The notes beneath the pieces are model-generated. The model had not been told where the DNA came from, did no database searches, and saw only the letters and a list, made by a program, of their open reading frames with translations. From the NCBI GenBank assembly GCA_016178505.1, contig JACOTG010000272.1:1-42025 (forward strand): 42,025 nucleotides of DNA, written 5' to 3'. A program made the translations under genes and the position numbers. Shown here piece after piece: positions 1 through 42,025 of the stretch; within the stretch, counting starts at the first letter, position 1, and the number at the start of each line of letters is the position of its first letter. Origin of the DNA: Planctomycetota bacterium. GTDB lineage: Bacteria; Planctomycetota; JACOTG01.

Positions 1-137
1 TCCTCGGCGTGTTCTTCCAGCGCGTCGTCGGGACCACGTTCGCGGCGGGGCACCAGATCCAGTTCGCGGGGCAGTTCGGCGGACCGTGCGACGACAACGC
101 GGACCACGAGCCGTGCTCGTTGCCGCGCGTCGACTGA
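1..137 (+). CDS. 3' end of a partial CDS running off the window edge; reading frame 3, stop TGA at 135-137; product unknown
   Basis: Frame 3 translates to LGVFFQRVVGTTFAAGHQIQFAGQFGGPCDDNADHEPCSLPRVD* with very high GC3, typical of genuine coding frames in this window. No start codon lies within the window. Confidence 0.35.
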   Translation, partial: LGVFFQRVVGTTFAAGHQIQFAGQFGGPCDDNADHEPCSLPRVD

Positions 138-198
138 CGCCGCCGTCGGAGAGTGACTGACACTTTTGGCCGAACGCTCGCCGCGGTTCGGCGCAGCG

Positions 199-1464
199 TC
201 ACTGGATCTTCAAGATGACCGCGTTCGTGACGCTGTAGCCGAGAGGGCTGCTCGAGTTGTCGTCCTGGATCACAGCCTGCAACGTGAGTCGCGCGGCGCG
301 CGGGTAGCCGGAGTTTCGCGTGACCGTGAACGGCGCCGATGTCGGCCCCGGTAGGTGCCTGACGTTGTCGCAGTACTCGTCCGCCATGAGGGAACTCTTC
401 ATGCAACGGAAGGGCTGTGGCTGTGCCGTTGGATTGAACGGGGTCGGGTTCGCCGTGCAGCCGACGAGCATGTCCGTCACCCGGAGATCGAAGGGGTTCG
501 TCGGCAGGCCAGGCCACGTCCAGAGGACGTATTCGGCGGGATCCGGCCCGGACGGCGATGCAGCGAGCGTGATCGCGATCGGCTCCCCGATCGCGACCGT
601 GATGGTATCCGTCGCGCCGTTGACCGAAAGTACGGCCGCGGGGACGTCGTCGCCGGTGTTCACGTTCCCGACAAGGCAGTCCGTCACGGGATTGCAGCGG
701 AAGACCATGTCGTAATGAACGGGGCCCGACGCGGACGCGAGGCGCCACACGTAGTCGCCAGCGGGGAGTCCGACTTCGAGGCGCGCGCCGAGAATGCCGC
801 TTTCCGGGGTCACGTGGCTCGCCCCGAGGTACGTGCCGTCGCCTCTGTACAGCGTGAGCGTGTGATCCGACACCTCCGGAACCGTGAACACGTACGCGGC
901 GACGTGTGAAGCCGTGCCGACCGAGAAGCTCCAGTAGTCGAGATCGCTCGAGTCCGAGATGTCGCCGCCGAGTCCGCCGGGCACGCAGCTCGCGGGGCTC
1001 GCGGAGGCGATGTCGTCGTTCGGCTCGAGTTCCTCGACGATCGAGGGACAGAAGAAGCGCAGCGAGTAGCTGAACGTGTCGTCTGCGTTCTTCGCCGAGA
1101 CGCGAATGAAGTAGACCCCGGGCGCCTGATCGATTCGACCCAGATGGCTGCCGAGTCCCTCGCCGGAGTCGTCGTCCGAATCGATGAGCGTCGTTCCGTC
1201 CGACGCGAAGAGCTCGAGCAACGAGTCTCCGCTCGTGGTGGTGTAGAACGCGAGATCCGACGTCCGGTTCAGCGTCAGCCGGAATACGTCCTTGTCGCCG
1301 GCGGGCGAGATCGCCGCGGTGGCGAGATCGTTGCAGCGAACGACGTTCGCCGTTTCCGGCGTGTCGTTGGATTCGCTTTCCGGCACGCTCGCTGCGAATG
1401 CAGCTTCGGAGACGAGGGCGAGGACGAGAAGGGTCTTGGCGGCGTGTTCGAAGGGGTGACTCAC
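199..1464 (-). CDS. Secreted protein with two PPC (pre-peptidase C-terminal-like) domains followed by the shared C-terminal domain (CTD family member A)
   Basis: ORF 199..1641. The likely true start is the GTG at about 1464, giving a signal peptide VSHPFEHAAKTLLVLALVSEAAFAAS. Two PPC-like modules are present (ESNDTPETA..GDKDVFRLTL..GVYFIRV and EPNDDIASA..DLDYWSFSV..LTLYRGDG). The C-terminus has ..CTANPTPFNPTAQPQPFRC..GYSVTNAVILKIQ, conserved with four other proteins in the window. Confidence 0.8.
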   Translation of the reverse strand: MSHPFEHAAKTLLVLALVSEAAFAASVPESESNDTPETANVVRCNDLATAAISPAGDKDVFRLTLNRTSDLAFYTTTSGDSLLELFASDGTTLIDSDDDSGEGLGSHLGRIDQAPGVYFIRVSAKNADDTFSYSLRFFCPSIVEELEPNDDIASASPASCVPGGLGGDISDSSDLDYWSFSVGTASHVAAYVFTVPEVSDHTLTLYRGDGTYLGASHVTPESGILGARLEVGLPAGDYVWRLASASGPVHYDMVFRCNPVTDCLVGNVNTGDDVPAAVLSVNGATDTITVAIGEPIAITLAASPSGPDPAEYVLWTWPGLPTNPFDLRVTDMLVGCTANPTPFNPTAQPQPFRCMKSSLMADEYCDNVRHLPGPTSAPFTVTRNSGYPRAARLTLQAVIQDDNSSSPLGYSVTNAVILKIQ

Positions 1465-1727
1465 GTCTGTTCTCCGGATACGGCCTAAGGAGAAGAACGA
1501 ACGCACTCGGGCTGCAAGATCGCTTTCGCCGCGAGGGGGCGACGACGATGCGAACGCGCAGCCGAAGAATAGGTGACGGTCAGAAGTGGGTGTGAATCGG
1601 TGAACTCCCGAATGCTCGCAACATCGAGCCCTCGGCACCAAGAGTCCAAGGGCCGGGGAGTCTATCCCACGATTTCGCCATCGTCCAATCGCCCGGCGTC
1701 ACGCGGTCCGTTTCGAATCGGTCGCTC

Positions 1728-2342
1728 TCAGCGATTGCGAACGCCAGGATCCTTCTCGTAGGCGGAGCCCATCACGCAGAGCTGATGGAGCGTCTCGGCG
1801 AAGAGATCGAACATGCCTTTCAGCCGATTCACGTCCTTCACGATGCCGTGTATTTGGAAGTGAAGCTCGTCGACGCCCTCGGGGAATTGGGGTCCGAACC
1901 AGCCCTCGTCGTCCTTGACCTGAAAGTGGACGGCCGGCTGGGCGCGCAGGAGCTGGCGGATCTGCGCGCTCTGGAGCAGGGTCCGCACCTTCGCCTCGTC
2001 GTTTCCCTTGAAGATGAACGCGTCGTCCAGCTCGGAATCGCCGACCTCGATGTCTTGCATCCCGAAGCGCTTTCCCAAGCCGCTGAAGATCGTCTTCCGG
2101 TAGATCTCGAACCGGAATCCGTCGCGATTCACGTAAGGCGCTCGCAGGCGGGTGAACGGATGGCTCGACTTGCCCGTCGAAACCACGAAGACGTCGAGAG
2201 TCACGGTCCACTCGCCGACGTGCGCCTCGACGCGGCTTCTTTGCCACCAACGGCCGTCGACGAACTCGGCGCCGATCTGTCGGCTGAGGTCCCGCCACAC
2301 TTCGTCTCGACTCGGACCGAACAGCTTCCTCAGGATCGTCAT
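1728..2342 (-). CDS. Hypothetical protein (204 aa), immediately downstream of the Ser/Thr kinase on the same strand
   Basis: Balanced, non-Arg-rich composition in a correctly biased frame. The gap to the kinase stop is 22 nt. I recognise no domain. Confidence 0.5.
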   Translation of the reverse strand: MTILRKLFGPSRDEVWRDLSRQIGAEFVDGRWWQRSRVEAHVGEWTVTLDVFVVSTGKSSHPFTRLRAPYVNRDGFRFEIYRKTIFSGLGKRFGMQDIEVGDSELDDAFIFKGNDEAKVRTLLQSAQIRQLLRAQPAVHFQVKDDEGWFGPQFPEGVDELHFQIHGIVKDVNRLKGMFDLFAETLHQLCVMGSAYEKDPGVRNR

Positions 2343-2364
2343 GGGTCGTCTCCCGAAATCACGG

Positions 2365-4653
2365 TTAGTGTTTGTTCGACGTCGGAGCCGGCGGCCTCGC
2401 GACGAGCGGCGGAAGCCCTTCGTAGTCGATCCATCGCAGCGTCTCGATGTCCGGCAACAGCCCTCTCGCTTGTCCGGCCTTGTATTGATCGTTGGCGAAG
2501 CGGCGAGAGTCGTTGCCCGCTTCGTCGAGCACGAAACAAACCTCAGGCGGCCATCGAATCCCTTCGTTCTCCCAAACGCTTGCCGCGAGCGTCACGGCGC
2601 GCGGCGAAGTCAACTCGACGCCGCCCCAGTCGATCCGCGTGTGAATCGTGCGCAATGCCGCGAGGTTCTCGACCGGCCCGAGCCACTTGTACCAGACGAG
2701 CAAAGGGTCCTCGCGACGACCGCTTCGCACCAGGAAACGCTCGCGCTCGATGTGACCGTCCTCGACACGAAGCGCGAAAGCGACGATCGGATAGGGCATG
2801 TTCGGCAAGTCGAAGCCGTGCTCGTCCCATCGCGTTTCGCTGTTCATGCCGCTCATCACGAGCTCGTTCGATTCCCGCATCCAATGCACGCTGATGATCC
2901 CGCCGTCGTGCCAAGCGAGGAATCGCTCGTTGCCCACGAGGTCGAACACGCGAATCGCTTCCTGCGAGTACGGGGACGAATTCTCAACGACGACCACCTC
3001 GAGCCCCGGCGACCCCGGGATGAAGTCGTCGACGAGGAGATTGTCGGGAACGAAGTGAGCTTCGGGACGGCGCGGCACGCTCGAAGGCAGCTCCACTGGA
3101 CAGGCTGCGGACGTCCACACCGGATCGTTCGGTCGTTCGACGTCGTAGAAGCAGACGCGGCCCGCCATCGATCCATTGCCGGGCGCGAGCGAGTACGCGA
3201 CGACGGCAACGCGACCTCCGCCGAAGACCGACGAGCGGTCGACCATCGTCGCGCCGAGGATCGAGCCCTCCGCGCCGCCGCCCCACGTGTGCAGTCGGTA
3301 TCCAGTGACCGTTTCGAGGACAGCCGCGCGACGAGATGGGTCGACGCTCACGTGGCCGGGGCGTTGCTGGAGCCAGTAGATCCCGAGGGACGCCGTCAGT
3401 CCCACCGCCGCGAGCCCCACGACCAATCCCGCCGCGGCCGTCGTGACGAGCGGATGACGCGCCACCCAACGAACGGCTCGGCTCCATCTTCCCGGGAGGC
3501 GCGCGTCGATGGTCTCGCCCGCGAGATGGCGGCGCAGGTCGCGCGCCAGATCCGCGGCCGATTGATAACGGTTCTCTCGTCGCTTCTCGAGTGCCTTCAG
3601 GAGGATCGTTTCGATGTCGCCTCCGAGGCTTTTCGATATCTGGCTCGGCCGGAGCGGCGGCGTCGACACGACTTCCTTCGCCGCGCGCGCGATCGGAAGA
3701 TCGCGGACGTCGTACGGGAGACGCTCGCACGCGAGTTCGTAGAGCAACACGCCGAGCGAGTAGACGTCGCTTCGCACGTCGACGTCGTGCGGATGGCCGT
3801 CGGCCTGTTCCGGGCTGACGTACTGGATCGTCCCGAGGAAGTGCGCGTCGATCGTGAGGATCGTCGCGTTCGAGTCGTCGGGCGTGGTCGCGCGAGCGAT
3901 TCCGAAGTCGATCACCTTCGGTTGACCCGATGCGTCGACGAGGACGTTCGCCGGCTTGATGTCGCGATGGATGACGCCGCGTTGATGCGCGTGCTGCACG
4001 GCATCGCAGACGCTCGCGAAGAGACGGAGGCGCTCCCTCACGTCAAGCCCGGCGTCGCGCGCGTGCGCGAGCAGCGGCTTTCCGTCGACGAACTCCATCG
4101 AGAAGTAGGGTTGCGTGCCGAGCTCGGTTTCCGCCGTGCCGGCTTCGAAAATTTGCGCGATGCCGGGATGCTGGAGACGCGCGAGGATCGCCACCTCGGC
4201 GTCGAATCGGCGCAGAGTCCGCTCGGTCAGGAGACCTGGACGGATCACCTTCAGTGCGACGACTCGCCGCGTGTGTTGTTGCAGCGCGCGATAGACGACG
4301 CCCATTCCTCCTTGATCGATGACGCCGAGGATCTGGAAGGGACCGATAACGGCGGGATGGCGCTCGATCGGGCGAGCGCTCTCGACCTCGGCCGAGGCGC
4401 GCGCGTCGTCGTTGAAGAGCATCGCCTCGATCTCGGCGCGCAGCTCGAGGTCACCGCCGCAGGCTTCATCGAGGAAAAACGTACGCTGCTCGATCGCGAG
4501 GCGGCGGACTTCGAGAAACAGCTTGGGCAGGCGCTTTTCCCCTTCGGGCGTCATGTCGCGTCGCGTCCCCCCGTTTCGAGTCCTCGTCCGCGTGCGAGAC
4601 GAACGCAGTACTTCAATGAGAGGGATTCTCACCGACGCGATGGGCCGATTCAA
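2365..4653 (-). CDS. Membrane-anchored serine/threonine protein kinase with a large extracytoplasmic C-terminal domain
   Basis: Kinase motifs ALKVI (VAIK-like), HRDIKPANVLVD and DFGIA are present. The N-terminal region has ..FFLDEACGGDLELRAEIEAMLF.. typical of Acidobacteria-type STKs. One TM helix (VTTAAAGLVVGLAAVGLTASLGIYWL) is followed by about 330 aa of extracellular domain. The start may be the internal Met (MTPEGEK..). Confidence 0.9.
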   Translation of the reverse strand: MNRPIASVRIPLIEVLRSSRTRTRTRNGGTRRDMTPEGEKRLPKLFLEVRRLAIEQRTFFLDEACGGDLELRAEIEAMLFNDDARASAEVESARPIERHPAVIGPFQILGVIDQGGMGVVYRALQQHTRRVVALKVIRPGLLTERTLRRFDAEVAILARLQHPGIAQIFEAGTAETELGTQPYFSMEFVDGKPLLAHARDAGLDVRERLRLFASVCDAVQHAHQRGVIHRDIKPANVLVDASGQPKVIDFGIARATTPDDSNATILTIDAHFLGTIQYVSPEQADGHPHDVDVRSDVYSLGVLLYELACERLPYDVRDLPIARAAKEVVSTPPLRPSQISKSLGGDIETILLKALEKRRENRYQSAADLARDLRRHLAGETIDARLPGRWSRAVRWVARHPLVTTAAAGLVVGLAAVGLTASLGIYWLQQRPGHVSVDPSRRAAVLETVTGYRLHTWGGGAEGSILGATMVDRSSVFGGGRVAVVAYSLAPGNGSMAGRVCFYDVERPNDPVWTSAACPVELPSSVPRRPEAHFVPDNLLVDDFIPGSPGLEVVVVENSSPYSQEAIRVFDLVGNERFLAWHDGGIISVHWMRESNELVMSGMNSETRWDEHGFDLPNMPYPIVAFALRVEDGHIERERFLVRSGRREDPLLVWYKWLGPVENLAALRTIHTRIDWGGVELTSPRAVTLAASVWENEGIRWPPEVCFVLDEAGNDSRRFANDQYKAGQARGLLPDIETLRWIDYEGLPPLVARPPAPTSNKH

Positions 4654-4671
4654 GGCGGCCCGAGCGAGCGC

Positions 4672-5120
4672 CTACCGACGGCGGTTCGCGACGATCTTCG
4701 GGAACGACCGCGCGTGGATTTCGTCGATCGTGACGCCCGTCTTCGCCTTCGCCTCTTCCTCGGTGAGGGCGCCGCAGTTCACGGCACGCAAGAAGAAGTT
4801 CAACAGACCTTGGCCGGTCGCCGCATCGTCGAAGACTTCGCCAACGAGGGTTGCTCGTGCGGCGCTCTCCACGAAATGGCGGAGACGCTCGGCCGCCGCG
4901 TCGACGCTCTCGAAGAAGAACGCGTAGACCGCGAGTCCGCGCGGAAGAGATGCGCGCCGCCGTACACCGTGTGGATCGGTTGGCGACGCGTGGGTTCGCC
5001 CGGGTAGTGCGCCGACACCTCGGCATTGGCGCGCCGAACGCGCTCGAGTGCGGATCGCACGGCGTCGCCGGAAAAAGAAGTCGGTCGGTCCATCGCAAAG
5101 CCTCTCGGTTGGTTCGGCGT
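4672..5120 (-). pseudogene. Hypothetical protein interrupted by an apparent frameshift near 4990-5000 (two overlapping reading frames each carry half of a plausible protein)
   Basis: ORF 4800..5147 gives MDRPTSFSGDAVRSALERVRRANAEVSAHYPGEPTRRQPIHTVYGGAHLF with good composition, then becomes low complexity. ORF 4672..5172 becomes protein-like only from ..LAVYAFFFESVDAAAERLRHFVESAARATLVGEVFDDAATGQGLLNFFLRAVNCGALTEEEAKAKTGVTIDEIHARSFPKIVANRRR. This could be a genuine frameshift or a sequencing error. Confidence 0.35.
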
Positions 5121-5182
5121 GACGTCGATCGGATCCGCAAAAGGCATCGCTGCGCCGCCTCCCCCGCGCCACGGAGCCAGGG

Positions 5183-5300
5183 GTACGGAGCCAGGGTCAA
5201 CTCCGGCGGATTATTCCGCACTCGAACTCGGGATCGTAGCGTCGCCGACGGACCCCGCAACTGGGGAAAAATGTGGCGGAGTCGAGCCTGGCTCCGTACC
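5183..5300. repeat. Intergenic repeat element copy 1, about 118 bp with imperfect 19-bp terminal inverted repeats GTACGGAGCCAGGGTCAAC ... GTCGAGCCTGGCTCCGTAC, preceded by a partial tandem duplicate ACGGAGCCAGG
   Basis: It aligns closely with a second copy at about 8602..8717. Both ORF-track read-through translations show the same peptide, TEPGSTPADY..DP(A/E)TG(E/K)... Confidence 0.7.
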
Positions 5301-5860
5301 TCGAGTTTCGCCGCGGCGCGCTTCGCGTGCGGACCGACTTCTTCACGAGACCGCCGCGAATCTCGGCCTCCGCTCTCCGCCGACTCTGGAAGGAGCAAGA
5401 GGACCGAGATCCTCCGTTCGTAGGCCCGGTCGACCTCGCTCTGTTGAAGCAAACGGATCGAGAAAAGGACTACGCGGTGATCGGCGAGCTGGCGCGGTTG
5501 ATGGTCGATCCGAAAGAGCAGCTTCTCTTCTCGCGGAGTGCTCGCGACCTGATGCGACTCGGAGCCGAGCACGTCGAGTTGGCTCGGCGACTGTCGATAA
5601 AGCGACCGCTCCTGCGTCGTCTCGGCGGCACGCGGCAAGAGATCGAGCGCGAGCTCGACGCGGAGCGCCGCGCGTCGATGCGCGCGAACGAGCAACGCCT
5701 TTCGCGATTCGAGCGAGCGGCAAGGCGGTGGCGCGCCGCATGGGTTGGGGTCGACCGAGAGATCGCCGCGCTCCGCCTCATCGAAGCCCACCGGATCGTG
5801 GCGCGACGAGCCGTCGGTGTCTTGCCCTTTCGGGCGACGAGTGGGAGGTCACGACCGTGA
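5273..5860 (+). CDS. Hypothetical protein; the start is uncertain and the N-terminus overlaps the repeat element
   Basis: High GC3 and a protein-like composition (..DYAVIGELARLMVDPKEQLLFSRSARDLMRLGAEHVELARRL..). Its stop overlaps the GTG start of the next ORF (GTGA). Confidence 0.4.
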   Translation: MAESSLAPYLEFRRGALRVRTDFFTRPPRISASALRRLWKEQEDRDPPFVGPVDLALLKQTDREKDYAVIGELARLMVDPKEQLLFSRSARDLMRLGAEHVELARRLSIKRPLLRRLGGTRQEIERELDAERRASMRANEQRLSRFERAARRWRAAWVGVDREIAALRLIEAHRIVARRAVGVLPFRATSGRSRP

Positions 5861-6141
5861 GTGAGAAACGCGACGAGTTCTTGAGCGAGGAGGACCTCGA
5901 CCTTCGATCGCTTACGTTGAGAGAGCTGATCGCCTACTGGAACCTGTGGCTCAGGCAAGCGCAGGCGTCGAACGACCTCGATCGGCTCACCTACTCGCAC
6001 GGCGTCTTTCGAACCGAGCCCGACGTGCGGGCGCTGGCGCGAGCAGCGACGGCGAACAAGCCGCGCGAGCCGCGTCGCACGGCGTCGAGATCCGGCGGCA
6101 AGACCGTGCGTCGCTCGCGGGCGCCGCGCAAGCACCGCTGA
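5857..6141 (+). CDS. Small hypothetical protein (94 aa) with a GTG start overlapping the upstream stop
   Basis: VSEKRDEFLSEEDLDLRSLTLRELIAYWNLWLRQAQASNDLDRLTYSHGVFRTEPDVRALARAATANKPREPRRTASRSGGKTVRRSRAPRKHR reads as a structured N-terminus with a basic tail. GC3 bias is high and it sits in frame within ORF 5026..6141. Confidence 0.4.
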   Translation: MSEKRDEFLSEEDLDLRSLTLRELIAYWNLWLRQAQASNDLDRLTYSHGVFRTEPDVRALARAATANKPREPRRTASRSGGKTVRRSRAPRKHR

Positions 6142-6224
6142 ACTCACGTCGCCCATCCCACGATCGAGCAATCGCGACGTCGCCCTTGTTGGCGATGGGC
6201 GATCCAGTTCAGAATCCCGCCCCA

Positions 6225-7700
6225 ATGAAACGCTGGCTCACGCCGTGGCGAGTCGTCGGGTTCGCGGCCGGCATCGCGGCGTTCCTTGCGATCGCGCTCG
6301 CCGACTCGCCGCTCCACCACGTCGAGGGGATGGGGCGCCGCCCGGCGTACGCGGCCGCCGTCACGTCGCTCATGGCGATTTGGTGGCTCACCGAAGCGTT
6401 GCCGATCCTCGTCACCGCGTGCGTGCCGCTCGTGCTGTTCCCGCTGCTCGGCGTTTTTGGCGACGGCTTGGGCGTCAACGTTGGGAGCACAATGCGCCCC
6501 TACGTCGATCCGTACATCTGGCTCTTCATGGGCGGGATGGCGATCGCGGCCGCGATGCAGCAGTGGCGGCTGCACAAGCGCATTGCGCTTTCGATCATGA
6601 AGGCGATCGGCACCGAGCCGAAGCGGCTCTTGCTGGGGCTCCTCGTCGCGACGGCGTTCATCTCGCTTTGGATCTCGAACACGGCGACTGCCACGATGAT
6701 GCTGCCGATCGGGCTCGCGATCATCGCGCAGCTCGAGGCGCAGTCGGGCGGCCGGCGGCTCGAGCACTACGGCGCGTCGCTGATGCTCGCGATCGCGTAC
6801 GCCTCGAACGTCGGCGGCATCGGCACGAAGGTCGGCACCGCGCCGAACACGCAGTTCGCGGGCTTCTGCTCGCAGAACCTCGGCATCGAGGTCTCGTTCC
6901 TGAAGTTCGTGGCGCTCGGCCTTCCGTTCGTCGCGATGTTCCTGCCGATCGTCTGGTGGGCGCTGTGGCGTACGGGCCGGCACGATGCACCGCACTCGTC
7001 TGCGTCGGTCGTCGAGCGCGAGCTCGCCGCGCTCGGCCCGATGCGTCGCGAGGAAAAAGCGGTGCTCGGCATGTTCCTCGTGACCGCCGCGTTGTGGATC
7101 TCGAGCCAACCGATCACGGCGATGCTGCGGCCGCTGGGCAACGGCATCGTTTCCGATTTCGGCTCGAAGTACGTCGAAGGGACGATTGCGATCGTGGCGG
7201 CGCTCGTGCTCCTCGCGACGCGACTCCTCGATCGGCGACAACTGCGTACCGTCCCATGGCTGACGCTGATCCTTCTCGGCGGCGGCTTCTCCATGGCGGC
7301 GGGGATCGAGAAGAGCGGGCTGTCGTCGTGGCTCGGAAGCGAGCTTCGGGTGCTCCGCGACGTGCCGCCGGTCGCGCAGGTCGCGGTGGCGAGCTTTGCT
7401 GCCGTCGGGCTCAGCGCGGTGTGCTCGAACTCCGCGACGGTCGCCGTGATGCTCGGCGTTCTCTACCGCGCCGTGTCGCGCACGGAGGTGATGAGCGCGC
7501 TCGCCGCGACGACGCTCGGCGCCTCGTGCGACTTCATGCTCCCCGCGGGCACGCCGCCAAACGCCATCGTCTTCGGCAGCGGCTATCTCACGATCCGGCG
7601 CATGGCAAAGACGGGCGTCGTGCTCGACCTTCTCGCGGCCACGCTCGTCGCGATCTGGTGCTCGATCGTGACACGATTCCTCTTCGCGACGCCCGCATGA
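6225..7700 (+). CDS. DASS/SLC13 family anion:sodium symporter (sulfate/di- or tricarboxylate permease type)
   Basis: It is polytopic, with the hallmark SNTATATMMLPI and a second SNSATVAVMLGV repeat typical of DASS/SLC13 transporters. The start is set at MKRWLTPWRVVGFAAGIAAFLAIALA (ATG 6225), in frame with ORF 5946..7700. Confidence 0.85.
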   Translation: MKRWLTPWRVVGFAAGIAAFLAIALADSPLHHVEGMGRRPAYAAAVTSLMAIWWLTEALPILVTACVPLVLFPLLGVFGDGLGVNVGSTMRPYVDPYIWLFMGGMAIAAAMQQWRLHKRIALSIMKAIGTEPKRLLLGLLVATAFISLWISNTATATMMLPIGLAIIAQLEAQSGGRRLEHYGASLMLAIAYASNVGGIGTKVGTAPNTQFAGFCSQNLGIEVSFLKFVALGLPFVAMFLPIVWWALWRTGRHDAPHSSASVVERELAALGPMRREEKAVLGMFLVTAALWISSQPITAMLRPLGNGIVSDFGSKYVEGTIAIVAALVLLATRLLDRRQLRTVPWLTLILLGGGFSMAAGIEKSGLSSWLGSELRVLRDVPPVAQVAVASFAAVGLSAVCSNSATVAVMLGVLYRAVSRTEVMSALAATTLGASCDFMLPAGTPPNAIVFGSGYLTIRRMAKTGVVLDLLAATLVAIWCSIVTRFLFATPA

Positions 7701-8593
7701 GTGAGATCGCGCTGCGAGTGCGCGGGCCGCTCGACGTCGCGGCGACGCTGGCGCGCTATCGCCGCTTCGGCGACGACCCAACGAACGCGTTCGCCGGCGA
7801 TTCGCTCGTTCGCGCGCTGCGCGTCGAGGGCGAGGTCGTGCCGTACGAGGTGCGCTGGTCCGGGCCCGTCGATGACGTGCGTCTCGCGGCGCGCGTCTCC
7901 GGGCGTGCGCGTGCGCGCGTCGTGGACGCCGTCACCGCCGACGTCGAGAGGGTCTTCGGGCTCGGCTTCGACATCGACGGCTTCTACGCGATGGCGAAAC
8001 GGGACCGCGTGCTCTCTCCGCTCGTTCGCCGGCACCACGGCTTCCGCCCGACGCTCGGGTCGAGTGCGCTCGAGAGCCTCGTGGGCGCGATCGTCGCTCA
8101 GCAGGTGAATCTCACGTTCGCGTTCCGACTGCGCGAGCGGCTCGTGAGGCGGTGGGGCACCGAAGCGTCGTTCGCGCGAAGCAGGGTCTTCGCGTTCCCC
8201 GAGCCCTCGACGATCGCGCGAGCACTGCTGGCCGAACTTCGAGCGATGCACTACTCGCAACGGAAGGCCGAGTACGTGATCGAGGTCGCGCGCGCGCTCG
8301 CATCCGGATCGCTGGAGGCGGCCGCACTCGCGGCGTCCGACGACGCGACCGTGATCGAACGACTCACGGCGATTCGAGGGATCGGCCGCTGGTCGGCCGA
8401 TTGGTACCTCGCGCGCCACCTCGGCCGGGGCGCCGTGTGTCCCGCCGGTGACCTCGCCGTGCGCAAGGCGTTCGTCCGCTTCTGCGGCATCGCGCCGACC
8501 GCCCGCGAGGACGCCATCCGAAAGCGCTCCGCGGCGTGGGGCGCGCACCAAAACCTGGCAATCCACTACCTCCTCGCCGGGCTGCGGACGTGA
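7697..8593 (+). CDS. alkA: DNA-3-methyladenine glycosylase II-like (AlkA / HhH-GPD superfamily) base-excision repair glycosylase
   Basis: It has an AlkA-like N-terminal domain (MSEIALRVRGPLD..) and an HhH-GPD region (..LTAIRGIGRWSADWYLARHLGRGAVCPAGDLAVRKAF..). The ATG overlaps the transporter stop as ATGA. Confidence 0.75.
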   Translation: MSEIALRVRGPLDVAATLARYRRFGDDPTNAFAGDSLVRALRVEGEVVPYEVRWSGPVDDVRLAARVSGRARARVVDAVTADVERVFGLGFDIDGFYAMAKRDRVLSPLVRRHHGFRPTLGSSALESLVGAIVAQQVNLTFAFRLRERLVRRWGTEASFARSRVFAFPEPSTIARALLAELRAMHYSQRKAEYVIEVARALASGSLEAAALAASDDATVIERLTAIRGIGRWSADWYLARHLGRGAVCPAGDLAVRKAFVRFCGIAPTAREDAIRKRSAAWGAHQNLAIHYLLAGLRT

Positions 8594-8601
8594 ACCCACG
8601 C

Positions 8602-8717
8602 GTACGGAGCCAGGGTCAACGCCGGCGGATTATTTCACACCCGAACTCTTGACGGTCGCGACGCCGTCGGATCCCGAGACTGGGAAAAACGTGGTGGAGT
8701 TGAGCCTCGCTCCGTAC
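8602..8717. repeat. Intergenic repeat element copy 2 with terminal inverted repeats GTACGGAGCCAGGGTCAAC ... GTTGAGCCTCGCTCCGTAC
   Basis: It is about 80% identical to copy 1 over roughly 116 bp and lies between alkA and the next gene. Confidence 0.7.
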
Positions 8718-8828
8718 TCGGCAAATGGACCGCAAAGCCACGCGCTAGTTAGCGTCGCCCGGGATATCATTCAGCCGGCGTCCGCATCGCCAGCCGTGCG
8801 AAGCCCGCATGAGAAGAGAGGAACGGTC

Positions 8829-10166
8829 ATGAATTCCAATTACGCCAAGAGAGGCCTCGTCGTCGGTGTGCTGGCGCTGTCGTCGCCGAGCGCGGCGTTG
8901 AGCCGTCAGGATCGCGGCGCCCCCGACGCCGCCAAGCCCGCGCCCGAAAAGTCCGCGAGCGACGAGTTGATCAAAGCGGGCGAGCGGCCGAACGTCGTGA
9001 AGATGCTCACGGACTACTTCAACGCGAATCGACGAAAGCGCGAAGAGTCGTTCCCGGATCTCGAAAGGAAGCTCGACAAGGCGCTGAAGCCGCTCGGCAT
9101 CGACGATCTCCTGAAGCGACCCGAGGCCCTTCGACTCCTGATCCAGGACACGGTGACGAGAAAGCCGCCGACCGGGAAGGGTCACGTCGTTCCGAACAAG
9201 AAGGCGCAGGTCCAGGGGTCCGAGCGCGCATACGAAGTCGAGTACGCGTACTGTGTGCCGAAGAACTACAACCCGCAGACGACGTACCCGCTCATCCTCG
9301 CGCTTCCGCCGAACGGAGTGGCGGGAGAGAAGTACCTCGAGACGTTCAAGGACGACGGCTTTCGAGACAAGTTCGTGCTCGTCGCGCCGACTCTTCGCGC
9401 CGGCGAGAGCTGGTTCTCCGAGGTCGGACTCATCAAGCTCATCGGCGGAGCGTTGCGGACGGCGCTCGACGATTTCAACGTCGATCCCAATCGCGTCTTC
9501 CTCGACGGCACGGCGGAAGGCGGCGAGGACGCGCTGAAGCTCGGCAGCTCGTATGCGGACTTCTTCGCGGGAGTGATTGCGAGATCGGCGACTCCGAAGA
9601 GCGTCACGGCCGCAAACTTCAAGAACCTCCCGCTCTTCGTCGTCTATGCCGCGGACGATCCGAAGATGAAGGGCGACGCCCTCGGCAAGTTCCTGGGAGA
9701 ACTCGACGCGTTGCACACCAGCGCCGCGGTCGAAAAGACGTCGGGTCGCGATCACGGCGCGTGCGTCGACGCGACGCCGAAGATCCTTGCGTGGCTTGCG
9801 GACAAGACGCGATCGCTCGAGCCCGCGGAGATTCGCTGGTCGACGTCCGAGCCCAAGTACGGTCGCGCCTATTGGCTCACGATCACGAAGATGGAGACGA
9901 GCACCGACGCCGTCGCGCAAGTCTCGGCGAAGGCGGACCGGTCGAAGAATCGCATCGAGATCACGTGCACCGACGTGAACGAGGTCCGCGTCTGCCTGAA
10001 CGACAAGATCGTCGACCTCGGCAAGCCGATCGAAATCACGATCAACGGCAAGCCAGCGTTCAGTGGAAAGAAAGACGGAACGTTCTCTCACGCGCTCGAC
10101 GAGTACCTCCAATCCGGAGACCCGTGCCGCCTGTTCACCGCCAGCATAACGCTCCCCGTCAAGTAA
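8829..10166 (+). CDS. Secreted alpha/beta-hydrolase-fold protein of the esterase / PHB-depolymerase type; I cannot find a canonical GxSxG nucleophile, so it may be non-catalytic
   Basis: Signal peptide MNSNYAKRGLVVGVLALSSPSAALS. The esterase-like core is ..YEVEYAYCVPKNYNPQTTYPLILALPP..FVLVAPT..VFLDGTAEGGEDAL..LPLFVVYAADDP... The ORF-track start at 8448 is read-through of the repeat element. Confidence 0.6.
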   Translation: MNSNYAKRGLVVGVLALSSPSAALSRQDRGAPDAAKPAPEKSASDELIKAGERPNVVKMLTDYFNANRRKREESFPDLERKLDKALKPLGIDDLLKRPEALRLLIQDTVTRKPPTGKGHVVPNKKAQVQGSERAYEVEYAYCVPKNYNPQTTYPLILALPPNGVAGEKYLETFKDDGFRDKFVLVAPTLRAGESWFSEVGLIKLIGGALRTALDDFNVDPNRVFLDGTAEGGEDALKLGSSYADFFAGVIARSATPKSVTAANFKNLPLFVVYAADDPKMKGDALGKFLGELDALHTSAAVEKTSGRDHGACVDATPKILAWLADKTRSLEPAEIRWSTSEPKYGRAYWLTITKMETSTDAVAQVSAKADRSKNRIEITCTDVNEVRVCLNDKIVDLGKPIEITINGKPAFSGKKDGTFSHALDEYLQSGDPCRLFTASITLPVK

Positions 10167-10181
10167 GCACGAGATGGCGCG

Positions 10182-10601
10182 GTGCCCATCGGCGAAAGAG
10201 CTTTTGACGAAGACAAGCCCTGCGAAGAAGGCCCCGCGTTGTTGAAGCGATCACGAACAGCGCGTCCCGACATTGCCATTGGCGTCGTTCTTGCGAAGTG
10301 CGAGTACGAGGCCTGGTTTCTTGCTGCAGCGGAGTCGTTACGAGGAACAGACCGGCTTCGTTCGGATCTGACGTCACCATCTGATCCAGAAGGCGTGACC
10401 GGCGCGAAGGGATGGCTGAGCAGGAACATGCGGGGGAGTTCGTACAGACCGACAGCAGACCACGCAGGCCTGACGCGGGACTTCGACCTCGATCAAGCCT
10501 GGGCGCGCTCTCCCTCCTTCGACAAGTGCCATCGCGAAGTCACTCGCCTGCTCACCGAGTTGCACGAGAAAGCCAAGGAGCAGTCACCGCCCAGCGCCTA
10601 G
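10182..10601 (+). pseudogene. C-terminal fragment of a DUF4276-family protein (its N-terminal region is missing), probably a remnant of a two-gene ATPase + DUF4276 locus
   Basis: ..IAIGVVLAKCEYEAWFLAAAESL.. and ..YRPTADHAGLTRDFDLDQAWARSPSFDKCHREV.. resemble the conserved HEFEAxLF and C-terminal motifs of DUF4276 as I remember them. The ORF begins 15 nt after the upstream stop and has no partner ATPase gene. It is compositionally lower in GC than its neighbours. Confidence 0.4.
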
Positions 10602-11986
10602 CCGTCCCCGCGCTCCGGGCAGTGCTTGCGGTAGTAGTGGCGGAACTGGTGATACGACATGCCGAGTGCGCGCGCGGCCGCCGACTGATTGCCGCCGGCG
10701 TCGCGTAGTGCGTCCTGGATCAAGCGCTTCTCGAGATCGTCGCATTGCGCTTTGAACGTGCCCGAGGCCGGCGCGTCGACGTCGTCGCTCGGGAGGTCGA
10801 TGTCCTCGGGCGCGATCTCGGGGCCGGTCTCGCGGTAGACCGCGCGCTCGATGAGGTTCTTCAGCTCGCGCACATTGCCGGGGAATCGATAGCGCTTGAG
10901 GCTCGCGAGCGCGGCGTCCGACAGCTTGCGGCCGGAAAGCGCCGGCACCTCGCGCTGGAATCGCTCGAGGAAATGGCGCGCGAGGAACTCCACGTCGTCC
11001 GGCCGCTCGCGGAGCGGCGGAATGTGGATGACCTCGAACGCGAGGCGGTCGTAGAGGTCGCGCAGGAACGTGCCCTCGCGCATCTTCGCTTCGAGGTCGG
11101 CGTTCGTGGCCGCAACGATGCGGACGTCGACGCGCACCTCAACGGCGCCGCCGACTCGCGAGAACGCGCCATACTCGACGACGCGCAGGATCTTCTGTTG
11201 GAACGCGAGCGACGTGGTGCCGATCTCGTCGAGGAAGAGCGTGCCGCCGTCGGCTTGCTCGAACTTGCCCGGCACGGTGGCGGCCGCGCCGGTGAACGCA
11301 CCGCGCTCGTGTCCGAAGAGCTCGCTTTCGAGGAGCGAATCGGCGAACGCCGCGCAGTTCACCACAACGATCGGCCGATCCGCACGAGCCGACGCGTCAT
11401 GGATGAGCCGCGCGACCAGCTCCTTGCCGGTGCCGCGCTCGCCGGTGACGAGCACGGGCCGCGGAATCGCGGCGACGCGCCGTGCCCGCTCCAGCACGCG
11501 CGCGATCTCCGGTGACGAACCGACGATCTCCCAGCGCTCATGCTCGCCGGCGCTGAGGCGGCGGTTCTGCTGCGTGAGCACGCGGTTCGTGGCGATGAGT
11601 CGCAGCATGCGCCGGATCTTCCCGAGCTGCGTGGCGACTCGCTCGGGGAGCGGATGGCGCCTCACGAGGAAGTCGGTGGCGCCGTCGGCGATCGCGCGAG
11701 CCGCGGAATCGACGTTGCCCTCGGCCGCGACGCCGACGATCGGAAGATCGCGATCGAGCGCGCGAATCTCTCGAAGCACTTCGGTGCCGCTCTGCCGCCC
11801 ATCGCCGAGGAAAGTGTCGACGACCACGAGGTCGCACGGCGCATTCGATCGCAGCCGCGCGAGGAGATCGGCCGCGGACGAAACGCACTCGACCGTCGCA
11901 CCCGGGCTCAACGCGGAGCGGAACGCCTCGGCAAGCTCGCGGAGATCGCCGGCCGGCGTGTCCACGATCAGCACGTTTCGCAGCAT
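10598..11986 (-). CDS. Sigma-54-dependent two-component response regulator (NtrC family: REC + AAA+ sigma-54 activator + Fis-type HTH)
   Basis: The start is MLRNVLIVDTPAG.. (REC, ..DLVVVDTFLGDG..). The AAA+ domain has GERGTGKE (Walker A), the GAFTGA sigma-54 contact motif and ..GTLFLDEIG... The C-terminal HTH is ..QSAAARALGMSYHQFRHY... The upstream extension of ORF 10598..15577 is non-coding and antisense. Confidence 0.9.
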   Translation of the reverse strand: MLRNVLIVDTPAGDLRELAEAFRSALSPGATVECVSSAADLLARLRSNAPCDLVVVDTFLGDGRQSGTEVLREIRALDRDLPIVGVAAEGNVDSAARAIADGATDFLVRRHPLPERVATQLGKIRRMLRLIATNRVLTQQNRRLSAGEHERWEIVGSSPEIARVLERARRVAAIPRPVLVTGERGTGKELVARLIHDASARADRPIVVVNCAAFADSLLESELFGHERGAFTGAAATVPGKFEQADGGTLFLDEIGTTSLAFQQKILRVVEYGAFSRVGGAVEVRVDVRIVAATNADLEAKMREGTFLRDLYDRLAFEVIHIPPLRERPDDVEFLARHFLERFQREVPALSGRKLSDAALASLKRYRFPGNVRELKNLIERAVYRETGPEIAPEDIDLPSDDVDAPASGTFKAQCDDLEKRLIQDALRDAGGNQSAAARALGMSYHQFRHYYRKHCPERGDG

Positions 11987-12220
11987 GAGACTTTGCGCCA
12001 AGGCCTGGTCCTTTTCGCGAGATGGAATCGACGAGGCGCCGATCATACCGCGGCAATTCGCGCGATTCTCGCGCGTCGCGCCATCGGCACGCGATTCGAG
12101 TCTCTTGGACTCCCGAAGTCCGACCGTTCCGGTTGTGGCGGTCGCCACGACGAGGCCGCTGCGTTCGCTCGCATCGAGCGACTCGATGCGAGCGACGGGC
12201 ACGAAGAAAGGCAGGCAGCC

Positions 12221-14290
12221 ATGAACACTGGAATACTGATCCTCGAAATCGTCGGTGGGATCGTCGTCGGGAGCTGGATCGTTTCCGTGCTCCTCGGCGT
12301 TCGGTACATCCCGCACGACAAGGTCGGCATCGTCGAGAAGCTCTGGTCGCGCACGGGCTCGCTCGGCGAAGGCCGGATCGTCGCGCTCGACGACAAGGCG
12401 GGCTTCCAGTCGGGCGTGCTGCGCGGTGGATTTCACGGCGGGTACTTCCTGTGGCAATACCGCGTGCATCGCGTGCCGCTCGTCATGGTGCCCGAGGGCC
12501 AAGTGGCCTACGTCTACGCGCGCGACGGACACCCGCTCGAGCCGACTCAAACCCTCGGCCGCGTGGTCGACGGCAACTGTTTCCAGGACGCGGTTGCGTT
12601 TCTCGTGAAAGGCGGGCAGCGCGGCCGGCAGCGCGCGATCCTGCGCGAGGGCCTTTACGCGATCAACTTGGCGCTGTTCGTCGTGCTCACGGCGGACCGC
12701 ACGTATGGCGGACCAATCCGCGATCGCGAAGACGGCAAGTTCGACGATTGGCGAAAGGAGCTGGCGAAGCTCGACGGCTTCCGCCCGGTGTTGATCGGGC
12801 AAGGCGGCACCGAAGTGGCGCCCGGTGGCGACACGACGTTCGGCGGCGACTCGACGGTGAGCGCGAGTGACACGATCGGCGTCGTCACCGTGCAAGACGG
12901 GCCGCCGCTCGCGCCCGGCGAGATCATTGCGCCTGAAGTGCAGGCGAAGGAGGGACAACGCGATCACAGTTACTTCCAAGATCCCGAGGCGTTTCTCGCG
13001 CTCGGCGGACGGCGCGGCATGCAGCTTCAAGTGCTGACGAACGGCACGTTCTTCATCAACCGGTGGTTCGCGAGCGTGCAGACGAAGCCGAAGACGGTGA
13101 TCCCGATCGGCTTCGTCGGAGTGGTCGTCTCGTACCACGGCGGTCCGGGCGAGGACGTCACGGGACTGTCTTTCCGCTACGGCGAGCAAGTCGAGCCGGG
13201 GCATCGCGGCGTGTGGAAGCGCGCGCTGCCGCCGGGCAAGTACCCGCTCAACCCGTACGCGCTCAAAGTGGAGCTGGTGCCGACGGTGAACTTCGTGCTT
13301 CGGTGGATCACGGGACAAGTGGAGGCGCATCGGTACGACGCCGACCTCGAGTCGATCGAGCTGATCACGGCCGACGGCTACGAGCCGGTGTTGCCACTGT
13401 CGCTCGTGCTTCACATCGACTACGAGAAGGCTCCGTCGGTCATCCAGCGATTCGGAGACGTGAAGCGGCTCATCAGCCAGACGCTCGACCCGATCCTGTC
13501 GTCGTACTTCCGCGACGTGGCGCAATCCACGAACATGCTCGAGCTCCTCACGCATCGCGAGGAGATCCAGGCGCGGGCGACGTCCGAGTTGGGCCGGCGC
13601 TTCCAGGCGTACGACATCAACTGCATCGCCGTCCTCATCGGGCGACCGCAGTCGAAGGAGGTGAACGGTGAAGACCCGATCGAGAAGCTCTTCGAGCAGC
13701 TTCGCCAGCGGCGGCTCGCCGAAGAGCAGATCCAGACGTTCGCACGGCAGCAAGACGCGGCGGCGAAGCTGCGCGAGCTGAACGACGCCCGTGCGGCGGC
13801 CGAGAAGCAAACCGAACTCACGCAAACGCGCATCGACGTCGAGGTCGCGGGCAACCGCGGCGAGGCCCATCTCGCCGAGGCGAGGAGCCTCGCGAAGCGA
13901 GACGTCACGCGAGCCGAAGGCGAATCGAAGTCGCGGGAGTTGATCGGTCGCGGCGAGGCGTCGAAGATCGCGTCGATCGGAATGTCCGAAGCGGCCGTGT
14001 TCTTGCAGAAGATCCAAGCGTTTCGCGACCCGCGACTCTTCGCGCTGTCGTCGCTCGGCGACCAGATGACAAAGAGCACGCAGCCCCTCGTCCCGGAGCG
14101 TCTCGCGATGCTCGGCGGAGGCGAGAACGGCAACGGCGGCATGGACGCAGGCGGCCTCTTCGGCCGGTTGATCGCGATGATGCTCGCGGAGCGCGCAGGC
14201 GTCGACATCGGCGAGAAGGGCGGCAGCTCGGACGAGCTGCGCGCCTACGCCGAGGACTTGATGAAGAAGTCGACAGCGCAGTCCGACTGA
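12221..14290 (+). CDS. Flotillin-like SPFH/band-7 domain membrane protein (YqiK/FloT-like)
   Basis: MNTGILILEIVGGIVVGSWIVSVLLGV is the N-terminal TM. It is followed by an SPFH domain and a long Ala/Glu/Arg-rich coiled coil (..EEQIQTFARQQDAAAKLRELNDARAAAEKQTELTQTRIDVEVAGNRGEAHLAEARSLAKRD..). The gene is divergent from the sigma-54 regulator. Confidence 0.8.
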   Translation: MNTGILILEIVGGIVVGSWIVSVLLGVRYIPHDKVGIVEKLWSRTGSLGEGRIVALDDKAGFQSGVLRGGFHGGYFLWQYRVHRVPLVMVPEGQVAYVYARDGHPLEPTQTLGRVVDGNCFQDAVAFLVKGGQRGRQRAILREGLYAINLALFVVLTADRTYGGPIRDREDGKFDDWRKELAKLDGFRPVLIGQGGTEVAPGGDTTFGGDSTVSASDTIGVVTVQDGPPLAPGEIIAPEVQAKEGQRDHSYFQDPEAFLALGGRRGMQLQVLTNGTFFINRWFASVQTKPKTVIPIGFVGVVVSYHGGPGEDVTGLSFRYGEQVEPGHRGVWKRALPPGKYPLNPYALKVELVPTVNFVLRWITGQVEAHRYDADLESIELITADGYEPVLPLSLVLHIDYEKAPSVIQRFGDVKRLISQTLDPILSSYFRDVAQSTNMLELLTHREEIQARATSELGRRFQAYDINCIAVLIGRPQSKEVNGEDPIEKLFEQLRQRRLAEEQIQTFARQQDAAAKLRELNDARAAAEKQTELTQTRIDVEVAGNRGEAHLAEARSLAKRDVTRAEGESKSRELIGRGEASKIASIGMSEAAVFLQKIQAFRDPRLFALSSLGDQMTKSTQPLVPERLAMLGGGENGNGGMDAGGLFGRLIAMMLAERAGVDIGEKGGSSDELRAYAEDLMKKSTAQSD

Positions 14291-14304
14291 GTCGTAAATC
14301 TCGA

Positions 14305-14340
14305 GCGCGTGCCGGCGGCCTTCGAGTCGCCGGCACGCGC
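14305..14340. terminator. Perfect 13-bp inverted repeat hairpin (GCGCGTGCCGGCG-N10-CGCCGGCACGCGC) between convergent genes; candidate bidirectional intrinsic terminator
   Basis: It sits 15 nt after the flotillin stop and about 95 nt from the stop of the convergent minus-strand gene. There is no strong U-tract on either side, so termination efficiency is uncertain. Confidence 0.45.
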
Positions 14341-14433
14341 CATTCCATCGGCGCCTCGCTCGGGCCGCCGAACCCTTCGATGCCGGCTCCGACCCGACCC
14401 GCCGAATCGCCGTGTGTCCAGTCGGACGCCGTG

Positions 14434-15615
14434 CTACTGAATGACGCACTCCACGAAGTCGTCGTCGATCAGCATCGTGGTGCCGCGACGGAAGATCTTG
14501 GCCACCACGAACAACGGAACGCCGACGATCTGCGGCGAAACGTGGGTCGGGATGCGCCGGGAAAGCGTTGCCGTGAAGACGGTGCCCGGCGGGACGACCC
14601 CGCTTCGCGGTCCGGCCATCGTTGCGACGAATTGCCCCGTGGCACGGTAGACGTCGATCTGTCCGGTGATCTGGACGTTGGAGTTCGTGTGGCTTTCCAC
14701 TCGAACGCCCATCGCGAAGTTCGAGTTGCGCGGACCGACGCGCGCAAGCGGCGTGCACAGGACTTCCACGATCGGCATCGGCGACGTCACCGAGAACGGC
14801 GTCGCGACCCAAGCCACCGAATCGCCGTTGGTCGGCCGAACGATGGTGGTCTGGACGGACGTGGCACCGGGCGGGACGTTCGACGCCTGCGTCGGGTAGT
14901 TGTCGTTGTCCCACAGCTCGACGCCCGCCGGGGGCGTGCTGCCGTCGAGCGTGTTCACGAAGACCCCAGTGGTCCCGAAAACCGTGAAGTCGGCGAGCGC
15001 CGCTTGTCCGTCGGCAACGATGAACGCCACCGCCGCGCCGGTCACGGGGCTCGTCGCCTGGAAGCCCGTGAGGGTTTGCATCACGCTTGGCGAAGCCGCA
15101 TTCACGGTGGCGTTGCCGTCCACGATGACGATGTCGCGATTGGCGAACGCAGTGTTCATCCAGATCAGCACGAGGCTTGCGCCTTCGGCGGCGGGCGAAA
15201 ACCCGCTGAGCGTGAACTGACCGTTGCCGCCGGGGAGGGGAATCGAACTCGTCACGTCCGCGAAGTAGGAGTAATTCGCGGCCTGCGGCTGATCGAGTTG
15301 CCCGCCCGATCCGATCAGCGTGCCGACGATGGCGTTTCCCATGAAGACGCCGAGATTGGCTCCCGCGGGAGGCCCCGACGGATCGCCGAGGACGTCCCAA
15401 TAGAGGTAGGCGCTCTTCACCGCCGATCCGGGGCTCGTCGGAACGGTGATGATCGAGATCTGGCCGGAACCGGTCCCGAAGAGCGCCGTGCCGTCGACGG
15501 CGTAGTTGCCGCGAAGGTCGTGCACGACGATGCGCGGCTGAAGCGGCTGGGCTCGGCCGGACGCCGCGAGCAGCCATGAGAACCAGAGCAACGATACGAC
15601 CCGCTTCGCTCGCAT
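14434..15615 (-). CDS. Secreted hypothetical protein (393 aa), Gly/Thr/Val-rich and predicted beta-rich
   Basis: Signal peptide MRAKRVVSLLWFSWLLAASGRAQP. The low-Arg, high-Thr/Gly/Val composition contrasts with antisense shadow ORFs. I recognise no family. Confidence 0.6.
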   Translation of the reverse strand: MRAKRVVSLLWFSWLLAASGRAQPLQPRIVVHDLRGNYAVDGTALFGTGSGQISIITVPTSPGSAVKSAYLYWDVLGDPSGPPAGANLGVFMGNAIVGTLIGSGGQLDQPQAANYSYFADVTSSIPLPGGNGQFTLSGFSPAAEGASLVLIWMNTAFANRDIVIVDGNATVNAASPSVMQTLTGFQATSPVTGAAVAFIVADGQAALADFTVFGTTGVFVNTLDGSTPPAGVELWDNDNYPTQASNVPPGATSVQTTIVRPTNGDSVAWVATPFSVTSPMPIVEVLCTPLARVGPRNSNFAMGVRVESHTNSNVQITGQIDVYRATGQFVATMAGPRSGVVPPGTVFTATLSRRIPTHVSPQIVGVPLFVVAKIFRRGTTMLIDDDFVECVIQ

Positions 15616-15782
15616 GACGATCTCCTCTCCCTCCGTTCGATGGGCTAAACGCTCGACGTCGGGCTTCGCTTCAACGTCAGAGGGTAATCGATGAATCGAG
15701 CCATCGCGAGCGGGCTGATGCCAATCCGCGGACGTGTGACGCGTCTTGCGTCATTGGCGCCGGCCCCGTAAGCTCGCTCCGC

Positions 15783-15998
15783 ATGGCGAGCATCAAATTC
15801 ACGGCGGTCTTTGAACGACACGGGCGCTGGTACGTTGGCTACGTCCCTGAAGTGCCGGGTGTTCACAGCCAAGAACGGACGCTTGCCGCCACCCGCAAAA
15901 GTCTCGTTTCCGCTCTTCGCGAGTTGGCGGTGATCGACCCGAAGTTCGTCAGGCGCTCGCGGCGAATCGAGCAGCTCGAGATCCAGCTCTCCTCTTGA
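15783..15998 (+). CDS. hicB: HicB-like (UPF0150 / RNase-H-fold) antitoxin, short form of 71 aa
   Basis: ..FTAVFERHGRWYVGYVPEVPGVHSQERTLAATRKSLVSALREL.. matches the HicB N-terminal domain pattern (Y-x-a-x-vP-d/e-l-pG..tqG.T.eEA). Its stop overlaps the hicA start by 4 nt (ATGA). Confidence 0.6.
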   Translation: MASIKFTAVFERHGRWYVGYVPEVPGVHSQERTLAATRKSLVSALRELAVIDPKFVRRSRRIEQLEIQLSS

Positions 15999-16186
15999 AG
16001 CGGCGCGACCTGATCCATCATCTCGAAGAGAACAACTGCCGATTCGTTCGAGAGGGCGCCAAACACTCGTGGTACGCCGCGCCCGACGGTCACTCGTACT
16101 CGGCAATTCCTCGCCATCGCGAGATCGTCGACTTCCTGGTCCGCAAGATCTGTCGCGAACTCGGTGTGCCGGATCCGCAGCGATAG
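15995..16186 (+). CDS. hicA: HicA family mRNA interferase toxin (YcfA-like)
   Basis: The 63-aa sequence MKRRDLIHHLEENNCRFVREGAKHSWYAAPDGHSYSAIPRHREIVDFLVRKICRELGV fits the HicA pattern (kel.k.L...G......kGSH..y.....g...t.P.H..e...g.....l...g). Confidence 0.75.
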   Translation: MKRRDLIHHLEENNCRFVREGAKHSWYAAPDGHSYSAIPRHREIVDFLVRKICRELGVPDPQR

Positions 16187-16445
16187 TCGGAACAGTCGTC
16201 CGTCATTCCGACCTCGACCCGTTGCGCCGGCGTCGCTCCTCGCCAATGCCGCCGGCGATTCCATCGCGCGCCAGGATTCGCCCGACTTCTCGTGCGACTT
16301 CGAGGATGGGCCCGCGCTCGTGCAAGAACTGCAGAGCTGCGTTCACAGATGCCGTCGCCGACATGCGGCCAAGCCAACAGAATCAGTCGCATGAGTTGCG
16401 TTGCCGGTCGAGGACGCGTAGCCTTCAGGTTCGGAAGAGGAACGC

Positions 16446-17402
16446 ATGATCAAGAGTCGCCTCGACGAACTCGTCGCGAAGTTTGGCGACATGGGGTATC
16501 GGTTCAAGAGCTTCACGATGGCGGAGGAGGGGGACTACGCCGTCGACGATGCGAGCTGGAACTACAAGGACATCATCCATCTGAAGTACGTCCATCACCT
16601 CGTCGACGCCTATCCGTCGCTGGTGACGCAGGAAGTCCTCGCGACCCTCTATCACCAGCGGGTGCTCGGCATGCGGCTTCCGCTGACGCTCGTGAACTAC
16701 ATCCCCGAGGCGAACCGGCAGACCTACCACACGAGCTTCTTCTTCTTCGTGATCATCGTCGAGACGCACTTCGAGGCGCTCGGCCCGCTGCGAACGCGCG
16801 TCGTGACCGAGTATGCGCTTGGCGCGAAGCCCTTCCTGCTCGCGCTCTTCTTTCCGCTCTTCCGCTGGTCGATCAAGCACAACTACAAAGACCTCATGAA
16901 GGGCGATGTCGCGATGCGCGAGCGCCGCGGCGAGCTGCGTCGCTGGGGCTACGACTTCTTCCACGACCCGGGCGAGCGCGGCTTTTGGGAATGCTCGACG
17001 CTCGAGCGCATGAACGTGATCGTGCCGACGCGACGCCCTACACCGGAGCTGGCGCGCATCCCGCTGGCGATGATCCCGCACGGCGCGATGCTCAAGGTCG
17101 GCGAGTCCGACCACTACGGCCTGCAGCTCACGCTTCGCGACGGCCGCGTCGAGGCCTTCGCGCGGCTCTGCCTTCACGAAGGATCGTGCCTCGACGTCGA
17201 GTCGCGCCCGGCGTCGGGCGCCATCGAGTGTCCGTGGCACGGGCTCTTGGCGCCGCCGCTCGCGTCGCTGCCGATCGGCGGCAAGCCGGCCATCGTCGAA
17301 ACGAAGTGGCACCGCTTCGAGCTGACGTCCGGCGAGCTCGTCATCCAATTCCGCGAGACGTCGCCGTCGTCGGCCCCGACGAAACACGCCACCGCGAGCT
17401 GA
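16446..17402 (+). CDS. Rieske [2Fe-2S] domain protein with an N-terminal domain of unknown function
   Basis: A C-terminal Rieske motif CLHEGSC-x15-IECPWHG (CxH-x17-CxxH) is present. The N-terminal 220 aa are not recognised. Confidence 0.6.
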   Translation: MIKSRLDELVAKFGDMGYRFKSFTMAEEGDYAVDDASWNYKDIIHLKYVHHLVDAYPSLVTQEVLATLYHQRVLGMRLPLTLVNYIPEANRQTYHTSFFFFVIIVETHFEALGPLRTRVVTEYALGAKPFLLALFFPLFRWSIKHNYKDLMKGDVAMRERRGELRRWGYDFFHDPGERGFWECSTLERMNVIVPTRRPTPELARIPLAMIPHGAMLKVGESDHYGLQLTLRDGRVEAFARLCLHEGSCLDVESRPASGAIECPWHGLLAPPLASLPIGGKPAIVETKWHRFELTSGELVIQFRETSPSSAPTKHATAS

Positions 17403-17461
17403 GCACGCTCTCGGCGTGCGATCTCGAATCACGCCCCTCGCGCAGCCGAGCGCGCGGACGA

Positions 17462-19201
17462 CTACTGAATCCGCAGCACGACCGCGTTCGTGACGCTGTA
17501 GCCGGTCGGGTTGCCGGCGCCGGAATCCTGGAGTACGCCTTGCACCGTGAACGTGATCGGATTCGCGAGACCCGAGTTGCGCGGGAGCGTCCACGGCGCG
17601 CGCGCCGGCGCGCCGCCAATCGAGCCGCCCGCACCGCAAACGGCCGCAGGCAGCCCACCACTGAGGCACTTGAACGGCTGCGGTCGCAGCGATGGCTGCA
17701 GCGGCGTCGGATTCACTGTGCACCCGAGCGTTTGGTTCATCGCGCGAAGATCGGTCTGGAAGACGGGTCCTCCGATCCAAATCCACATCCCGTACCGCCC
17801 GGATGCGGGACCCTGCGGTGCCGCGACGAGCGAGATGTGGAAGGCCGTGTGCGTCGGCACGGTCACCGTGCCGGTGGCCCCGTTGATCGTGAGGACATCG
17901 GCGACGGGTCCGGCGCCCGAGTTGACCGTGCCGTCCTTGCACGTCGCGCGATCGCGCACGAAGACGTCCCACCCCGCGTTCGGATCGTTCGAGATGAGGT
18001 TCGACGCGAGGCTCGCGTACGCGACGAATCGTCCATCGCCCGACACCGCCGCGCCGCGACTTTGGTTGTTCCCTTCGACGCCGTCCGTGCTCACGCTCGC
18101 GCGCAGCGTGCGGAAGAGCCCGCCTTGGCGGTCGTACTCGAACACGTCGAGTTCGCCATTCGTGTCGTTGGCGACGAAGTTGGTCGCGAAGCTCTCGAAC
18201 GCGACGTATCGTCCGTCTGCCGAGATGGCCGCCGCATCGCTTTGCTGATTGGCCTGCGTTCCGCCCGCATCGACCGTGATTCGCGTCGTCGTGTCGCCCG
18301 TACGATCGCGCACGTAGATGTCGATGTATGGTCCGACGTCGTTGGGGTCGAGATTCGTCGCGGAGCTCGAGAACGCGACGTACCGTCCGTCACCCGAGAT
18401 CGACGGCGCCGAGTTCGTCCCGTCGGATTCGGTGCCACCGGCGGCGACGCTCACTTTTTCCGTCATGCCGGCCGCAAGATCACGCGCGAAGACGTGCTGG
18501 AAGCCGTTCGAGGCCCCGGCCACGAGATTGGTTGCGAGGCTCGTGAACGCAACGAATGCGCCATTTGCCGAGATCGATGGATTCAGGCTCTCGTTGTTGC
18601 CGCTGTTCCCGAGGAGATTGATGCTCGCGAGAACGGTCGTCCCCGCAACGCGGTCGCGGACGAACACGTCGTTGCGTCCGTTCGTGTCGAGCGCCACGAG
18701 GTCGGATGCCGTGCTGTAGAACGCGACGTAGCGTCCGTCCGCGGAGATCGACGGCGCGTGACTTTGGCCGTTCGGGAATCCGCCGCCGATCGCGACGCTC
18801 GCGAGAGTGGTCGTGCCGCCCACGCGATCGCGAACGAAGATGTCGTAGGTGTTCGGAACGTCACCGGCGACGAGGTTTTGCGCGCGGCTTTCGAATGCGA
18901 CGTAGCGTCCGTCCGCCGAGATCGAAGGGTTCGCGCTGGCGTTTTCTGCCTGCGTGCCGCTCGAGTCGACGCTTGCTTCTGCGGACGTCCCGGTGTTTCG
19001 ATCGAACACGAAGATCCGCTCGAACCCGCCGCCGATCTGGTAGGCAACGTAACGTCCGTCAGCGGAGATCGACGGGCGCGCCGACGTCGTTCCGTTCGCG
19101 ACCGTGTTGAGCACGCGCGTCGTGACCTGAGCGTGGGCTCGGCCGATGAAGCCGAACGCAAGCGACATCGCAATCGAAGCACCGACGACGAGACGAGTCA
19201 T
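17462..19201 (-). CDS. Secreted TolB-like (PD40/WD40-like beta-propeller repeat) protein ending in the shared CTD (CTD family member B)
   Basis: Signal peptide MTRLVVGASIAMSLAFGFIGRAHA (Met at 19201; the ORF extends to 19270). About 9 repeats of ISADGRYVAF.S.A.NLV..DTNG..DVFVRDR follow. The C-terminus has ..LGCTVNPTPLQPSLRPQPFKC..GYSVTNAVVLRIQ. Confidence 0.8.
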   Translation of the reverse strand: MTRLVVGASIAMSLAFGFIGRAHAQVTTRVLNTVANGTTSARPSISADGRYVAYQIGGGFERIFVFDRNTGTSAEASVDSSGTQAENASANPSISADGRYVAFESRAQNLVAGDVPNTYDIFVRDRVGGTTTLASVAIGGGFPNGQSHAPSISADGRYVAFYSTASDLVALDTNGRNDVFVRDRVAGTTVLASINLLGNSGNNESLNPSISANGAFVAFTSLATNLVAGASNGFQHVFARDLAAGMTEKVSVAAGGTESDGTNSAPSISGDGRYVAFSSSATNLDPNDVGPYIDIYVRDRTGDTTTRITVDAGGTQANQQSDAAAISADGRYVAFESFATNFVANDTNGELDVFEYDRQGGLFRTLRASVSTDGVEGNNQSRGAAVSGDGRFVAYASLASNLISNDPNAGWDVFVRDRATCKDGTVNSGAGPVADVLTINGATGTVTVPTHTAFHISLVAAPQGPASGRYGMWIWIGGPVFQTDLRAMNQTLGCTVNPTPLQPSLRPQPFKCLSGGLPAAVCGAGGSIGGAPARAPWTLPRNSGLANPITFTVQGVLQDSGAGNPTGYSVTNAVVLRIQ

Positions 19202-19369
19202 GGCTGCCTCCTTGTGAGAAGCACGTCGCCTTTCGGCGATACCGGGCTTCGGTTCTCCTGGTGGAATCACATTGAGCGGCGGGCGCTCAGCCGGATCGAT
19301 CCAACTTCGCGCGCGGCCAAGATCGATGGCGGAGTATGCTCCCGCTCGCGCGCGAATCGCAATCGGAAA

Positions 19370-19846
19370 CTAGGCCGATTCGGCAGGCATGACTTGATCG
19401 TTCAGTCGATAGAACGCGTGATTCCCGATCACCGCGATGGGGATTCGGCCGCGCGCCCACCAGGGTTGCTCGTCCTTCCGGCTGAAGTGGTCGGCGCCGC
19501 GCGTTCGCCGCGGGAAGTCGTCGGGGTGGAACGCCATCTGTCGGACGATCTCGAGCGCGTCCGCAAACCGAGAGTGACATTTCGACTTGTCGATGAGCCG
19601 CTCGATCGTCGTCCGGTTCAAGCATGAGAACTGCTTCGGCTTCGTCACGACGTCGAACAGCGAGATCCGCGCCGCGATGCTGCGATTCAGGATCACTTCA
19701 GCCACCGCTTCCATTCCCACGCGTCCCTCACCGCCGGCTTCGGCGATGAGAACGGCGGCGATCGCTTCCTGCTCGTGCTCGTCGGGGAGTGGGGTGAGTG
19801 CAGGGCTCGAAAGCCACAGGACAGTACAGATCGCAGTGACGGTCAT
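19370..19846 (-). CDS. Secreted cell wall hydrolase of the SleB/CwlJ (Hydrolase_2) family
   Basis: The start is MTVTAICTVLWLSSPALTPLP (signal). The catalytic-domain signature is ..AIAAVLIAEAGGEGRVGMEAVAEVILNR.. The ORF-track 5' extension is Arg-rich and unlikely to be coding. Confidence 0.7.
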   Translation of the reverse strand: MTVTAICTVLWLSSPALTPLPDEHEQEAIAAVLIAEAGGEGRVGMEAVAEVILNRSIAARISLFDVVTKPKQFSCLNRTTIERLIDKSKCHSRFADALEIVRQMAFHPDDFPRRTRGADHFSRKDEQPWWARGRIPIAVIGNHAFYRLNDQVMPAESA

Positions 19847-20269
19847 CAGTCGGCAACTCCTCGCTACTCCAGTGGCGAGGCTTACCCGCACCGGGCGTGC
19901 CGATGTGTTCCCGCTTGCTCGCTGCCGGACGGTCCGTTCCCCGTCGCCGGGGAATCGATCGTGCGCGTCAGCTCGGGCGGTCGCGGCCGGCGCGTTCCTT
20001 CCCTTGTCGGCTCGACTCGCGACCCCTGATGTCACGCACGTTCGGCGGATGAAGCGGTGTTGCAAGTGCGACTGGGCCGGCTCGAGGGCGGTCGAGCATT
20101 CGAGTTACGGGCGAAGCGCCCCGACTCTTCGGTCTTTCTTTCCGACGAGAGGAGGAAGTTACAAGTCAATCGCGATCTCAAAGCGTTCGCGATGATCGCC
20201 TCTGGTTCGAACCTCACGTCTCGGGTCGAAGGTCAGAGGCCCCGTCGGGCGGGCGCGAATCCTGCCGCG

Positions 20270-22966
20270 TCAGTTCACGCGGAGGATGATCGCATTGGTC
20301 ACGCTGGCGCCCATCCGGTTCGCCGAGCCGACGTCGCGGATCACTCCCTGCAACGTGACGACTCTCGCCGAGCCGAGGCCCGCGCTCGAGCGCAGAGTCC
20401 ACGGGGCTATCGGCGGACCGGGGCGACTGCGCGCCGCGCCGCAACGCATCCCATTCGATCGGCCGCCTCCGACGCATTGCACGGGCTGCGGCAACTGGCC
20501 GGCGTGAAGCGGAGTCGGATTCGCGACGAGGCCGAGGCGCGTGCCTCGGCGCTCGAGCGCCACGCAGTTCCTCGGCTCGCCGTTCCACATCCACAGCACG
20601 TATTGGCCGCCGACGGATCCGGCGGGAGCAGCATCGAGGTGCACTTCGAGTGGTGAGCCGACGGCGGTGTTGACCACGCGCCGCGCGTCGCCCGCCGTTC
20701 GGTTCACGAAGAGAACGTCGGCGATCGATCCGGCCCCGGCGTTCACGTTTCCGCGTCGCACGGATGCCGTGCCTTCCCACCGCGCGAGGTTGCCCGCGAC
20801 AGCGGTCCCGATTCTCGTGAAGCTACCGCCTACGTACAGCGCCGGTCCTTTGCCATCATCGAAGGCGCCAAGAGCGCTCACCCCGAGCGAAGAAGCGTTG
20901 CCGTTGAATGCGTCTCCCAGTTCCGACCAGGCGACTCCATTCCAGCGAGTCACCACGAACTCGTACGCGGCGAATCCGCCGGCATGGAGGGCGGCGCCCG
21001 ATCCGTCGTCGAACACCGACAGCGCACCGATGCCCGTCGGGCGAGAGGGGTCCGAGGCGTCACCCACCACGGAGAACCCAGTGCCGTTCCAGCGGGCCAG
21101 CGCCTGCGCTTCAACGCCTCCCGCAGTCGTGAAGCCGCCGCCGACGTAGAGCGCCGGGCCGGAGCCGTCGTCGAAGGCAGCGAACGAATCAACCACGCCG
21201 GACGAATTGGAACCAACGCCCGCGCCGACGGGCGACCAGCCGTTCCGAGTCCATCGCGCGAGGTTCGACATCGGCACGCCGCCGACCGTGGCGAAGTGAC
21301 CGCCGGCGAACAGCGCCGACCCGCTGCCGTCATCGAACGAGCGTAGCGCCAGGACTTGCGTTCCCACTCCTGACGCGATCGTCCCGCCTGGCGAAAGCGC
21401 TGACCACGCGCTGCCGTTCCATCGGGCGATGAAGATCGCGCGGACTCCTCCCGCGAGGCCGAACGAGCCGCCGGCGTAGAGCGCCGGGCCCGTCCCATCG
21501 TCGTGAACGACGAGCGTGTCGACGGGACCGTTCATCCCGCTCGAGAGCGGCGACCAACTCGTCCCGTTCCAACGCGCGATGTCCGACGCGGGGACGCCGC
21601 CCGCCATCGTGAAGTATCCCCCGGCGAAGAGCGCCGGGCCCGTGCCGTCGTCGAACACGGCGAGCGCTCGAACGTCGCCGTCCATGCCGCCGCCGAGAGA
21701 GGCCCAGTTGCTGCCGTTCCAGCGAGCCACGTCGTTCAGCGCCATCGCGGTCCCACTCGAGAAATCGCCCCCGACGTAGAGGGCGGTTCCCGTACCGTCG
21801 TCGAACGTCGCGAGCGCGTGAACTTTTCCAGTGATTCCCCGCGTCACGGCCGACCACGACTGTCCGTCCCAGCGCGCGATGTAATGCGCCTCGGTGACGG
21901 GTTGGTTCACGCCGACGAAGCGTCCCCCCGCGAAGAGCACGTTTCGGCCCGCTTCCGGACAGGACGCAATCGTCCGTGCCTCGCCATTGGTGTTGCTCGA
22001 GAGCGCGGACCAGTCGACGCCATTCCATCGGGCGACGCTGGCGAAGCCTGCGCTGTAGAGCGCCGGTCCGCTTCCGTCGTCGTGGATCGCGAACTTGTTC
22101 AAGCCGATCCTCTGGATCGACGTCCACGTGTTCCCGTCCCAGCGAGATCCGACGTGAAGCCCTCCGGCGTAGAGTGCGGAGCCGGCACCGTCGTCGAAAG
22201 TAATGAGCGCGTTCACGTCGTCGGCGAGCCCGCCGCCGACTCCGGACCACGCAGCACCATTCCACCGTGCGACGTGCCTCGCCGAGATTCCTCCGATGGT
22301 GGTGAATTCGCCTCCGGCGAAGAGCGCCGGCCCCGTGCCGTCGTCGTAAACCGCGAGAGCGTGGACCGGGCCGTTCGCACCGCCCGCAAGCGGCAGCCAG
22401 GCGGAGCCGCTCCACTTCGCGAGATAGTTGACTCGCTCACCGCTCGATGTCCGAAATCGCCCGCCCGCGAAAAGCGCCGGTCCGGTCCCGTCGTCGAACG
22501 TGGCGAGTGCAAGGACCATTCCGTCGACGCCGTTGCCGAGAGCGGACCAGCGGCTTCCGTTCCAGCGAGCGACGCCGTTGGCGGCGACGTCGCCGGCCTG
22601 GGTGAAGCCACCTCCGGCATAGAGCGCGGGGCCCGTGCCGTCGTCGTGAACGAAGAGTTCGCGAACGGTCGCGTTGGTCCCGCTGCCGAGTGGGCTCAAC
22701 GCCGTGCCGTTCCACCGCGCGATCCGAGAGAGCGACTCCACGCCGTCCGTCACGAATTGACCGCCGACGTAAAGCGCGGGACCGCTGCCGTCGTCGAACG
22801 CGGCTGCCGCTTGGACGTCATCGTCGAGGCCCGGAGTCGCGAAGAGCCCTGCGGTCCACTCCCCGCAAGCGTCTTCCGCCGCGCAGGGCGATGACGCGAG
22901 CATCGCCGTGAGCGATCCCGCGATGAGCAAAGAACGACCGGGAACGCTCCGCAGAATCGAGATCAT
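20270..22966 (-). CDS. Secreted protein with about 15 tandem roughly 50-aa Kelch-like beta-propeller repeats ending in the shared CTD (CTD family member C)
   Basis: Signal peptide MISILRSVPGRSLLIAGSLTAMLASSPCAA. The repeat consensus is ARWNG(S/T)aWS.LG.G.NG.V.AL..FDDGtGPALYaGG.F..AGGv.A. The C-terminus has ..LGLVANPTPLHAGQLPQPVQC..GASVTNAIILRVN. Confidence 0.8.
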   Translation of the reverse strand: MISILRSVPGRSLLIAGSLTAMLASSPCAAEDACGEWTAGLFATPGLDDDVQAAAAFDDGSGPALYVGGQFVTDGVESLSRIARWNGTALSPLGSGTNATVRELFVHDDGTGPALYAGGGFTQAGDVAANGVARWNGSRWSALGNGVDGMVLALATFDDGTGPALFAGGRFRTSSGERVNYLAKWSGSAWLPLAGGANGPVHALAVYDDGTGPALFAGGEFTTIGGISARHVARWNGAAWSGVGGGLADDVNALITFDDGAGSALYAGGLHVGSRWDGNTWTSIQRIGLNKFAIHDDGSGPALYSAGFASVARWNGVDWSALSSNTNGEARTIASCPEAGRNVLFAGGRFVGVNQPVTEAHYIARWDGQSWSAVTRGITGKVHALATFDDGTGTALYVGGDFSSGTAMALNDVARWNGSNWASLGGGMDGDVRALAVFDDGTGPALFAGGYFTMAGGVPASDIARWNGTSWSPLSSGMNGPVDTLVVHDDGTGPALYAGGSFGLAGGVRAIFIARWNGSAWSALSPGGTIASGVGTQVLALRSFDDGSGSALFAGGHFATVGGVPMSNLARWTRNGWSPVGAGVGSNSSGVVDSFAAFDDGSGPALYVGGGFTTAGGVEAQALARWNGTGFSVVGDASDPSRPTGIGALSVFDDGSGAALHAGGFAAYEFVVTRWNGVAWSELGDAFNGNASSLGVSALGAFDDGKGPALYVGGSFTRIGTAVAGNLARWEGTASVRRGNVNAGAGSIADVLFVNRTAGDARRVVNTAVGSPLEVHLDAAPAGSVGGQYVLWMWNGEPRNCVALERRGTRLGLVANPTPLHAGQLPQPVQCVGGGRSNGMRCGAARSRPGPPIAPWTLRSSAGLGSARVVTLQGVIRDVGSANRMGASVTNAIILRVN

Positions 22967-23214
22967 CGGACTGTCTCCTCACTGCCGCGTGCAACTCGAA
23001 GGTCCAGGAATGTGGCTCGCCAGCGTTCGCGCGTTGCGGACATCTCCACGGTCCGCGACGCAGACAGCGTCACGCCCTCGACGAGCCGATGACGGGCATT
23101 ACAGCACGACGCGCGACTGGACGCCAACGATGCGCGACCGGCGATGGCCTGTCACGACGAGGCCTCGGGCTGCCGTCAGCCGTTCGTGGCGCACGCGCGG
23201 ATCGCGTCGCCCCA

Positions 23215-24309
23215 TCACTTGGAGAGCAGAGGAACACGCAACTCGGACCAGTCTGCGCCGCGGCCGGCGAAGCGATAGCGCGCGTCGCCGAGGTATGCCG
23301 TGTCGCCGCGGAACTCGGCGATCGGGAGGCGCGCGAAGGATCGCCACGCCGCCACCTCGCGCGTGTTGCGCATGGCGTCGAGCGTGAGCCGAGGATCGTC
23401 GAGGTTCGTCGCGACTCGCGCCACGAGACGCGTCATGCCGCGCGCCAGATCGACGCGCCACGCGTTCACCTCGGAGCCCGTGTGAACGGCGACCGTGAAC
23501 ACCCACGGCACGCCCGGCGCGGGGCTCGCGCAGGTCCTCGCGTTCTCGACGCGCGCAGCGTCGAGCGCACGAGCGCTCGCAACGCGGCTCCCCGCAAAGA
23601 GGCACGCGAGATAGACGACGAGCACCCCCCATGCGACCCGCATCGTGATCCTCGAATCGAACGGCGTGCGCCGGATCCACCGTGCGATGCCCAGCATCGT
23701 GACCAGCCCGCCCCAGACGACGCCGACCGCGATCGGCGCCGCGCCCCCGAAGGCGCTGATGACGACGATGACCGTCGTGAACAGAATGGCGACGTGCGTC
23801 GACAACTCCACGGCGAGACTCCGCGGTGCACCGAGCCACAAGCCGCCGCCGAACGCGAGCCAGATCCACGGATCCACGATGAACGCGACGTCGCCGTAGT
23901 ACCACTGCTCAGAAAACGGGAGCCACGGCCGCACGCCGTAGGTGTTGAGCCAATCGAGCGCGAAGTGCGACGCAACGCCGATCCCCGAGACGAGCACGGC
24001 CCTGCGAAAAGAGGCCGGTTCGCGTGAGCGACGGCACAGGATCCAAACGATCGCGGCGAGCACGATCGTCCCGACCGCGAGGCCGATCACGCCATGACTC
24101 ATGCCGCGGTGATGAACGAGATACCCGGCCTTGCCGTCCCACACGTTCCACGCAGCTTCGGCGTCGGGGAGATTGGCGGCAACGACGAGCGTGGGAAGCG
24201 CCCATCGACCGTACCGATCGAGCCCCGCGCGCGCGAGCGCGGCGCCGCACAGCGAGTGCGTGAGGTTGTCCACGCGACCGTCATACCTCAACCACTTCGG
24301 GGTTCGCAC
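23215..24309 (-). CDS. Membrane-bound metal-dependent hydrolase (YdjM/DUF457 family)
   Basis: The N-terminal ..NLTHSLCGAALARAGL.. and repeated His/Asp-containing TM segments are characteristic of DUF457 inner-membrane hydrolases. The exact start is uncertain. Confidence 0.65.
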   Translation of the reverse strand: MRTPKWLRYDGRVDNLTHSLCGAALARAGLDRYGRWALPTLVVAANLPDAEAAWNVWDGKAGYLVHHRGMSHGVIGLAVGTIVLAAIVWILCRRSREPASFRRAVLVSGIGVASHFALDWLNTYGVRPWLPFSEQWYYGDVAFIVDPWIWLAFGGGLWLGAPRSLAVELSTHVAILFTTVIVVISAFGGAAPIAVGVVWGGLVTMLGIARWIRRTPFDSRITMRVAWGVLVVYLACLFAGSRVASARALDAARVENARTCASPAPGVPWVFTVAVHTGSEVNAWRVDLARGMTRLVARVATNLDDPRLTLDAMRNTREVAAWRSFARLPIAEFRGDTAYLGDARYRFAGRGADWSELRVPLLSK

Positions 24310-24413
24310 GTATCCAGGCGCCGCGCTCCCGCATTGCCGTCGCTTTCCTGGATCTCAGCTGCCACCTTTCGCCGCTCGGCGGAATGGAACCGTTAGGAAG
24401 CACTCGCTAAATT

Positions 24414-25445
24414 TTGAGGAGTCGACTCGTGAAAGCAACTCGGATCCTCGTCACCGTCTCGCTGTGCTTGCTCGCTACTGCCGCGACGCGAACCGCCGGC
24501 GTACTGTCGGCCGCAGGATCGGCCGAGGGAGACGACGCGCACAGTCCAGGGTTTCGCCAAGGGCATTGCCTCGTCTATGACGAGGCGCGGCAGCAAGTCG
24601 TGTTGCTCAGCGGCTTTTCTCCGCCGAATGAACCGGAACTCGACGAACTGTGGAACTGGAAGGGGACGCGCTGGGAACGATCTCCCGGAACAGGACCGGT
24701 GGCCCGTACCTTGAGCGCCGCAGTGTATGACGCGCGCCGCAAGCGCGTCGTCCTGTTCGGCGGCATCGGGTGCAAAGGCGAGGGCGAACGCCGGGGCGAC
24801 ACCTGGGAATGGGATGGCACGAGCTGGACGCAAATGGCCGACACGAGCGTTGGAACGCGAGATCATCACGTGATGGCCTATGACGCGGCGCGCGGAAAAG
24901 CGGTGATGTACGGCGGGCAAACGTCCGATCGCTCGTGGTCGAAAGACACCTGGGAATGGGACGGCGCGAAGTGGTCGAAGCTGGCGACACCCGGCCCGGA
25001 CGGGCGCGTCCATTTCTCGATGGTTTATGACAGCAAGCGAAAGCGGGTCGTCCTGTTCGGCGGTTTTGGCGAAGACAAGCGGTATCACAACGACACCTGG
25101 GAATGGGATGGTGCAACCTGGCGCAAGGCAAGCAACGAAGGACCACAGCCGCGAGCCCGGCATCGAATGGCCTTCGACAGCCGCACCGGCCTCGTCATCC
25201 TCTACGGCGGTGACGGAATGAAGTCGGAGCCCGGCATGGGCTTTCGCGTGCTCGACGACATGTGGACGTGGGACGGCGCACGCTGGACGGAGATCAACGC
25301 GGCCGGGCCCGGTAAGCGATTCATGCACGCCATGGCTTATGACGCAGCGCGCGGCAAAACGATACTGTACGGCGGCGGTGACGGGCAGACGACACTCGAC
25401 GACACGTGGGAATGGGACGGCAAGAGTTGGTCGCACGTGAAGTGA
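24414..25445 (+). CDS. Secreted Kelch-repeat (galactose-oxidase-like beta-propeller) protein
   Basis: Signal peptide MRSRLVKATRILVTVSLCLLATAA. It carries six classical Kelch motifs (..VVLFGG.....DTWEWDG.SW..) with canonical GG, Y and W positions. Confidence 0.8.
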   Translation: MRSRLVKATRILVTVSLCLLATAATRTAGVLSAAGSAEGDDAHSPGFRQGHCLVYDEARQQVVLLSGFSPPNEPELDELWNWKGTRWERSPGTGPVARTLSAAVYDARRKRVVLFGGIGCKGEGERRGDTWEWDGTSWTQMADTSVGTRDHHVMAYDAARGKAVMYGGQTSDRSWSKDTWEWDGAKWSKLATPGPDGRVHFSMVYDSKRKRVVLFGGFGEDKRYHNDTWEWDGATWRKASNEGPQPRARHRMAFDSRTGLVILYGGDGMKSEPGMGFRVLDDMWTWDGARWTEINAAGPGKRFMHAMAYDAARGKTILYGGGDGQTTLDDTWEWDGKSWSHVK

Positions 25446-25479
25446 TTCACGCCGCGGCGGGTTTCTATTCGGAGGTGAC

Positions 25480-28400
25480 GTGATGGTTCAGTCGTCGTTG
25501 CTGTTCGCCGTGGCCTCGTTGCTCTCGCCGGGCGGCGAGCCGCAGGGCTACTACCGAAGTCCTGCCATCCACGGGGACACGATCGTCTTCTCGTCGGAAG
25601 GCGATCTGTGGAAGGTGCCGACGAAGGGCGGCGTCGCGACGCGCCTCACGTCGCATCCGGGCGAAGAGTCCGATCCGGCGATCTCGCCCGACGGCTCGAC
25701 GCTCGCGTTCGTCGCCGAGTACGAAGGCCCGCGCGAGATCTACACGATGCCGCTCAACGGGGGACTGCCGACGCGCCGCACGTTCGACGCCTCGCGGGTC
25801 GACGTCGCGGGGTTCACGCCGGACGGCAAGCTCCTCTATTCGACGGACGCGTACTCGACGCTGCCGCAGTCGCAGCTCGTGAAGCTCGATCTCGCGAGCG
25901 GCGAGCGCGTCGTCATCCCGCTCGCGCAAGCGAGCGACGGCGTCACCGACGACTCCGGGAAGACGCTCTTCTTCACGCGCCTTCCGTTCCAAGGGAGCCA
26001 CACGAAGCGCTATCAAGGCGGGACCGCGCAAAACCTCTGGCGGTTCGCCGACGGCGACGCCGAAGCGACGCCGCTCACTGCGGATTACGCGGGCACGAGC
26101 AAGAACGCGATGTGGTGGAAGGGCCGCGTCTACTTTGCGTCCGACCGCGACGGCACGATGAACCTCTGGTCGATGACCGCGGACGGCAAGGACCTTCGCC
26201 AGCTCACGTACCACGTCGGCCTCGACGTCGCGCATCCCTCGCTGTCCGACGGCAAGATCGTCTATCAGCTCGGCGCCGATCTGCACGTCGTGGACGTCGC
26301 GTCCGGCGCGGGCACCGCCGAGGGGAGTCCGATCGCGATCACGCTCACGTCGGACTTCGACCAAACGCGCGAGCACTGGGTCGCGAAGCCGATGGACTAC
26401 CTGACGACGGCGCATCTGTCGCCGGACGGCGATCGCCTCGTGCTCACCGCGCGAGGCCGCGTCTTCGTCGCTCCGCAGAAGCAGGGGCGGTTCGTCGAAA
26501 CGACGCGGGCCGGCGGCGTCCGCTATCGCGTCGCGCGATTCCTGCCCGACGGCAAGTCGCTGGTCGCGATGTCGGACGAGTCAGGCGAGATCGAGCTGTG
26601 GAAGCTGCCCGCGAACGGAGTCGGCGCCGGCGAACAGCTCACGACGGACGGCGAGGTGCTGCGGTGGGACGCGCTGCCGTCGCCCGACGGCGCGTGGATC
26701 GCGCACTACGACAAGAATTGGCGACTGTGGATCTGGGACGTGAAGGCGAAGACCGACCGCAAGATCGACGAATCGACGATCGCCGACTTCGAAGGACTGC
26801 GCTGGTCACCTGACAGTCGGTGGCTCGCGTACGTCACGCCGAGCGACAACTTCCTCGAGCGCATCAAGCTGTGGCGCGCGTCGGACGGCTCGATCACGTT
26901 CGCCACGACGGACCGATTCGACAGCTCGAGCCCCGCATGGAGCCCCGATGGACAGTGGCTCTATTTCCTCTCGGCGCGCCACCTCGAGACCGTCGTCTCG
27001 AGCCCATGGGGCAACTATCAGCCCGAGCCCTACCTCGACAAGACGACCAAGATCTACCAGCTCGCGTTGAAGACGGGCTTGCGCTCGCCGTTCGCGCCGA
27101 ACGACGAATTGCACCCCGCGAAGCCGAAGGACGAGAAGAAAGACGACAAGGACAAGAAAGACGAGAAGAAGGCGGACGACGCGAAGCCTCCGGTGCCCGA
27201 GGTCGTCGTCGATCTCGCGGGAATCGAAAAGCGCCTACTCGAGTTGCCCGTCCCGGCGGGCAACTACGCCAACCTATCCGTGAACGACAAGGCGCTCTTC
27301 TTCGAGCGCACCGACGTGAGCGCGAGCAAGACGAGCCTCGTCGCGGTCGCGGTCGGCAACGAGAACGTCGAAGTGAAGGAAGCCGTCTCGGACATTCGCT
27401 CGAGCGAGCTGTCGGCGGACGGCAAGAAGATGCTCGTTCGCAAGGGCGATGCGCTCTACGTCGTCGACGCGCCCGTCGGGCCGGTTTCGGCGGAAGATCT
27501 CGAGAAGAAGAAGGTCGACCTCTCGGCGTGGAAGATGTCGGTGAGCCCGCGCGAGGAGTGGCGCCAGATGTTCACCGAGGCGTGGCGCCTCGAGCGCGAC
27601 TACTTCTACGATCGCGGCATGCACGGCGTGGACTGGAAGGCGATGCTGAAGAAGTACCTGCCTCTCGTCGACCGCGTGCGCACTCGCGAGGAGCTGTCCG
27701 ATTTGATCGCGCAGATGGTGTCGGAGTTGTCCGCGCTCCACATCTTCGTACATGGCGGCGACCGCCGGCACGGATCCGAGGAGATCGATCCGGCGTCGCT
27801 CGGCGCGCGGCTCGTGCGCGATCCGGCGCGCGGCGGCTATCGCGTCGACCACGTGTATCAGACGGATCCCGACGAGCCCGATCAACTGTCACCGCTCGCG
27901 CGGCCCGGCGTCGACGTGAAGGACGGCGACGTGATCGACTCGATCGACGGCGTGGCCGCTCTCGCCGTTCCCGATCTCGCGCTGCTCCTCCGCGAGAAGG
28001 CGAACCGCCAGGTGCTGCTGCACGTGAAGCCCGCGAGCGGCGAGGAGCGCGACGTCATCGTGATGCCGGTCGACGGTGGCCGCGCGCGCGATCTTCGCTA
28101 CGACGAGTGGGAGTACACGCGCCGCCTCGCCGTCGACCAGCTCGGCGGGGGCGACATCGGCTACGTCCATCTTCGCGCGATGGGCCGCGACAACTGGACC
28201 GAATGGGCGAAGGGCTTCTACCCCGTGTTCACGCGCAAAGGTCTCGTCATCGACGTCCGCCACAATCAAGGCGGCAACATCGACAGTTGGATCCTCGAGA
28301 AGCTCCTGCGGAAGGCGTGGTTCTACTGGAGCGAGCGCGTGGGGCGAGCGCCGAGCTGGAACATGCAGTTCGCGTTTCGCGGACACGTCGTCGTCCTGTG

Positions 28401-28770
28401 CGACGAGTGGACGGCGTCCGACGGCGAGGCGTTCAGCGAGGGATTCCGGCGGCTCGGGCTCGGCAAGGTGATCGGCACGCGCACGTGGGGCGGCGAGATC
28501 TGGCTCAGCTCGAGCAACTTCCTCGTCGATCGCGGGATCGCGACGGCGGCCGAGTACGGCGTGTTCGGGCCGGAGGGCAAGTGGCTGATCGAGGGCCGCG
28601 GCGTCGAGCCGGACATCGTCGTCGACAACCTGCCGCACGCGACCTTTCAGGGCAAGGACGCGCAGCTCGAGGCCGCGGTCGACGAGCTGAAGCGGGAGAT
28701 CGCGGCGAGCCCCGTCGTGCTGCCGCCGGTGCCGGCGCATCCGGACAAATCCCTGAAGGCGGGGCGATGA
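25480..28770 (+). CDS. Tricorn protease homologue (peptidase S41B) with N-terminal beta-propellers, a PDZ-like region and a C-terminal S41 catalytic domain
   Basis: The N-terminal TolB-like propeller repeats are ..SPDGSTLAFV.., ..GKLLYSTD.. and ..MNLWSMTADGKDLRQLT... The C-terminal S41 region is ..GNIDSWILEKLLRKAWFYWSERVG..VVVLCDEWTASDGEAFSEGFRRLGLGKVIGTRTWGG... A length of 1096 aa is typical of bacterial tricorn homologues. Confidence 0.85.
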   Translation: MMVQSSLLFAVASLLSPGGEPQGYYRSPAIHGDTIVFSSEGDLWKVPTKGGVATRLTSHPGEESDPAISPDGSTLAFVAEYEGPREIYTMPLNGGLPTRRTFDASRVDVAGFTPDGKLLYSTDAYSTLPQSQLVKLDLASGERVVIPLAQASDGVTDDSGKTLFFTRLPFQGSHTKRYQGGTAQNLWRFADGDAEATPLTADYAGTSKNAMWWKGRVYFASDRDGTMNLWSMTADGKDLRQLTYHVGLDVAHPSLSDGKIVYQLGADLHVVDVASGAGTAEGSPIAITLTSDFDQTREHWVAKPMDYLTTAHLSPDGDRLVLTARGRVFVAPQKQGRFVETTRAGGVRYRVARFLPDGKSLVAMSDESGEIELWKLPANGVGAGEQLTTDGEVLRWDALPSPDGAWIAHYDKNWRLWIWDVKAKTDRKIDESTIADFEGLRWSPDSRWLAYVTPSDNFLERIKLWRASDGSITFATTDRFDSSSPAWSPDGQWLYFLSARHLETVVSSPWGNYQPEPYLDKTTKIYQLALKTGLRSPFAPNDELHPAKPKDEKKDDKDKKDEKKADDAKPPVPEVVVDLAGIEKRLLELPVPAGNYANLSVNDKALFFERTDVSASKTSLVAVAVGNENVEVKEAVSDIRSSELSADGKKMLVRKGDALYVVDAPVGPVSAEDLEKKKVDLSAWKMSVSPREEWRQMFTEAWRLERDYFYDRGMHGVDWKAMLKKYLPLVDRVRTREELSDLIAQMVSELSALHIFVHGGDRRHGSEEIDPASLGARLVRDPARGGYRVDHVYQTDPDEPDQLSPLARPGVDVKDGDVIDSIDGVAALAVPDLALLLREKANRQVLLHVKPASGEERDVIVMPVDGGRARDLRYDEWEYTRRLAVDQLGGGDIGYVHLRAMGRDNWTEWAKGFYPVFTRKGLVIDVRHNQGGNIDSWILEKLLRKAWFYWSERVGRAPSWNMQFAFRGHVVVLCDEWTASDGEAFSEGFRRLGLGKVIGTRTWGGEIWLSSSNFLVDRGIATAAEYGVFGPEGKWLIEGRGVEPDIVVDNLPHATFQGKDAQLEAAVDELKREIAASPVVLPPVPAHPDKSLKAGR

Positions 28771-28821
28771 TGCTCGTGCGCGGCGCGACCGAATCCTCGA
28801 CTTCGTGATCGCGGTGCGCAA

Positions 28822-29010
28822 GTGACCACTCCCAACGAGACCACGGCGTCCCCTTATCTCGGCGCGAGCGTGGAATCGTACGACTCGCTCATTCGACGCG
28901 CCGTGCCGCAATACGACGAGATGACCGCGCGACTCGTCGACTACTTGCCGCCGACGGCCGCGCGCGCGCGCTCGAGCTCGAATGCGGGACGGGCAGTTCC
29001 TCGACGTCGT
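28822..29010 (+). pseudogene. N-terminal remnant of a class I SAM-dependent methyltransferase (truncated or frameshifted)
   Basis: MTTPNETTASPYLGASVESYDSLIRRAVPQYDEMTARLVDYLPPTAARA is followed, after a frame change, by ..RALELECGTG.., which is motif I of SAM methyltransferases. No sequence encoding the rest of the fold follows. Confidence 0.3.
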
Positions 29011-29116
29011 CGACGGCGAGATCCTGAGGCTCGATTGGAAGAACAGGCTGGCGGGCCACGCCACCTTCGGCTCTACTGGTCGTGGCGCCACGGGGCGCAG
29101 AAGGAGAAGACGGCCG

Positions 29117-31183
29117 GTGTTCGATCGAAGCGGAGCAAGTCGATGGGCGCGACTCTCCGCGATCGGCGGCGCGACGATTCTCGCCATCACGAGTTTTGCC
29201 GCAGGTCAAACGACGACTCGAATCAGCCTCGATTCCACGGGACACGAAATTCCCGGCGACTGCTTCGGCGTCATCTCGGCTAATGGGCGGTTCGTCGCGT
29301 TTCGGGCGGAAGCGGCGGGCGTCACTCCAGACGACACGGATCGAGCGCCCGACATCTTCGTCCGCGATCTCCTGACCGGCGCGCTGTCGCGCGTCAGCGT
29401 GTGGACGGACGGAAGCGATACCTACGGTTACAACTATTTCGAGTCCATCTCCGGCGATGGGCGCTTCGTGTCGTTCACGAGCCAGGTCTCAAACAGTGTT
29501 TTCGGCATTCTCATCCACGATCGCGATCCGGATCACGACGGCGTCTTCGACGAGGAACACGGCGAGACCACGATGGAGAGCGTGAACGATGACGGAGATC
29601 AGGCGAATGGCTCCTGTCGCGGTAGCTCGATTTCGGACGACGGACGCTTCGTCGCCTTCGAAAGCGTGGCGACGAACCTGGTGACCAACGATTCGAATCT
29701 GACGGACGACGTCTTCGTGCGCGATCGCTATGCCGGTGGAACGGTCTGCGCGAGCGTGAATCCTTCCGGTCGGCCGGGCAACGGATCAAGCGGCGCCCTG
29801 AACACGTTCGCCATCTCGGCGAATGGTCGCTACGTCGTTTTTCGAAGCGAAGCGAGCGATCTCGTCGACGGTGACACCAACGTGTTGGCAGACGTGTTCG
29901 TTCGCGACATCCAGACCCGAACCACGACGCGTGTGACCCTCGACTCCTCAGGCGAACAGGTGAACGGTTCTGCGGGGTGGGCCGTCGCGATATCCGCGGA
30001 CGGACGCTGGATTGTGTTTTCGGACACCGCGTCGAACATGGTTGCCGCAGACACGAACGGAAGAGAGGACGTCTTTGTCCGTGACATGCTGACCGGCACG
30101 AACTCTCGTGTGAGTGTGAACTCCGCGGGAGACGAAGCGGACGACTACAGCTACGTGTCGTCGATCTCGCCCGACGGACGGTTCGTCGCCTTCACGAGTC
30201 GAGCGCGCAATCTCGTGTCCTCCGCTACTGCCCCTTGGCTCGAGGTGTATCTCCACGACCGATGGAACGGTGAGACGGAACTCGTGAGCCAGGCCACCGC
30301 CGGCGTGCCGGCCGTCACGTACAGTGACGGCGGATCGGTTTCGGCGAACGGGCGATACGTCGTCTTCTACTCCAACGATTCGAACCTGGTGCCGCACGAC
30401 ACAGTTGGCTACTACGACGTTTTTCTGCGGAGTCGGTGGTCCGTGCGCGTCGCTTCGGTGATGCCCGCGTCGGGATCCGAGAGCGGCGGTGACTTCGTGC
30501 ACATCCGGGGCGAGGGGCTGACGAGCAGCGCGGCCACGAGCGTGACGATCGGCGGGGCGACGGCGACGATCGTGTCGGCCGCGTACGACGAGGTCACGGC
30601 GTGGACGCCGCCCGGGCGCGGCGTTGCGGACGTGATCGTGACGAGCGGCAACGATTCGTCCACGCTCCCGGCCGCGTTCACCTACGTCGACTCCCCGATC
30701 GCAGCGCGCTGGGGCGACGTTGGGCAAGGGCAGGGGACTCGCGAGAGCGTGCTCCTGCTGAACGCGACTTCGGGCGATTCGCTGTCTCGAGAAGTGCGCG
30801 TGCCGCGGAATCAGCCGATCCTTCTCGTGATGCTTCCGCCATCGACCCGGGCGACGGCGCGATTCGTCCTCTACGTTTGGGATCACCATCCAACAGCGAC
30901 GACGCTCACGACCTTGCCCGCTCATCTCGGCCGCAGCGTCTTTCCGCTGCCATTCCGTAGCGGGACGCCGCAACCGCGCGTGATCTGGAACAACGTCGGC
31001 TATCGGCAAACGCTCGGCGCGCCGACGTTCGCGTCGCAGCCGGCACCGTTTGTCGTTGCGAACCGCGCAAGCGGAATCGCAGGTGCCGTACGGCTCACGT
31101 TTCAGGGACTGATCGAAGATCCGGCGTCGCAGAGCCCGACCGGTTTCTCGGTGACGAACGCGATCCTTCTGCGGGTCGAGTAG
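29117..31183 (+). CDS. Secreted TolB-like beta-propeller + IPT/TIG domain protein ending in a divergent copy of the shared CTD (CTD family member D)
   Basis: The likely GTG start gives a signal peptide (V/M)FDRSGASRWARLSAIGGATILAITSFAAGQ; the ORF track starts at 28982. PD40-type repeats (ISANGRFVAFRAE..DIFVRD, ISDDGRFVAFESVATNLV..DVFVRDR and others) are present. The IPT/TIG-like module is ..SVMPASGSESGGDFVHIRGEGL..TIGGATATIV.. The C-terminus has ..FVLYVWDHHP..TPQPRVIWNNVG..GFSVTNAILLRVE. Confidence 0.75.
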   Translation: MFDRSGASRWARLSAIGGATILAITSFAAGQTTTRISLDSTGHEIPGDCFGVISANGRFVAFRAEAAGVTPDDTDRAPDIFVRDLLTGALSRVSVWTDGSDTYGYNYFESISGDGRFVSFTSQVSNSVFGILIHDRDPDHDGVFDEEHGETTMESVNDDGDQANGSCRGSSISDDGRFVAFESVATNLVTNDSNLTDDVFVRDRYAGGTVCASVNPSGRPGNGSSGALNTFAISANGRYVVFRSEASDLVDGDTNVLADVFVRDIQTRTTTRVTLDSSGEQVNGSAGWAVAISADGRWIVFSDTASNMVAADTNGREDVFVRDMLTGTNSRVSVNSAGDEADDYSYVSSISPDGRFVAFTSRARNLVSSATAPWLEVYLHDRWNGETELVSQATAGVPAVTYSDGGSVSANGRYVVFYSNDSNLVPHDTVGYYDVFLRSRWSVRVASVMPASGSESGGDFVHIRGEGLTSSAATSVTIGGATATIVSAAYDEVTAWTPPGRGVADVIVTSGNDSSTLPAAFTYVDSPIAARWGDVGQGQGTRESVLLLNATSGDSLSREVRVPRNQPILLVMLPPSTRATARFVLYVWDHHPTATTLTTLPAHLGRSVFPLPFRSGTPQPRVIWNNVGYRQTLGAPTFASQPAPFVVANRASGIAGAVRLTFQGLIEDPASQSPTGFSVTNAILLRVE

Positions 31184-31411
31184 TCGCCGCGCCGCAGTAC
31201 GAGTCCGACGGTCAGCGCGGGCCAGCCTGGATTTCCCCCGGGAGGACGTCGCCCGCCTTCGTCGCGACAGCGAGACGCGACTCCGATTGCCGCTTCCCCA
31301 CCGGAGCGCGCCGCACAGTCCGTTGCCGACCGGCGTCGCCTCGTCCCACGAATCGATCGGCGCCGCGAGCGAGACGACGTCGGGGATTCGCGTCGATGGA
31401 ATCGCGCCCGT

Positions 31412-33430
31412 CTACTTCGGCGGCGCGGGATGCTCGGTGATCGAGGGCCAGTCGTCGGTGCGGAACGACGACGACGGGAGGCCCGCGCCGTTCTCGAGCG
31501 TGCCTTCGTCCGCGGCGCCCCACGCGTAGCGCACGGCCGCGGGCGCGGCGACGTCCGGGCTCGAGACCACGATCGTCTCGCCGTCGAGTCGCGCCGTCGC
31601 CGGGACGAACCTTCGATCGGCGCCCGCGATCGTGAACGGTCCGAGCGGCTTGCCTGCGCGAGCCCGAAGCCCGCCGTCCGCGTGATCGAAGCGCAGGCGG
31701 ATCGCGCTGCCCTCGACGCTCATCGACTTGTAGGTCGGGCCCGACGTGACGAGCCCCTTGCGGCCGTAAGTGTTCGCCAGCGCGGGGAGCGCGAGCCGCC
31801 GGCCGACTTCCTGCTTGTTGCTCGGGTGGATGTTCGTCGGGTTGCCGATGTCGAGCGTAACGGCCATCCCCGTGTTGGCCACCGACGTCGCCATCGCTTG
31901 CGCCTCGCGCAGCTCCGCCGCCTCGCCGCGATCGTCGTCGTACGCGAACGGCGCGATCTGCACGAAGTAGAACGGGAAGTCGCCGCGCCCGAAGCTCGCG
32001 CGCCAGTCGGCGATCATCGCGGGGAACAGTCGGCGGTAGAGATGAGCCTCGGAAACGTTCGCCTCGCCTTGGTACCAGATCGCGCCGCGGATGCCGAACG
32101 GGACGAGCGGCGCGATCATTCCGTTGTAGAGCGCGGTTGGAGTGTTCGGGCCCATCGACTCCTGCCGGGGCCGCGGGCCGAGCTGCGCCATCGATGCGCC
32201 AGCGCGGTAGCGCCACGAGCCGGCGAGCGGGATCGCGCTGCCGTCGCTGGTCGCGCGCCGAAGCCGCAGGTCATCGGGCTTGCCGGTCAGTCCGCCCGCG
32301 CCGCCCGTGTCGATCGCGCGAATCGCGATCACGTTTCGGCCCGCGTGTACGGCCGACGCCGGCACGGCGTACTCGCGCGGCGTCGCATGGTCGCCCTCAC
32401 CGTGAAGCCCACCGACGCGCACGCCGCCGACCCACGCGTCGTCGACGTCGTCGATCGGCCCGAGGTCGAGCACGAGATCCGCGCCCGCCCAATCCGCGGG
32501 CACGTCGACCGTGCGGCGGTACCAAACGACGCCGTCGAAGTTCGCGAGCTTGTCGTCCCACGCGCCGGGCAGGTCCATCGTCTTCCAATCGGAGTCGTCG
32601 AGGTCGGGCTTCGCGAACGCGGCGCCGCGGCTCCCGGGATCCGATTCGTCGACGTGCGTCCACCACGCCCGCGCTTGGTGTTCGATCTCGGCGCGGAGGT
32701 CGGCCGCGTGCTCGCGCACGCGCGCCACGTGCGCGAGCGCATCCGCGAACTCGGGGAACTCGCGAAGCGTGCGCGCGCTCGTCCACGCCTCGGCCAACGT
32801 GCCTCCCCAGTTCGACGCGACGAGGCCGATCGGCACGCCTAGCTCGCGATGCAGCATGCGGCCGAAGAAGTAGCCGACCGCGCTGAACGGCACGACCGTT
32901 TGCGGCGAGCATTCGACCCACGAGCCGACGCAGTCTCTCGCGGGCGCGGCAGCGATCGCGTTCTGGACGTCGAAGAGGCGGATCTTCGGAAACGAGGCGT
33001 TCCGCACTTCCTCTTCGAAGTTCGCGATGCCAGGCCCGACGTGCGGCCCGACGCTCCACTCCATGTTCGACTGGCCCGAGCAGATCCACACCTCGCCGAC
33101 GAGCACGTTCTGCAGCGTGATCGTGTTCTTGCCCGCGAACGTGATCGTGTGCGGCCCGCCCGCCTCGGGCGTCCGCACGCGCACGAGCCACAGCCCGTCG
33201 GCCGCGGCGACGGCGCTCGCGTCGCTCGCCATCCAGTCGCCCTTCACGCGCACGGCTTCGCCGGGATCCGCGAAGCCCCACAGCGCCACGTCGCTCTCGC
33301 GCTGCAGCACCATGTTGTCTCCGACGATCGCGGGCAGCTTCACGTCCGCGCGCGCGACGGCGGCGGACCCGATCGACGCGACGAGCGAAGCGGCGAAGTG
33401 CAGCACGCGAAGTGAGAGTGGTCTTTGCAT
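31412..33430 (-). CDS. Secreted sialate O-acetylesterase-like carbohydrate esterase (SASA/DUF303 family)
   Basis: Signal peptide MQRPLSLRVLHFAASLVASIGSAAVARA. The SGNH-type block is ..VWICSGQSNMEW... The duplicated-domain architecture is typical of 9-O-acetylesterases (a second ..IWYQGEAN.. block). Confidence 0.8.
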   Translation of the reverse strand: MQRPLSLRVLHFAASLVASIGSAAVARADVKLPAIVGDNMVLQRESDVALWGFADPGEAVRVKGDWMASDASAVAAADGLWLVRVRTPEAGGPHTITFAGKNTITLQNVLVGEVWICSGQSNMEWSVGPHVGPGIANFEEEVRNASFPKIRLFDVQNAIAAAPARDCVGSWVECSPQTVVPFSAVGYFFGRMLHRELGVPIGLVASNWGGTLAEAWTSARTLREFPEFADALAHVARVREHAADLRAEIEHQARAWWTHVDESDPGSRGAAFAKPDLDDSDWKTMDLPGAWDDKLANFDGVVWYRRTVDVPADWAGADLVLDLGPIDDVDDAWVGGVRVGGLHGEGDHATPREYAVPASAVHAGRNVIAIRAIDTGGAGGLTGKPDDLRLRRATSDGSAIPLAGSWRYRAGASMAQLGPRPRQESMGPNTPTALYNGMIAPLVPFGIRGAIWYQGEANVSEAHLYRRLFPAMIADWRASFGRGDFPFYFVQIAPFAYDDDRGEAAELREAQAMATSVANTGMAVTLDIGNPTNIHPSNKQEVGRRLALPALANTYGRKGLVTSGPTYKSMSVEGSAIRLRFDHADGGLRARAGKPLGPFTIAGADRRFVPATARLDGETIVVSSPDVAAPAAVRYAWGAADEGTLENGAGLPSSSFRTDDWPSITEHPAPPK

Positions 33431-33610
33431 GGTTGATCCTCGGCGGAAGTTTTGGCGCGTCAGTCTAACCGAATGTCATTGGCCGAAGCGCAGCCGTTCG
33501 GCTCCATAGATGGCGCGAGGCGACGTCTCGGATAGACTGCTTCACAAAGGTCACGAAGCGGGGGACCTCGATTCACTCGGCGTCGAGTCGCCTGCCAGGA
33601 GAGCCCGACG

Positions 33611-36277
33611 ATGACCCACGAACCACAGTCGCATTCACCCGTCCGCTTCTTTTTCATCACGGCCCTCACGCTTGCGATCTCGACCGCGGTCGCGTCGGCT
33701 CAAAGCCCGTGTGCGGAATGGGCTCCGGGGTTGACCTCGTTTCCGGGCGTCGACGGCGTCGTGTATGCGTCGACCGTCTTCGACGACGGCACTGGCCCAG
33801 CGCTTTACGTCGGCGGCATCTTCTCGTCGGCCGGCGGTGTGGCCGCTCGCAACATTGCGAAATGGAATGGATCGGGCTGGTCGTCGCTCGGCGGGGGAGT
33901 CGGCGGAGGCTATCAGTCGATCCACGTGATGGCGGCGTTCGACGACGGCACGGGCCCCTCGCTCTACGTCGGCGGCGAACTCACGGATGCGGCGGGCATA
34001 CCGGTTCAGCATCTCGCGCGATGGAACGGCCACCAGTGGTCGGATCCGGCGTCGTTCATGAATGGCAACGTCGAGAGTCTCGGCGTCTACGACGACGGCA
34101 CGGGGCCTGCGCTGTTCATCGGAGGAGACTTCACGACCGCGGGCGGTGGCATCGGAAATCACATCGCAAAATGGGACGGCCGACAGTGGTCGTCGCTCGC
34201 CACCGGCGTCGACGGCCCGGTCCTCGGACAGACCGTCTTCGATGACGGCAGCGGCTCGGCGCTCTACGTCGTCGGCAACTTCGCGCTGTCTGGTTCCGTG
34301 TACAGCAATGGCGTCGCGCGATGGAATGGCACGGCGTGGTCTCGACTCGGGGCGGGAGCGGCGTCGTACTATCCGTGGTGCGCGGTCGTTTTCGACGACG
34401 GCACCGGCCCGGCGCTCTACGTGGCCGGCCCGTTCCACATGATGGACGGCATTCCGATGAACGGTTTCGCCCGGTGGAACGGGCACGAGTGGTCGTCGCC
34501 GCCGAACGGTGAGGGAACTCGATTGATGACCGTCTGGGACGATGGCACCGGCCCGGCCATCTTCTCTTCGGGGACCGGAACCATTCGGAAGTGGGATGGC
34601 CATCAATCCTCGACGGTACCAGGTGCACCGGGCCCATCAACTCTCACGGTGTACGATGACGGGAGCGGCGCCGCGCTCTTCGTCGGCGGAGACTTCACCC
34701 TCATTGGCGGCGCGTTCGTTCCGTTCATCGCGAAGTGGAACGGCGCGACGTGGTCGACGCTTGGGACTTTCGCCGGACCCAACGGTTGGACGAAGAGCAT
34801 CGCCAGCGCAGACGATGGCACGGGCCCGGCCGTGTACGTGGGAGGTGACTTCGGCGCCGTCGGGCAGGTGGCGGCGAATCACATCGCGCGATGGAACGGG
34901 ACGACATGGTCGCCACTCGGCCTCGGGATCGACGGCTTTCGCGATGCGACGGTTTCTGCAATTGCGGCTTTCGACGACGGCACCGGACCCGCGGTGTATG
35001 CAGGTGGATCGTTCTCCACCGCTGGCGAAATGCCGGCGTCCAACATTGCGAAGTGGAATGGGAGCACGTGGTCGCCGCTCGGGAGCGGTCTGAACGACCG
35101 TGTGCTTGCTCTCACGTCGTTCGACGACGGCAGCGGACCGGCACTCTACGTCGGCGGTCCGTTCCGCACGGCGGGAGGGGTACCGGCGGCGTACGTTGCG
35201 CGCTGGAATGGAAGCGCATGGTCCACGGTTGGCCGCGAGGCGACTGGAAGCATCGTCGCGTTCACCCTGTTCGATGGCGGAAGCGGTCCCTCATTGTGCG
35301 CACTCGGCGCGTTCACCTTCGGCTTCGGAGTCGCTCGGTGGACCGGCGTGAACTGGTCACCCGTGGGCGCTTTTTTTATGGGCAGTGGTTCGTCGTTGAC
35401 CGTGTTCGACGACGGCACCGGACCGACGCTCTATGCCGGTAACACGTACGGGGTCTCGCGGTGGAATGGGATCACTTGGGCGAACCTCGGAAGCGGAATG
35501 GATGATCGCATCCTTTCGCTCGCGACGTTCGACGACGGATCGGGCGCTGCGCTGTACGCGGCCGGACGGTTTCGGCACGCGAACGGCGTCGCGGCGAATA
35601 AGATCGCGCGATGGAATGGCACCTCGTGGTCGTCGCTCGCCGAGGGCTTGGGAGGCACGCCTCAGTCGGAGGTTTGGGCACTTGCGACGTTCAACGACGG
35701 CACCGGGCCGGCACTTTGTGCGGCGGGCACGTTCGTCACGGCGGGAGGTTTTGCCTCGCGCTTCTGCGCGCGCTGGGAAGTCGCACCGCGACGCGGAAAC
35801 GTGAGTGCGCGAATTGGCGAGACCGCAGACGTCGTTTACGTGAACGGATCCGCGGGCGACGCGACGCGAACCGTCACCGTCGGCCTCAGCCGATCGATTG
35901 ACGTCGAGCTGCGCGCGGCGCCCGGCGGGCCGTCTCCTGCACGCTATGTCTTGTGGAGCTGGCTCGGCGAACCGCAGCAACCGGTCGAGCTTCGAGTCGG
36001 CAGTTCGTCGCTCGGTTGCGTCGTGAACCCGACGCCGCTTCAGCCTGCGCAGATTCCGCAACCGTTTCGGTGCCTGCGAGGCCGGCTGGTTCCGCGAGCC
36101 GCGTGCAGCGGCGTGATCGAGGTCCCGAGCCCGGCAGCCGCGCCGTGGAGCCTGCACTTGCCGCAAGGCGTCGGCGCGCCGGTGGTGGTGACGCTGCAAG
36201 GCCTCATTCGCGACAAGAGCGCTCTGCATCCGTCGGGCTACAGCGTGACCAATGGCGTCATCCTGCGAGTCCGCTGA
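33611..36277 (+). CDS. Secreted protein with about 15 Kelch-like beta-propeller repeats ending in the shared CTD (CTD family member E); paralogue of 20270..22966
   Basis: Signal peptide ..VRFFFITALTLAISTAVASAQSP. It has the same repeat consensus (A.WNGs.WSsLG.G..g.v.a...FDDGTGPaLYvGG.F..AGG..a). The C-terminus has ..LGCVVNPTPLQPAQIPQPFRC..GYSVTNGVILRVR. Confidence 0.8.
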   Translation: MTHEPQSHSPVRFFFITALTLAISTAVASAQSPCAEWAPGLTSFPGVDGVVYASTVFDDGTGPALYVGGIFSSAGGVAARNIAKWNGSGWSSLGGGVGGGYQSIHVMAAFDDGTGPSLYVGGELTDAAGIPVQHLARWNGHQWSDPASFMNGNVESLGVYDDGTGPALFIGGDFTTAGGGIGNHIAKWDGRQWSSLATGVDGPVLGQTVFDDGSGSALYVVGNFALSGSVYSNGVARWNGTAWSRLGAGAASYYPWCAVVFDDGTGPALYVAGPFHMMDGIPMNGFARWNGHEWSSPPNGEGTRLMTVWDDGTGPAIFSSGTGTIRKWDGHQSSTVPGAPGPSTLTVYDDGSGAALFVGGDFTLIGGAFVPFIAKWNGATWSTLGTFAGPNGWTKSIASADDGTGPAVYVGGDFGAVGQVAANHIARWNGTTWSPLGLGIDGFRDATVSAIAAFDDGTGPAVYAGGSFSTAGEMPASNIAKWNGSTWSPLGSGLNDRVLALTSFDDGSGPALYVGGPFRTAGGVPAAYVARWNGSAWSTVGREATGSIVAFTLFDGGSGPSLCALGAFTFGFGVARWTGVNWSPVGAFFMGSGSSLTVFDDGTGPTLYAGNTYGVSRWNGITWANLGSGMDDRILSLATFDDGSGAALYAAGRFRHANGVAANKIARWNGTSWSSLAEGLGGTPQSEVWALATFNDGTGPALCAAGTFVTAGGFASRFCARWEVAPRRGNVSARIGETADVVYVNGSAGDATRTVTVGLSRSIDVELRAAPGGPSPARYVLWSWLGEPQQPVELRVGSSSLGCVVNPTPLQPAQIPQPFRCLRGRLVPRAACSGVIEVPSPAAAPWSLHLPQGVGAPVVVTLQGLIRDKSALHPSGYSVTNGVILRVR

Positions 36278-36301
36278 TCGAATGTCTCGGTAGGGGAATG
36301 C

Positions 36302-37738
36302 ATGAACGTGCGCCCGCTCGCGATCGCGATCGTCGCCGCCATCCCTGCGCTCGCACACGCGGGCGGCGGCACCATCCGCGGCACGGTGTACACGGAAGAG
36401 GCTCAGCCCGGGCCCGGCTATCTCGTGCTGCTGCTCCACGACGGGGGCGGGGACAGGCAAGCGATGACGGATGATCGCGGCAACTACGAGTTCACGGACG
36501 TTGCTGCTGGCGACGGATACGTCGCCGTAGTCGGCGGTCACATTCCGCTGCGATTCGATGGCCCCTCCGTCTCCGTTGCCGACGGTCAAGTTGTCGTCGC
36601 CGACATCGGACCAAAGCCCGCTTCGAAAGGCGAAGGATGTTCGTTCGGCGGTAAGATCCTGACGGAAGCAGTCGGCGAGTTGGCTTCGTTCGACAAACTG
36701 TTTCTCGTTCCATTGGATGGAGCCGGTGGTTTTTGCTGCCGCATGGCCCGCATCCGGGAGGACCGACGCTTCGGATTCGCCGACGTTCCGCCAGGCAACT
36801 ACTCCGCCGTCCTGCGGTCGGCCAATGGCGGCTTCGTACGACATGTCGAGATCCCGAGGAAGCCTGAGTACATCTGCGAACTCGGTCCGGTAGGCGATTC
36901 GATATCCGGAGTGATTCGCGACGCGAAAACCACGAACTCAATGAAGTCCGTTCAGGTGCTCGTCTGGGACTTCGCCGGTTCCCTGCCGAGCGCGACCGCA
37001 GCCTTCGAAGCGACGGGCCGGTCGACAGAGACCGACGTCGAGGGACGTTACAGGATCAATGGACTTCATGCAGGGAAGTACCTTGTAGAAGTGGGAACCA
37101 CGGAACCCGGAAACGGCGACGAGGCGGTGTCCCACACGCGCGAGACGGCGCTGGTCTCGGTAGTCGACGGCAAGGGCACGACCGCGGATTTCGCCCTCGG
37201 TCCGGCTGTTTCGATGGACGTGGTGGCGCGAACGACCGGAGGTTCGCGAGTCCCGGGCCCGTCGGTGCGCGTGGACGACTGGCCGTCGGAATCACCGCTC
37301 GATGACTACACGATCGATCGGCGCAAGCTGCGCGTCGGCGGCTTGAAGGCCGGTGAGCACGTGGTGACGGTGAGCCATCCATGGTTTGCCGCGGTGCGGA
37401 GACGAGTGCGCGTCGGCGAGATGGGTGGGCATGAGGAATTCGTGCTCATGCCCGGCGGCTCGCTTACCGTCACGGTCGTCGACCGCGCGGGCAAGGCGGT
37501 TGATGGCGCGTCCATCGAGATCGTCGACAAGAGCGGCGAGCGCGTTTCGACCGATCGCGGCACTTGGGACCGAATCGTTCCGCCGCAGACCGCGACGATC
37601 GCGGGGCGCTTCCGCGTCGCGCACATCGCCGCGGGCACTTACACCGTCCGCGCGACGAAGGCGAGTGCCGGCACCGGCTCGGCCGCGGTGACGGTGATCG
37701 AACGCGGCGACGCGACCGTCCGCATCGCGTTCCAATAG
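36302..37738 (+). CDS. Secreted protein with carboxypeptidase-regulatory-like (CarboxypepD_reg / transthyretin-like) beta-sandwich repeats
   Basis: Signal peptide MNVRPLAIAIVAAIPALAHA. Repeated modules of the form G.V......P..gy.V.l.......tDd.G.Y.f..v..G.Y are present (for example GTVYTEEAQPGPGYLVLLL..TDDRGNYEFTDVAAGDGYV, and GVIRDAKTTNSMKSVQVLVWD..DVEGRYRINGLHAGKYLV). The gene starts 24 nt after the CTD-E gene. Confidence 0.6.
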   Translation: MNVRPLAIAIVAAIPALAHAGGGTIRGTVYTEEAQPGPGYLVLLLHDGGGDRQAMTDDRGNYEFTDVAAGDGYVAVVGGHIPLRFDGPSVSVADGQVVVADIGPKPASKGEGCSFGGKILTEAVGELASFDKLFLVPLDGAGGFCCRMARIREDRRFGFADVPPGNYSAVLRSANGGFVRHVEIPRKPEYICELGPVGDSISGVIRDAKTTNSMKSVQVLVWDFAGSLPSATAAFEATGRSTETDVEGRYRINGLHAGKYLVEVGTTEPGNGDEAVSHTRETALVSVVDGKGTTADFALGPAVSMDVVARTTGGSRVPGPSVRVDDWPSESPLDDYTIDRRKLRVGGLKAGEHVVTVSHPWFAAVRRRVRVGEMGGHEEFVLMPGGSLTVTVVDRAGKAVDGASIEIVDKSGERVSTDRGTWDRIVPPQTATIAGRFRVAHIAAGTYTVRATKASAGTGSAAVTVIERGDATVRIAFQ

Positions 37739-37936
37739 CGGCTCGCCGCCGCCGAACGCGGCTCCATTCGATCCGGCTGTTCCGGCCGCCTTCGGTTATC
37801 TTGCCCTCGGCTCGAGGCGCGACGGTGCTTCGAGCCGAGCGCCTCGCTGCGTCGCCCCACGAGATGGTCTCGCGGATGTGCACCGCTGATTTCGAGCGAG
37901 GCGAGAAACGCCACGCCATTCGAGGAGTGCCATCGC

Positions 37937-39493
37937 ATGAAGGCTTGGACCCTGCTGTCGTCGATCGTCATCGCGTCGCTCATCTGTGCGACGTTGGTTG
38001 CGCAAACTGAAACGCCGCCGGTCGACGCGGCGAAGAAGAAGCCCGAGCCCGAAGTCGAGGCGAAGCCGGCCGCGTCGCAGACGACGCATCAGATCACGAT
38101 CGACTGCAAGGTGCTGAGCTACACCGCGACCGCGGCCTGGCTCATCATGAAGGACGACAAGGACAAGCCGATCGCGCGCTTCGGCTACACCGCGTACACG
38201 AAGAACGGCGTCGACGACGTCCGCCGGCGCCCCGTGACGTTCGCGTTCAACGGCGGTCCGGGATCGTCGTCGATCTGGTTGCACATGGGCATCCTCGGCC
38301 CGCGGCGCGTGGTCGTGACCGACGCCGGCTACACGCCGCCGCCGCCGTCGCAGTGCGTCGACAACGCGTACACGCCGCTGGACGTCACCGACGTCGTGAT
38401 GATCGATCCCGTCGGCACGGGATTCAGCAAGCCGCTCGGCGAAGCGAAGGGCGCGGACTTCTGGGGCGTCGATCAGGACATCAAGTCCGTCGGCGCGTTC
38501 ATCAAGCGCTACGTCACGGAAAACGGCCGCTGGGCGTCGCCGAAGTACATCCTCGGTGAGAGCTACGGCGGCGTTCGTTCGGCGGGACTCGTCCAGTATC
38601 TGCAATCCGCGCACGGCATGAACTTCAACGGCGTCGTTCTCGTGTCGCCGTTCCTGAGCATGTTCTCGGGGATCGACGGCGTCGCGCTCGATCTGCCGCA
38701 CGTGCTCTACCTGCCGACGTTTGCCGCGACCGCGTGGTACCACGGCGCGCTCGCCGACAAGCCCGCGTCGCTCGAGGCCTACGTCGCCGAGGTCGAACGC
38801 TTCGCCACCGACGAGTACGCGCCCGCTCTGATGAAGGGCTACACCATTCCCGCGGCCGAGAAGAAGGCCATCGCGGCGAAGCTCGGCAAGTACACCGGCA
38901 CGAGCGCCGACTACTGGGAGAAGGCCGACCTCCGCGTCAGCCATCCGCAGTTCCTGCAAGAGCTGAAGCGAAGCCAGCGGCTGATCGCCGGCCGCATCGA
39001 CTCGCGCTTCATCGGCCCGTCGCTGAACGCGCACAGCGACAAGATGGACTACGATCCGTTCTTCCCCTCGATCGGGCCCGCGTACACCGCGGCATTCCTC
39101 GACTACCTGCACTCGGAGCTGAAGTTCGGCAACGACGAGGAGTACAAGGTGTCCGCGTTCGACGTGAAGTGGGACTGGCACCACAAGCAGCCCGGCCTGA
39201 GCGAGGAAGACGGTCGCGACATGGCCATGACGAACACGGTGCCCGACCTCGCAATGGCGATGAAGATGAACCCCAGCCTGAACGTGCTCGTCCAGCAAGG
39301 CCGCTTCGATCTCGCGACGCCGCAATTCGCGATGCAGCACGACCTCGATCACCTCGACATCCCGCCCGAGGCGAGACAGCGCATTCGCATCCAGTACTAT
39401 GAGGCCGGGCACATGATGTATGTGAACGAGCCGTCGGCAATGGTCTTCCGCGAGAGCCTCGTGAAGTTCATCGGTGACACGGACCGACTGTGA
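37937..39493 (+). CDS. Secreted serine carboxypeptidase, peptidase family S10
   Basis: Signal peptide MKAWTLLSSIVIASLICATLVA. The S10 hallmarks are NGGPGSSS and the catalytic-serine motif GESYGG, and the spacing matches S10 carboxypeptidases. Confidence 0.85.
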   Translation: MKAWTLLSSIVIASLICATLVAQTETPPVDAAKKKPEPEVEAKPAASQTTHQITIDCKVLSYTATAAWLIMKDDKDKPIARFGYTAYTKNGVDDVRRRPVTFAFNGGPGSSSIWLHMGILGPRRVVVTDAGYTPPPPSQCVDNAYTPLDVTDVVMIDPVGTGFSKPLGEAKGADFWGVDQDIKSVGAFIKRYVTENGRWASPKYILGESYGGVRSAGLVQYLQSAHGMNFNGVVLVSPFLSMFSGIDGVALDLPHVLYLPTFAATAWYHGALADKPASLEAYVAEVERFATDEYAPALMKGYTIPAAEKKAIAAKLGKYTGTSADYWEKADLRVSHPQFLQELKRSQRLIAGRIDSRFIGPSLNAHSDKMDYDPFFPSIGPAYTAAFLDYLHSELKFGNDEEYKVSAFDVKWDWHHKQPGLSEEDGRDMAMTNTVPDLAMAMKMNPSLNVLVQQGRFDLATPQFAMQHDLDHLDIPPEARQRIRIQYYEAGHMMYVNEPSAMVFRESLVKFIGDTDRL

Positions 39494-39605
39494 GCAAATC
39501 CACGAGATCGTGTGCACGCGCGCGGCGAACCCAGTGAACGCAACCGAGACTGCACATGGTCGGCGACGTGCCGATCTAGCGACGATCCTCGATGTGTTGA
39601 CGGAG
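39494..39605. repeat. Direct repeat unit A (sequence immediately 3' of the S10 gene), duplicated at about 40821..40935
   Basis: ..CCACGAGATCGTGTGCACGCGCGCGGCGAACCCAGTGAACGCAACCGAG..GGCGACGTGCCGATC..CGATGTGTTGACGGAGT aligns with ..CCACGAGATCGTGTACAAGCGCGTGGCGAACGCCGTGAACGCAGCGGAG..GGCGACGTACCAAG..CGATGTGATGGCCGAGT. Confidence 0.6.
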
Positions 39606-39807
39606 TTCGGACTGCTCACTAGAACCCGAGGTGACCAGGCTCATCCGCCCGAGAAACCAGAAAGCAATTCGTGTTCGCTACAGAGGAAGCAAGTGATCGG
39701 CGATCGTGCCGAGTAATCCGTGGCGATCGGCAAGGCAGGACGCCGGCTTCAGAAAAGGGGAGTGCTTCGTGGCGCGATCGCGAGGCGGGGATCACACGGG
39801 GAAAACG

Positions 39808-40095
39808 CTAGCGGTAGGTGTCCTCGCGACGTAAGCCGCAGTACGAAACGACGACGTCACGGCCGTAGATGTCGTAGCGAAAACGGAAACGGCCGAGCGC
39901 GAGGCGCCATTGCCCCTCGCCTCGAGGAACGTTCGTGAGCTTCTTCACGTGGTGCACGCCGGATCGGTTCACGGGATCGGTGCCAAGGATGAGACGGGCG
40001 TTCGCCTGAAGGGCGGCGAACTCGGGGTGAGCCTTGACGAGCGCCCGTGCGAGGCGTTCGTAGCGTGGCGATGTACGGACAACGAAAAGGGTCAT
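39808..40095 (-). CDS. relE: RelE/ParE family type II toxin
   Basis: MTLFVVRTSPRYERLARALVKAHPEFAALQANARLILGTDPVNRSGVHHVKKLTNVPRGEGQWRLALGRFRFRYDIYGRDVVVSYCGLRREDTYR has the RelE/ParE signature (..L.g...g.wrlRiG.yRi.Y.i....v.v..v.hR.d.Y). Its start overlaps the antitoxin stop (ATGA). The remainder of ORF 39808..40620 is non-coding. Confidence 0.75.
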   Translation of the reverse strand: MTLFVVRTSPRYERLARALVKAHPEFAALQANARLILGTDPVNRSGVHHVKKLTNVPRGEGQWRLALGRFRFRYDIYGRDVVVSYCGLRREDTYR

Positions 40096-40406
40096 GCGCC
40101 TGCGCGACGCTTGGCCTTCTTGGTTTCTCCGCGCAACTCCCTCAAGAACTCGTCCATTGGCCGGCTCTTGCCGGCGCGGTATTCGGCGTTGCTCTTCTTG
40201 ATGTCGGCGCGGACCTTCGGGTCTTGAAGCTCGAGGTAGTCCTCGAACTCGTTGATGTCCATGAGGCCGACAACGGGGATGCCGTCCTTTTCGAGGATGA
40301 CGTATTCCTTGCCGAGATGCACGCGGCGCACAAGGGCGCCGAGGTTGATGCGGGCTTTGGTGAGGGGGAGTCGGTGAATCATGGGTTTGGTGGCCTTGCG
40401 AACCAT
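40092..40406 (-). CDS. phd: Phd/YefM family type II antitoxin
   Basis: ..YVILEKDGIPVVGLMDINEFEDYLELQDPKVRADIKKSNAEY.. is the Phd/YefM core. A strong RBS, GGAGGT, lies 8 nt upstream of the ATG at 40406. The gene sits upstream of and is coupled to the relE-like gene. Confidence 0.75.
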   Translation of the reverse strand: MVRKATKPMIHRLPLTKARINLGALVRRVHLGKEYVILEKDGIPVVGLMDINEFEDYLELQDPKVRADIKKSNAEYRAGKSRPMDEFLRELRGETKKAKRRAGA

Positions 40407-40424
40407 TCTCTACCTCCAGTCGAC

Positions 40425-40480
40425 GAGGGTGAGCGTGTCTAATTGAACAACATTGATCAACGTTAAGTATAGTCGAAGCG
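40425..40480 (-). promoter_or_regulatory. AT-rich promoter/operator region of the phd-relE operon, containing repeated TTGA(A/T)CAA half-sites and an AACGTT palindrome
   Basis: The plus-strand sequence TCTAATTGAACAACATTGATCAACGTTAAGTATAGTCGAAGC forms a sharply AT-rich island in roughly 70% GC DNA directly upstream of the antitoxin gene. Direct and inverted TTGAACAA / TTGATCAA repeats are typical of autoregulated TA operators. Confidence 0.4.
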
Positions 40481-40589
40481 TGGCGTTCCGTCAAGGCGGG
40501 CGTTCCCACCGCAGCCGGGTGGAGGTGGGGGTGGTGGGTTACCGCTTCCATCCCCCTGACCCGAACCGTGAAGCCCCGTTCCTTCCTGA

Positions 40590-40707
40590 AGTAGAGGCGG
40601 GGCGATTCCGCTTCCAGCATTGGCAGAACGTCGGCGCCGGCGCCGGCGCCGAAGTCGCGCTGCGTCTCGAGGCGTGGAAGTTCATCAGCGAGACGGACAG
40701 ACTGTGA
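40590..40707 (+). pseudogene. Degenerate duplicate of the 3' end of the S10 carboxypeptidase gene (encodes ..RFRFQHWQNVGAGAGAEVALRLEAWKFISETDRL*, compare ..RIRIQYYEAGHMMYVNEPSAMVFRESLVKFIGDTDRL*)
   Basis: Similarity runs at both protein and DNA level (GTGAAGTTCATCGGTGACACGGACCGACTGTGA versus TGGAAGTTCATCAGCGAGACGGACAGACTGTGA). About 115 bp downstream lies the duplicated post-gene segment at 40821..40935. Confidence 0.55.
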
Positions 40708-40820
40708 GCGATTCGGGATTGCAGGCGCTTGCGTGTTGGGGCGTTCCGTCTAGCACGAGCGTGAGCGGGTGGTTCGTTGCGGTCGTCCCGTCGCTGGACG
40801 CGACGTAGACTCGCGTCGGC

Positions 40821-40935
40821 CGAAGGCGATCCCACGAGATCGTGTACAAGCGCGTGGCGAACGCCGTGAACGCAGCGGAGGCCGGATGTGATCGGCGACG
40901 TACCAAGGGCGCGGCGATCGTCGATGTGATGGCCG
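40821..40935. repeat. Direct repeat unit B (copy of the sequence downstream of the S10 gene)
   Basis: See repeat unit A; it is about 75-80% identical over roughly 110 bp. Confidence 0.6.
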
Positions 40936-41120
40936 AGTGCCTACGGATCACCAAGACCCATGCCGACCACCGCCGACGCCCGGCGAAACCGAAATCCTCA
41001 TCGTGATCACTGCGCGGAGCCGATACTCTGCGGCGCGGGAACCGGTCGTCGGCGGTTGCGGATCTTGGGTCCCGACGAGGGTTCCAGGCGCCCGCTCTTT
41101 TCACCCTTTCGAGAGCCAGC

Positions 41121-41998
41121 GTGGATTTCAACGCTCCGATGGTCATCGCCTTTGGGCTTGGCGTGGGCATCCTCGTCGGCATGACCGGGATCGGAGGTGG
41201 CGCGCTGATGACGCCCTTGCTCGTCCTCTTCGTCGGCACCCCGCCGGTGACGGCCGTCGGCACCGATCTCGCGTACGGCGCGGTGACCAAGACGGTCGGC
41301 GGCATCAAGCACTGGCGGCAGAACACGATCGACCTCCCGCTTTCGAGTTGGATGGCGCTCGGCTCGGTGCCGGCCGCGATCTCGAGACGTTCATGCTCTA
41401 CCTGCTCGCTTCTGCGATCGCGTTCACCGGAGCGGTCACCCTGATCCGCGCGATTTTCCTCAAGCAACTGATCGCCCGCGAACGCGACCGGGTGCCGATG
41501 CAGGCGAGGCACAAGATCGCGGCCGTGGTCCTCGGGTTGTCGGTGGGCTTCGTGCTGGGAATCACCTCCGCCGGCAGCGGCTCGCTGATCGCGCTCGGCC
41601 TGATCATGATCTTCCGGCTTTCCCCGCACCGAGTGGTCGGCACCGACATCTTCCACGCGGCGATCCTGCTGTGGGCGGCCGCCATCGCCCACGTCGTTGC
41701 GGGCAACGTGGACTACGCTCTCGCGGGCACCATCCTCATCGGTTCGGTGCCCGGGGTCTGGCTGGGCAGTCACCTTTCCGTTCGTCTTCCGGCCGGCACG
41801 CTTCGAACCGTGCTGGGTGTGGTGCTGATCGGAGCCGCGATGGGGCTCGGCTCGAAAGCCGGGTTGCCCATCCCGCCGTACGCGATCGCCGCGGTGCCCT
41901 GTCTCCTCGCCGCGATCGTACTCTGGGATCGCTTTCGACATCCCGTCTCTCGCGCGGTCGCCGATACCGAGGCCAAGGAGCCTCGGACCGTCAAGTAG
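41121..41998 (+). CDS. TauE/SafE (DUF81) family anion exporter with an apparent frameshift or small deletion near 41375-41390
   Basis: The N-terminal part is in frame with ORF 41121..41444 (MDFNAPMVIAFGLGVGILVGMTGIGGGALMTPLLVLFVG..). The continuation is in the frame of ORF 40937..41998 (..FMLYLLASAIAFTGAVTLIRAIFL.. IALGLIMIFRL.. GSVPGVWLGSHLSVRL..). Both halves show the Gly-rich TM helices typical of TauE/SafE. Confidence 0.55.
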
Positions 41999-42025
41999 TG
42001 AGATGGATGGCCTGACATCCCGGTC

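Follow-up and report, generated by a model that had tools for sequence, protein, structure and literature searches.

An uncatalogued C-terminal domain with a predicted beta-sandwich fold on exported proteins of uncultured Planctomycetota: a possible cell-surface address or anchoring module

Introduction

Dockerin tails, including the NF041540 type of Phycisphaerae/Planctomycetota, are C-terminal, occur singly and are found on both catalytic and non-catalytic proteins exported by Sec; they consist of Ca-binding helical repeats of approximately 60-70 aa. The C-terminal domains of T9SS cargo (Por_Secre_tail, TIGR04183/PF18962; type B, TIGR04131) are Ig-like sandwiches that close a wide range of secreted proteins at their extreme C-terminus; a genome has many of them, and their terminal strands are the most conserved. 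Planctomycetota are not known to have a T9SS. In the PEP-CTERM/exosortase, LPXTG/sortase, GlyGly-CTERM/rhombosortase and CFI-box-CTERM systems, many cargo proteins likewise share one tail, which is a short signal of approximately 25-40 aa that includes a TM helix and ends in basic residues.

Planctomycetota and related uncultured bacteria have very large sets of extracellular propellers, adhesin-like proteins and enzymes, and little is known of the way in which these come to lie on or beyond the outer membrane. Here, we analysed a 42,025-nt contig of a Planctomycetota bacterium (hereafter, the window), in which five secreted proteins with differing N-terminal architectures had been predicted to share one C-terminal domain (CTD).

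Five carrier proteins in the window

Three of the five genes are located on the minus strand. Gene A (199-1641; CTD, nt 202-693) encodes a secreted protein with PPC domain(s) (E 3e-08 in the Pfam scan) followed by the CTD, gene B (17462-19270; CTD, nt 17465-17959) a PD40 beta-propeller (E 5.7e-21) with the CTD, and gene C (20270-22966; CTD, nt 20273-20785) a Rax2/DUF5122-type propeller array with the CTD. On the plus strand, the product of gene D (28982-31183; CTD, nt 30677-31180) combines PD40 and IPT/TIG domains (TIG, E 2e-10) with a Cys-less 'IWNN' form of the CTD, and gene E (33611-36277; CTD, nt 35768-36274) encodes a second Rax2/DUF5122-type array with the CTD. The products of genes C and E, MBI1853560.1 and MBI1853566.1, are both annotated as 'hypothetical protein'. 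According to the GC content by codon position, all five ORFs are coding, with GC3 values of 0.77-0.82 (0.82 for A). The true start of gene A is probably near nt 1464, that of gene B is probably the ATG at nt 19201, and that of gene D is probably at nt 29117; protein D beginning at 'MFDRSG' is present as P0050 in our set of family members. The translations of all five genes have a hydrophobic, signal-peptide-like N-terminus, in agreement with the signal peptides originally predicted, and the differing cargo architectures also agree with that prediction.

The last ~165 residues of proteins A-E align with 27 invariant columns and with 32-44% identity to tail A. An HMM built from the five tails recovered them with E-values of the order of 1e-67 to 1e-78 (A, 2.9e-77; B, 2.1e-72; C, 3.5e-78; D, 5.7e-67; E, 1.6e-78) and, run on all six reading frames of the window, found these five copies and no others, the best non-member match having an E-value of 0.4. 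The similarity among the five tails far exceeds chance, and the sharing of one domain is thereby confirmed. In the HMM alignment, the CTD of protein A reaches the stop, and in the translations of A-E the cargo and the tail are joined without a linker.

Sequence features and predicted fold

The alignment gives the CTD a length of approximately 160-165 aa, longer than the ~140 aa initially estimated, with the signature G.VN...DVL.VNG...YVLW.W...LG(C).NPTP...PQP..(C)...(C)...APW...TLQG...D......SVTNA..L.V. All five window tails fit this definition, being C-terminal and borne by carriers with a signal peptide; they end in ..SVTNAVILR[VI][QNER] and have no TM segment. A Cys/NPTP core with three cysteines had been described as common to the five tails. 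This core is present in the canonical members, but it is missing from tail D, which belongs to a Cys-less subtype ('..PQPR.IWNN.G..LG'), and tail C lacks the first core Cys. In addition, the canonical form has four cysteines rather than three, the first of which opens the domain ('C..G.VN'): among 205 members, the pattern was CCCC in 110,.CCC in 25 and ..CC in 22, and 21 (approximately 10%, D among them) had no cysteine. Based on these patterns, we infer that the CTD is disulfide-stabilised.

With the numbering of tail E, G83, Q144 and N162 are kept in 99-100% of the members, D149 in 99%, W65 and S159 in 96%, and T161 in 94%. Conservation is strongest in the loops and in the terminal hairpin, a distribution that would be compatible with one common partner.

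The AF2 model of tail E is all-beta (pLDDT 94.5, pTM 0.90) and forms a two-sheet sandwich, the fold about which the original prediction had asked, that superposes on Ig, FN3 and macroglobulin (MG) domains, which are among the closest known systems. Based on this model, the CTD is predicted to be an autonomous immunoglobulin-like beta-sandwich of ~165 residues. The structural comparison found no specific relative beyond this generic Ig-like sandwich, a fold that by itself says nothing on function.

Absence from domain catalogues

The CTD is an uncatalogued family in Pfam, NCBIfam and the PDB, as originally proposed. It has no match in the local 2025 copy of Pfam or in the newer precomputed annotation (with PF26660); a Pfam scan of the five tails at E<=10 gave no match, and on the five proteins and 76 family members the tail was not covered by any Pfam family. 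The CBM, lectin and Ig-like families of Pfam (Big_x, PKD, FN3, CBM_x) do not match it, and neither does any model of NCBIfam release 20. The best hit of a profile search against PDB sequences (E 0.065) corresponded to de novo designed Ig proteins.

The prediction that the tail is not of the PEP-CTERM, LPXTG, GlyGly-CTERM or T9SS kind was also borne out. Identity with PEP-CTERM, LPXTG, GlyGly-CTERM or CFI-box-CTERM was rejected, since the CTD is a folded globular domain without a TM helix or basic cluster and has no match to the sorting signals of NCBIfam. T9SS type A identity was rejected as well: in an NCBIfam scan at E<=1, the sole match to TIGR04183 (E 0.014; 15.3 bits, with a cut-off of 23) covered residues 131-186 of protein A, i.e., the PPC region, outside the tail.

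Family size, position and cargo

When 1.84 billion representatives were searched exhaustively, 2,030 CTD members were identified, counted as cluster representatives at 50% identity, of which 763 had E<=1e-30. The source organisms of the genome matches are all uncultured bacteria, mostly labelled Planctomycetota. In 153 of the 155 representatives examined, the CTD stops 0-5 residues before the protein end, and internal positions are thus not as common as C-terminal ones; in the related loci, the complete copies are also extreme C-terminal except for two. Contrary to the suggestion that the position is invariable, P0116 is a genuine member with an N-terminal CTD, conserved in two sibling MAGs. 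No protein with two copies was found among the 155 representatives.

Approximately 95% of the full-length members have a signal-peptide-like N-terminus. In a census of 76 full-length members, we found at least 25 kinds of extracellular cargo domains, including PD40, Rax2/DUF5122, FG-GAP, HYR, TIG, LamG, VWA, M23 peptidase and beta-helix. The cargo consists mainly of non-enzymatic modules of the surface or adhesin type, with some enzyme carriers (M23 peptidase, beta-helix, GSDH), and two carriers contain the Pfam domain GBD_T9SS_assoc. The tails group by cargo type rather than by genome, and the closest relatives of tail B are likewise found on PD40 proteins. This grouping points to old fusions and not to recent shuffling, and it does not suggest that tails and a receptor co-evolved within individual genomes.

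Tails of homologous cargo and genomic context

Among the homologues of the C/E propellers (45-50% identity), 54 of 119 have dockerin-type tails, and the NCBIfam model NF041540 ('GC-type dockerin domain-anchored protein') matches 15 of 58. Dockerins therefore occupy the same slot as the CTD on homologous Rax2/DUF5122 propellers, but the two have no sequence relation (the tails match neither PF00404 nor NF041540), and the helical dockerin repeats differ from the disulfide-bonded beta-sandwich predicted for the CTD. The remaining tails of the C/E homologues include a T9SS-like CTD with a 'YPNPF' motif in P0389, a TM helix with a basic tail, and another uncatalogued CTD. Similarly, the PD40 homologues of protein B terminate in CFI-box-CTERM, TM+RRR, RTX repeats or the other uncatalogued CTD, the first two filling the slot of the CTD. 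By analogy, the presence of dockerins, membrane anchors and other CTDs in this slot is the strongest indirect argument that the tail serves in targeting or anchoring.

The related loci contain 56 CTD genes in 464 kb (approximately 1 per 8 kb), often as tandem genes. The genes next to them encode kinases, transporters and proteases, which have no evident connection to the CTD. Neither the window nor these loci yielded a dedicated enzyme, a translocon, a sortase-like gene or a gene for a partner, scaffold or cohesin-like protein; PorU, PorV, Sov/SprA and PorK-N were absent from the neighbours in the 42-kb contig and the ~20-kb loci. An ad hoc HMM built from the dockerins of the cargo homologues found no dockerin tail in the window or the CTD loci.

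Proposed role of the CTD

Based on sequence features and on the analogy with homologous cargo, we tentatively propose that the CTD is a shared address or anchoring module at the cell surface. The carriers would be exported by Sec via their N-terminal signal peptide, and the tail would fold either in the periplasm, where conditions are oxidising, or extracellularly. Its putative invariant surface, comprising the Pro-rich NPTP/PQP loops and the last hairpin ('..TLQG...D......SVTNA..'), may bind a common envelope partner, putatively a receptor protein, a scaffold protein or an envelope glycan. In this way, many different proteins bearing propellers, FG-GAP, HYR or enzymes would be retained on the cell surface or assembled there. 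In its logic, the CTD would replace the dockerin tails of the same cargo families in sister Planctomycetota lineages. That propellers of sister lineages end in dockerins, uncatalogued CTDs and membrane anchors favours an anchoring or address module over an export signal or a lectin.

It is unlikely, in our judgement, that the CTD is an export or sorting signal following the logic of T9SS CTDs, i.e., a folded tail that a dedicated outer-membrane secretion pathway would recognise in the periplasm and that may be cleaved or exchanged for an anchor afterwards. The two kinds of tail share the Ig-like sandwich, the extreme C-terminal position, one copy per protein with many paralogues per genome, a diverse Sec-dependent cargo and the strongest conservation in the last strands; additionally, P0389 has its T9SS-like tail in the same slot, and GBD_T9SS_assoc occurs in two carriers. 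Nevertheless, the CTD is about twice as long as a T9SS CTD, has cysteine pairs and is not matched by TIGR04183; its organisms are labelled Planctomycetota, a phylum not known to have a T9SS, and neither a translocon, a sortase-like gene nor PorU/PorV/Sov-like neighbours were found in the window and the 464 kb of related loci. The N-terminal CTD of P0116, the pairing of the cysteines and the absence of both a linker and a cleavage motif also argue for a retained binding module rather than a cleaved export signal.

A somewhat less probable reading is that of a lectin or CBM-like module, which would bind an external polysaccharide or the surface of another cell instead of the envelope of the producer. 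In line with it are the flexible position in P0116, the existence of enzyme carriers and a beta-sandwich whose invariant residues (W, Q, D, S, T and N) are typical of sites that bind sugars or Ca. However, no CBM or lectin family matches the CTD, the carriers are mostly non-enzymatic propellers and adhesin repeats and not CAZymes, and homologous cargo elsewhere bears anchors or dockerins and not CBMs; most CBMs can be tandem or internal, an arrangement never seen for the CTD in the 155 representatives. The least probable of the readings considered, and a poor fit to a domain present on at least 25 unrelated cargo families, is a passive structural or oligomerisation domain, i.e., a stabilising stalk or cap that has been passed on together with a small number of old gene families and that lacks a shared partner. 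The clustering of tails by cargo type, the direct junction of cargo and tail, and a generic Ig-like sandwich of the sort found in spacer domains would be expected in that case, but polar residues and loops are invariant across paralogues that are only 30-45% identical, unlike in pure spacers; moreover, the CTD is single and terminal, and Ig domains that act as spacers usually occur in tandem or at internal positions.

The exported proteins that bear the CTD form a defined set, and the CTD offers a handle for finding a receptor, scaffold or translocon by phylogenetic profiling. It also allows the annotation of thousands of 'hypothetical proteins' and the comparison of different solutions for the same cargo, such as dockerins, membrane anchors and the other uncatalogued tail. 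If the CTD were merely a binding or structural module, the gain would be a new domain family and better annotation.

A second uncatalogued tail

The closest cargo homologues of B and E carry a second uncatalogued, Cys-rich CTD, the Y-type (ending ..YYRDP..C..STFN.T....W.P), which is strictly C-terminal, has approximately 150-175 aa and gives an Ig/FN3/MG-like AF2 model. There is a small chance that the window CTD is the recognition domain of an undescribed sorting pathway in an uncultured Planctomycetota lineage and that the Y-type tail represents a sister system elsewhere. If so, each genome would have dozens to hundreds of Sec-exported proteins that are passed, by way of the folded Ig-like CTD, to a dedicated outer-membrane translocon or attachment enzyme, in a functional counterpart of T9SS or exosortase built from unrelated parts. 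In comparisons of the two families, hhalign gave probabilities of 0.6-7.5%, neither HMM retrieved the other family, and the Y-type Cys pattern, CPC...GC, is unlike that of the window CTD. The two tails nevertheless resemble each other in the motif at their end (Q/Y..RD ... [ST].[ST]N[AG]....) and in a long final hairpin, which occupies the same position in both.

Five secreted proteins with a shared C-terminal domain

The window is a complete contig of 42,025 bp from a MAG labelled 'Planctomycetes bacterium' at NCBI, with proteins numbered MBI18535xx and HYR85_ locus tags; near-identical proteins occur in a sibling MAG (HY292_), and the G+C content of the window is 65-69% along its entire length. 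Five of its genes encode the C-terminal domain analyzed here (the tail), preceded by differing Pfam cargo: A (199-1641, minus strand) with PPC, B (17462-19270, minus) with PD40, C (20270-22966, minus) with a Rax2/DUF5122 propeller array, D (28982-31183, plus) with PD40 and TIG, and E (33611-36277, plus) with a further Rax2/DUF5122 propeller array. All five are coding according to codon-position G+C (GC3 0.77-0.82), and every translation begins with a hydrophobic, signal-peptide-like N-terminus; the original prediction of signal peptides on proteins of differing N-terminal architecture was therefore borne out. The final ~165 residues can be aligned end to end, with 27 invariant columns, and an HMM built from these tails, applied to the six-frame translation of the window, recovered exactly A-E (E-values of 1e-67 to 1e-78; next match, 0.4), with all five matches running up to the stop codon. 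Thus, the domain common to the five proteins is real and far beyond chance; its size, proposed as ~140 aa, was measured as ~160-165 aa. A Kelch-repeat protein (24414-25445, plus) and a Tricorn-type PD40/PDZ/S41 protease (25480-28770, plus) stand among these genes, and both are without the tail, so propeller proteins of the window genome do not generally carry it.

A conserved Cys/NPTP core had also been proposed. Four cysteines are indeed canonical among 205 family members (pattern CCCC in 110,.CCC in 25, ..CC in 22 and none in 21); however, the core is absent from D, and C lacks the first core cysteine. The D tail represents a Cys-less subtype, 'PQPR.IWNN.G..LG', also present in the family members P0007, P0010, P0011 and P0013, and preceded by a TIG-like segment in D, P0007 and P0010. 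The co-occurrence of the third and fourth cysteines in the 205 members suggests that the canonical tail has two disulfides, for which the predicted pairs are C1-C2 and C3-C4. Based on the numbering of the E tail (nt 35768-36274), conservation reaches 99-100% for G83, Q144 and N162, 99% for D149, 96% for W65 and S159, and 94% for T161. The invariant Q, T and N prompted us to consider an intramolecular Thr-Gln ester or isopeptide cross-link, which was set aside because conserved His or Lys is absent and Q144 and N162 are simply cross-strand neighbours in the last hairpin.

An uncatalogued domain family

No Pfam family was found on the tail in the five full proteins, in the tails alone at E ≤ 10 or in 76 relatives, nor any NCBIfam model (release 20, E ≤ 1), the single weak TIGR04183 match of that scan corresponding to the PPC region of A and lying under the cut-off. 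The precomputed Pfam annotation of the homologues, which includes families up to PF26660, is blank across the tail, and when all PDB sequences were searched with a profile, the only matches were de novo designed Ig proteins at E ≥ 0.065. NCBI names the carriers 'hypothetical protein' or after their N-terminal domains, and full-text literature searches found nothing that describes the domain or the tail-bearing MAG OFTM205 (GCA_029260825.1). These searches agree with the earlier view that the domain is undescribed: the tail defines a real domain family, not catalogued before and almost exclusively C-terminal, in uncultured bacteria that mostly carry a Planctomycetota label.

A word-indexed search returned just 13 relatives, and HMMER, applied exhaustively to 1.84 billion representatives, returned 2,030 at E ≤ 1e-3, 1,590 at ≤ 1e-10 and 763 at ≤ 1e-30. 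The extreme C-terminal position that had been claimed holds for 153 of the 155 sequences read, in which the domain ends 0-5 residues from the C-terminus; two copies were found in none of the 155. One exception, P0097, shows low-quality read-through after the tail. The other, P0116 (MBI3843422.1/MBI1852102.1), is the sole clear non-C-terminal instance, where a signal peptide is followed by the domain, a Gly/Pro linker and a right-handed beta-helix. Since P0116 has the same length in the window MAG and its sibling, it is a real gene, and its architecture implies that an N-terminal position in the mature protein is compatible with function of the domain, or at least with its folding.

Approximately 95% of the full-length members have a signal-peptide-like N-terminus. 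In 76 of them, the cargo comprises PD40 (19), Rax2 (10), FG-GAP (8), HYR (6), DUF5122 (6), TIG (4) and, more rarely, LamG (2) and GBD_T9SS_assoc (2), with single cases of M23 peptidase, VWA, beta-helix, GSDH, CHRD and others. Among genomes representing one GTDB species each, the tail was located in four assemblies, two Planctomycetota-labelled (OFTM205, with 16 seed loci, and CAZQZX01) and two labelled 'bacterium' only, while metagenome contigs contributed five more long high-GC loci and one 48%-GC contig; these counts are lower bounds, as the scan, built on the five-tail alignment, used a strict 10-residue pattern. The 48%-GC contig (Ga0080064_1000240, locus L033) carries four tandem tail-ending genes of ~600-950 aa at 2-10396; its organism is far lower in GC than the window, and the family genomes range from 48 to 71% G+C. 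The window and the related loci, 464 kb altogether, contain 56 tail-bearing ORFs, in which complete copies are strictly C-terminal with two exceptions, L013 6912-10925 and a partial copy in L004.

The nearest relatives of the window tails share their cargo type in other genomes (PD40 carriers for B, propellers for C and E, HYR/TIG carriers for D), and no window tail is nearest to another window tail. The tail-cargo fusions are old, without recent shuffling or within-genome homogenisation. Concerted evolution within the genome, a sign of a genome-specific receptor, was rejected because the tails cluster by cargo type.

Other tails on cargo homologues

When the cargo parts were searched alone, the tail was found in none of the best 119 E-propeller homologues (about 40-50% identity). 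An ad-hoc HMM identified dockerin-type tails at the end of 54 of these, and the NCBIfam model NF041540 ('GC-type dockerin domain-anchored protein') matched 15 of 58 scanned. Of the 119, eight carry another uncatalogued Cys-rich domain (Y-type) at the C-terminus and one carries a T9SS-like 'YPNPF' tail; one or two terminate in a TM helix followed by a basic tail (clearly so in P0384), and some of the remainder have short basic tails. The best 120 B-propeller homologues include one with the window tail and 48 with the Y-type domain, other ends being CFI-box-CTERM, TM+RRR, short '..YLPLILK' tails and RTX repeats. No dockerin tail was detected by the ad-hoc HMM in the window or the tail-bearing loci. 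These differing anchors and tails indicate that, across lineages, the C-terminus of these cargo families serves as a slot for modules of anchoring or targeting, filled in this lineage by the new domain; we consider this comparison the most informative new result.

The Y-type domain, found among P0156-P0275 and P0289-P0407, the homologues of B and E (e.g., P0156, P0174 and P0289), is a Cys-rich C-terminal domain of ~150-175 aa that ends in '..YYRDP..LGGCP..STFNATQTG.V.W.P' or '..VQAWFRDPP..K.T.LSDAL....P'. It has no Pfam or NCBIfam match, and its AF2 model is an Ig/FN3-like sandwich. Its last hairpin is similar to that of the window tail and the fold class is the same; nevertheless, homology is unproven and was set aside, with an hhalign probability of 0.6-7.5% and HMMs that do not cross-match. 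In several PD40 homologues of B, namely P0194, P0208, P0234, P0256, P0219 and P0254, a tail '..(F/Y)LP(L/I)(I/V)(L/V)(K/R)' directly follows the last PD40 blade and looks like a short C-terminal signal.

Neighbouring genes

A Ser/Thr kinase gene (2365-4653, minus) adjoins gene A, and a CarboxypepD_reg repeat (repeat-Ig) protein is encoded directly downstream of E. The window also encodes a Na/sulfate symporter, a sigma-54 activator, a cell-wall hydrolase, YdjM, a SASA esterase, an S10 peptidase and TauE, and none of its other genes suggests a sorting enzyme or translocon. Clustering of all ORFs of 30 loci and the window revealed the Ser/Thr kinase as the sole frequent neighbour (13 of 30 loci). 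Nine of the 14 kinases in the 464 kb lie within 850 bp of a tail-bearing gene (window, L001, L002, L011, L012, L015, L017, L022 and L029), and several are accompanied by an ECF sigma factor of the Planctomycete type (PF07638). The proposed search for co-occurring genes thus yielded a frequent kinase but no sorting machinery in the 464 kb of window and loci. As signalling genes, the kinase and ECF neighbours were rejected as the dedicated partner; their adjacency may reflect a regulatory link or simply kinase-rich genomes. The CarboxypepD_reg gene was likewise discarded as a shared partner, being unrelated to the similar-looking neighbour in L022. Neighbours of the CHAT-TPR, ABC exporter and PQQ-propeller kinds are limited to 3-4 loci. 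CHAT (caspase-like) or TPR-CHAT genes directly adjoin tail genes at L003 804-1208, L008 4340-6751 and L026 10709-11824, loci from at least two organisms.

Proposed role of the tail

What the analysis shows directly is the domain with its fold class, its position and copy number, the diversity of its cargo and the slot equivalence. By analogy with shared C-terminal address or anchor domains, the tail of these Sec-exported carriers could quite possibly be an envelope-binding address or anchor module, with a dockerin-like logic without dockerin ancestry. The carrier would first be exported by Sec, the tail would then fold as a disulfide-stabilised sandwich, and its invariant loops and terminal hairpin would bind one common envelope partner, so that carriers would be held or assembled at the cell surface. 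The 'cargo-tag or anchor' interpretation originally offered is therefore plausible and indirectly supported by the cargo comparison, although unproven.

Most descriptive features of the tail are also those of the T9SS CTD, and the tail might accordingly be an export signal of that kind. We regard this as unlikely, given that P0116 carries the domain N-terminally, that the cysteines are paired, that neither a linker nor a cleavage motif is present, that the TIGR04183 HMM test failed and that no machinery was found in the 464 kb. Somewhat less likely still is a lectin or CBM-like module: the invariant W/Q/D/S/T/N set would fit sugar-binding modules of this type, but neither the cargo spectrum nor the strictly single, terminal position does. 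A passive spacer is improbable, as it leaves unexplained why polar residues are invariant across about 25 cargo types.

Gene calls in the window

In the 1659-aa ORF 10598-15577 (minus), the response-regulator, sigma-54 activator and HTH_8 matches are confined to the 3' part (nt ~10640-11970). Its upstream part is overlapped by ORF 11540-14290 (plus), which has a better GC3 and a Band_7/SPFH match at nt ~13187-13730; thus, most of the minus-strand ORF is probably antisense read-through. Gene calling gave no clean result across 4654-5945. Here, ORF 4672-5172 (minus, 166 aa) matches only the last 83 of the 408 DUF6986 model positions, and a truncation or a frameshift may have affected the gene.

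Follow-up and report, generated by a model that had tools for sequence, protein, structure and literature searches.

The window, that is, the whole 42-kb stretch of DNA that was analysed (42,025 nucleotides), contains two copies of a palindromic repeat (Table 1). An earlier note, made from the sequence alone, had described two elements of about 118 bp that are about 80% identical over their full length and carry 19-bp terminal inverted repeats. This description holds up well: the copies are 117 and 116 nt long, lie where the note had placed them, are both on the + strand, and share 98 identical columns out of 117 (83.8%) in a global alignment. Outside the ends the sequences are unrelated, with 14/30 and 6/30 identities in the 30-nt flanks. 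Exact matches to the 19-mer GTACGGAGCCAGGGTCAAC begin at 5183 and 8602, and inverted ones with two mismatches end at 5299 and 8717; these four matches in the window compare with 0.00 expected from 100 dinucleotide-preserving shuffles. A profile of 72 arms from relatives also detected just four arms in the 42-kb window (nhmmer, E 2.6e-8 to 1.9e-5). The two copies in the window are the only known members of the 117-nt subfamily, whose specific left arm had no match in a metagenome scan.

Table 1. Positions of the repeat copies, their arms and adjoining features in the window
Feature	Positions	Strand	Remarks
Partial tandem duplicate of left end (ACGGAGCCAGG + G)	5171-5182	+	Read from the sequence; directly abuts copy 1
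Copy 1, REPIN-like element	5183-5299	+	117 nt; both outer ends carry the GTAC tag
Copy 1 left arm (GTACGGAGCCAGGGTCAACTCCGGCGGATTATTCCGCA)	5183-5220	+	Departs from family consensus at positions 14, 17 and 24
Copy 1 right arm	5262-5299	-	Last 25 nt are GGCGGAGTCGAGCCTGGCTCCGTAC
5'-truncated gene	5303-5860	+	Homologous to residues ~93-268 of a 268-aa protein at syntenic locus L110
Copy 2, REPIN-like element	8602-8717	+	116 nt
Copy 2 left arm	8602-8639	+	
Copy 2 right arm (…GGTGGAGTTGAGCCTCGCTCCGTAC)	8680-8717	-	

Structure and surroundings of the two copies

Each element consists of two inverted arms of ~30-38 nt with a centre of ~40 nt between them, and each arm has a GTAC tag followed by GGAGCC.A.GGCTC. 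This small palindrome is intact in most relatives and in the right arm of copy 1, in which it forms part of GGCGGAGTCGAGCCTGGCTCCGTAC, the arm consensus of the elements of MAG JAPLOF01; both left arms of the window have it in disrupted form (GGAGCCAGGGTC), and in some lineages (L116, L166) it is missing. The long imperfect hairpin that the earlier note had proposed is supported by predicted folds, in which single strands of copies 1 and 2 do better than shuffled sequences as RNA (z of -6.1 and -2.6 for the + strand, -6.6 and -3.7 for the - strand) and as DNA (z of -6.4 and -2.6). Two inverted units that can fold into one hairpin are the arrangement of a REPIN; the conserved arm tag here reads GTAC, where the units of classical systems have an unpaired GTAG. 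The window copies are degenerate: within each arm pair, 2 of the first 19 nt are mismatched, and 6-7 of 38 nt. From the derived arm mismatches that are common to both copies and the 19/117 positions at which they differ, the copies are probably old descendants of one already imperfect copy and are now decaying.

Both copies had been thought to sit in intergenic positions or at gene edges. This is correct for copy 2, which begins 8 nt past the stop codon (8591-8593) of an AlkA-like gene and is separated by 111 nt from the next gene, which starts at 8829. Elements in relatives were found 0-10 nt from stop codons and in many cases occupy the space that separates convergent genes, as judged with a crude GC3-based gene caller. 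Copy 2 and these relatives show the extragenic, mostly downstream siting of REPINs. Copy 1 does not lie in a simple intergenic spacer: it adjoins the 5'-truncated gene, and a decayed DUF6986 gene starts 89 nt away. The truncated gene is 64% identical to the L110 protein (BLASTP, E 1e-70). DNA homology to L110, a locus at which no arm was found and the element is absent, stops near 5153 on the left side and resumes at 5300-5303, directly after the right GTAC of copy 1, which stands in place of about 300 bp corresponding to the start of the 268-aa gene. Judged from this comparison, the gene at 5303-5860 is the scar of the copy 1 insertion plus an adjacent deletion; the insertion came with the loss of about 300 bp, taking with it the start of the neighbouring gene. 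The element marks a locus of gene decay, with pseudogenes on both sides.

The partial duplicate of the left end that had been described before copy 1 is present, with ACGGAGCCAGG at 5171-5181 lying 14 nt upstream of the matching 5185-5195. On its own the 12-nt duplicate is not significant (nhmmer E 6.9). Similar half-copies that abut a GTAC end recur in other genomes (L062, L014, L077, L045, L119 and L141), and the proposal of a duplication or slippage footprint is plausible.

Relatives of the repeat and a linked transposase

The earlier note had suggested two tests, a search for further copies and a search for a transposase with matching ends. Both were positive in related genomes: further copies were found repeatedly in related Planctomycetota MAGs and metagenome contigs rather than in the source genome. 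There, the same ends (GTACGGAGCCAGGCTC...) bound palindromic elements of 90-195 bp, which are widespread in Planctomycetota. A search with GTACGGAGCNAGGNTCNAC yielded paired inverted arms at distances of 95-195 bp in SJ175, LacPavin MAG_71_14, MBR_H10.14 and other Planctomycetota MAGs, and a second scan added 50 metagenome loci. At least 29 arms were located on 9 contig blocks of SJ175, and MAG JAPLOF01 contributed at least 11 blocks. Many arms fall within the first or last 40 nt of contigs, the places at which repeats interrupt an assembly. Many members of the family are perfect palindromes without extrahelical bases, and the centre varies among copies. The ends may degenerate to CTAC, ATAC or GTAT, in all of which TA survives. 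IS110-family elements were inserted at the identical arm position in two genomes; insertion of this family into REPs is known.

Arm pairing was quantified over about 34-36 arm pairs, in which 93.7% of cells pair, compared with 77% after shuffling and 33-41% when the partner was slid. Changes on both sides were present in 25 arm pairs, and the covariation is Watson-Crick only: G-U accounts for 28/1224 cells, about a quarter of the departures from Watson-Crick, with no excess. With so few G-U cells, the arm covariation suggests that the constraint acts on DNA rather than on RNA. Alternatively, template-switch correction of quasi-palindromes could keep the arms palindromic in the absence of selection.

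No gene for a RAYT (REP-associated tyrosine transposase) is present in the 42-kb window. In related genomes, a ~340-aa Y1/HUH transposase that is akin to RAYTs is adjoined by GTAC- or ATAC-tagged arms at 10/10 independent RAYT loci, at eight of them on both sides. At L165 (SJ175 contig JADLBP010000007), the RAYT gene spans 3001-4074, with GTACGGAGCCAGGCTCCACCCCCGCTCGTTC at 2884 and an inverted arm ending at 4112. These flanking arms were compared with those of the ~96-bp elements of SJ175; the left arm is identical over 31 nt and the right arm at 30/31. The two RAYT-flanking arms differ from each other at positions 26-29 (TCGT vs GAGT), whereas the small elements carry one variant on both arms. 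The arm variant shifts together with the RAYT lineage. In the 13-21-kb flanks of L168-L172, arms are nearly confined to the vicinity of the RAYT, the exceptions being two weak 3-mismatch matches in L168.

Eight of the RAYT proteins were scanned against Pfam Y1_Tnp (PF01797), and six scored above the gathering score. Against NCBIfam REP_Tyr_transpos (NF047646) the proteins reached 51-69 bits, under the curated cut-off of 80. The best PDB match is 4ER8, TnpA-REP (E 1.4e-4), and the H-F/Y-H and Y-I-D-x-N motifs are invariant. The proteins have a C-terminal extension of ~200 aa, in which HTH_23 and Sigma70_r4_2 were detected in 2/8 only, below Pfam thresholds.

Origin of the repeats

The ends of the repeats match those that flank a RAYT-type gene in relatives, which makes them a further member of the REP/REPIN class already known, rather than an element of a novel kind. 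In all likelihood they form hairpins, belong to the REP-doublet (REPIN) type of non-autonomous mobile elements and are linked to a RAYT/TIRYT transposase. By analogy with E. coli TnpA-REP, the RAYT would recognise the arms as folded single-stranded DNA with an adjacent tag, and would cut and rejoin at the tag, moving or copying the doublet in trans. The analogy draws on work on the E. coli enzyme by Ton-Hoang et al. and Messing et al. in 2012. For the systems that form the background to this analogy, mobilisation of REPINs by RAYTs is inferred, not demonstrated (PMC3733652, PMC6006769, PMC5581495). If the repeats affect transcripts at all, for instance through a putative 3'-UTR hairpin that follows the AlkA-like gene, this would be a by-product.

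The repeats had been called MITE- or REP/BIME-like; with a Y1/HUH RAYT-type enzyme and no target-site duplication seen, the second of these terms fits better. A classical MITE would be an internal-deletion derivative of a DDE insertion sequence that moves by cut-and-paste and duplicates a TA or GTAC target. The terminal inverted repeats, small size and multiple copies fit such an origin, as does the persistence of TA in the degenerate ends; since the outermost tetranucleotide, GTAC, reads the same on both strands, duplication of a TA or GTAC target is indistinguishable from the repeat, and the arm-RAYT-arm unit of ~1.2 kb could be read as the parent element. However, among the matches listed (43 Planctomycetota and 50 metagenome loci), no arm pair 0.4-3 kb apart encloses a DDE transposase, and the sole arm-bounded transposase among these matches is the Y1/HUH enzyme. 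No direct repeat outside GTAC was seen in 25 elements, and the single arm variant of the small SJ175 elements, set against the differing arms around the RAYT, fits doublets better than internal deletion. We regard the MITE origin as quite improbable. An integron origin, with attC-like sites parting gene cassettes, has a certain appeal in that the elements are imperfect palindromes (~60-140 bp) whose ends are conserved and whose centres vary, and the same-orientation copies here are spaced by genes (3419 bp apart in the window and ~930 bp in L047). The R'' and R' cores of attC read RYYYAAC...GTTRRRY, and copy 2 holds GTTGAGC, which fits R'. This GTT is present in window copy 2 only, most members having GTGGAGC or GTCGAGC, and 12 conserved nt lie outside the core. 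Furthermore, the many perfect palindromes lack extrahelical bases, the 3.4-kb interval between the copies holds three chromosomal genes of an ordinary kind, in synteny with a relative that has no element, and an integrase was found in 0/19 window ORFs scanned against Pfam, which included every gene between and beside the copies. The arms flank a RAYT instead. These findings largely refute attC sites, which we consider extremely improbable.

A conserved RNA or transcript element (a 3'-UTR stabiliser, factor-dependent terminator, sRNA or attenuator), with a hairpin kept as RNA and not for mobility, would account for the strong predicted fold. REPs have been reported to influence mRNA stability and termination (PMC3733652), and from the position of copy 2 and its relatives just past stop codons many copies are probably transcribed as 3' ends. 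Against this explanation, Rfam 15 gave no match in the whole window and no T-run terminator was found in 5000-9000, the copies being followed by CTCGAGTTTCG and TCGGCAAATGG; G-U pairs show no enrichment, and their share is what one would expect if selection did not act on RNA. The sRNA or attenuator role raised in the earlier note thus gained no support. Both strands fold equally well, the centre is variable, a transposase is linked to the arms, and copy 1 lies in a disrupted locus between two pseudogenes. Conservation for an RNA function therefore appears improbable. Local segmental duplication, or chance similarity without wider meaning, would agree with the presence of just two copies in the window and of no exact subfamily member elsewhere. 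It is refuted by the recurrence of the same ends in dozens of loci from other genomes, including beside the RAYT, and is hardly credible given that zero chance matches are expected and the flanks are unrelated.

Beyond the assignment to RAYT-linked REPINs, the repeats might represent an undescribed, phylum-wide Planctomycetota REPIN-RAYT lineage in which long HTH-bearing RAYTs, of a class reported to have no REPs nearby, own populations of GTAC-tagged doublets, and the half-copies with a junction exactly at the GTAC (5171-5182, L077, L045, L119, L141, L014) would be footprints of RAYT cleavage and strand transfer at the tag. We put this forward tentatively and think it rather unlikely; if true, the half-copies would document the copying of REPINs at the genomic level for the first time. 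Work on REPIN-RAYT systems has been confined almost entirely to Proteobacteria, and for RAYT-like proteins with C-terminal extensions (TIRYT or subclass 2.1) the relation to dispersed repeats is unclear so far. A clear pairing of enzyme and hairpin doublet across Planctomycetota would widen the range of these long-lived intragenomic replicators, would provide a simple annotation marker (GTACGGAGCCAGG...) for the repeats at which Planctomycetota assemblies break, and would make natural partial copies and IS110 insertions available for work on the cutting and targeting of the elements.

Comparison with known systems

ERIC- and Correia-type MITEs are likewise imperfect palindromes of ~100-150 bp in transcribed intergenic regions that encode no transposase. 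They duplicate TA, and to our knowledge have no Y1 partner; here a Y1 partner was found, and target duplication is not demonstrable.

The likeness to REPINs and their RAYTs (Nunvar 2010; Bertels & Rainey 2011; Bertels et al. 2017, PMC5581495) extends from the two inverted repeats, the ~100-nt hairpin, the extragenic siting and the multiple copies to the Y1/HUH gene that, in related genomes, is flanked by the same repeats and the repeat variant that tracks the transposase lineage. The systems differ in the tag (GTAC here, compared with the GTAG that defines classical RAYT-associated REPs; PMC3733652), the arms, which are longer here (within one genome, some 30 nt are conserved), the enzyme, which is about twice as long (~340 aa, with the C-terminal extension) and below the NCBIfam RAYT cut-off, and the host (Planctomycetota vs Gammaproteobacteria).

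Head-to-head (HH) dimers of GTAG REPs (Di Nocera et al. 2013, PMC3733652) similarly have an outer tetranucleotide tag, an inner stem-loop and partners 20-100 bp apart, are sited mostly downstream of genes and in the spaces that separate convergent or tandem ones, and form sub-families that are defined by complementary stem changes. The siting of REPs by stop codons and between convergent genes in that study matches that of the elements in relatives. GTAG REPs were reported in the PVC group, including R. baltica, and their tag degenerates at positions 2-3 only, plus GTGG in one family (PMC3733652), whereas tag position 4 is C here. In addition, the small stem-loop (6+1+6) makes up only a portion of the conserved arm here, which is longer, and L116 and L166 do without it.

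By description, TIRYT/TIRtrons (Di Nocera 2013) and TnpA-REP subclass 2.1 (Quentin et al. 2018, PMC6006769) share the long RAYT-like proteins with a C-terminal HTH-like extension and the flanking terminal inverted repeats in place of typical REPs, with repeats also dispersed as dimers. The terminal inverted repeat motif reported for them, GGGG[AT][CG]A[CG], is absent from the arms here, and the combination of a C-terminal HTH with GGGGWSAS-motif repeats was not found. According to Quentin et al. (PMC6006769), subclass 2.1 genes have no REP-like sequences alongside, whereas repeats neighbour the gene in 10/10 loci here.

The two repeat copies and the site of copy 1

The window holds two related full-length copies of the repeat, as the earlier note had described: they align over their full length with 98 of 117 columns identical (83.8%), and their 30-nt flanks on either side are unrelated to each other. 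The proposed 19-bp terminal inverted repeats were recovered as well. The 19-mer GTACGGAGCCAGGGTCAAC is exact at the left ends of both copies and inverted with two mismatches at both right ends, giving four end matches in the window against 0.00 expected by chance. When the 42-kb window was searched with a profile of 72 relatives' arms (the inverted, GTAC-tagged ends of such elements), only the four arms of copies 1 and 2 were matched. Both strands of both copies form the long imperfect hairpin that had been predicted, folding better than shuffled controls (z −2.6 to −6.6), and the partial duplicate of the left end was confirmed directly before copy 1.

The last 25 nt of the copy 1 right arm equal the arm consensus of the Planctomycetota MAG JAPLOF01, and three departures from that consensus are common to both window left arms. 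Because of these shared departures, the two copies probably descend from a single, already imperfect ancestor. The 19 differences between them and their imperfect arms suggest that they are old and possibly inactive. The left arm of the window subfamily, GGAGCCAGGNTCNACNCCGGCGGATTATT, had no matches in a metagenome scan made for it. An independent assembly (L109, Logan SRR12113411) corresponds to window positions 5188-8620 and breaks off within each of the two left arms. Its final 7 nt (TGAACCC) do not match the window but reproduce a string a short way upstream, which probably reflects an assembly-graph artefact caused by the repeat. Copies 1 and 2 have no 31-mer in common, so that these breaks are no proof of additional copies.

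Coding frames of the window were derived from GC3 frame analysis, Pfam scans and translations.

Features of the window and arms found beside RAYT genes in comparison loci
Sequence	Feature	Position	Strand	Detail
Window	Ser/Thr kinase	2365-4653	-	
Window	Decayed DUF6986 gene	4672-5147	-	
Window	Partial duplicate of left arm	5171-5181 (feature 5171-5182)	+	ACGGAGCCAGG (11 nt); from sequence
Window	Copy 1	5183-5299	+	
Window	ORF without credible start	5303-5860	+	5'-truncated homologue of L110 268-aa protein
Window	DASS transporter	to 7700	+	
Window	AlkA-like glycosylase	7697-8593	+	
Window	Copy 2	8602-8717	+	
Window	Secreted protein	from 8829	+	
L163, L166, L168	Lineage-specific GTAC/ATAC-tagged arms			Both sides of RAYT
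L162	Right arm			Left arm cut by contig start
L171	Short, true REP-like hairpins			CCGTACGGTGTC.GACACCGTACGG, both sides
L172	Complete 213- and 215-bp elements			Both sides
L169	Hairpin element			Upstream only
L170	Arms			81 nt upstream and 620 nt downstream

The DUF6986 remnant matches Pfam profile positions 3-38 and 326-408 in different frames with a junction near 4941-4945. The implied internal loss is about 860 bp, together with a frameshift, and the junction shows no visible remnant of an element. The site of copy 1 was compared with L110, a syntenic JGI metagenome contig in which no arm is present. Its gene order is DUF6986, 268-aa gene, small ORF, DASS and AlkA, and its AlkA-like protein is 69% identical to that of the window. 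The 268-aa gene, whose product has no Pfam match, is full length in L110 (250-1056), and the window ORF after copy 1 matches residues ~93-268 of the protein (64% identity, E 1e-70). DNA homology ends near 5153 on the left side and restarts at 5300-5303, directly past the terminal GTAC of copy 1, which fixes the right boundary of the element and places it where about 300 bp including the gene start were lost. By this alignment, copy 1 is an insertion with an adjacent deletion, situated between two pseudogenes, the DUF6986 remnant and the truncated ORF. A clean empty site is absent for copy 2, since the nearest AlkA homologue shares only 69% identity and is followed by another gene than in the window.

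Most long direct and inverted repeats of the window are due to two paralogous proteins of ~890 aa (20270-22966, minus strand; 33611-36277, plus strand), which consist of ~50-aa (150-nt) repeats with Rax2-like beta-propeller matches and lie near Kelch, PD40 and Tricorn-type propeller genes.

An element family in Planctomycetota genomes

Species-representative genomes scanned with GTACGGAGCNAGGNTCNAC gave at least 108 loci, and a second scan, of metagenomes, added 50. Among the matches listed, lone GTACGGAGCNAGGNTCNAC occurrences in unrelated phyla correspond to the chance expectation for 16 specified bases; those in Planctomycetota MAGs are inverted pairs of arms 95-195 bp apart, with several per 8-kb block and many less than 40 nt from a contig end. 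Blastn detected no synteny between the window and the first 108 loci. Two elements in L037 have a similar 3.4-kb spacing, which is a coincidence, as the intervening genes differ.

Across the 36 distinct complete elements gathered, the initial 13 nt, GTACGGAGCCAGG, hardly vary. In most lineages the GTAC tag is followed by the small palindrome GGAGCC.A.GGCTCC. Copies of one genome share about 25-31 nt of identical arm; the next ~7 nt vary between copies and stay complementary between both arms of each copy. The centre varies from copy to copy, and some elements are themselves the middle of longer palindromes. Judged with a crude GC3-based gene caller, stop codons lie 0-10 nt from elements, which often occupy exactly the space separating two convergent genes.

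Pairing was counted in 34 arm pairs (1224 cells). Paired cells made up 93.7%, versus 77% in shuffles and 33-41% with the partner slid, and changes were present on both sides in 25 of the 34 pairs. G-U cells numbered 28 of 1224. Among the cells that depart from Watson-Crick pairing they make up about a quarter, and this share is the expectation without selection on RNA.

In the Planctomycetota MAG SJ175, the same 25-nt flank, TCAGCGCAACGCCGCGCGCACGGCG, follows two elements (L060, 5311-5405 and 6538-6632). These lie directly past the stop codons of two paralogous genes in tandem, one element per gene, which indicates that gene and element were duplicated together. A 93-bp subfamily (L112, 11463-11555; also L114, L122 and L139) has as its centre the minimal 21-nt palindrome GTACGGAGCTAGGCTCCGTAC, a bare tag-stem-loop-stem-tag unit nested inside the full element.

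RAYT-type genes beside family arms

No RAYT was present in the 42-kb window or, by motif search and tblastn with an E. coli RayT query, in the first 43 Planctomycetota loci; one was recovered only once the second metagenome scan had been made. On metagenome contig L116, a 354-aa ORF lies 9 kb from a canonical element. It has a Y1_Tnp domain (E 2.7e-8) and scores 60 bits against the NCBIfam model 'REP-associated tyrosine transposase' (cut-off 80). Flanking this gene are a 97-bp hairpin element and one lone inverted arm of the variant GTACGGAGTCAGGTGAG... The gene product belongs to a large family of homologues of 330-357 aa, many of which bear the name RayT or 'transposase [Planctomycetota]' and many of which lie on ~1.2-kb contigs. 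Nine more RAYT loci were fetched (L162, L163, L165, L166 and L168-L172), making ten. L165 is part of SJ175, which has many ~96-bp elements (L041, L047, L059, L060, L077). Its RAYT gene (3001-4074) has GTACGGAGCCAGGCTCCACCCCCGCTCGTTC at 2884 on one side and an inverted arm ending at 4112 on the other, and these arms agree with the small SJ175 elements at 31/31 nt (left) and 30/31 nt (right). In the stretches of L168-L172 (13-21 kb) arms occur almost only beside the RAYT gene, apart from two weak arm-like matches with 3 mismatches in L168, one adjoining an IS110 element.

The H-F/Y-H and Y-I-D-x-N motifs are kept in all eight aligned RAYT proteins. The best PDB match to a profile of these proteins was E. 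coli TnpA-REP (4ER8, E 1.4e-4), found only by profile, as phmmer with a single RAYT gave no PDB match. The C-terminal extension yielded weak, sub-threshold HTH matches in two proteins. These loci show that the ends of the window elements are those of a repeat family with members flanking RAYT-type genes, and that arm variants track RAYT lineage.

On one and the same strand, both RAYT-flanking arms in L165 (2884-2914 and 4082-4112) read GGAGCCAGGCTCC, with A as the loop base of the small palindrome. Unlike in the small elements, this base is thus not inverted between the ends. In L169 a ~95-bp direct repeat (~9742-9834 and ~10999-11090) flanks the unit of hairpin element and RAYT gene and resembles a duplication of the downstream gene's 5' portion.

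Proposed mode of mobility and relation to described repeats

The evidence supports a REP-doublet/RAYT-type element for the window repeats, and not a DDE MITE or an sRNA. The earlier note had allowed either a MITE or a REP/BIME-like repeat, and the latter part held, given arms beside the RAYT gene at 10/10 loci. A DDE-type MITE is disfavoured: no DDE transposase lies between arms among the 93 arm-bearing loci covered, no target duplication occurs outside GTAC in 25 elements, and the SJ175 RAYT-flanking arms differ from each other at positions 26-29, whereas each small element has one variant on both arms. Integron attC sites were rejected because the core sequence of most family members does not fit, the family includes perfect palindromes, ordinary syntenic genes lie between copies 1 and 2, and no integrase was among the window ORFs scanned. 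Chance or local duplication is excluded by the existence of the family itself.

A primary RNA function, raised previously as an sRNA or attenuator role, found no support in Rfam, the terminator scan or the pair statistics. An Rfam RNA (no match) and an intrinsic terminator (terminator scan) were each rejected. Many copies are probably part of transcribed 3' ends and may thus affect mRNA secondarily.

By analogy with TnpA-REP, the RAYT would recognise the folded arm and tag on single-stranded DNA and cut and rejoin at the tag, thereby mobilising doublets in trans. Such action on DNA hairpins would fit three features, namely Watson-Crick-only covariation, half-copies with GTAC junctions and nested palindromes; these could instead stem from replication slippage or from template-switch correction of quasi-palindromes. 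Half-copies joined exactly at the GTAC tag occur at window 5171-5182 and in L077 (1092-1259), L045 (4245-4389), L119 (481-685) and L141 (3803-4047). In the four loci outside the window they show left arm and centre ahead of a full element, and/or centre and right arm behind one. Tandem terminal 10-mers, GGCTCCGTAC, with 3-nt spacers directly follow a complete element in L014 (2497-2547; four 10-mers) and L062 (1509-1545).

The nearest described systems are REPINs with RAYTs (PMC5581495), GTAG-tagged REP head-to-head dimers, already on record for the PVC group (PMC3733652), and TIRYT/TIRtrons, which have been equated with TnpA-REP subclass 2.1 (PMC3733652, PMC6006769). The Planctomycetota family differs in its tag (GTAC versus GTAG in described REPs) and its longer conserved arms; it lacks the reported TIRYT motif GGGGWSAS, and its RAYT-like proteins do not reach the curated cut-off for RAYT. 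Next to subclass 2.1 genes, Quentin et al. detected no REP-like sequence (PMC6006769), whereas all ten loci here have one next to the RAYT. Full-text searches, of incomplete coverage, returned no published description of the family in Planctomycetota and no paper of relevant context with the sequence.

Two IS110-family elements (PF01548 and PF02371) occupy the same arm position in L082 (5868/5869) and L168 (14172/14173), right after TACGG(A/T)GCCA(G), and have the end motif CTTCTCATGGAA in common. The L082 site is the centre of a small palindrome, GGAGCC|TGGCTCC. IS110/IS1111 elements target REPs site-specifically, and the shared position suggests site-specific targeting of this repeat by IS110 elements.

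Follow-up and report, generated by a model that had tools for sequence, protein, structure and literature searches.

The C-terminal domains of the T9SS are 70–100 residues long, and this system is, to our knowledge, confined to the Fibrobacteres-Chlorobi-Bacteroidetes group; our literature searches returned nothing that links it to Planctomycetes. Tripartite sorting signals consist of about 25–35 residues in which a short motif precedes a hydrophobic transmembrane helix and basic residues form the very end, and PPC domains are thought to help secretion. Planctomycetota have unusual cell envelopes, and little is understood of the way in which their proteins reach the surface. Here, we describe a C-terminal tail domain that is encoded five times in a 42,025-nucleotide stretch of DNA from a Planctomycetota bacterium (the whole stretch analyzed, referred to below as the window), with emphasis on gene D, whose tail contains no cysteine. 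No published description of this domain was found in literature searches.

Gene D and the five tails of the window

Gene D is annotated by NCBI at 29117..31183 on the forward strand with a GTG start (MBI1853564.1, 688 residues). Its longest open reading frame starts with an ATG at 28982 and spans 28982..31183 (+), corresponding to 733 residues, and the window translation beginning at residue 46 is designated P0017. The gene encodes an exported PD40 and IPT/TIG protein with a type II (cysteine-free) tail. The N-terminus reads as signal peptide-like, with a candidate Sec signal peptide at 29117..29209 (+) (MFDRSGASRWARLSAIGGATILAITSFAAG, followed by Gln) predicted by a heuristic reading of the translation. 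This segment is followed by PD40-type β-propeller repeats (29210..30400 (+), approximate bounds; Pfam PF07676, 33.2 bits over the whole protein), a region that also gives weak TolB/Dpp5 propeller matches in NCBIfam, and by an IPT/TIG domain (30452..30685 (+), residues 491–568 of the 733-residue reading frame; Pfam PF01833, E-value 2.1e-10). The tail domain, at 30704..31180 (+), comprises about 159 residues (594–752 of the stop-to-stop reading frame, from the profile match) and reaches the stop codon. The domain begins about 25 nucleotides further upstream than was proposed in the preliminary description of this DNA, near 30704.

The D tail was described as a divergent, cysteine-free homologue of the tails of paralogs A, B, C and E, and this is confirmed over its full length: the last ~159 residues align, with no Cys and with 30–34% identity, which makes D the least similar of the five (36–46% among the other four). 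When D was left out and the profile derived from the other four tails, it recovered the D tail with 77.7 bits and an E-value of 7e-17 in a search space of 1.8 billion sequences, and the match spans profile positions 6–163 and D residues 2–157. The motifs quoted earlier, LLNATSGDSL, FVLYVWDHHP, FPLPFRSGTPQPRVIWNNVG and the terminal VRLTFQGLIEDPASQSPTGFSVTNAILLRVE, are all present. The replacement of the core, which had also been proposed, applies only to the part after PQP, since D retains the first half (xPxPF....TPQP).

A six-frame profile scan of the window found exactly five tails. Apart from that of D, they are the tails of paralog A (202..681 (−), in a PPC-domain protein at 199..1641), paralog B (17465..17944 (−), in a PD40 protein at 17462..19270), paralog C (20273..20761 (−), in a Rax2-like β-propeller protein at 20270..22966) and paralog E (35789..36274 (+), in a Rax2-like β-propeller protein at 33611..36277). 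These four are type I tails, defined by the pattern LGC-x-NPTP...PQPFRC-x(8–11)-C, which holds the cysteines C1, C2 and C3 and is mostly accompanied by an additional C0. C0 is located 3 residues ahead of the G-x-V-N start and is found in A, B and 129 of 194 family tails. A and B have all of C0 to C3 and E has C1, C2 and C3, while C has C2 and C3 without C0 and C1 (LGL in place of LGC). The earlier count of three Cys in A, B, C and E is thus inaccurate, as the canonical number is four and one of the three core Cys is missing in paralog C.

The tail family and its cysteine-free subtype

The tail is a member of a large, unannotated family that is nearly always found at the extreme C-terminus of varied exported proteins. 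With an E-value cut-off of 1e-3, the family contains 1,819 clusters (50% identity), of which 1,340 remain at the stricter cut-off of 1e-10. The genome-derived matches are all from uncultured MAGs, mostly labelled Planctomycetota, and the OFTM205 contigs carry at least 17 copies. For 155 of 159 tail domains, at most 6 residues separate the end of the domain from that of the protein; 97.5% of copies are C-terminal, with the protein ending 0–3 residues past the last strand. Every protein has a single copy, and tandem arrays never occur. In a few proteins, the tail directly follows the signal peptide (P0085, P0134, P0160 and probably also the protein at 3670–6477 (−) of locus L006), and in P0108 the protein continues for 16 residues beyond the tail domain. 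The passengers belong to at least 37 Pfam families across 79 members and include β-propellers, peptidases, hydrolases, and lectin-like and Ig-like domains, as well as, according to NCBIfam, a PHB depolymerase, M23 endopeptidases and a glycosylhydrolase. A crude signal-peptide heuristic was passed by 97 of 117 full-length members.

No Pfam family was found on the tail region in any of the 79 members. The isolated D tail matched no family at E≤10, and the isolated E tail gave one match, at 0.059, which is spurious. Likewise, NCBIfam placed no family on the tails of the five window proteins, on the isolated D and E tails or on the tails of the 79 members, and the 25 families listed for these members comprise no sorting domain. 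A search of the PDB with the tail sequence profile returned only designed Ig proteins (E-values 0.06–0.2). Across 29 loci, the only recurrent neighbor genes were Ser/Thr kinases and one sigma-54 regulator, which were judged non-specific; Ser/Thr kinases are abundant in the tail-bearing genomes.

D had been described as a divergent variant of the shared tail; it is no one-off degenerate copy and falls into a subtype that is conserved in its own right and marked by the motif WNNxG...LG.PT.PS.PAPS. The type II core, LPxxLG..P.P...(I/V)WNNxG...LG.PT..S.PAPS, has neither C2 nor C3. D conforms to it at 30911..31051 (+) (TLPAHLGRSVFPLPFRSGTPQPRVIWNNVGYRQTLGAPTFASQPAPF), in place of the type I pattern, with the WNNVG motif at 30986–31000. 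At the positions of the type I cysteines, D has A (C0), R (C1), I (C2) and T/L (C3). Besides D, at least 14 sequences, which derive from several metagenomes and MAGs, have the type II core; the WNNxG-type core was found in 15 sequences from JGI metagenomes, the NCBI MAG CAZQZX01 and JAUIME01. All five tail matches in CAZQZX01 are type II-like, and no other kind was found there. When the six type II tails of D, P0008 and P0010–P0013 are aligned, the invariant columns are P62, L70, P71, G75, N95, N96, G98, L103, G104, S110, P112, A113, P114 and G123. Outside the core of about 43 residues, D shares a mean identity of 36% with type II tails and 35% with type I tails; D is thus no nearer to type II than to type I beyond the core, and the subtype is defined by the core only. 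Type II has the same sandwich scaffold and lacks none of the family-invariant residues, but its C2–C3 loop is exchanged for a Cys-free loop that carries the motif. A metagenome scan with three type II sequences gave 7 loci, and among the best 150 family representatives D is the only type II tail. In a word-indexed homologue search, the five-tail profile retrieved 14 proteins and the type II profile 5 (2 new), too few to gauge the size of the subtype.

We give almost no credence to a sequencing or assembly artefact as the source of the missing Cys in D, an objection raised in advance by the preliminary description; no observation speaks in its favor. In a second, independent MAG assembly (GCA_016200105.1), the locus is 99.94% identical across 21.5 kb and the tail DNA is 100% identical, so that the absence of Cys is not a sequencing error, although both assemblies may stem from the same study. 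Furthermore, no alternative reading frame of the tail region restores a Cys core, the region contains neither repeats nor low-complexity sequence (a tandem-repeat origin was rejected), and Cys-free cores of the same architecture are present in other samples. The low similarity of D to the other window tails, the low confidence of its modeled core and the Arg codon CGC at the C1 position (30932–30934), one substitution away from the Cys codon TGC, could also reflect a decaying, non-functional type I remnant that has lost its Cys and is drifting. However, the reading frame is intact, with similar GC3 in tail and body (0.75 versus 0.78), D retains every invariant (G83, Q141, N159) and near-invariant (D146, P122, W66, G11, V13) residue of the 194 family tails, and its core motif is conserved in sequences from unrelated samples, including a MAG whose tails are exclusively type II-like. 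Decay is accordingly very improbable.

The suggestion that the Cys are not essential holds for retention of the domain, as 8 of 194 non-identical tails have no canonical Cys. Among these eight are two tails of type I (P0158 and that at 2356–3486 of locus L020), in which the NPTP..PQPF core sequence is retained without Cys. Among the 194 tails, C2 and C3 are both present in 164 and both absent in 24, with C2 alone in 6 and C3 alone in none (Fisher p 2e-25); C0 and C1/C1' are both present in 122, both absent in 30, and found singly in 35 and 7 (p 4e-11), where both p values count the tails as independent and ignore phylogeny. Presence and absence are coupled pairwise, a pattern which suggests that the four canonical Cys form two disulfides, C0–C1 and C2–C3. 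These putative structural disulfides would staple the insert after export, and the Cys would probably not be part of what any partner reads.

Fold and conservation

The AF2 model of the E tail (pLDDT 92.7, pTM 0.88) displays an Ig-like β-sandwich into which a long loop is inserted. The model of the D tail has a lower confidence (pLDDT 74, pTM 0.73), with residues 85–108 below 50, and its alignment had only about six type II sequences. As modeled, D ends in a folded Ig-like β-sandwich of about 160 residues. A Foldseek search with the tail model gave no PDB match at E≤1e-3, with TM-scores of at most 0.41.

Conservation is distributed over the whole domain. The residues G83, Q141 and N159 are invariant in the 194 tails, and near-invariance extends to D146, P122, G11, V13, W66 and, at the N-terminal side, the DVL-VNGS-G strand. 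The constant scaffold includes G-x-V-N...DVL-VNGS-G, Y-x-x-W-x-W, T-x-Q-G-x-x-x-D and S-V-T-N. The most conserved C-terminal block of D (31097..31180 (+), TFQGLIEDPASQSPTGFSVTNAILLRVE; from column conservation in 194 tails) includes the family-invariant Q (31103–31105) and N (31157–31159) and the near-invariant D (31118–31120), and makes up the final three sandwich strands in the models. The invariance of Q, D and N was the reason to consider Thr-Gln ester and Lys-Asn isopeptide cross-link domains, which were set aside on the sequence evidence, since neither Lys nor His is invariant in the tails.

The extreme C-terminus had been proposed as the recognized part. The terminus, SVTN-A-V-x-L-x-V, is indeed highly conserved, but equal conservation is found elsewhere (G83, Q141), and the last residues form a core strand in the models. 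Moreover, the C-terminal end is not free where the domain directly follows the signal peptide or where 16 residues follow it. Recognition of the entire folded domain thus accounts for the conservation no less well than a linear signal at the C-terminus.

Possible function and comparison with known systems

As a whole, the data are best explained, with a probability of roughly 55%, by a family of Ig-like tails of types I and II that acts as a whole-domain sorting or anchoring tag. The tail probably serves as a surface tag of exported proteins. It would sort or anchor proteins exported to the periplasm to the cell surface or the outer membrane, a use resembling by analogy that of T9SS C-terminal domains, through another partner. 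Type II would then be a functional alternative version of the tag, possibly read by the same partner via a shared face of the scaffold or by another partner via the loop. More tentatively, the tail may be the cargo tag of an undescribed sorting or surface-attachment system of an uncultured Planctomycetota lineage, T9SS-like by analogy and unrelated to the T9SS, with types I and II corresponding to different receptors or destinations.

The logic of use, a C-terminal β-sandwich on many signal-peptide proteins with varied passengers, is shared with the T9SS, and GBD_T9SS_assoc (Pfam) is a passenger in one member. Nevertheless, it is very unlikely that the tail is a divergent T9SS C-terminal domain, recognized and cleaved by that system: TIGR04183 and TIGR04131 are absent from all tails, and none of the five window tails was matched by them at E≤1 (a weak TIGR04183 match, below the cut-off, lies in the PPC region of A, residues 131–186), and the tail has about 160 residues, compared to 70–100. 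Neither SprA, PorV, PorU nor similar components are encoded within the 42-kb window. Another possibility, which we consider doubtful although less remote, is that the tail is no sorting signal and instead binds a ligand, such as a carbohydrate or a cell-wall polymer, as a portable module whose types differ in specificity through the inserted loop. An Ig-like sandwich with a long variable insert, conserved aromatics (Y-x-x-W-x-W) and invariant polar residues (Q141, D146, N159) would suit such a role, and hydrolase and lectin-like passengers often bear binding modules. The copies behind the signal peptide indicate that function is possible without a free C-terminus; together with P0108, they are easier to reconcile with a portable binding module than with a strict C-terminal signal. 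Known binding modules, however, are usually more varied in position and number, whereas the tail is at the extreme C-terminus in 97.5% of copies, as a single copy per protein, and no carbohydrate-binding or anchoring family of Pfam matches it at E≤10.

If the tail is a sorting or anchoring tag, as we favor, a family of ~1,800 clusters outside Pfam and NCBIfam, present on dozens of exported proteins per genome, offers a promising route to the machinery behind its recognition, for instance through phylogenetic profiling, owing to its size, its absence from these databases and its marking of exported proteins. The optional Cys narrow down the features that a partner may read, and the two loop versions on a constant scaffold represent a natural variant pair for tests. 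As regards annotation, the data speak for giving the tail a domain model of its own, divided into two sub-models.

Compared to described systems, the tail is similar to LPXTG, PEP-CTERM, GlyGly-CTERM and MYXO-CTERM in being a lineage-restricted C-terminal tag on dozens of exported proteins per genome. Unlike these tripartite signals, it is a soluble, folded domain of 160 residues that ends in ...SVTNAILLRVE and lacks both a hydrophobic helix and a basic cluster; D, ending in ...GFSVTNAILLRVE, does not qualify as a tripartite sorting signal. It differs from IPT/TIG, Big, PKD, FN3 and macroglobulin MG domains in its large family-specific insert and strict terminal placement, and the Ig-like families of Pfam (TIG, Big_x, PKD, fn3, He_PIG, CARDB and others) gave no match to it at E≤10. 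Like PPC (PF04151), it is a β-sandwich added C-terminally to secreted proteins, but the two are not homologous, and paralog A has PPC domains upstream of its tail as well. Compared to the T9SS C-terminal domains (type A, TIGR04183; type B, TIGR04131), the tail is about twice as long, contains an inserted loop of 40–60 residues, has a few N-terminal copies, occurs in Planctomycetota MAGs, shows no sequence-profile match to them and may also lack a specific structural similarity; in common with these domains, it has many paralogues per genome, and the protein stops just past the last strand.

A homologous end domain in five exported proteins

A six-frame profile scan identified exactly five ORFs in the window, a contig of 42,025 bp (66% G+C) from an uncultured Planctomycetota MAG, with a homologous end domain, or tail, of about 160 residues. 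The encoded proteins, all with a signal-peptide-like N-terminus as read by eye, carry PPC domains (A, 199..1641, minus strand), PD40 repeats (B, 17462..19270, minus), Rax2-like beta-propeller repeats (C, 20270..22966, minus), PD40 and IPT/TIG domains (D, 28982/29117..31183, plus) and Rax2-like repeats (E, 33611..36277, plus). D is NCBI protein MBI1853564.1, annotated "IPT/TIG domain-containing protein". Its tail (30704..31180) can be aligned over the entire length with those of A, B, C and E at 30–34% identity, and a profile built from these four only scores D at 77.7 bits (E 7e-17 at a search space of 1.8 billion sequences) over profile positions 6–163. The homology is therefore full-length, rather than partial, and far beyond chance.

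As stated in the preliminary description, the D tail contains no Cys, and all the motifs quoted there are found in the alignment. A sequencing or assembly error is not the explanation, since a second, independently assembled MAG (GCA_016200105.1, contig JACQFJ010000066.1) has identical tail DNA and no other reading frame of the tail contains a hidden Cys core. This contig matches window 19117–40637 without gaps and with 12 mismatches in 21.5 kb (99.94% identity), and thus the two MAGs represent essentially the same population; the D proteins differ by one residue, in the propeller. An origin of the Cys-free core from tandem repeats or an alternative frame was rejected, as neither repeats nor such a frame were found in the tail region. 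GC3 is equal in the tail and the gene body.

Several PD40 repeats of B (17465–19369, minus) give weak partial matches to the tail profile (positions 18–59), which probably reflect common strand-like sequence (DVFVRD versus DVLFVNG) and not homology. Directly 5′ of D, on the same strand, is a tricorn-like protease of 1,096 aa (25480–28770, plus) with Tricorn_C1, PDZ_Tricorn, Peptidase_S41 and PD40 domains. PDZ domains of S41 enzymes read C-termini; nothing found here ties this protease to the tails. Both strands carry numerous very long ORFs (2152–8600, 12000–16300 and 37796–42000) that are Arg/Asp-rich antisense artefacts of high G+C; the real genes in these stretches include those for a Ser/Thr kinase (2365–4653, minus), an SPFH/Band 7 protein (11540–14290, plus) and an S10/S33-type hydrolase (37937–39493, plus).

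Core types and paired cysteines

Homologues from other samples have two core types. Type I reads LGC-x-NPTP-x5-PQPFRC-x(8-11)-C. Type II reads LP-x-x-LG...P-x-P...(I/V)WNN(V/L/I)G-x4-LG-x-PT-x-PS-x-PAPS and lacks the last two type I Cys (C2 and C3). D is of type II, together with database proteins P0008, P0010, P0011, P0012, P0013 and P0162/163, loci L001, L002 (two adjacent genes), L004, L007 and L008 from the NCBI MAGs CAZQZX01 and JAUIME01, and L023–L029 from JGI metagenomes. Rather than a lone divergent variant, D is thus a normal member of a conserved type. The core is also replaced less completely than first described: the region after PQP differs, but the first half is kept (FPLPF....TPQP matches NPTPL....PQP). 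All five tails recovered from CAZQZX01 are type II-like, all of the at least 17 in MAG OFTM205 are type I, and the genome of the window has both. Outside the core of about 43 residues, D is equally similar to both types (mean identity 35% to type I and 36% to type II tails). The two types have a common scaffold, and what distinguishes them is an exchangeable insert. Near a type II tail gene of L028 is a sigma-54-dependent regulator; in the window, the C-terminal part of a 1,659-aa ORF (~10598–12100, minus) reads as a similar response regulator (receiver, AAA+ and Fis-type HTH).

Four canonical Cys positions, rather than three, emerge when 194 non-identical tails are aligned: C0, which precedes the G-x-V-N start by three residues (129 tails), C1 in LGC (147, with a two-residue shift, C1′, in 10), C2 in PQPFRC (170) and C3, 8–11 residues after C2 (164). 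A and B contain all four and E lacks C0, while the type I tail of C (20273–20761, minus) lacks C0 and C1 (LGL for LGC) and keeps C2 and C3, a pattern that fits pairwise loss of a C0–C1 disulfide. C also has a rare extra Cys at RNCVAL, in a column that is Cys in 14 of the 194. C2 and C3 are both present in 164 tails and both absent in 24, with C2 only in 6 and C3 only in 0 (Fisher p 2e-25, uncorrected for shared ancestry); for C0 and C1/C1′ the counts are 122 and 30, with one only in 35 and 7 (p 4e-11, likewise uncorrected). The presence or absence of Cys is therefore coupled in pairs, C0 with C1/C1′ and C2 with C3. This would be most simply explained by two disulfides, one joining the N-terminal strand to the domain middle and the other stapling a loop of 9–12 residues. 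Many type II tails keep C0 and a Cys at C1′ (IGTxCF), and others, including D, have none. Eight tails lack every canonical Cys, among them P0158 and L020 2356-3486, two tails of type I that still carry NATP..PQPFR. Cys loss has thus occurred more than once and is tolerated, which supports the earlier proposal that Cys do not define the tail.

Predicted fold and conserved residues

For the E tail (type I), AlphaFold2 run on an 18-sequence alignment gave a confident all-beta model (pLDDT 92.7, pTM 0.88). Confidence is lower for the model of the D tail (pLDDT 74.2, pTM 0.73), with well supported sandwich strands and a pLDDT below 50 for residues 85–108, the type II loop, probably because the alignment held few sequences of type II. 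A Foldseek search against the PDB gave no match at E≤1e-3. The domain is thus modeled as an Ig-like sandwich into which a large insert, specific to the family, is built, and SVTNAV-x-L-x-V is its predicted last strand.

With columns counted from "YVDSP", eight residues before the tail-opening RWGDVG, G83, Q141 and N159 are invariant over the 194 tails, and D146 (191/193), P122, G11, V13, W66 and the Asn of VNGS are near-invariant. Conserved blocks extend from the N-terminal strands G-x-V-N..G...DVL-VNGS-G, through the central Y-x-x-W-x-W and the P-x-P/PQP segment, to A-P-W/F, T-x-Q-G-x-I-x-D and S-V-T-N-A-V. The conserved N-G-S turn (30767–30775 in D; N in 178/194, G in 168, S/T in 144) is often an N-x-S/T sequon (NAT in D, NRT in C, NGS in E) and may be a structural turn or a candidate glycosylation site. 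Conservation is densest over the last 28 residues but is not confined to them. Combined with the folded model and the N-terminally placed copies, this weakens the case for a linear signal read at a free C-terminus and favors recognition of the folded domain.

Family distribution and proposed role

With a cut-off of E≤1e-3, an exhaustive profile search yielded 1,819 representative clusters (50% identity); with E≤1e-10 the number was 1,340. All genome matches are uncultured MAGs, most labelled Planctomycetota. Of 117 full-length members, 97 passed a crude signal-peptide heuristic. The 79 full-length members scanned with Pfam carry 37 passenger families, including PD40 (15), Rax2-like (12), FG-GAP types (about 10), M23 peptidase, HYR, VWA, beta-helix, CHRD, Big_9, He_PIG and LamG, and NCBIfam further recognises a PHB depolymerase, a glycosylhydrolase and peptidoglycan endopeptidases as passengers. 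The tail itself matched no Pfam family in these 79 and no NCBIfam model in a scan of family members; a PDB sequence-profile search and a literature search for a description of the domain gave nothing relevant.

The domain ends within six residues of the protein C-terminus in 155 of 159 full-length matches. P0108 continues for 16 residues, the signal peptide of P0085, P0134 and P0160 leads straight into the domain, and L006 3670..6477(-) probably has an N-terminal copy. In members with the domain right behind the signal peptide, other domains follow, such as a beta-helix or Gly-rich region. These few N-terminal copies favor the main rival explanation, a portable ligand-binding module. The overall distribution, that of a lineage-restricted, single-copy domain at the extreme C-terminus of dozens of proteins that have a signal peptide and whose passengers are unrelated, suggests a sorting or anchoring tag. 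We propose that the tail, recognised as a whole domain, acts as a tag that sorts proteins to the surface or anchors them there via a putative partner, that its Cys would be optional structural staples, and that type II, with D as an ordinary member, would be a functional alternative version. The classification and structural parts of this proposal are well supported; the sorting function stands at roughly even odds. Neighborhood comparison revealed no candidate partner gene.

The initial observation is thus confirmed with corrections and its interpretation partly supported. One Cys-free paralogue alone is a modest finding; its moderate interest comes from the context, a family of Planctomycetota tail domains that is large and unannotated, comprises two core subtypes and shows coupling among its Cys.

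Among known systems, the tail sequence itself rules out short tripartite signals such as LPXTG and PEP-CTERM. Assignment as a type IX secretion system (T9SS) C-terminal domain is unlikely, given the lack of a profile match and the unlike length, and T9SS is not known in Planctomycetota. In use, the T9SS C-terminal domain is nevertheless the closest known parallel to the tail, from which it differs in profile and length.
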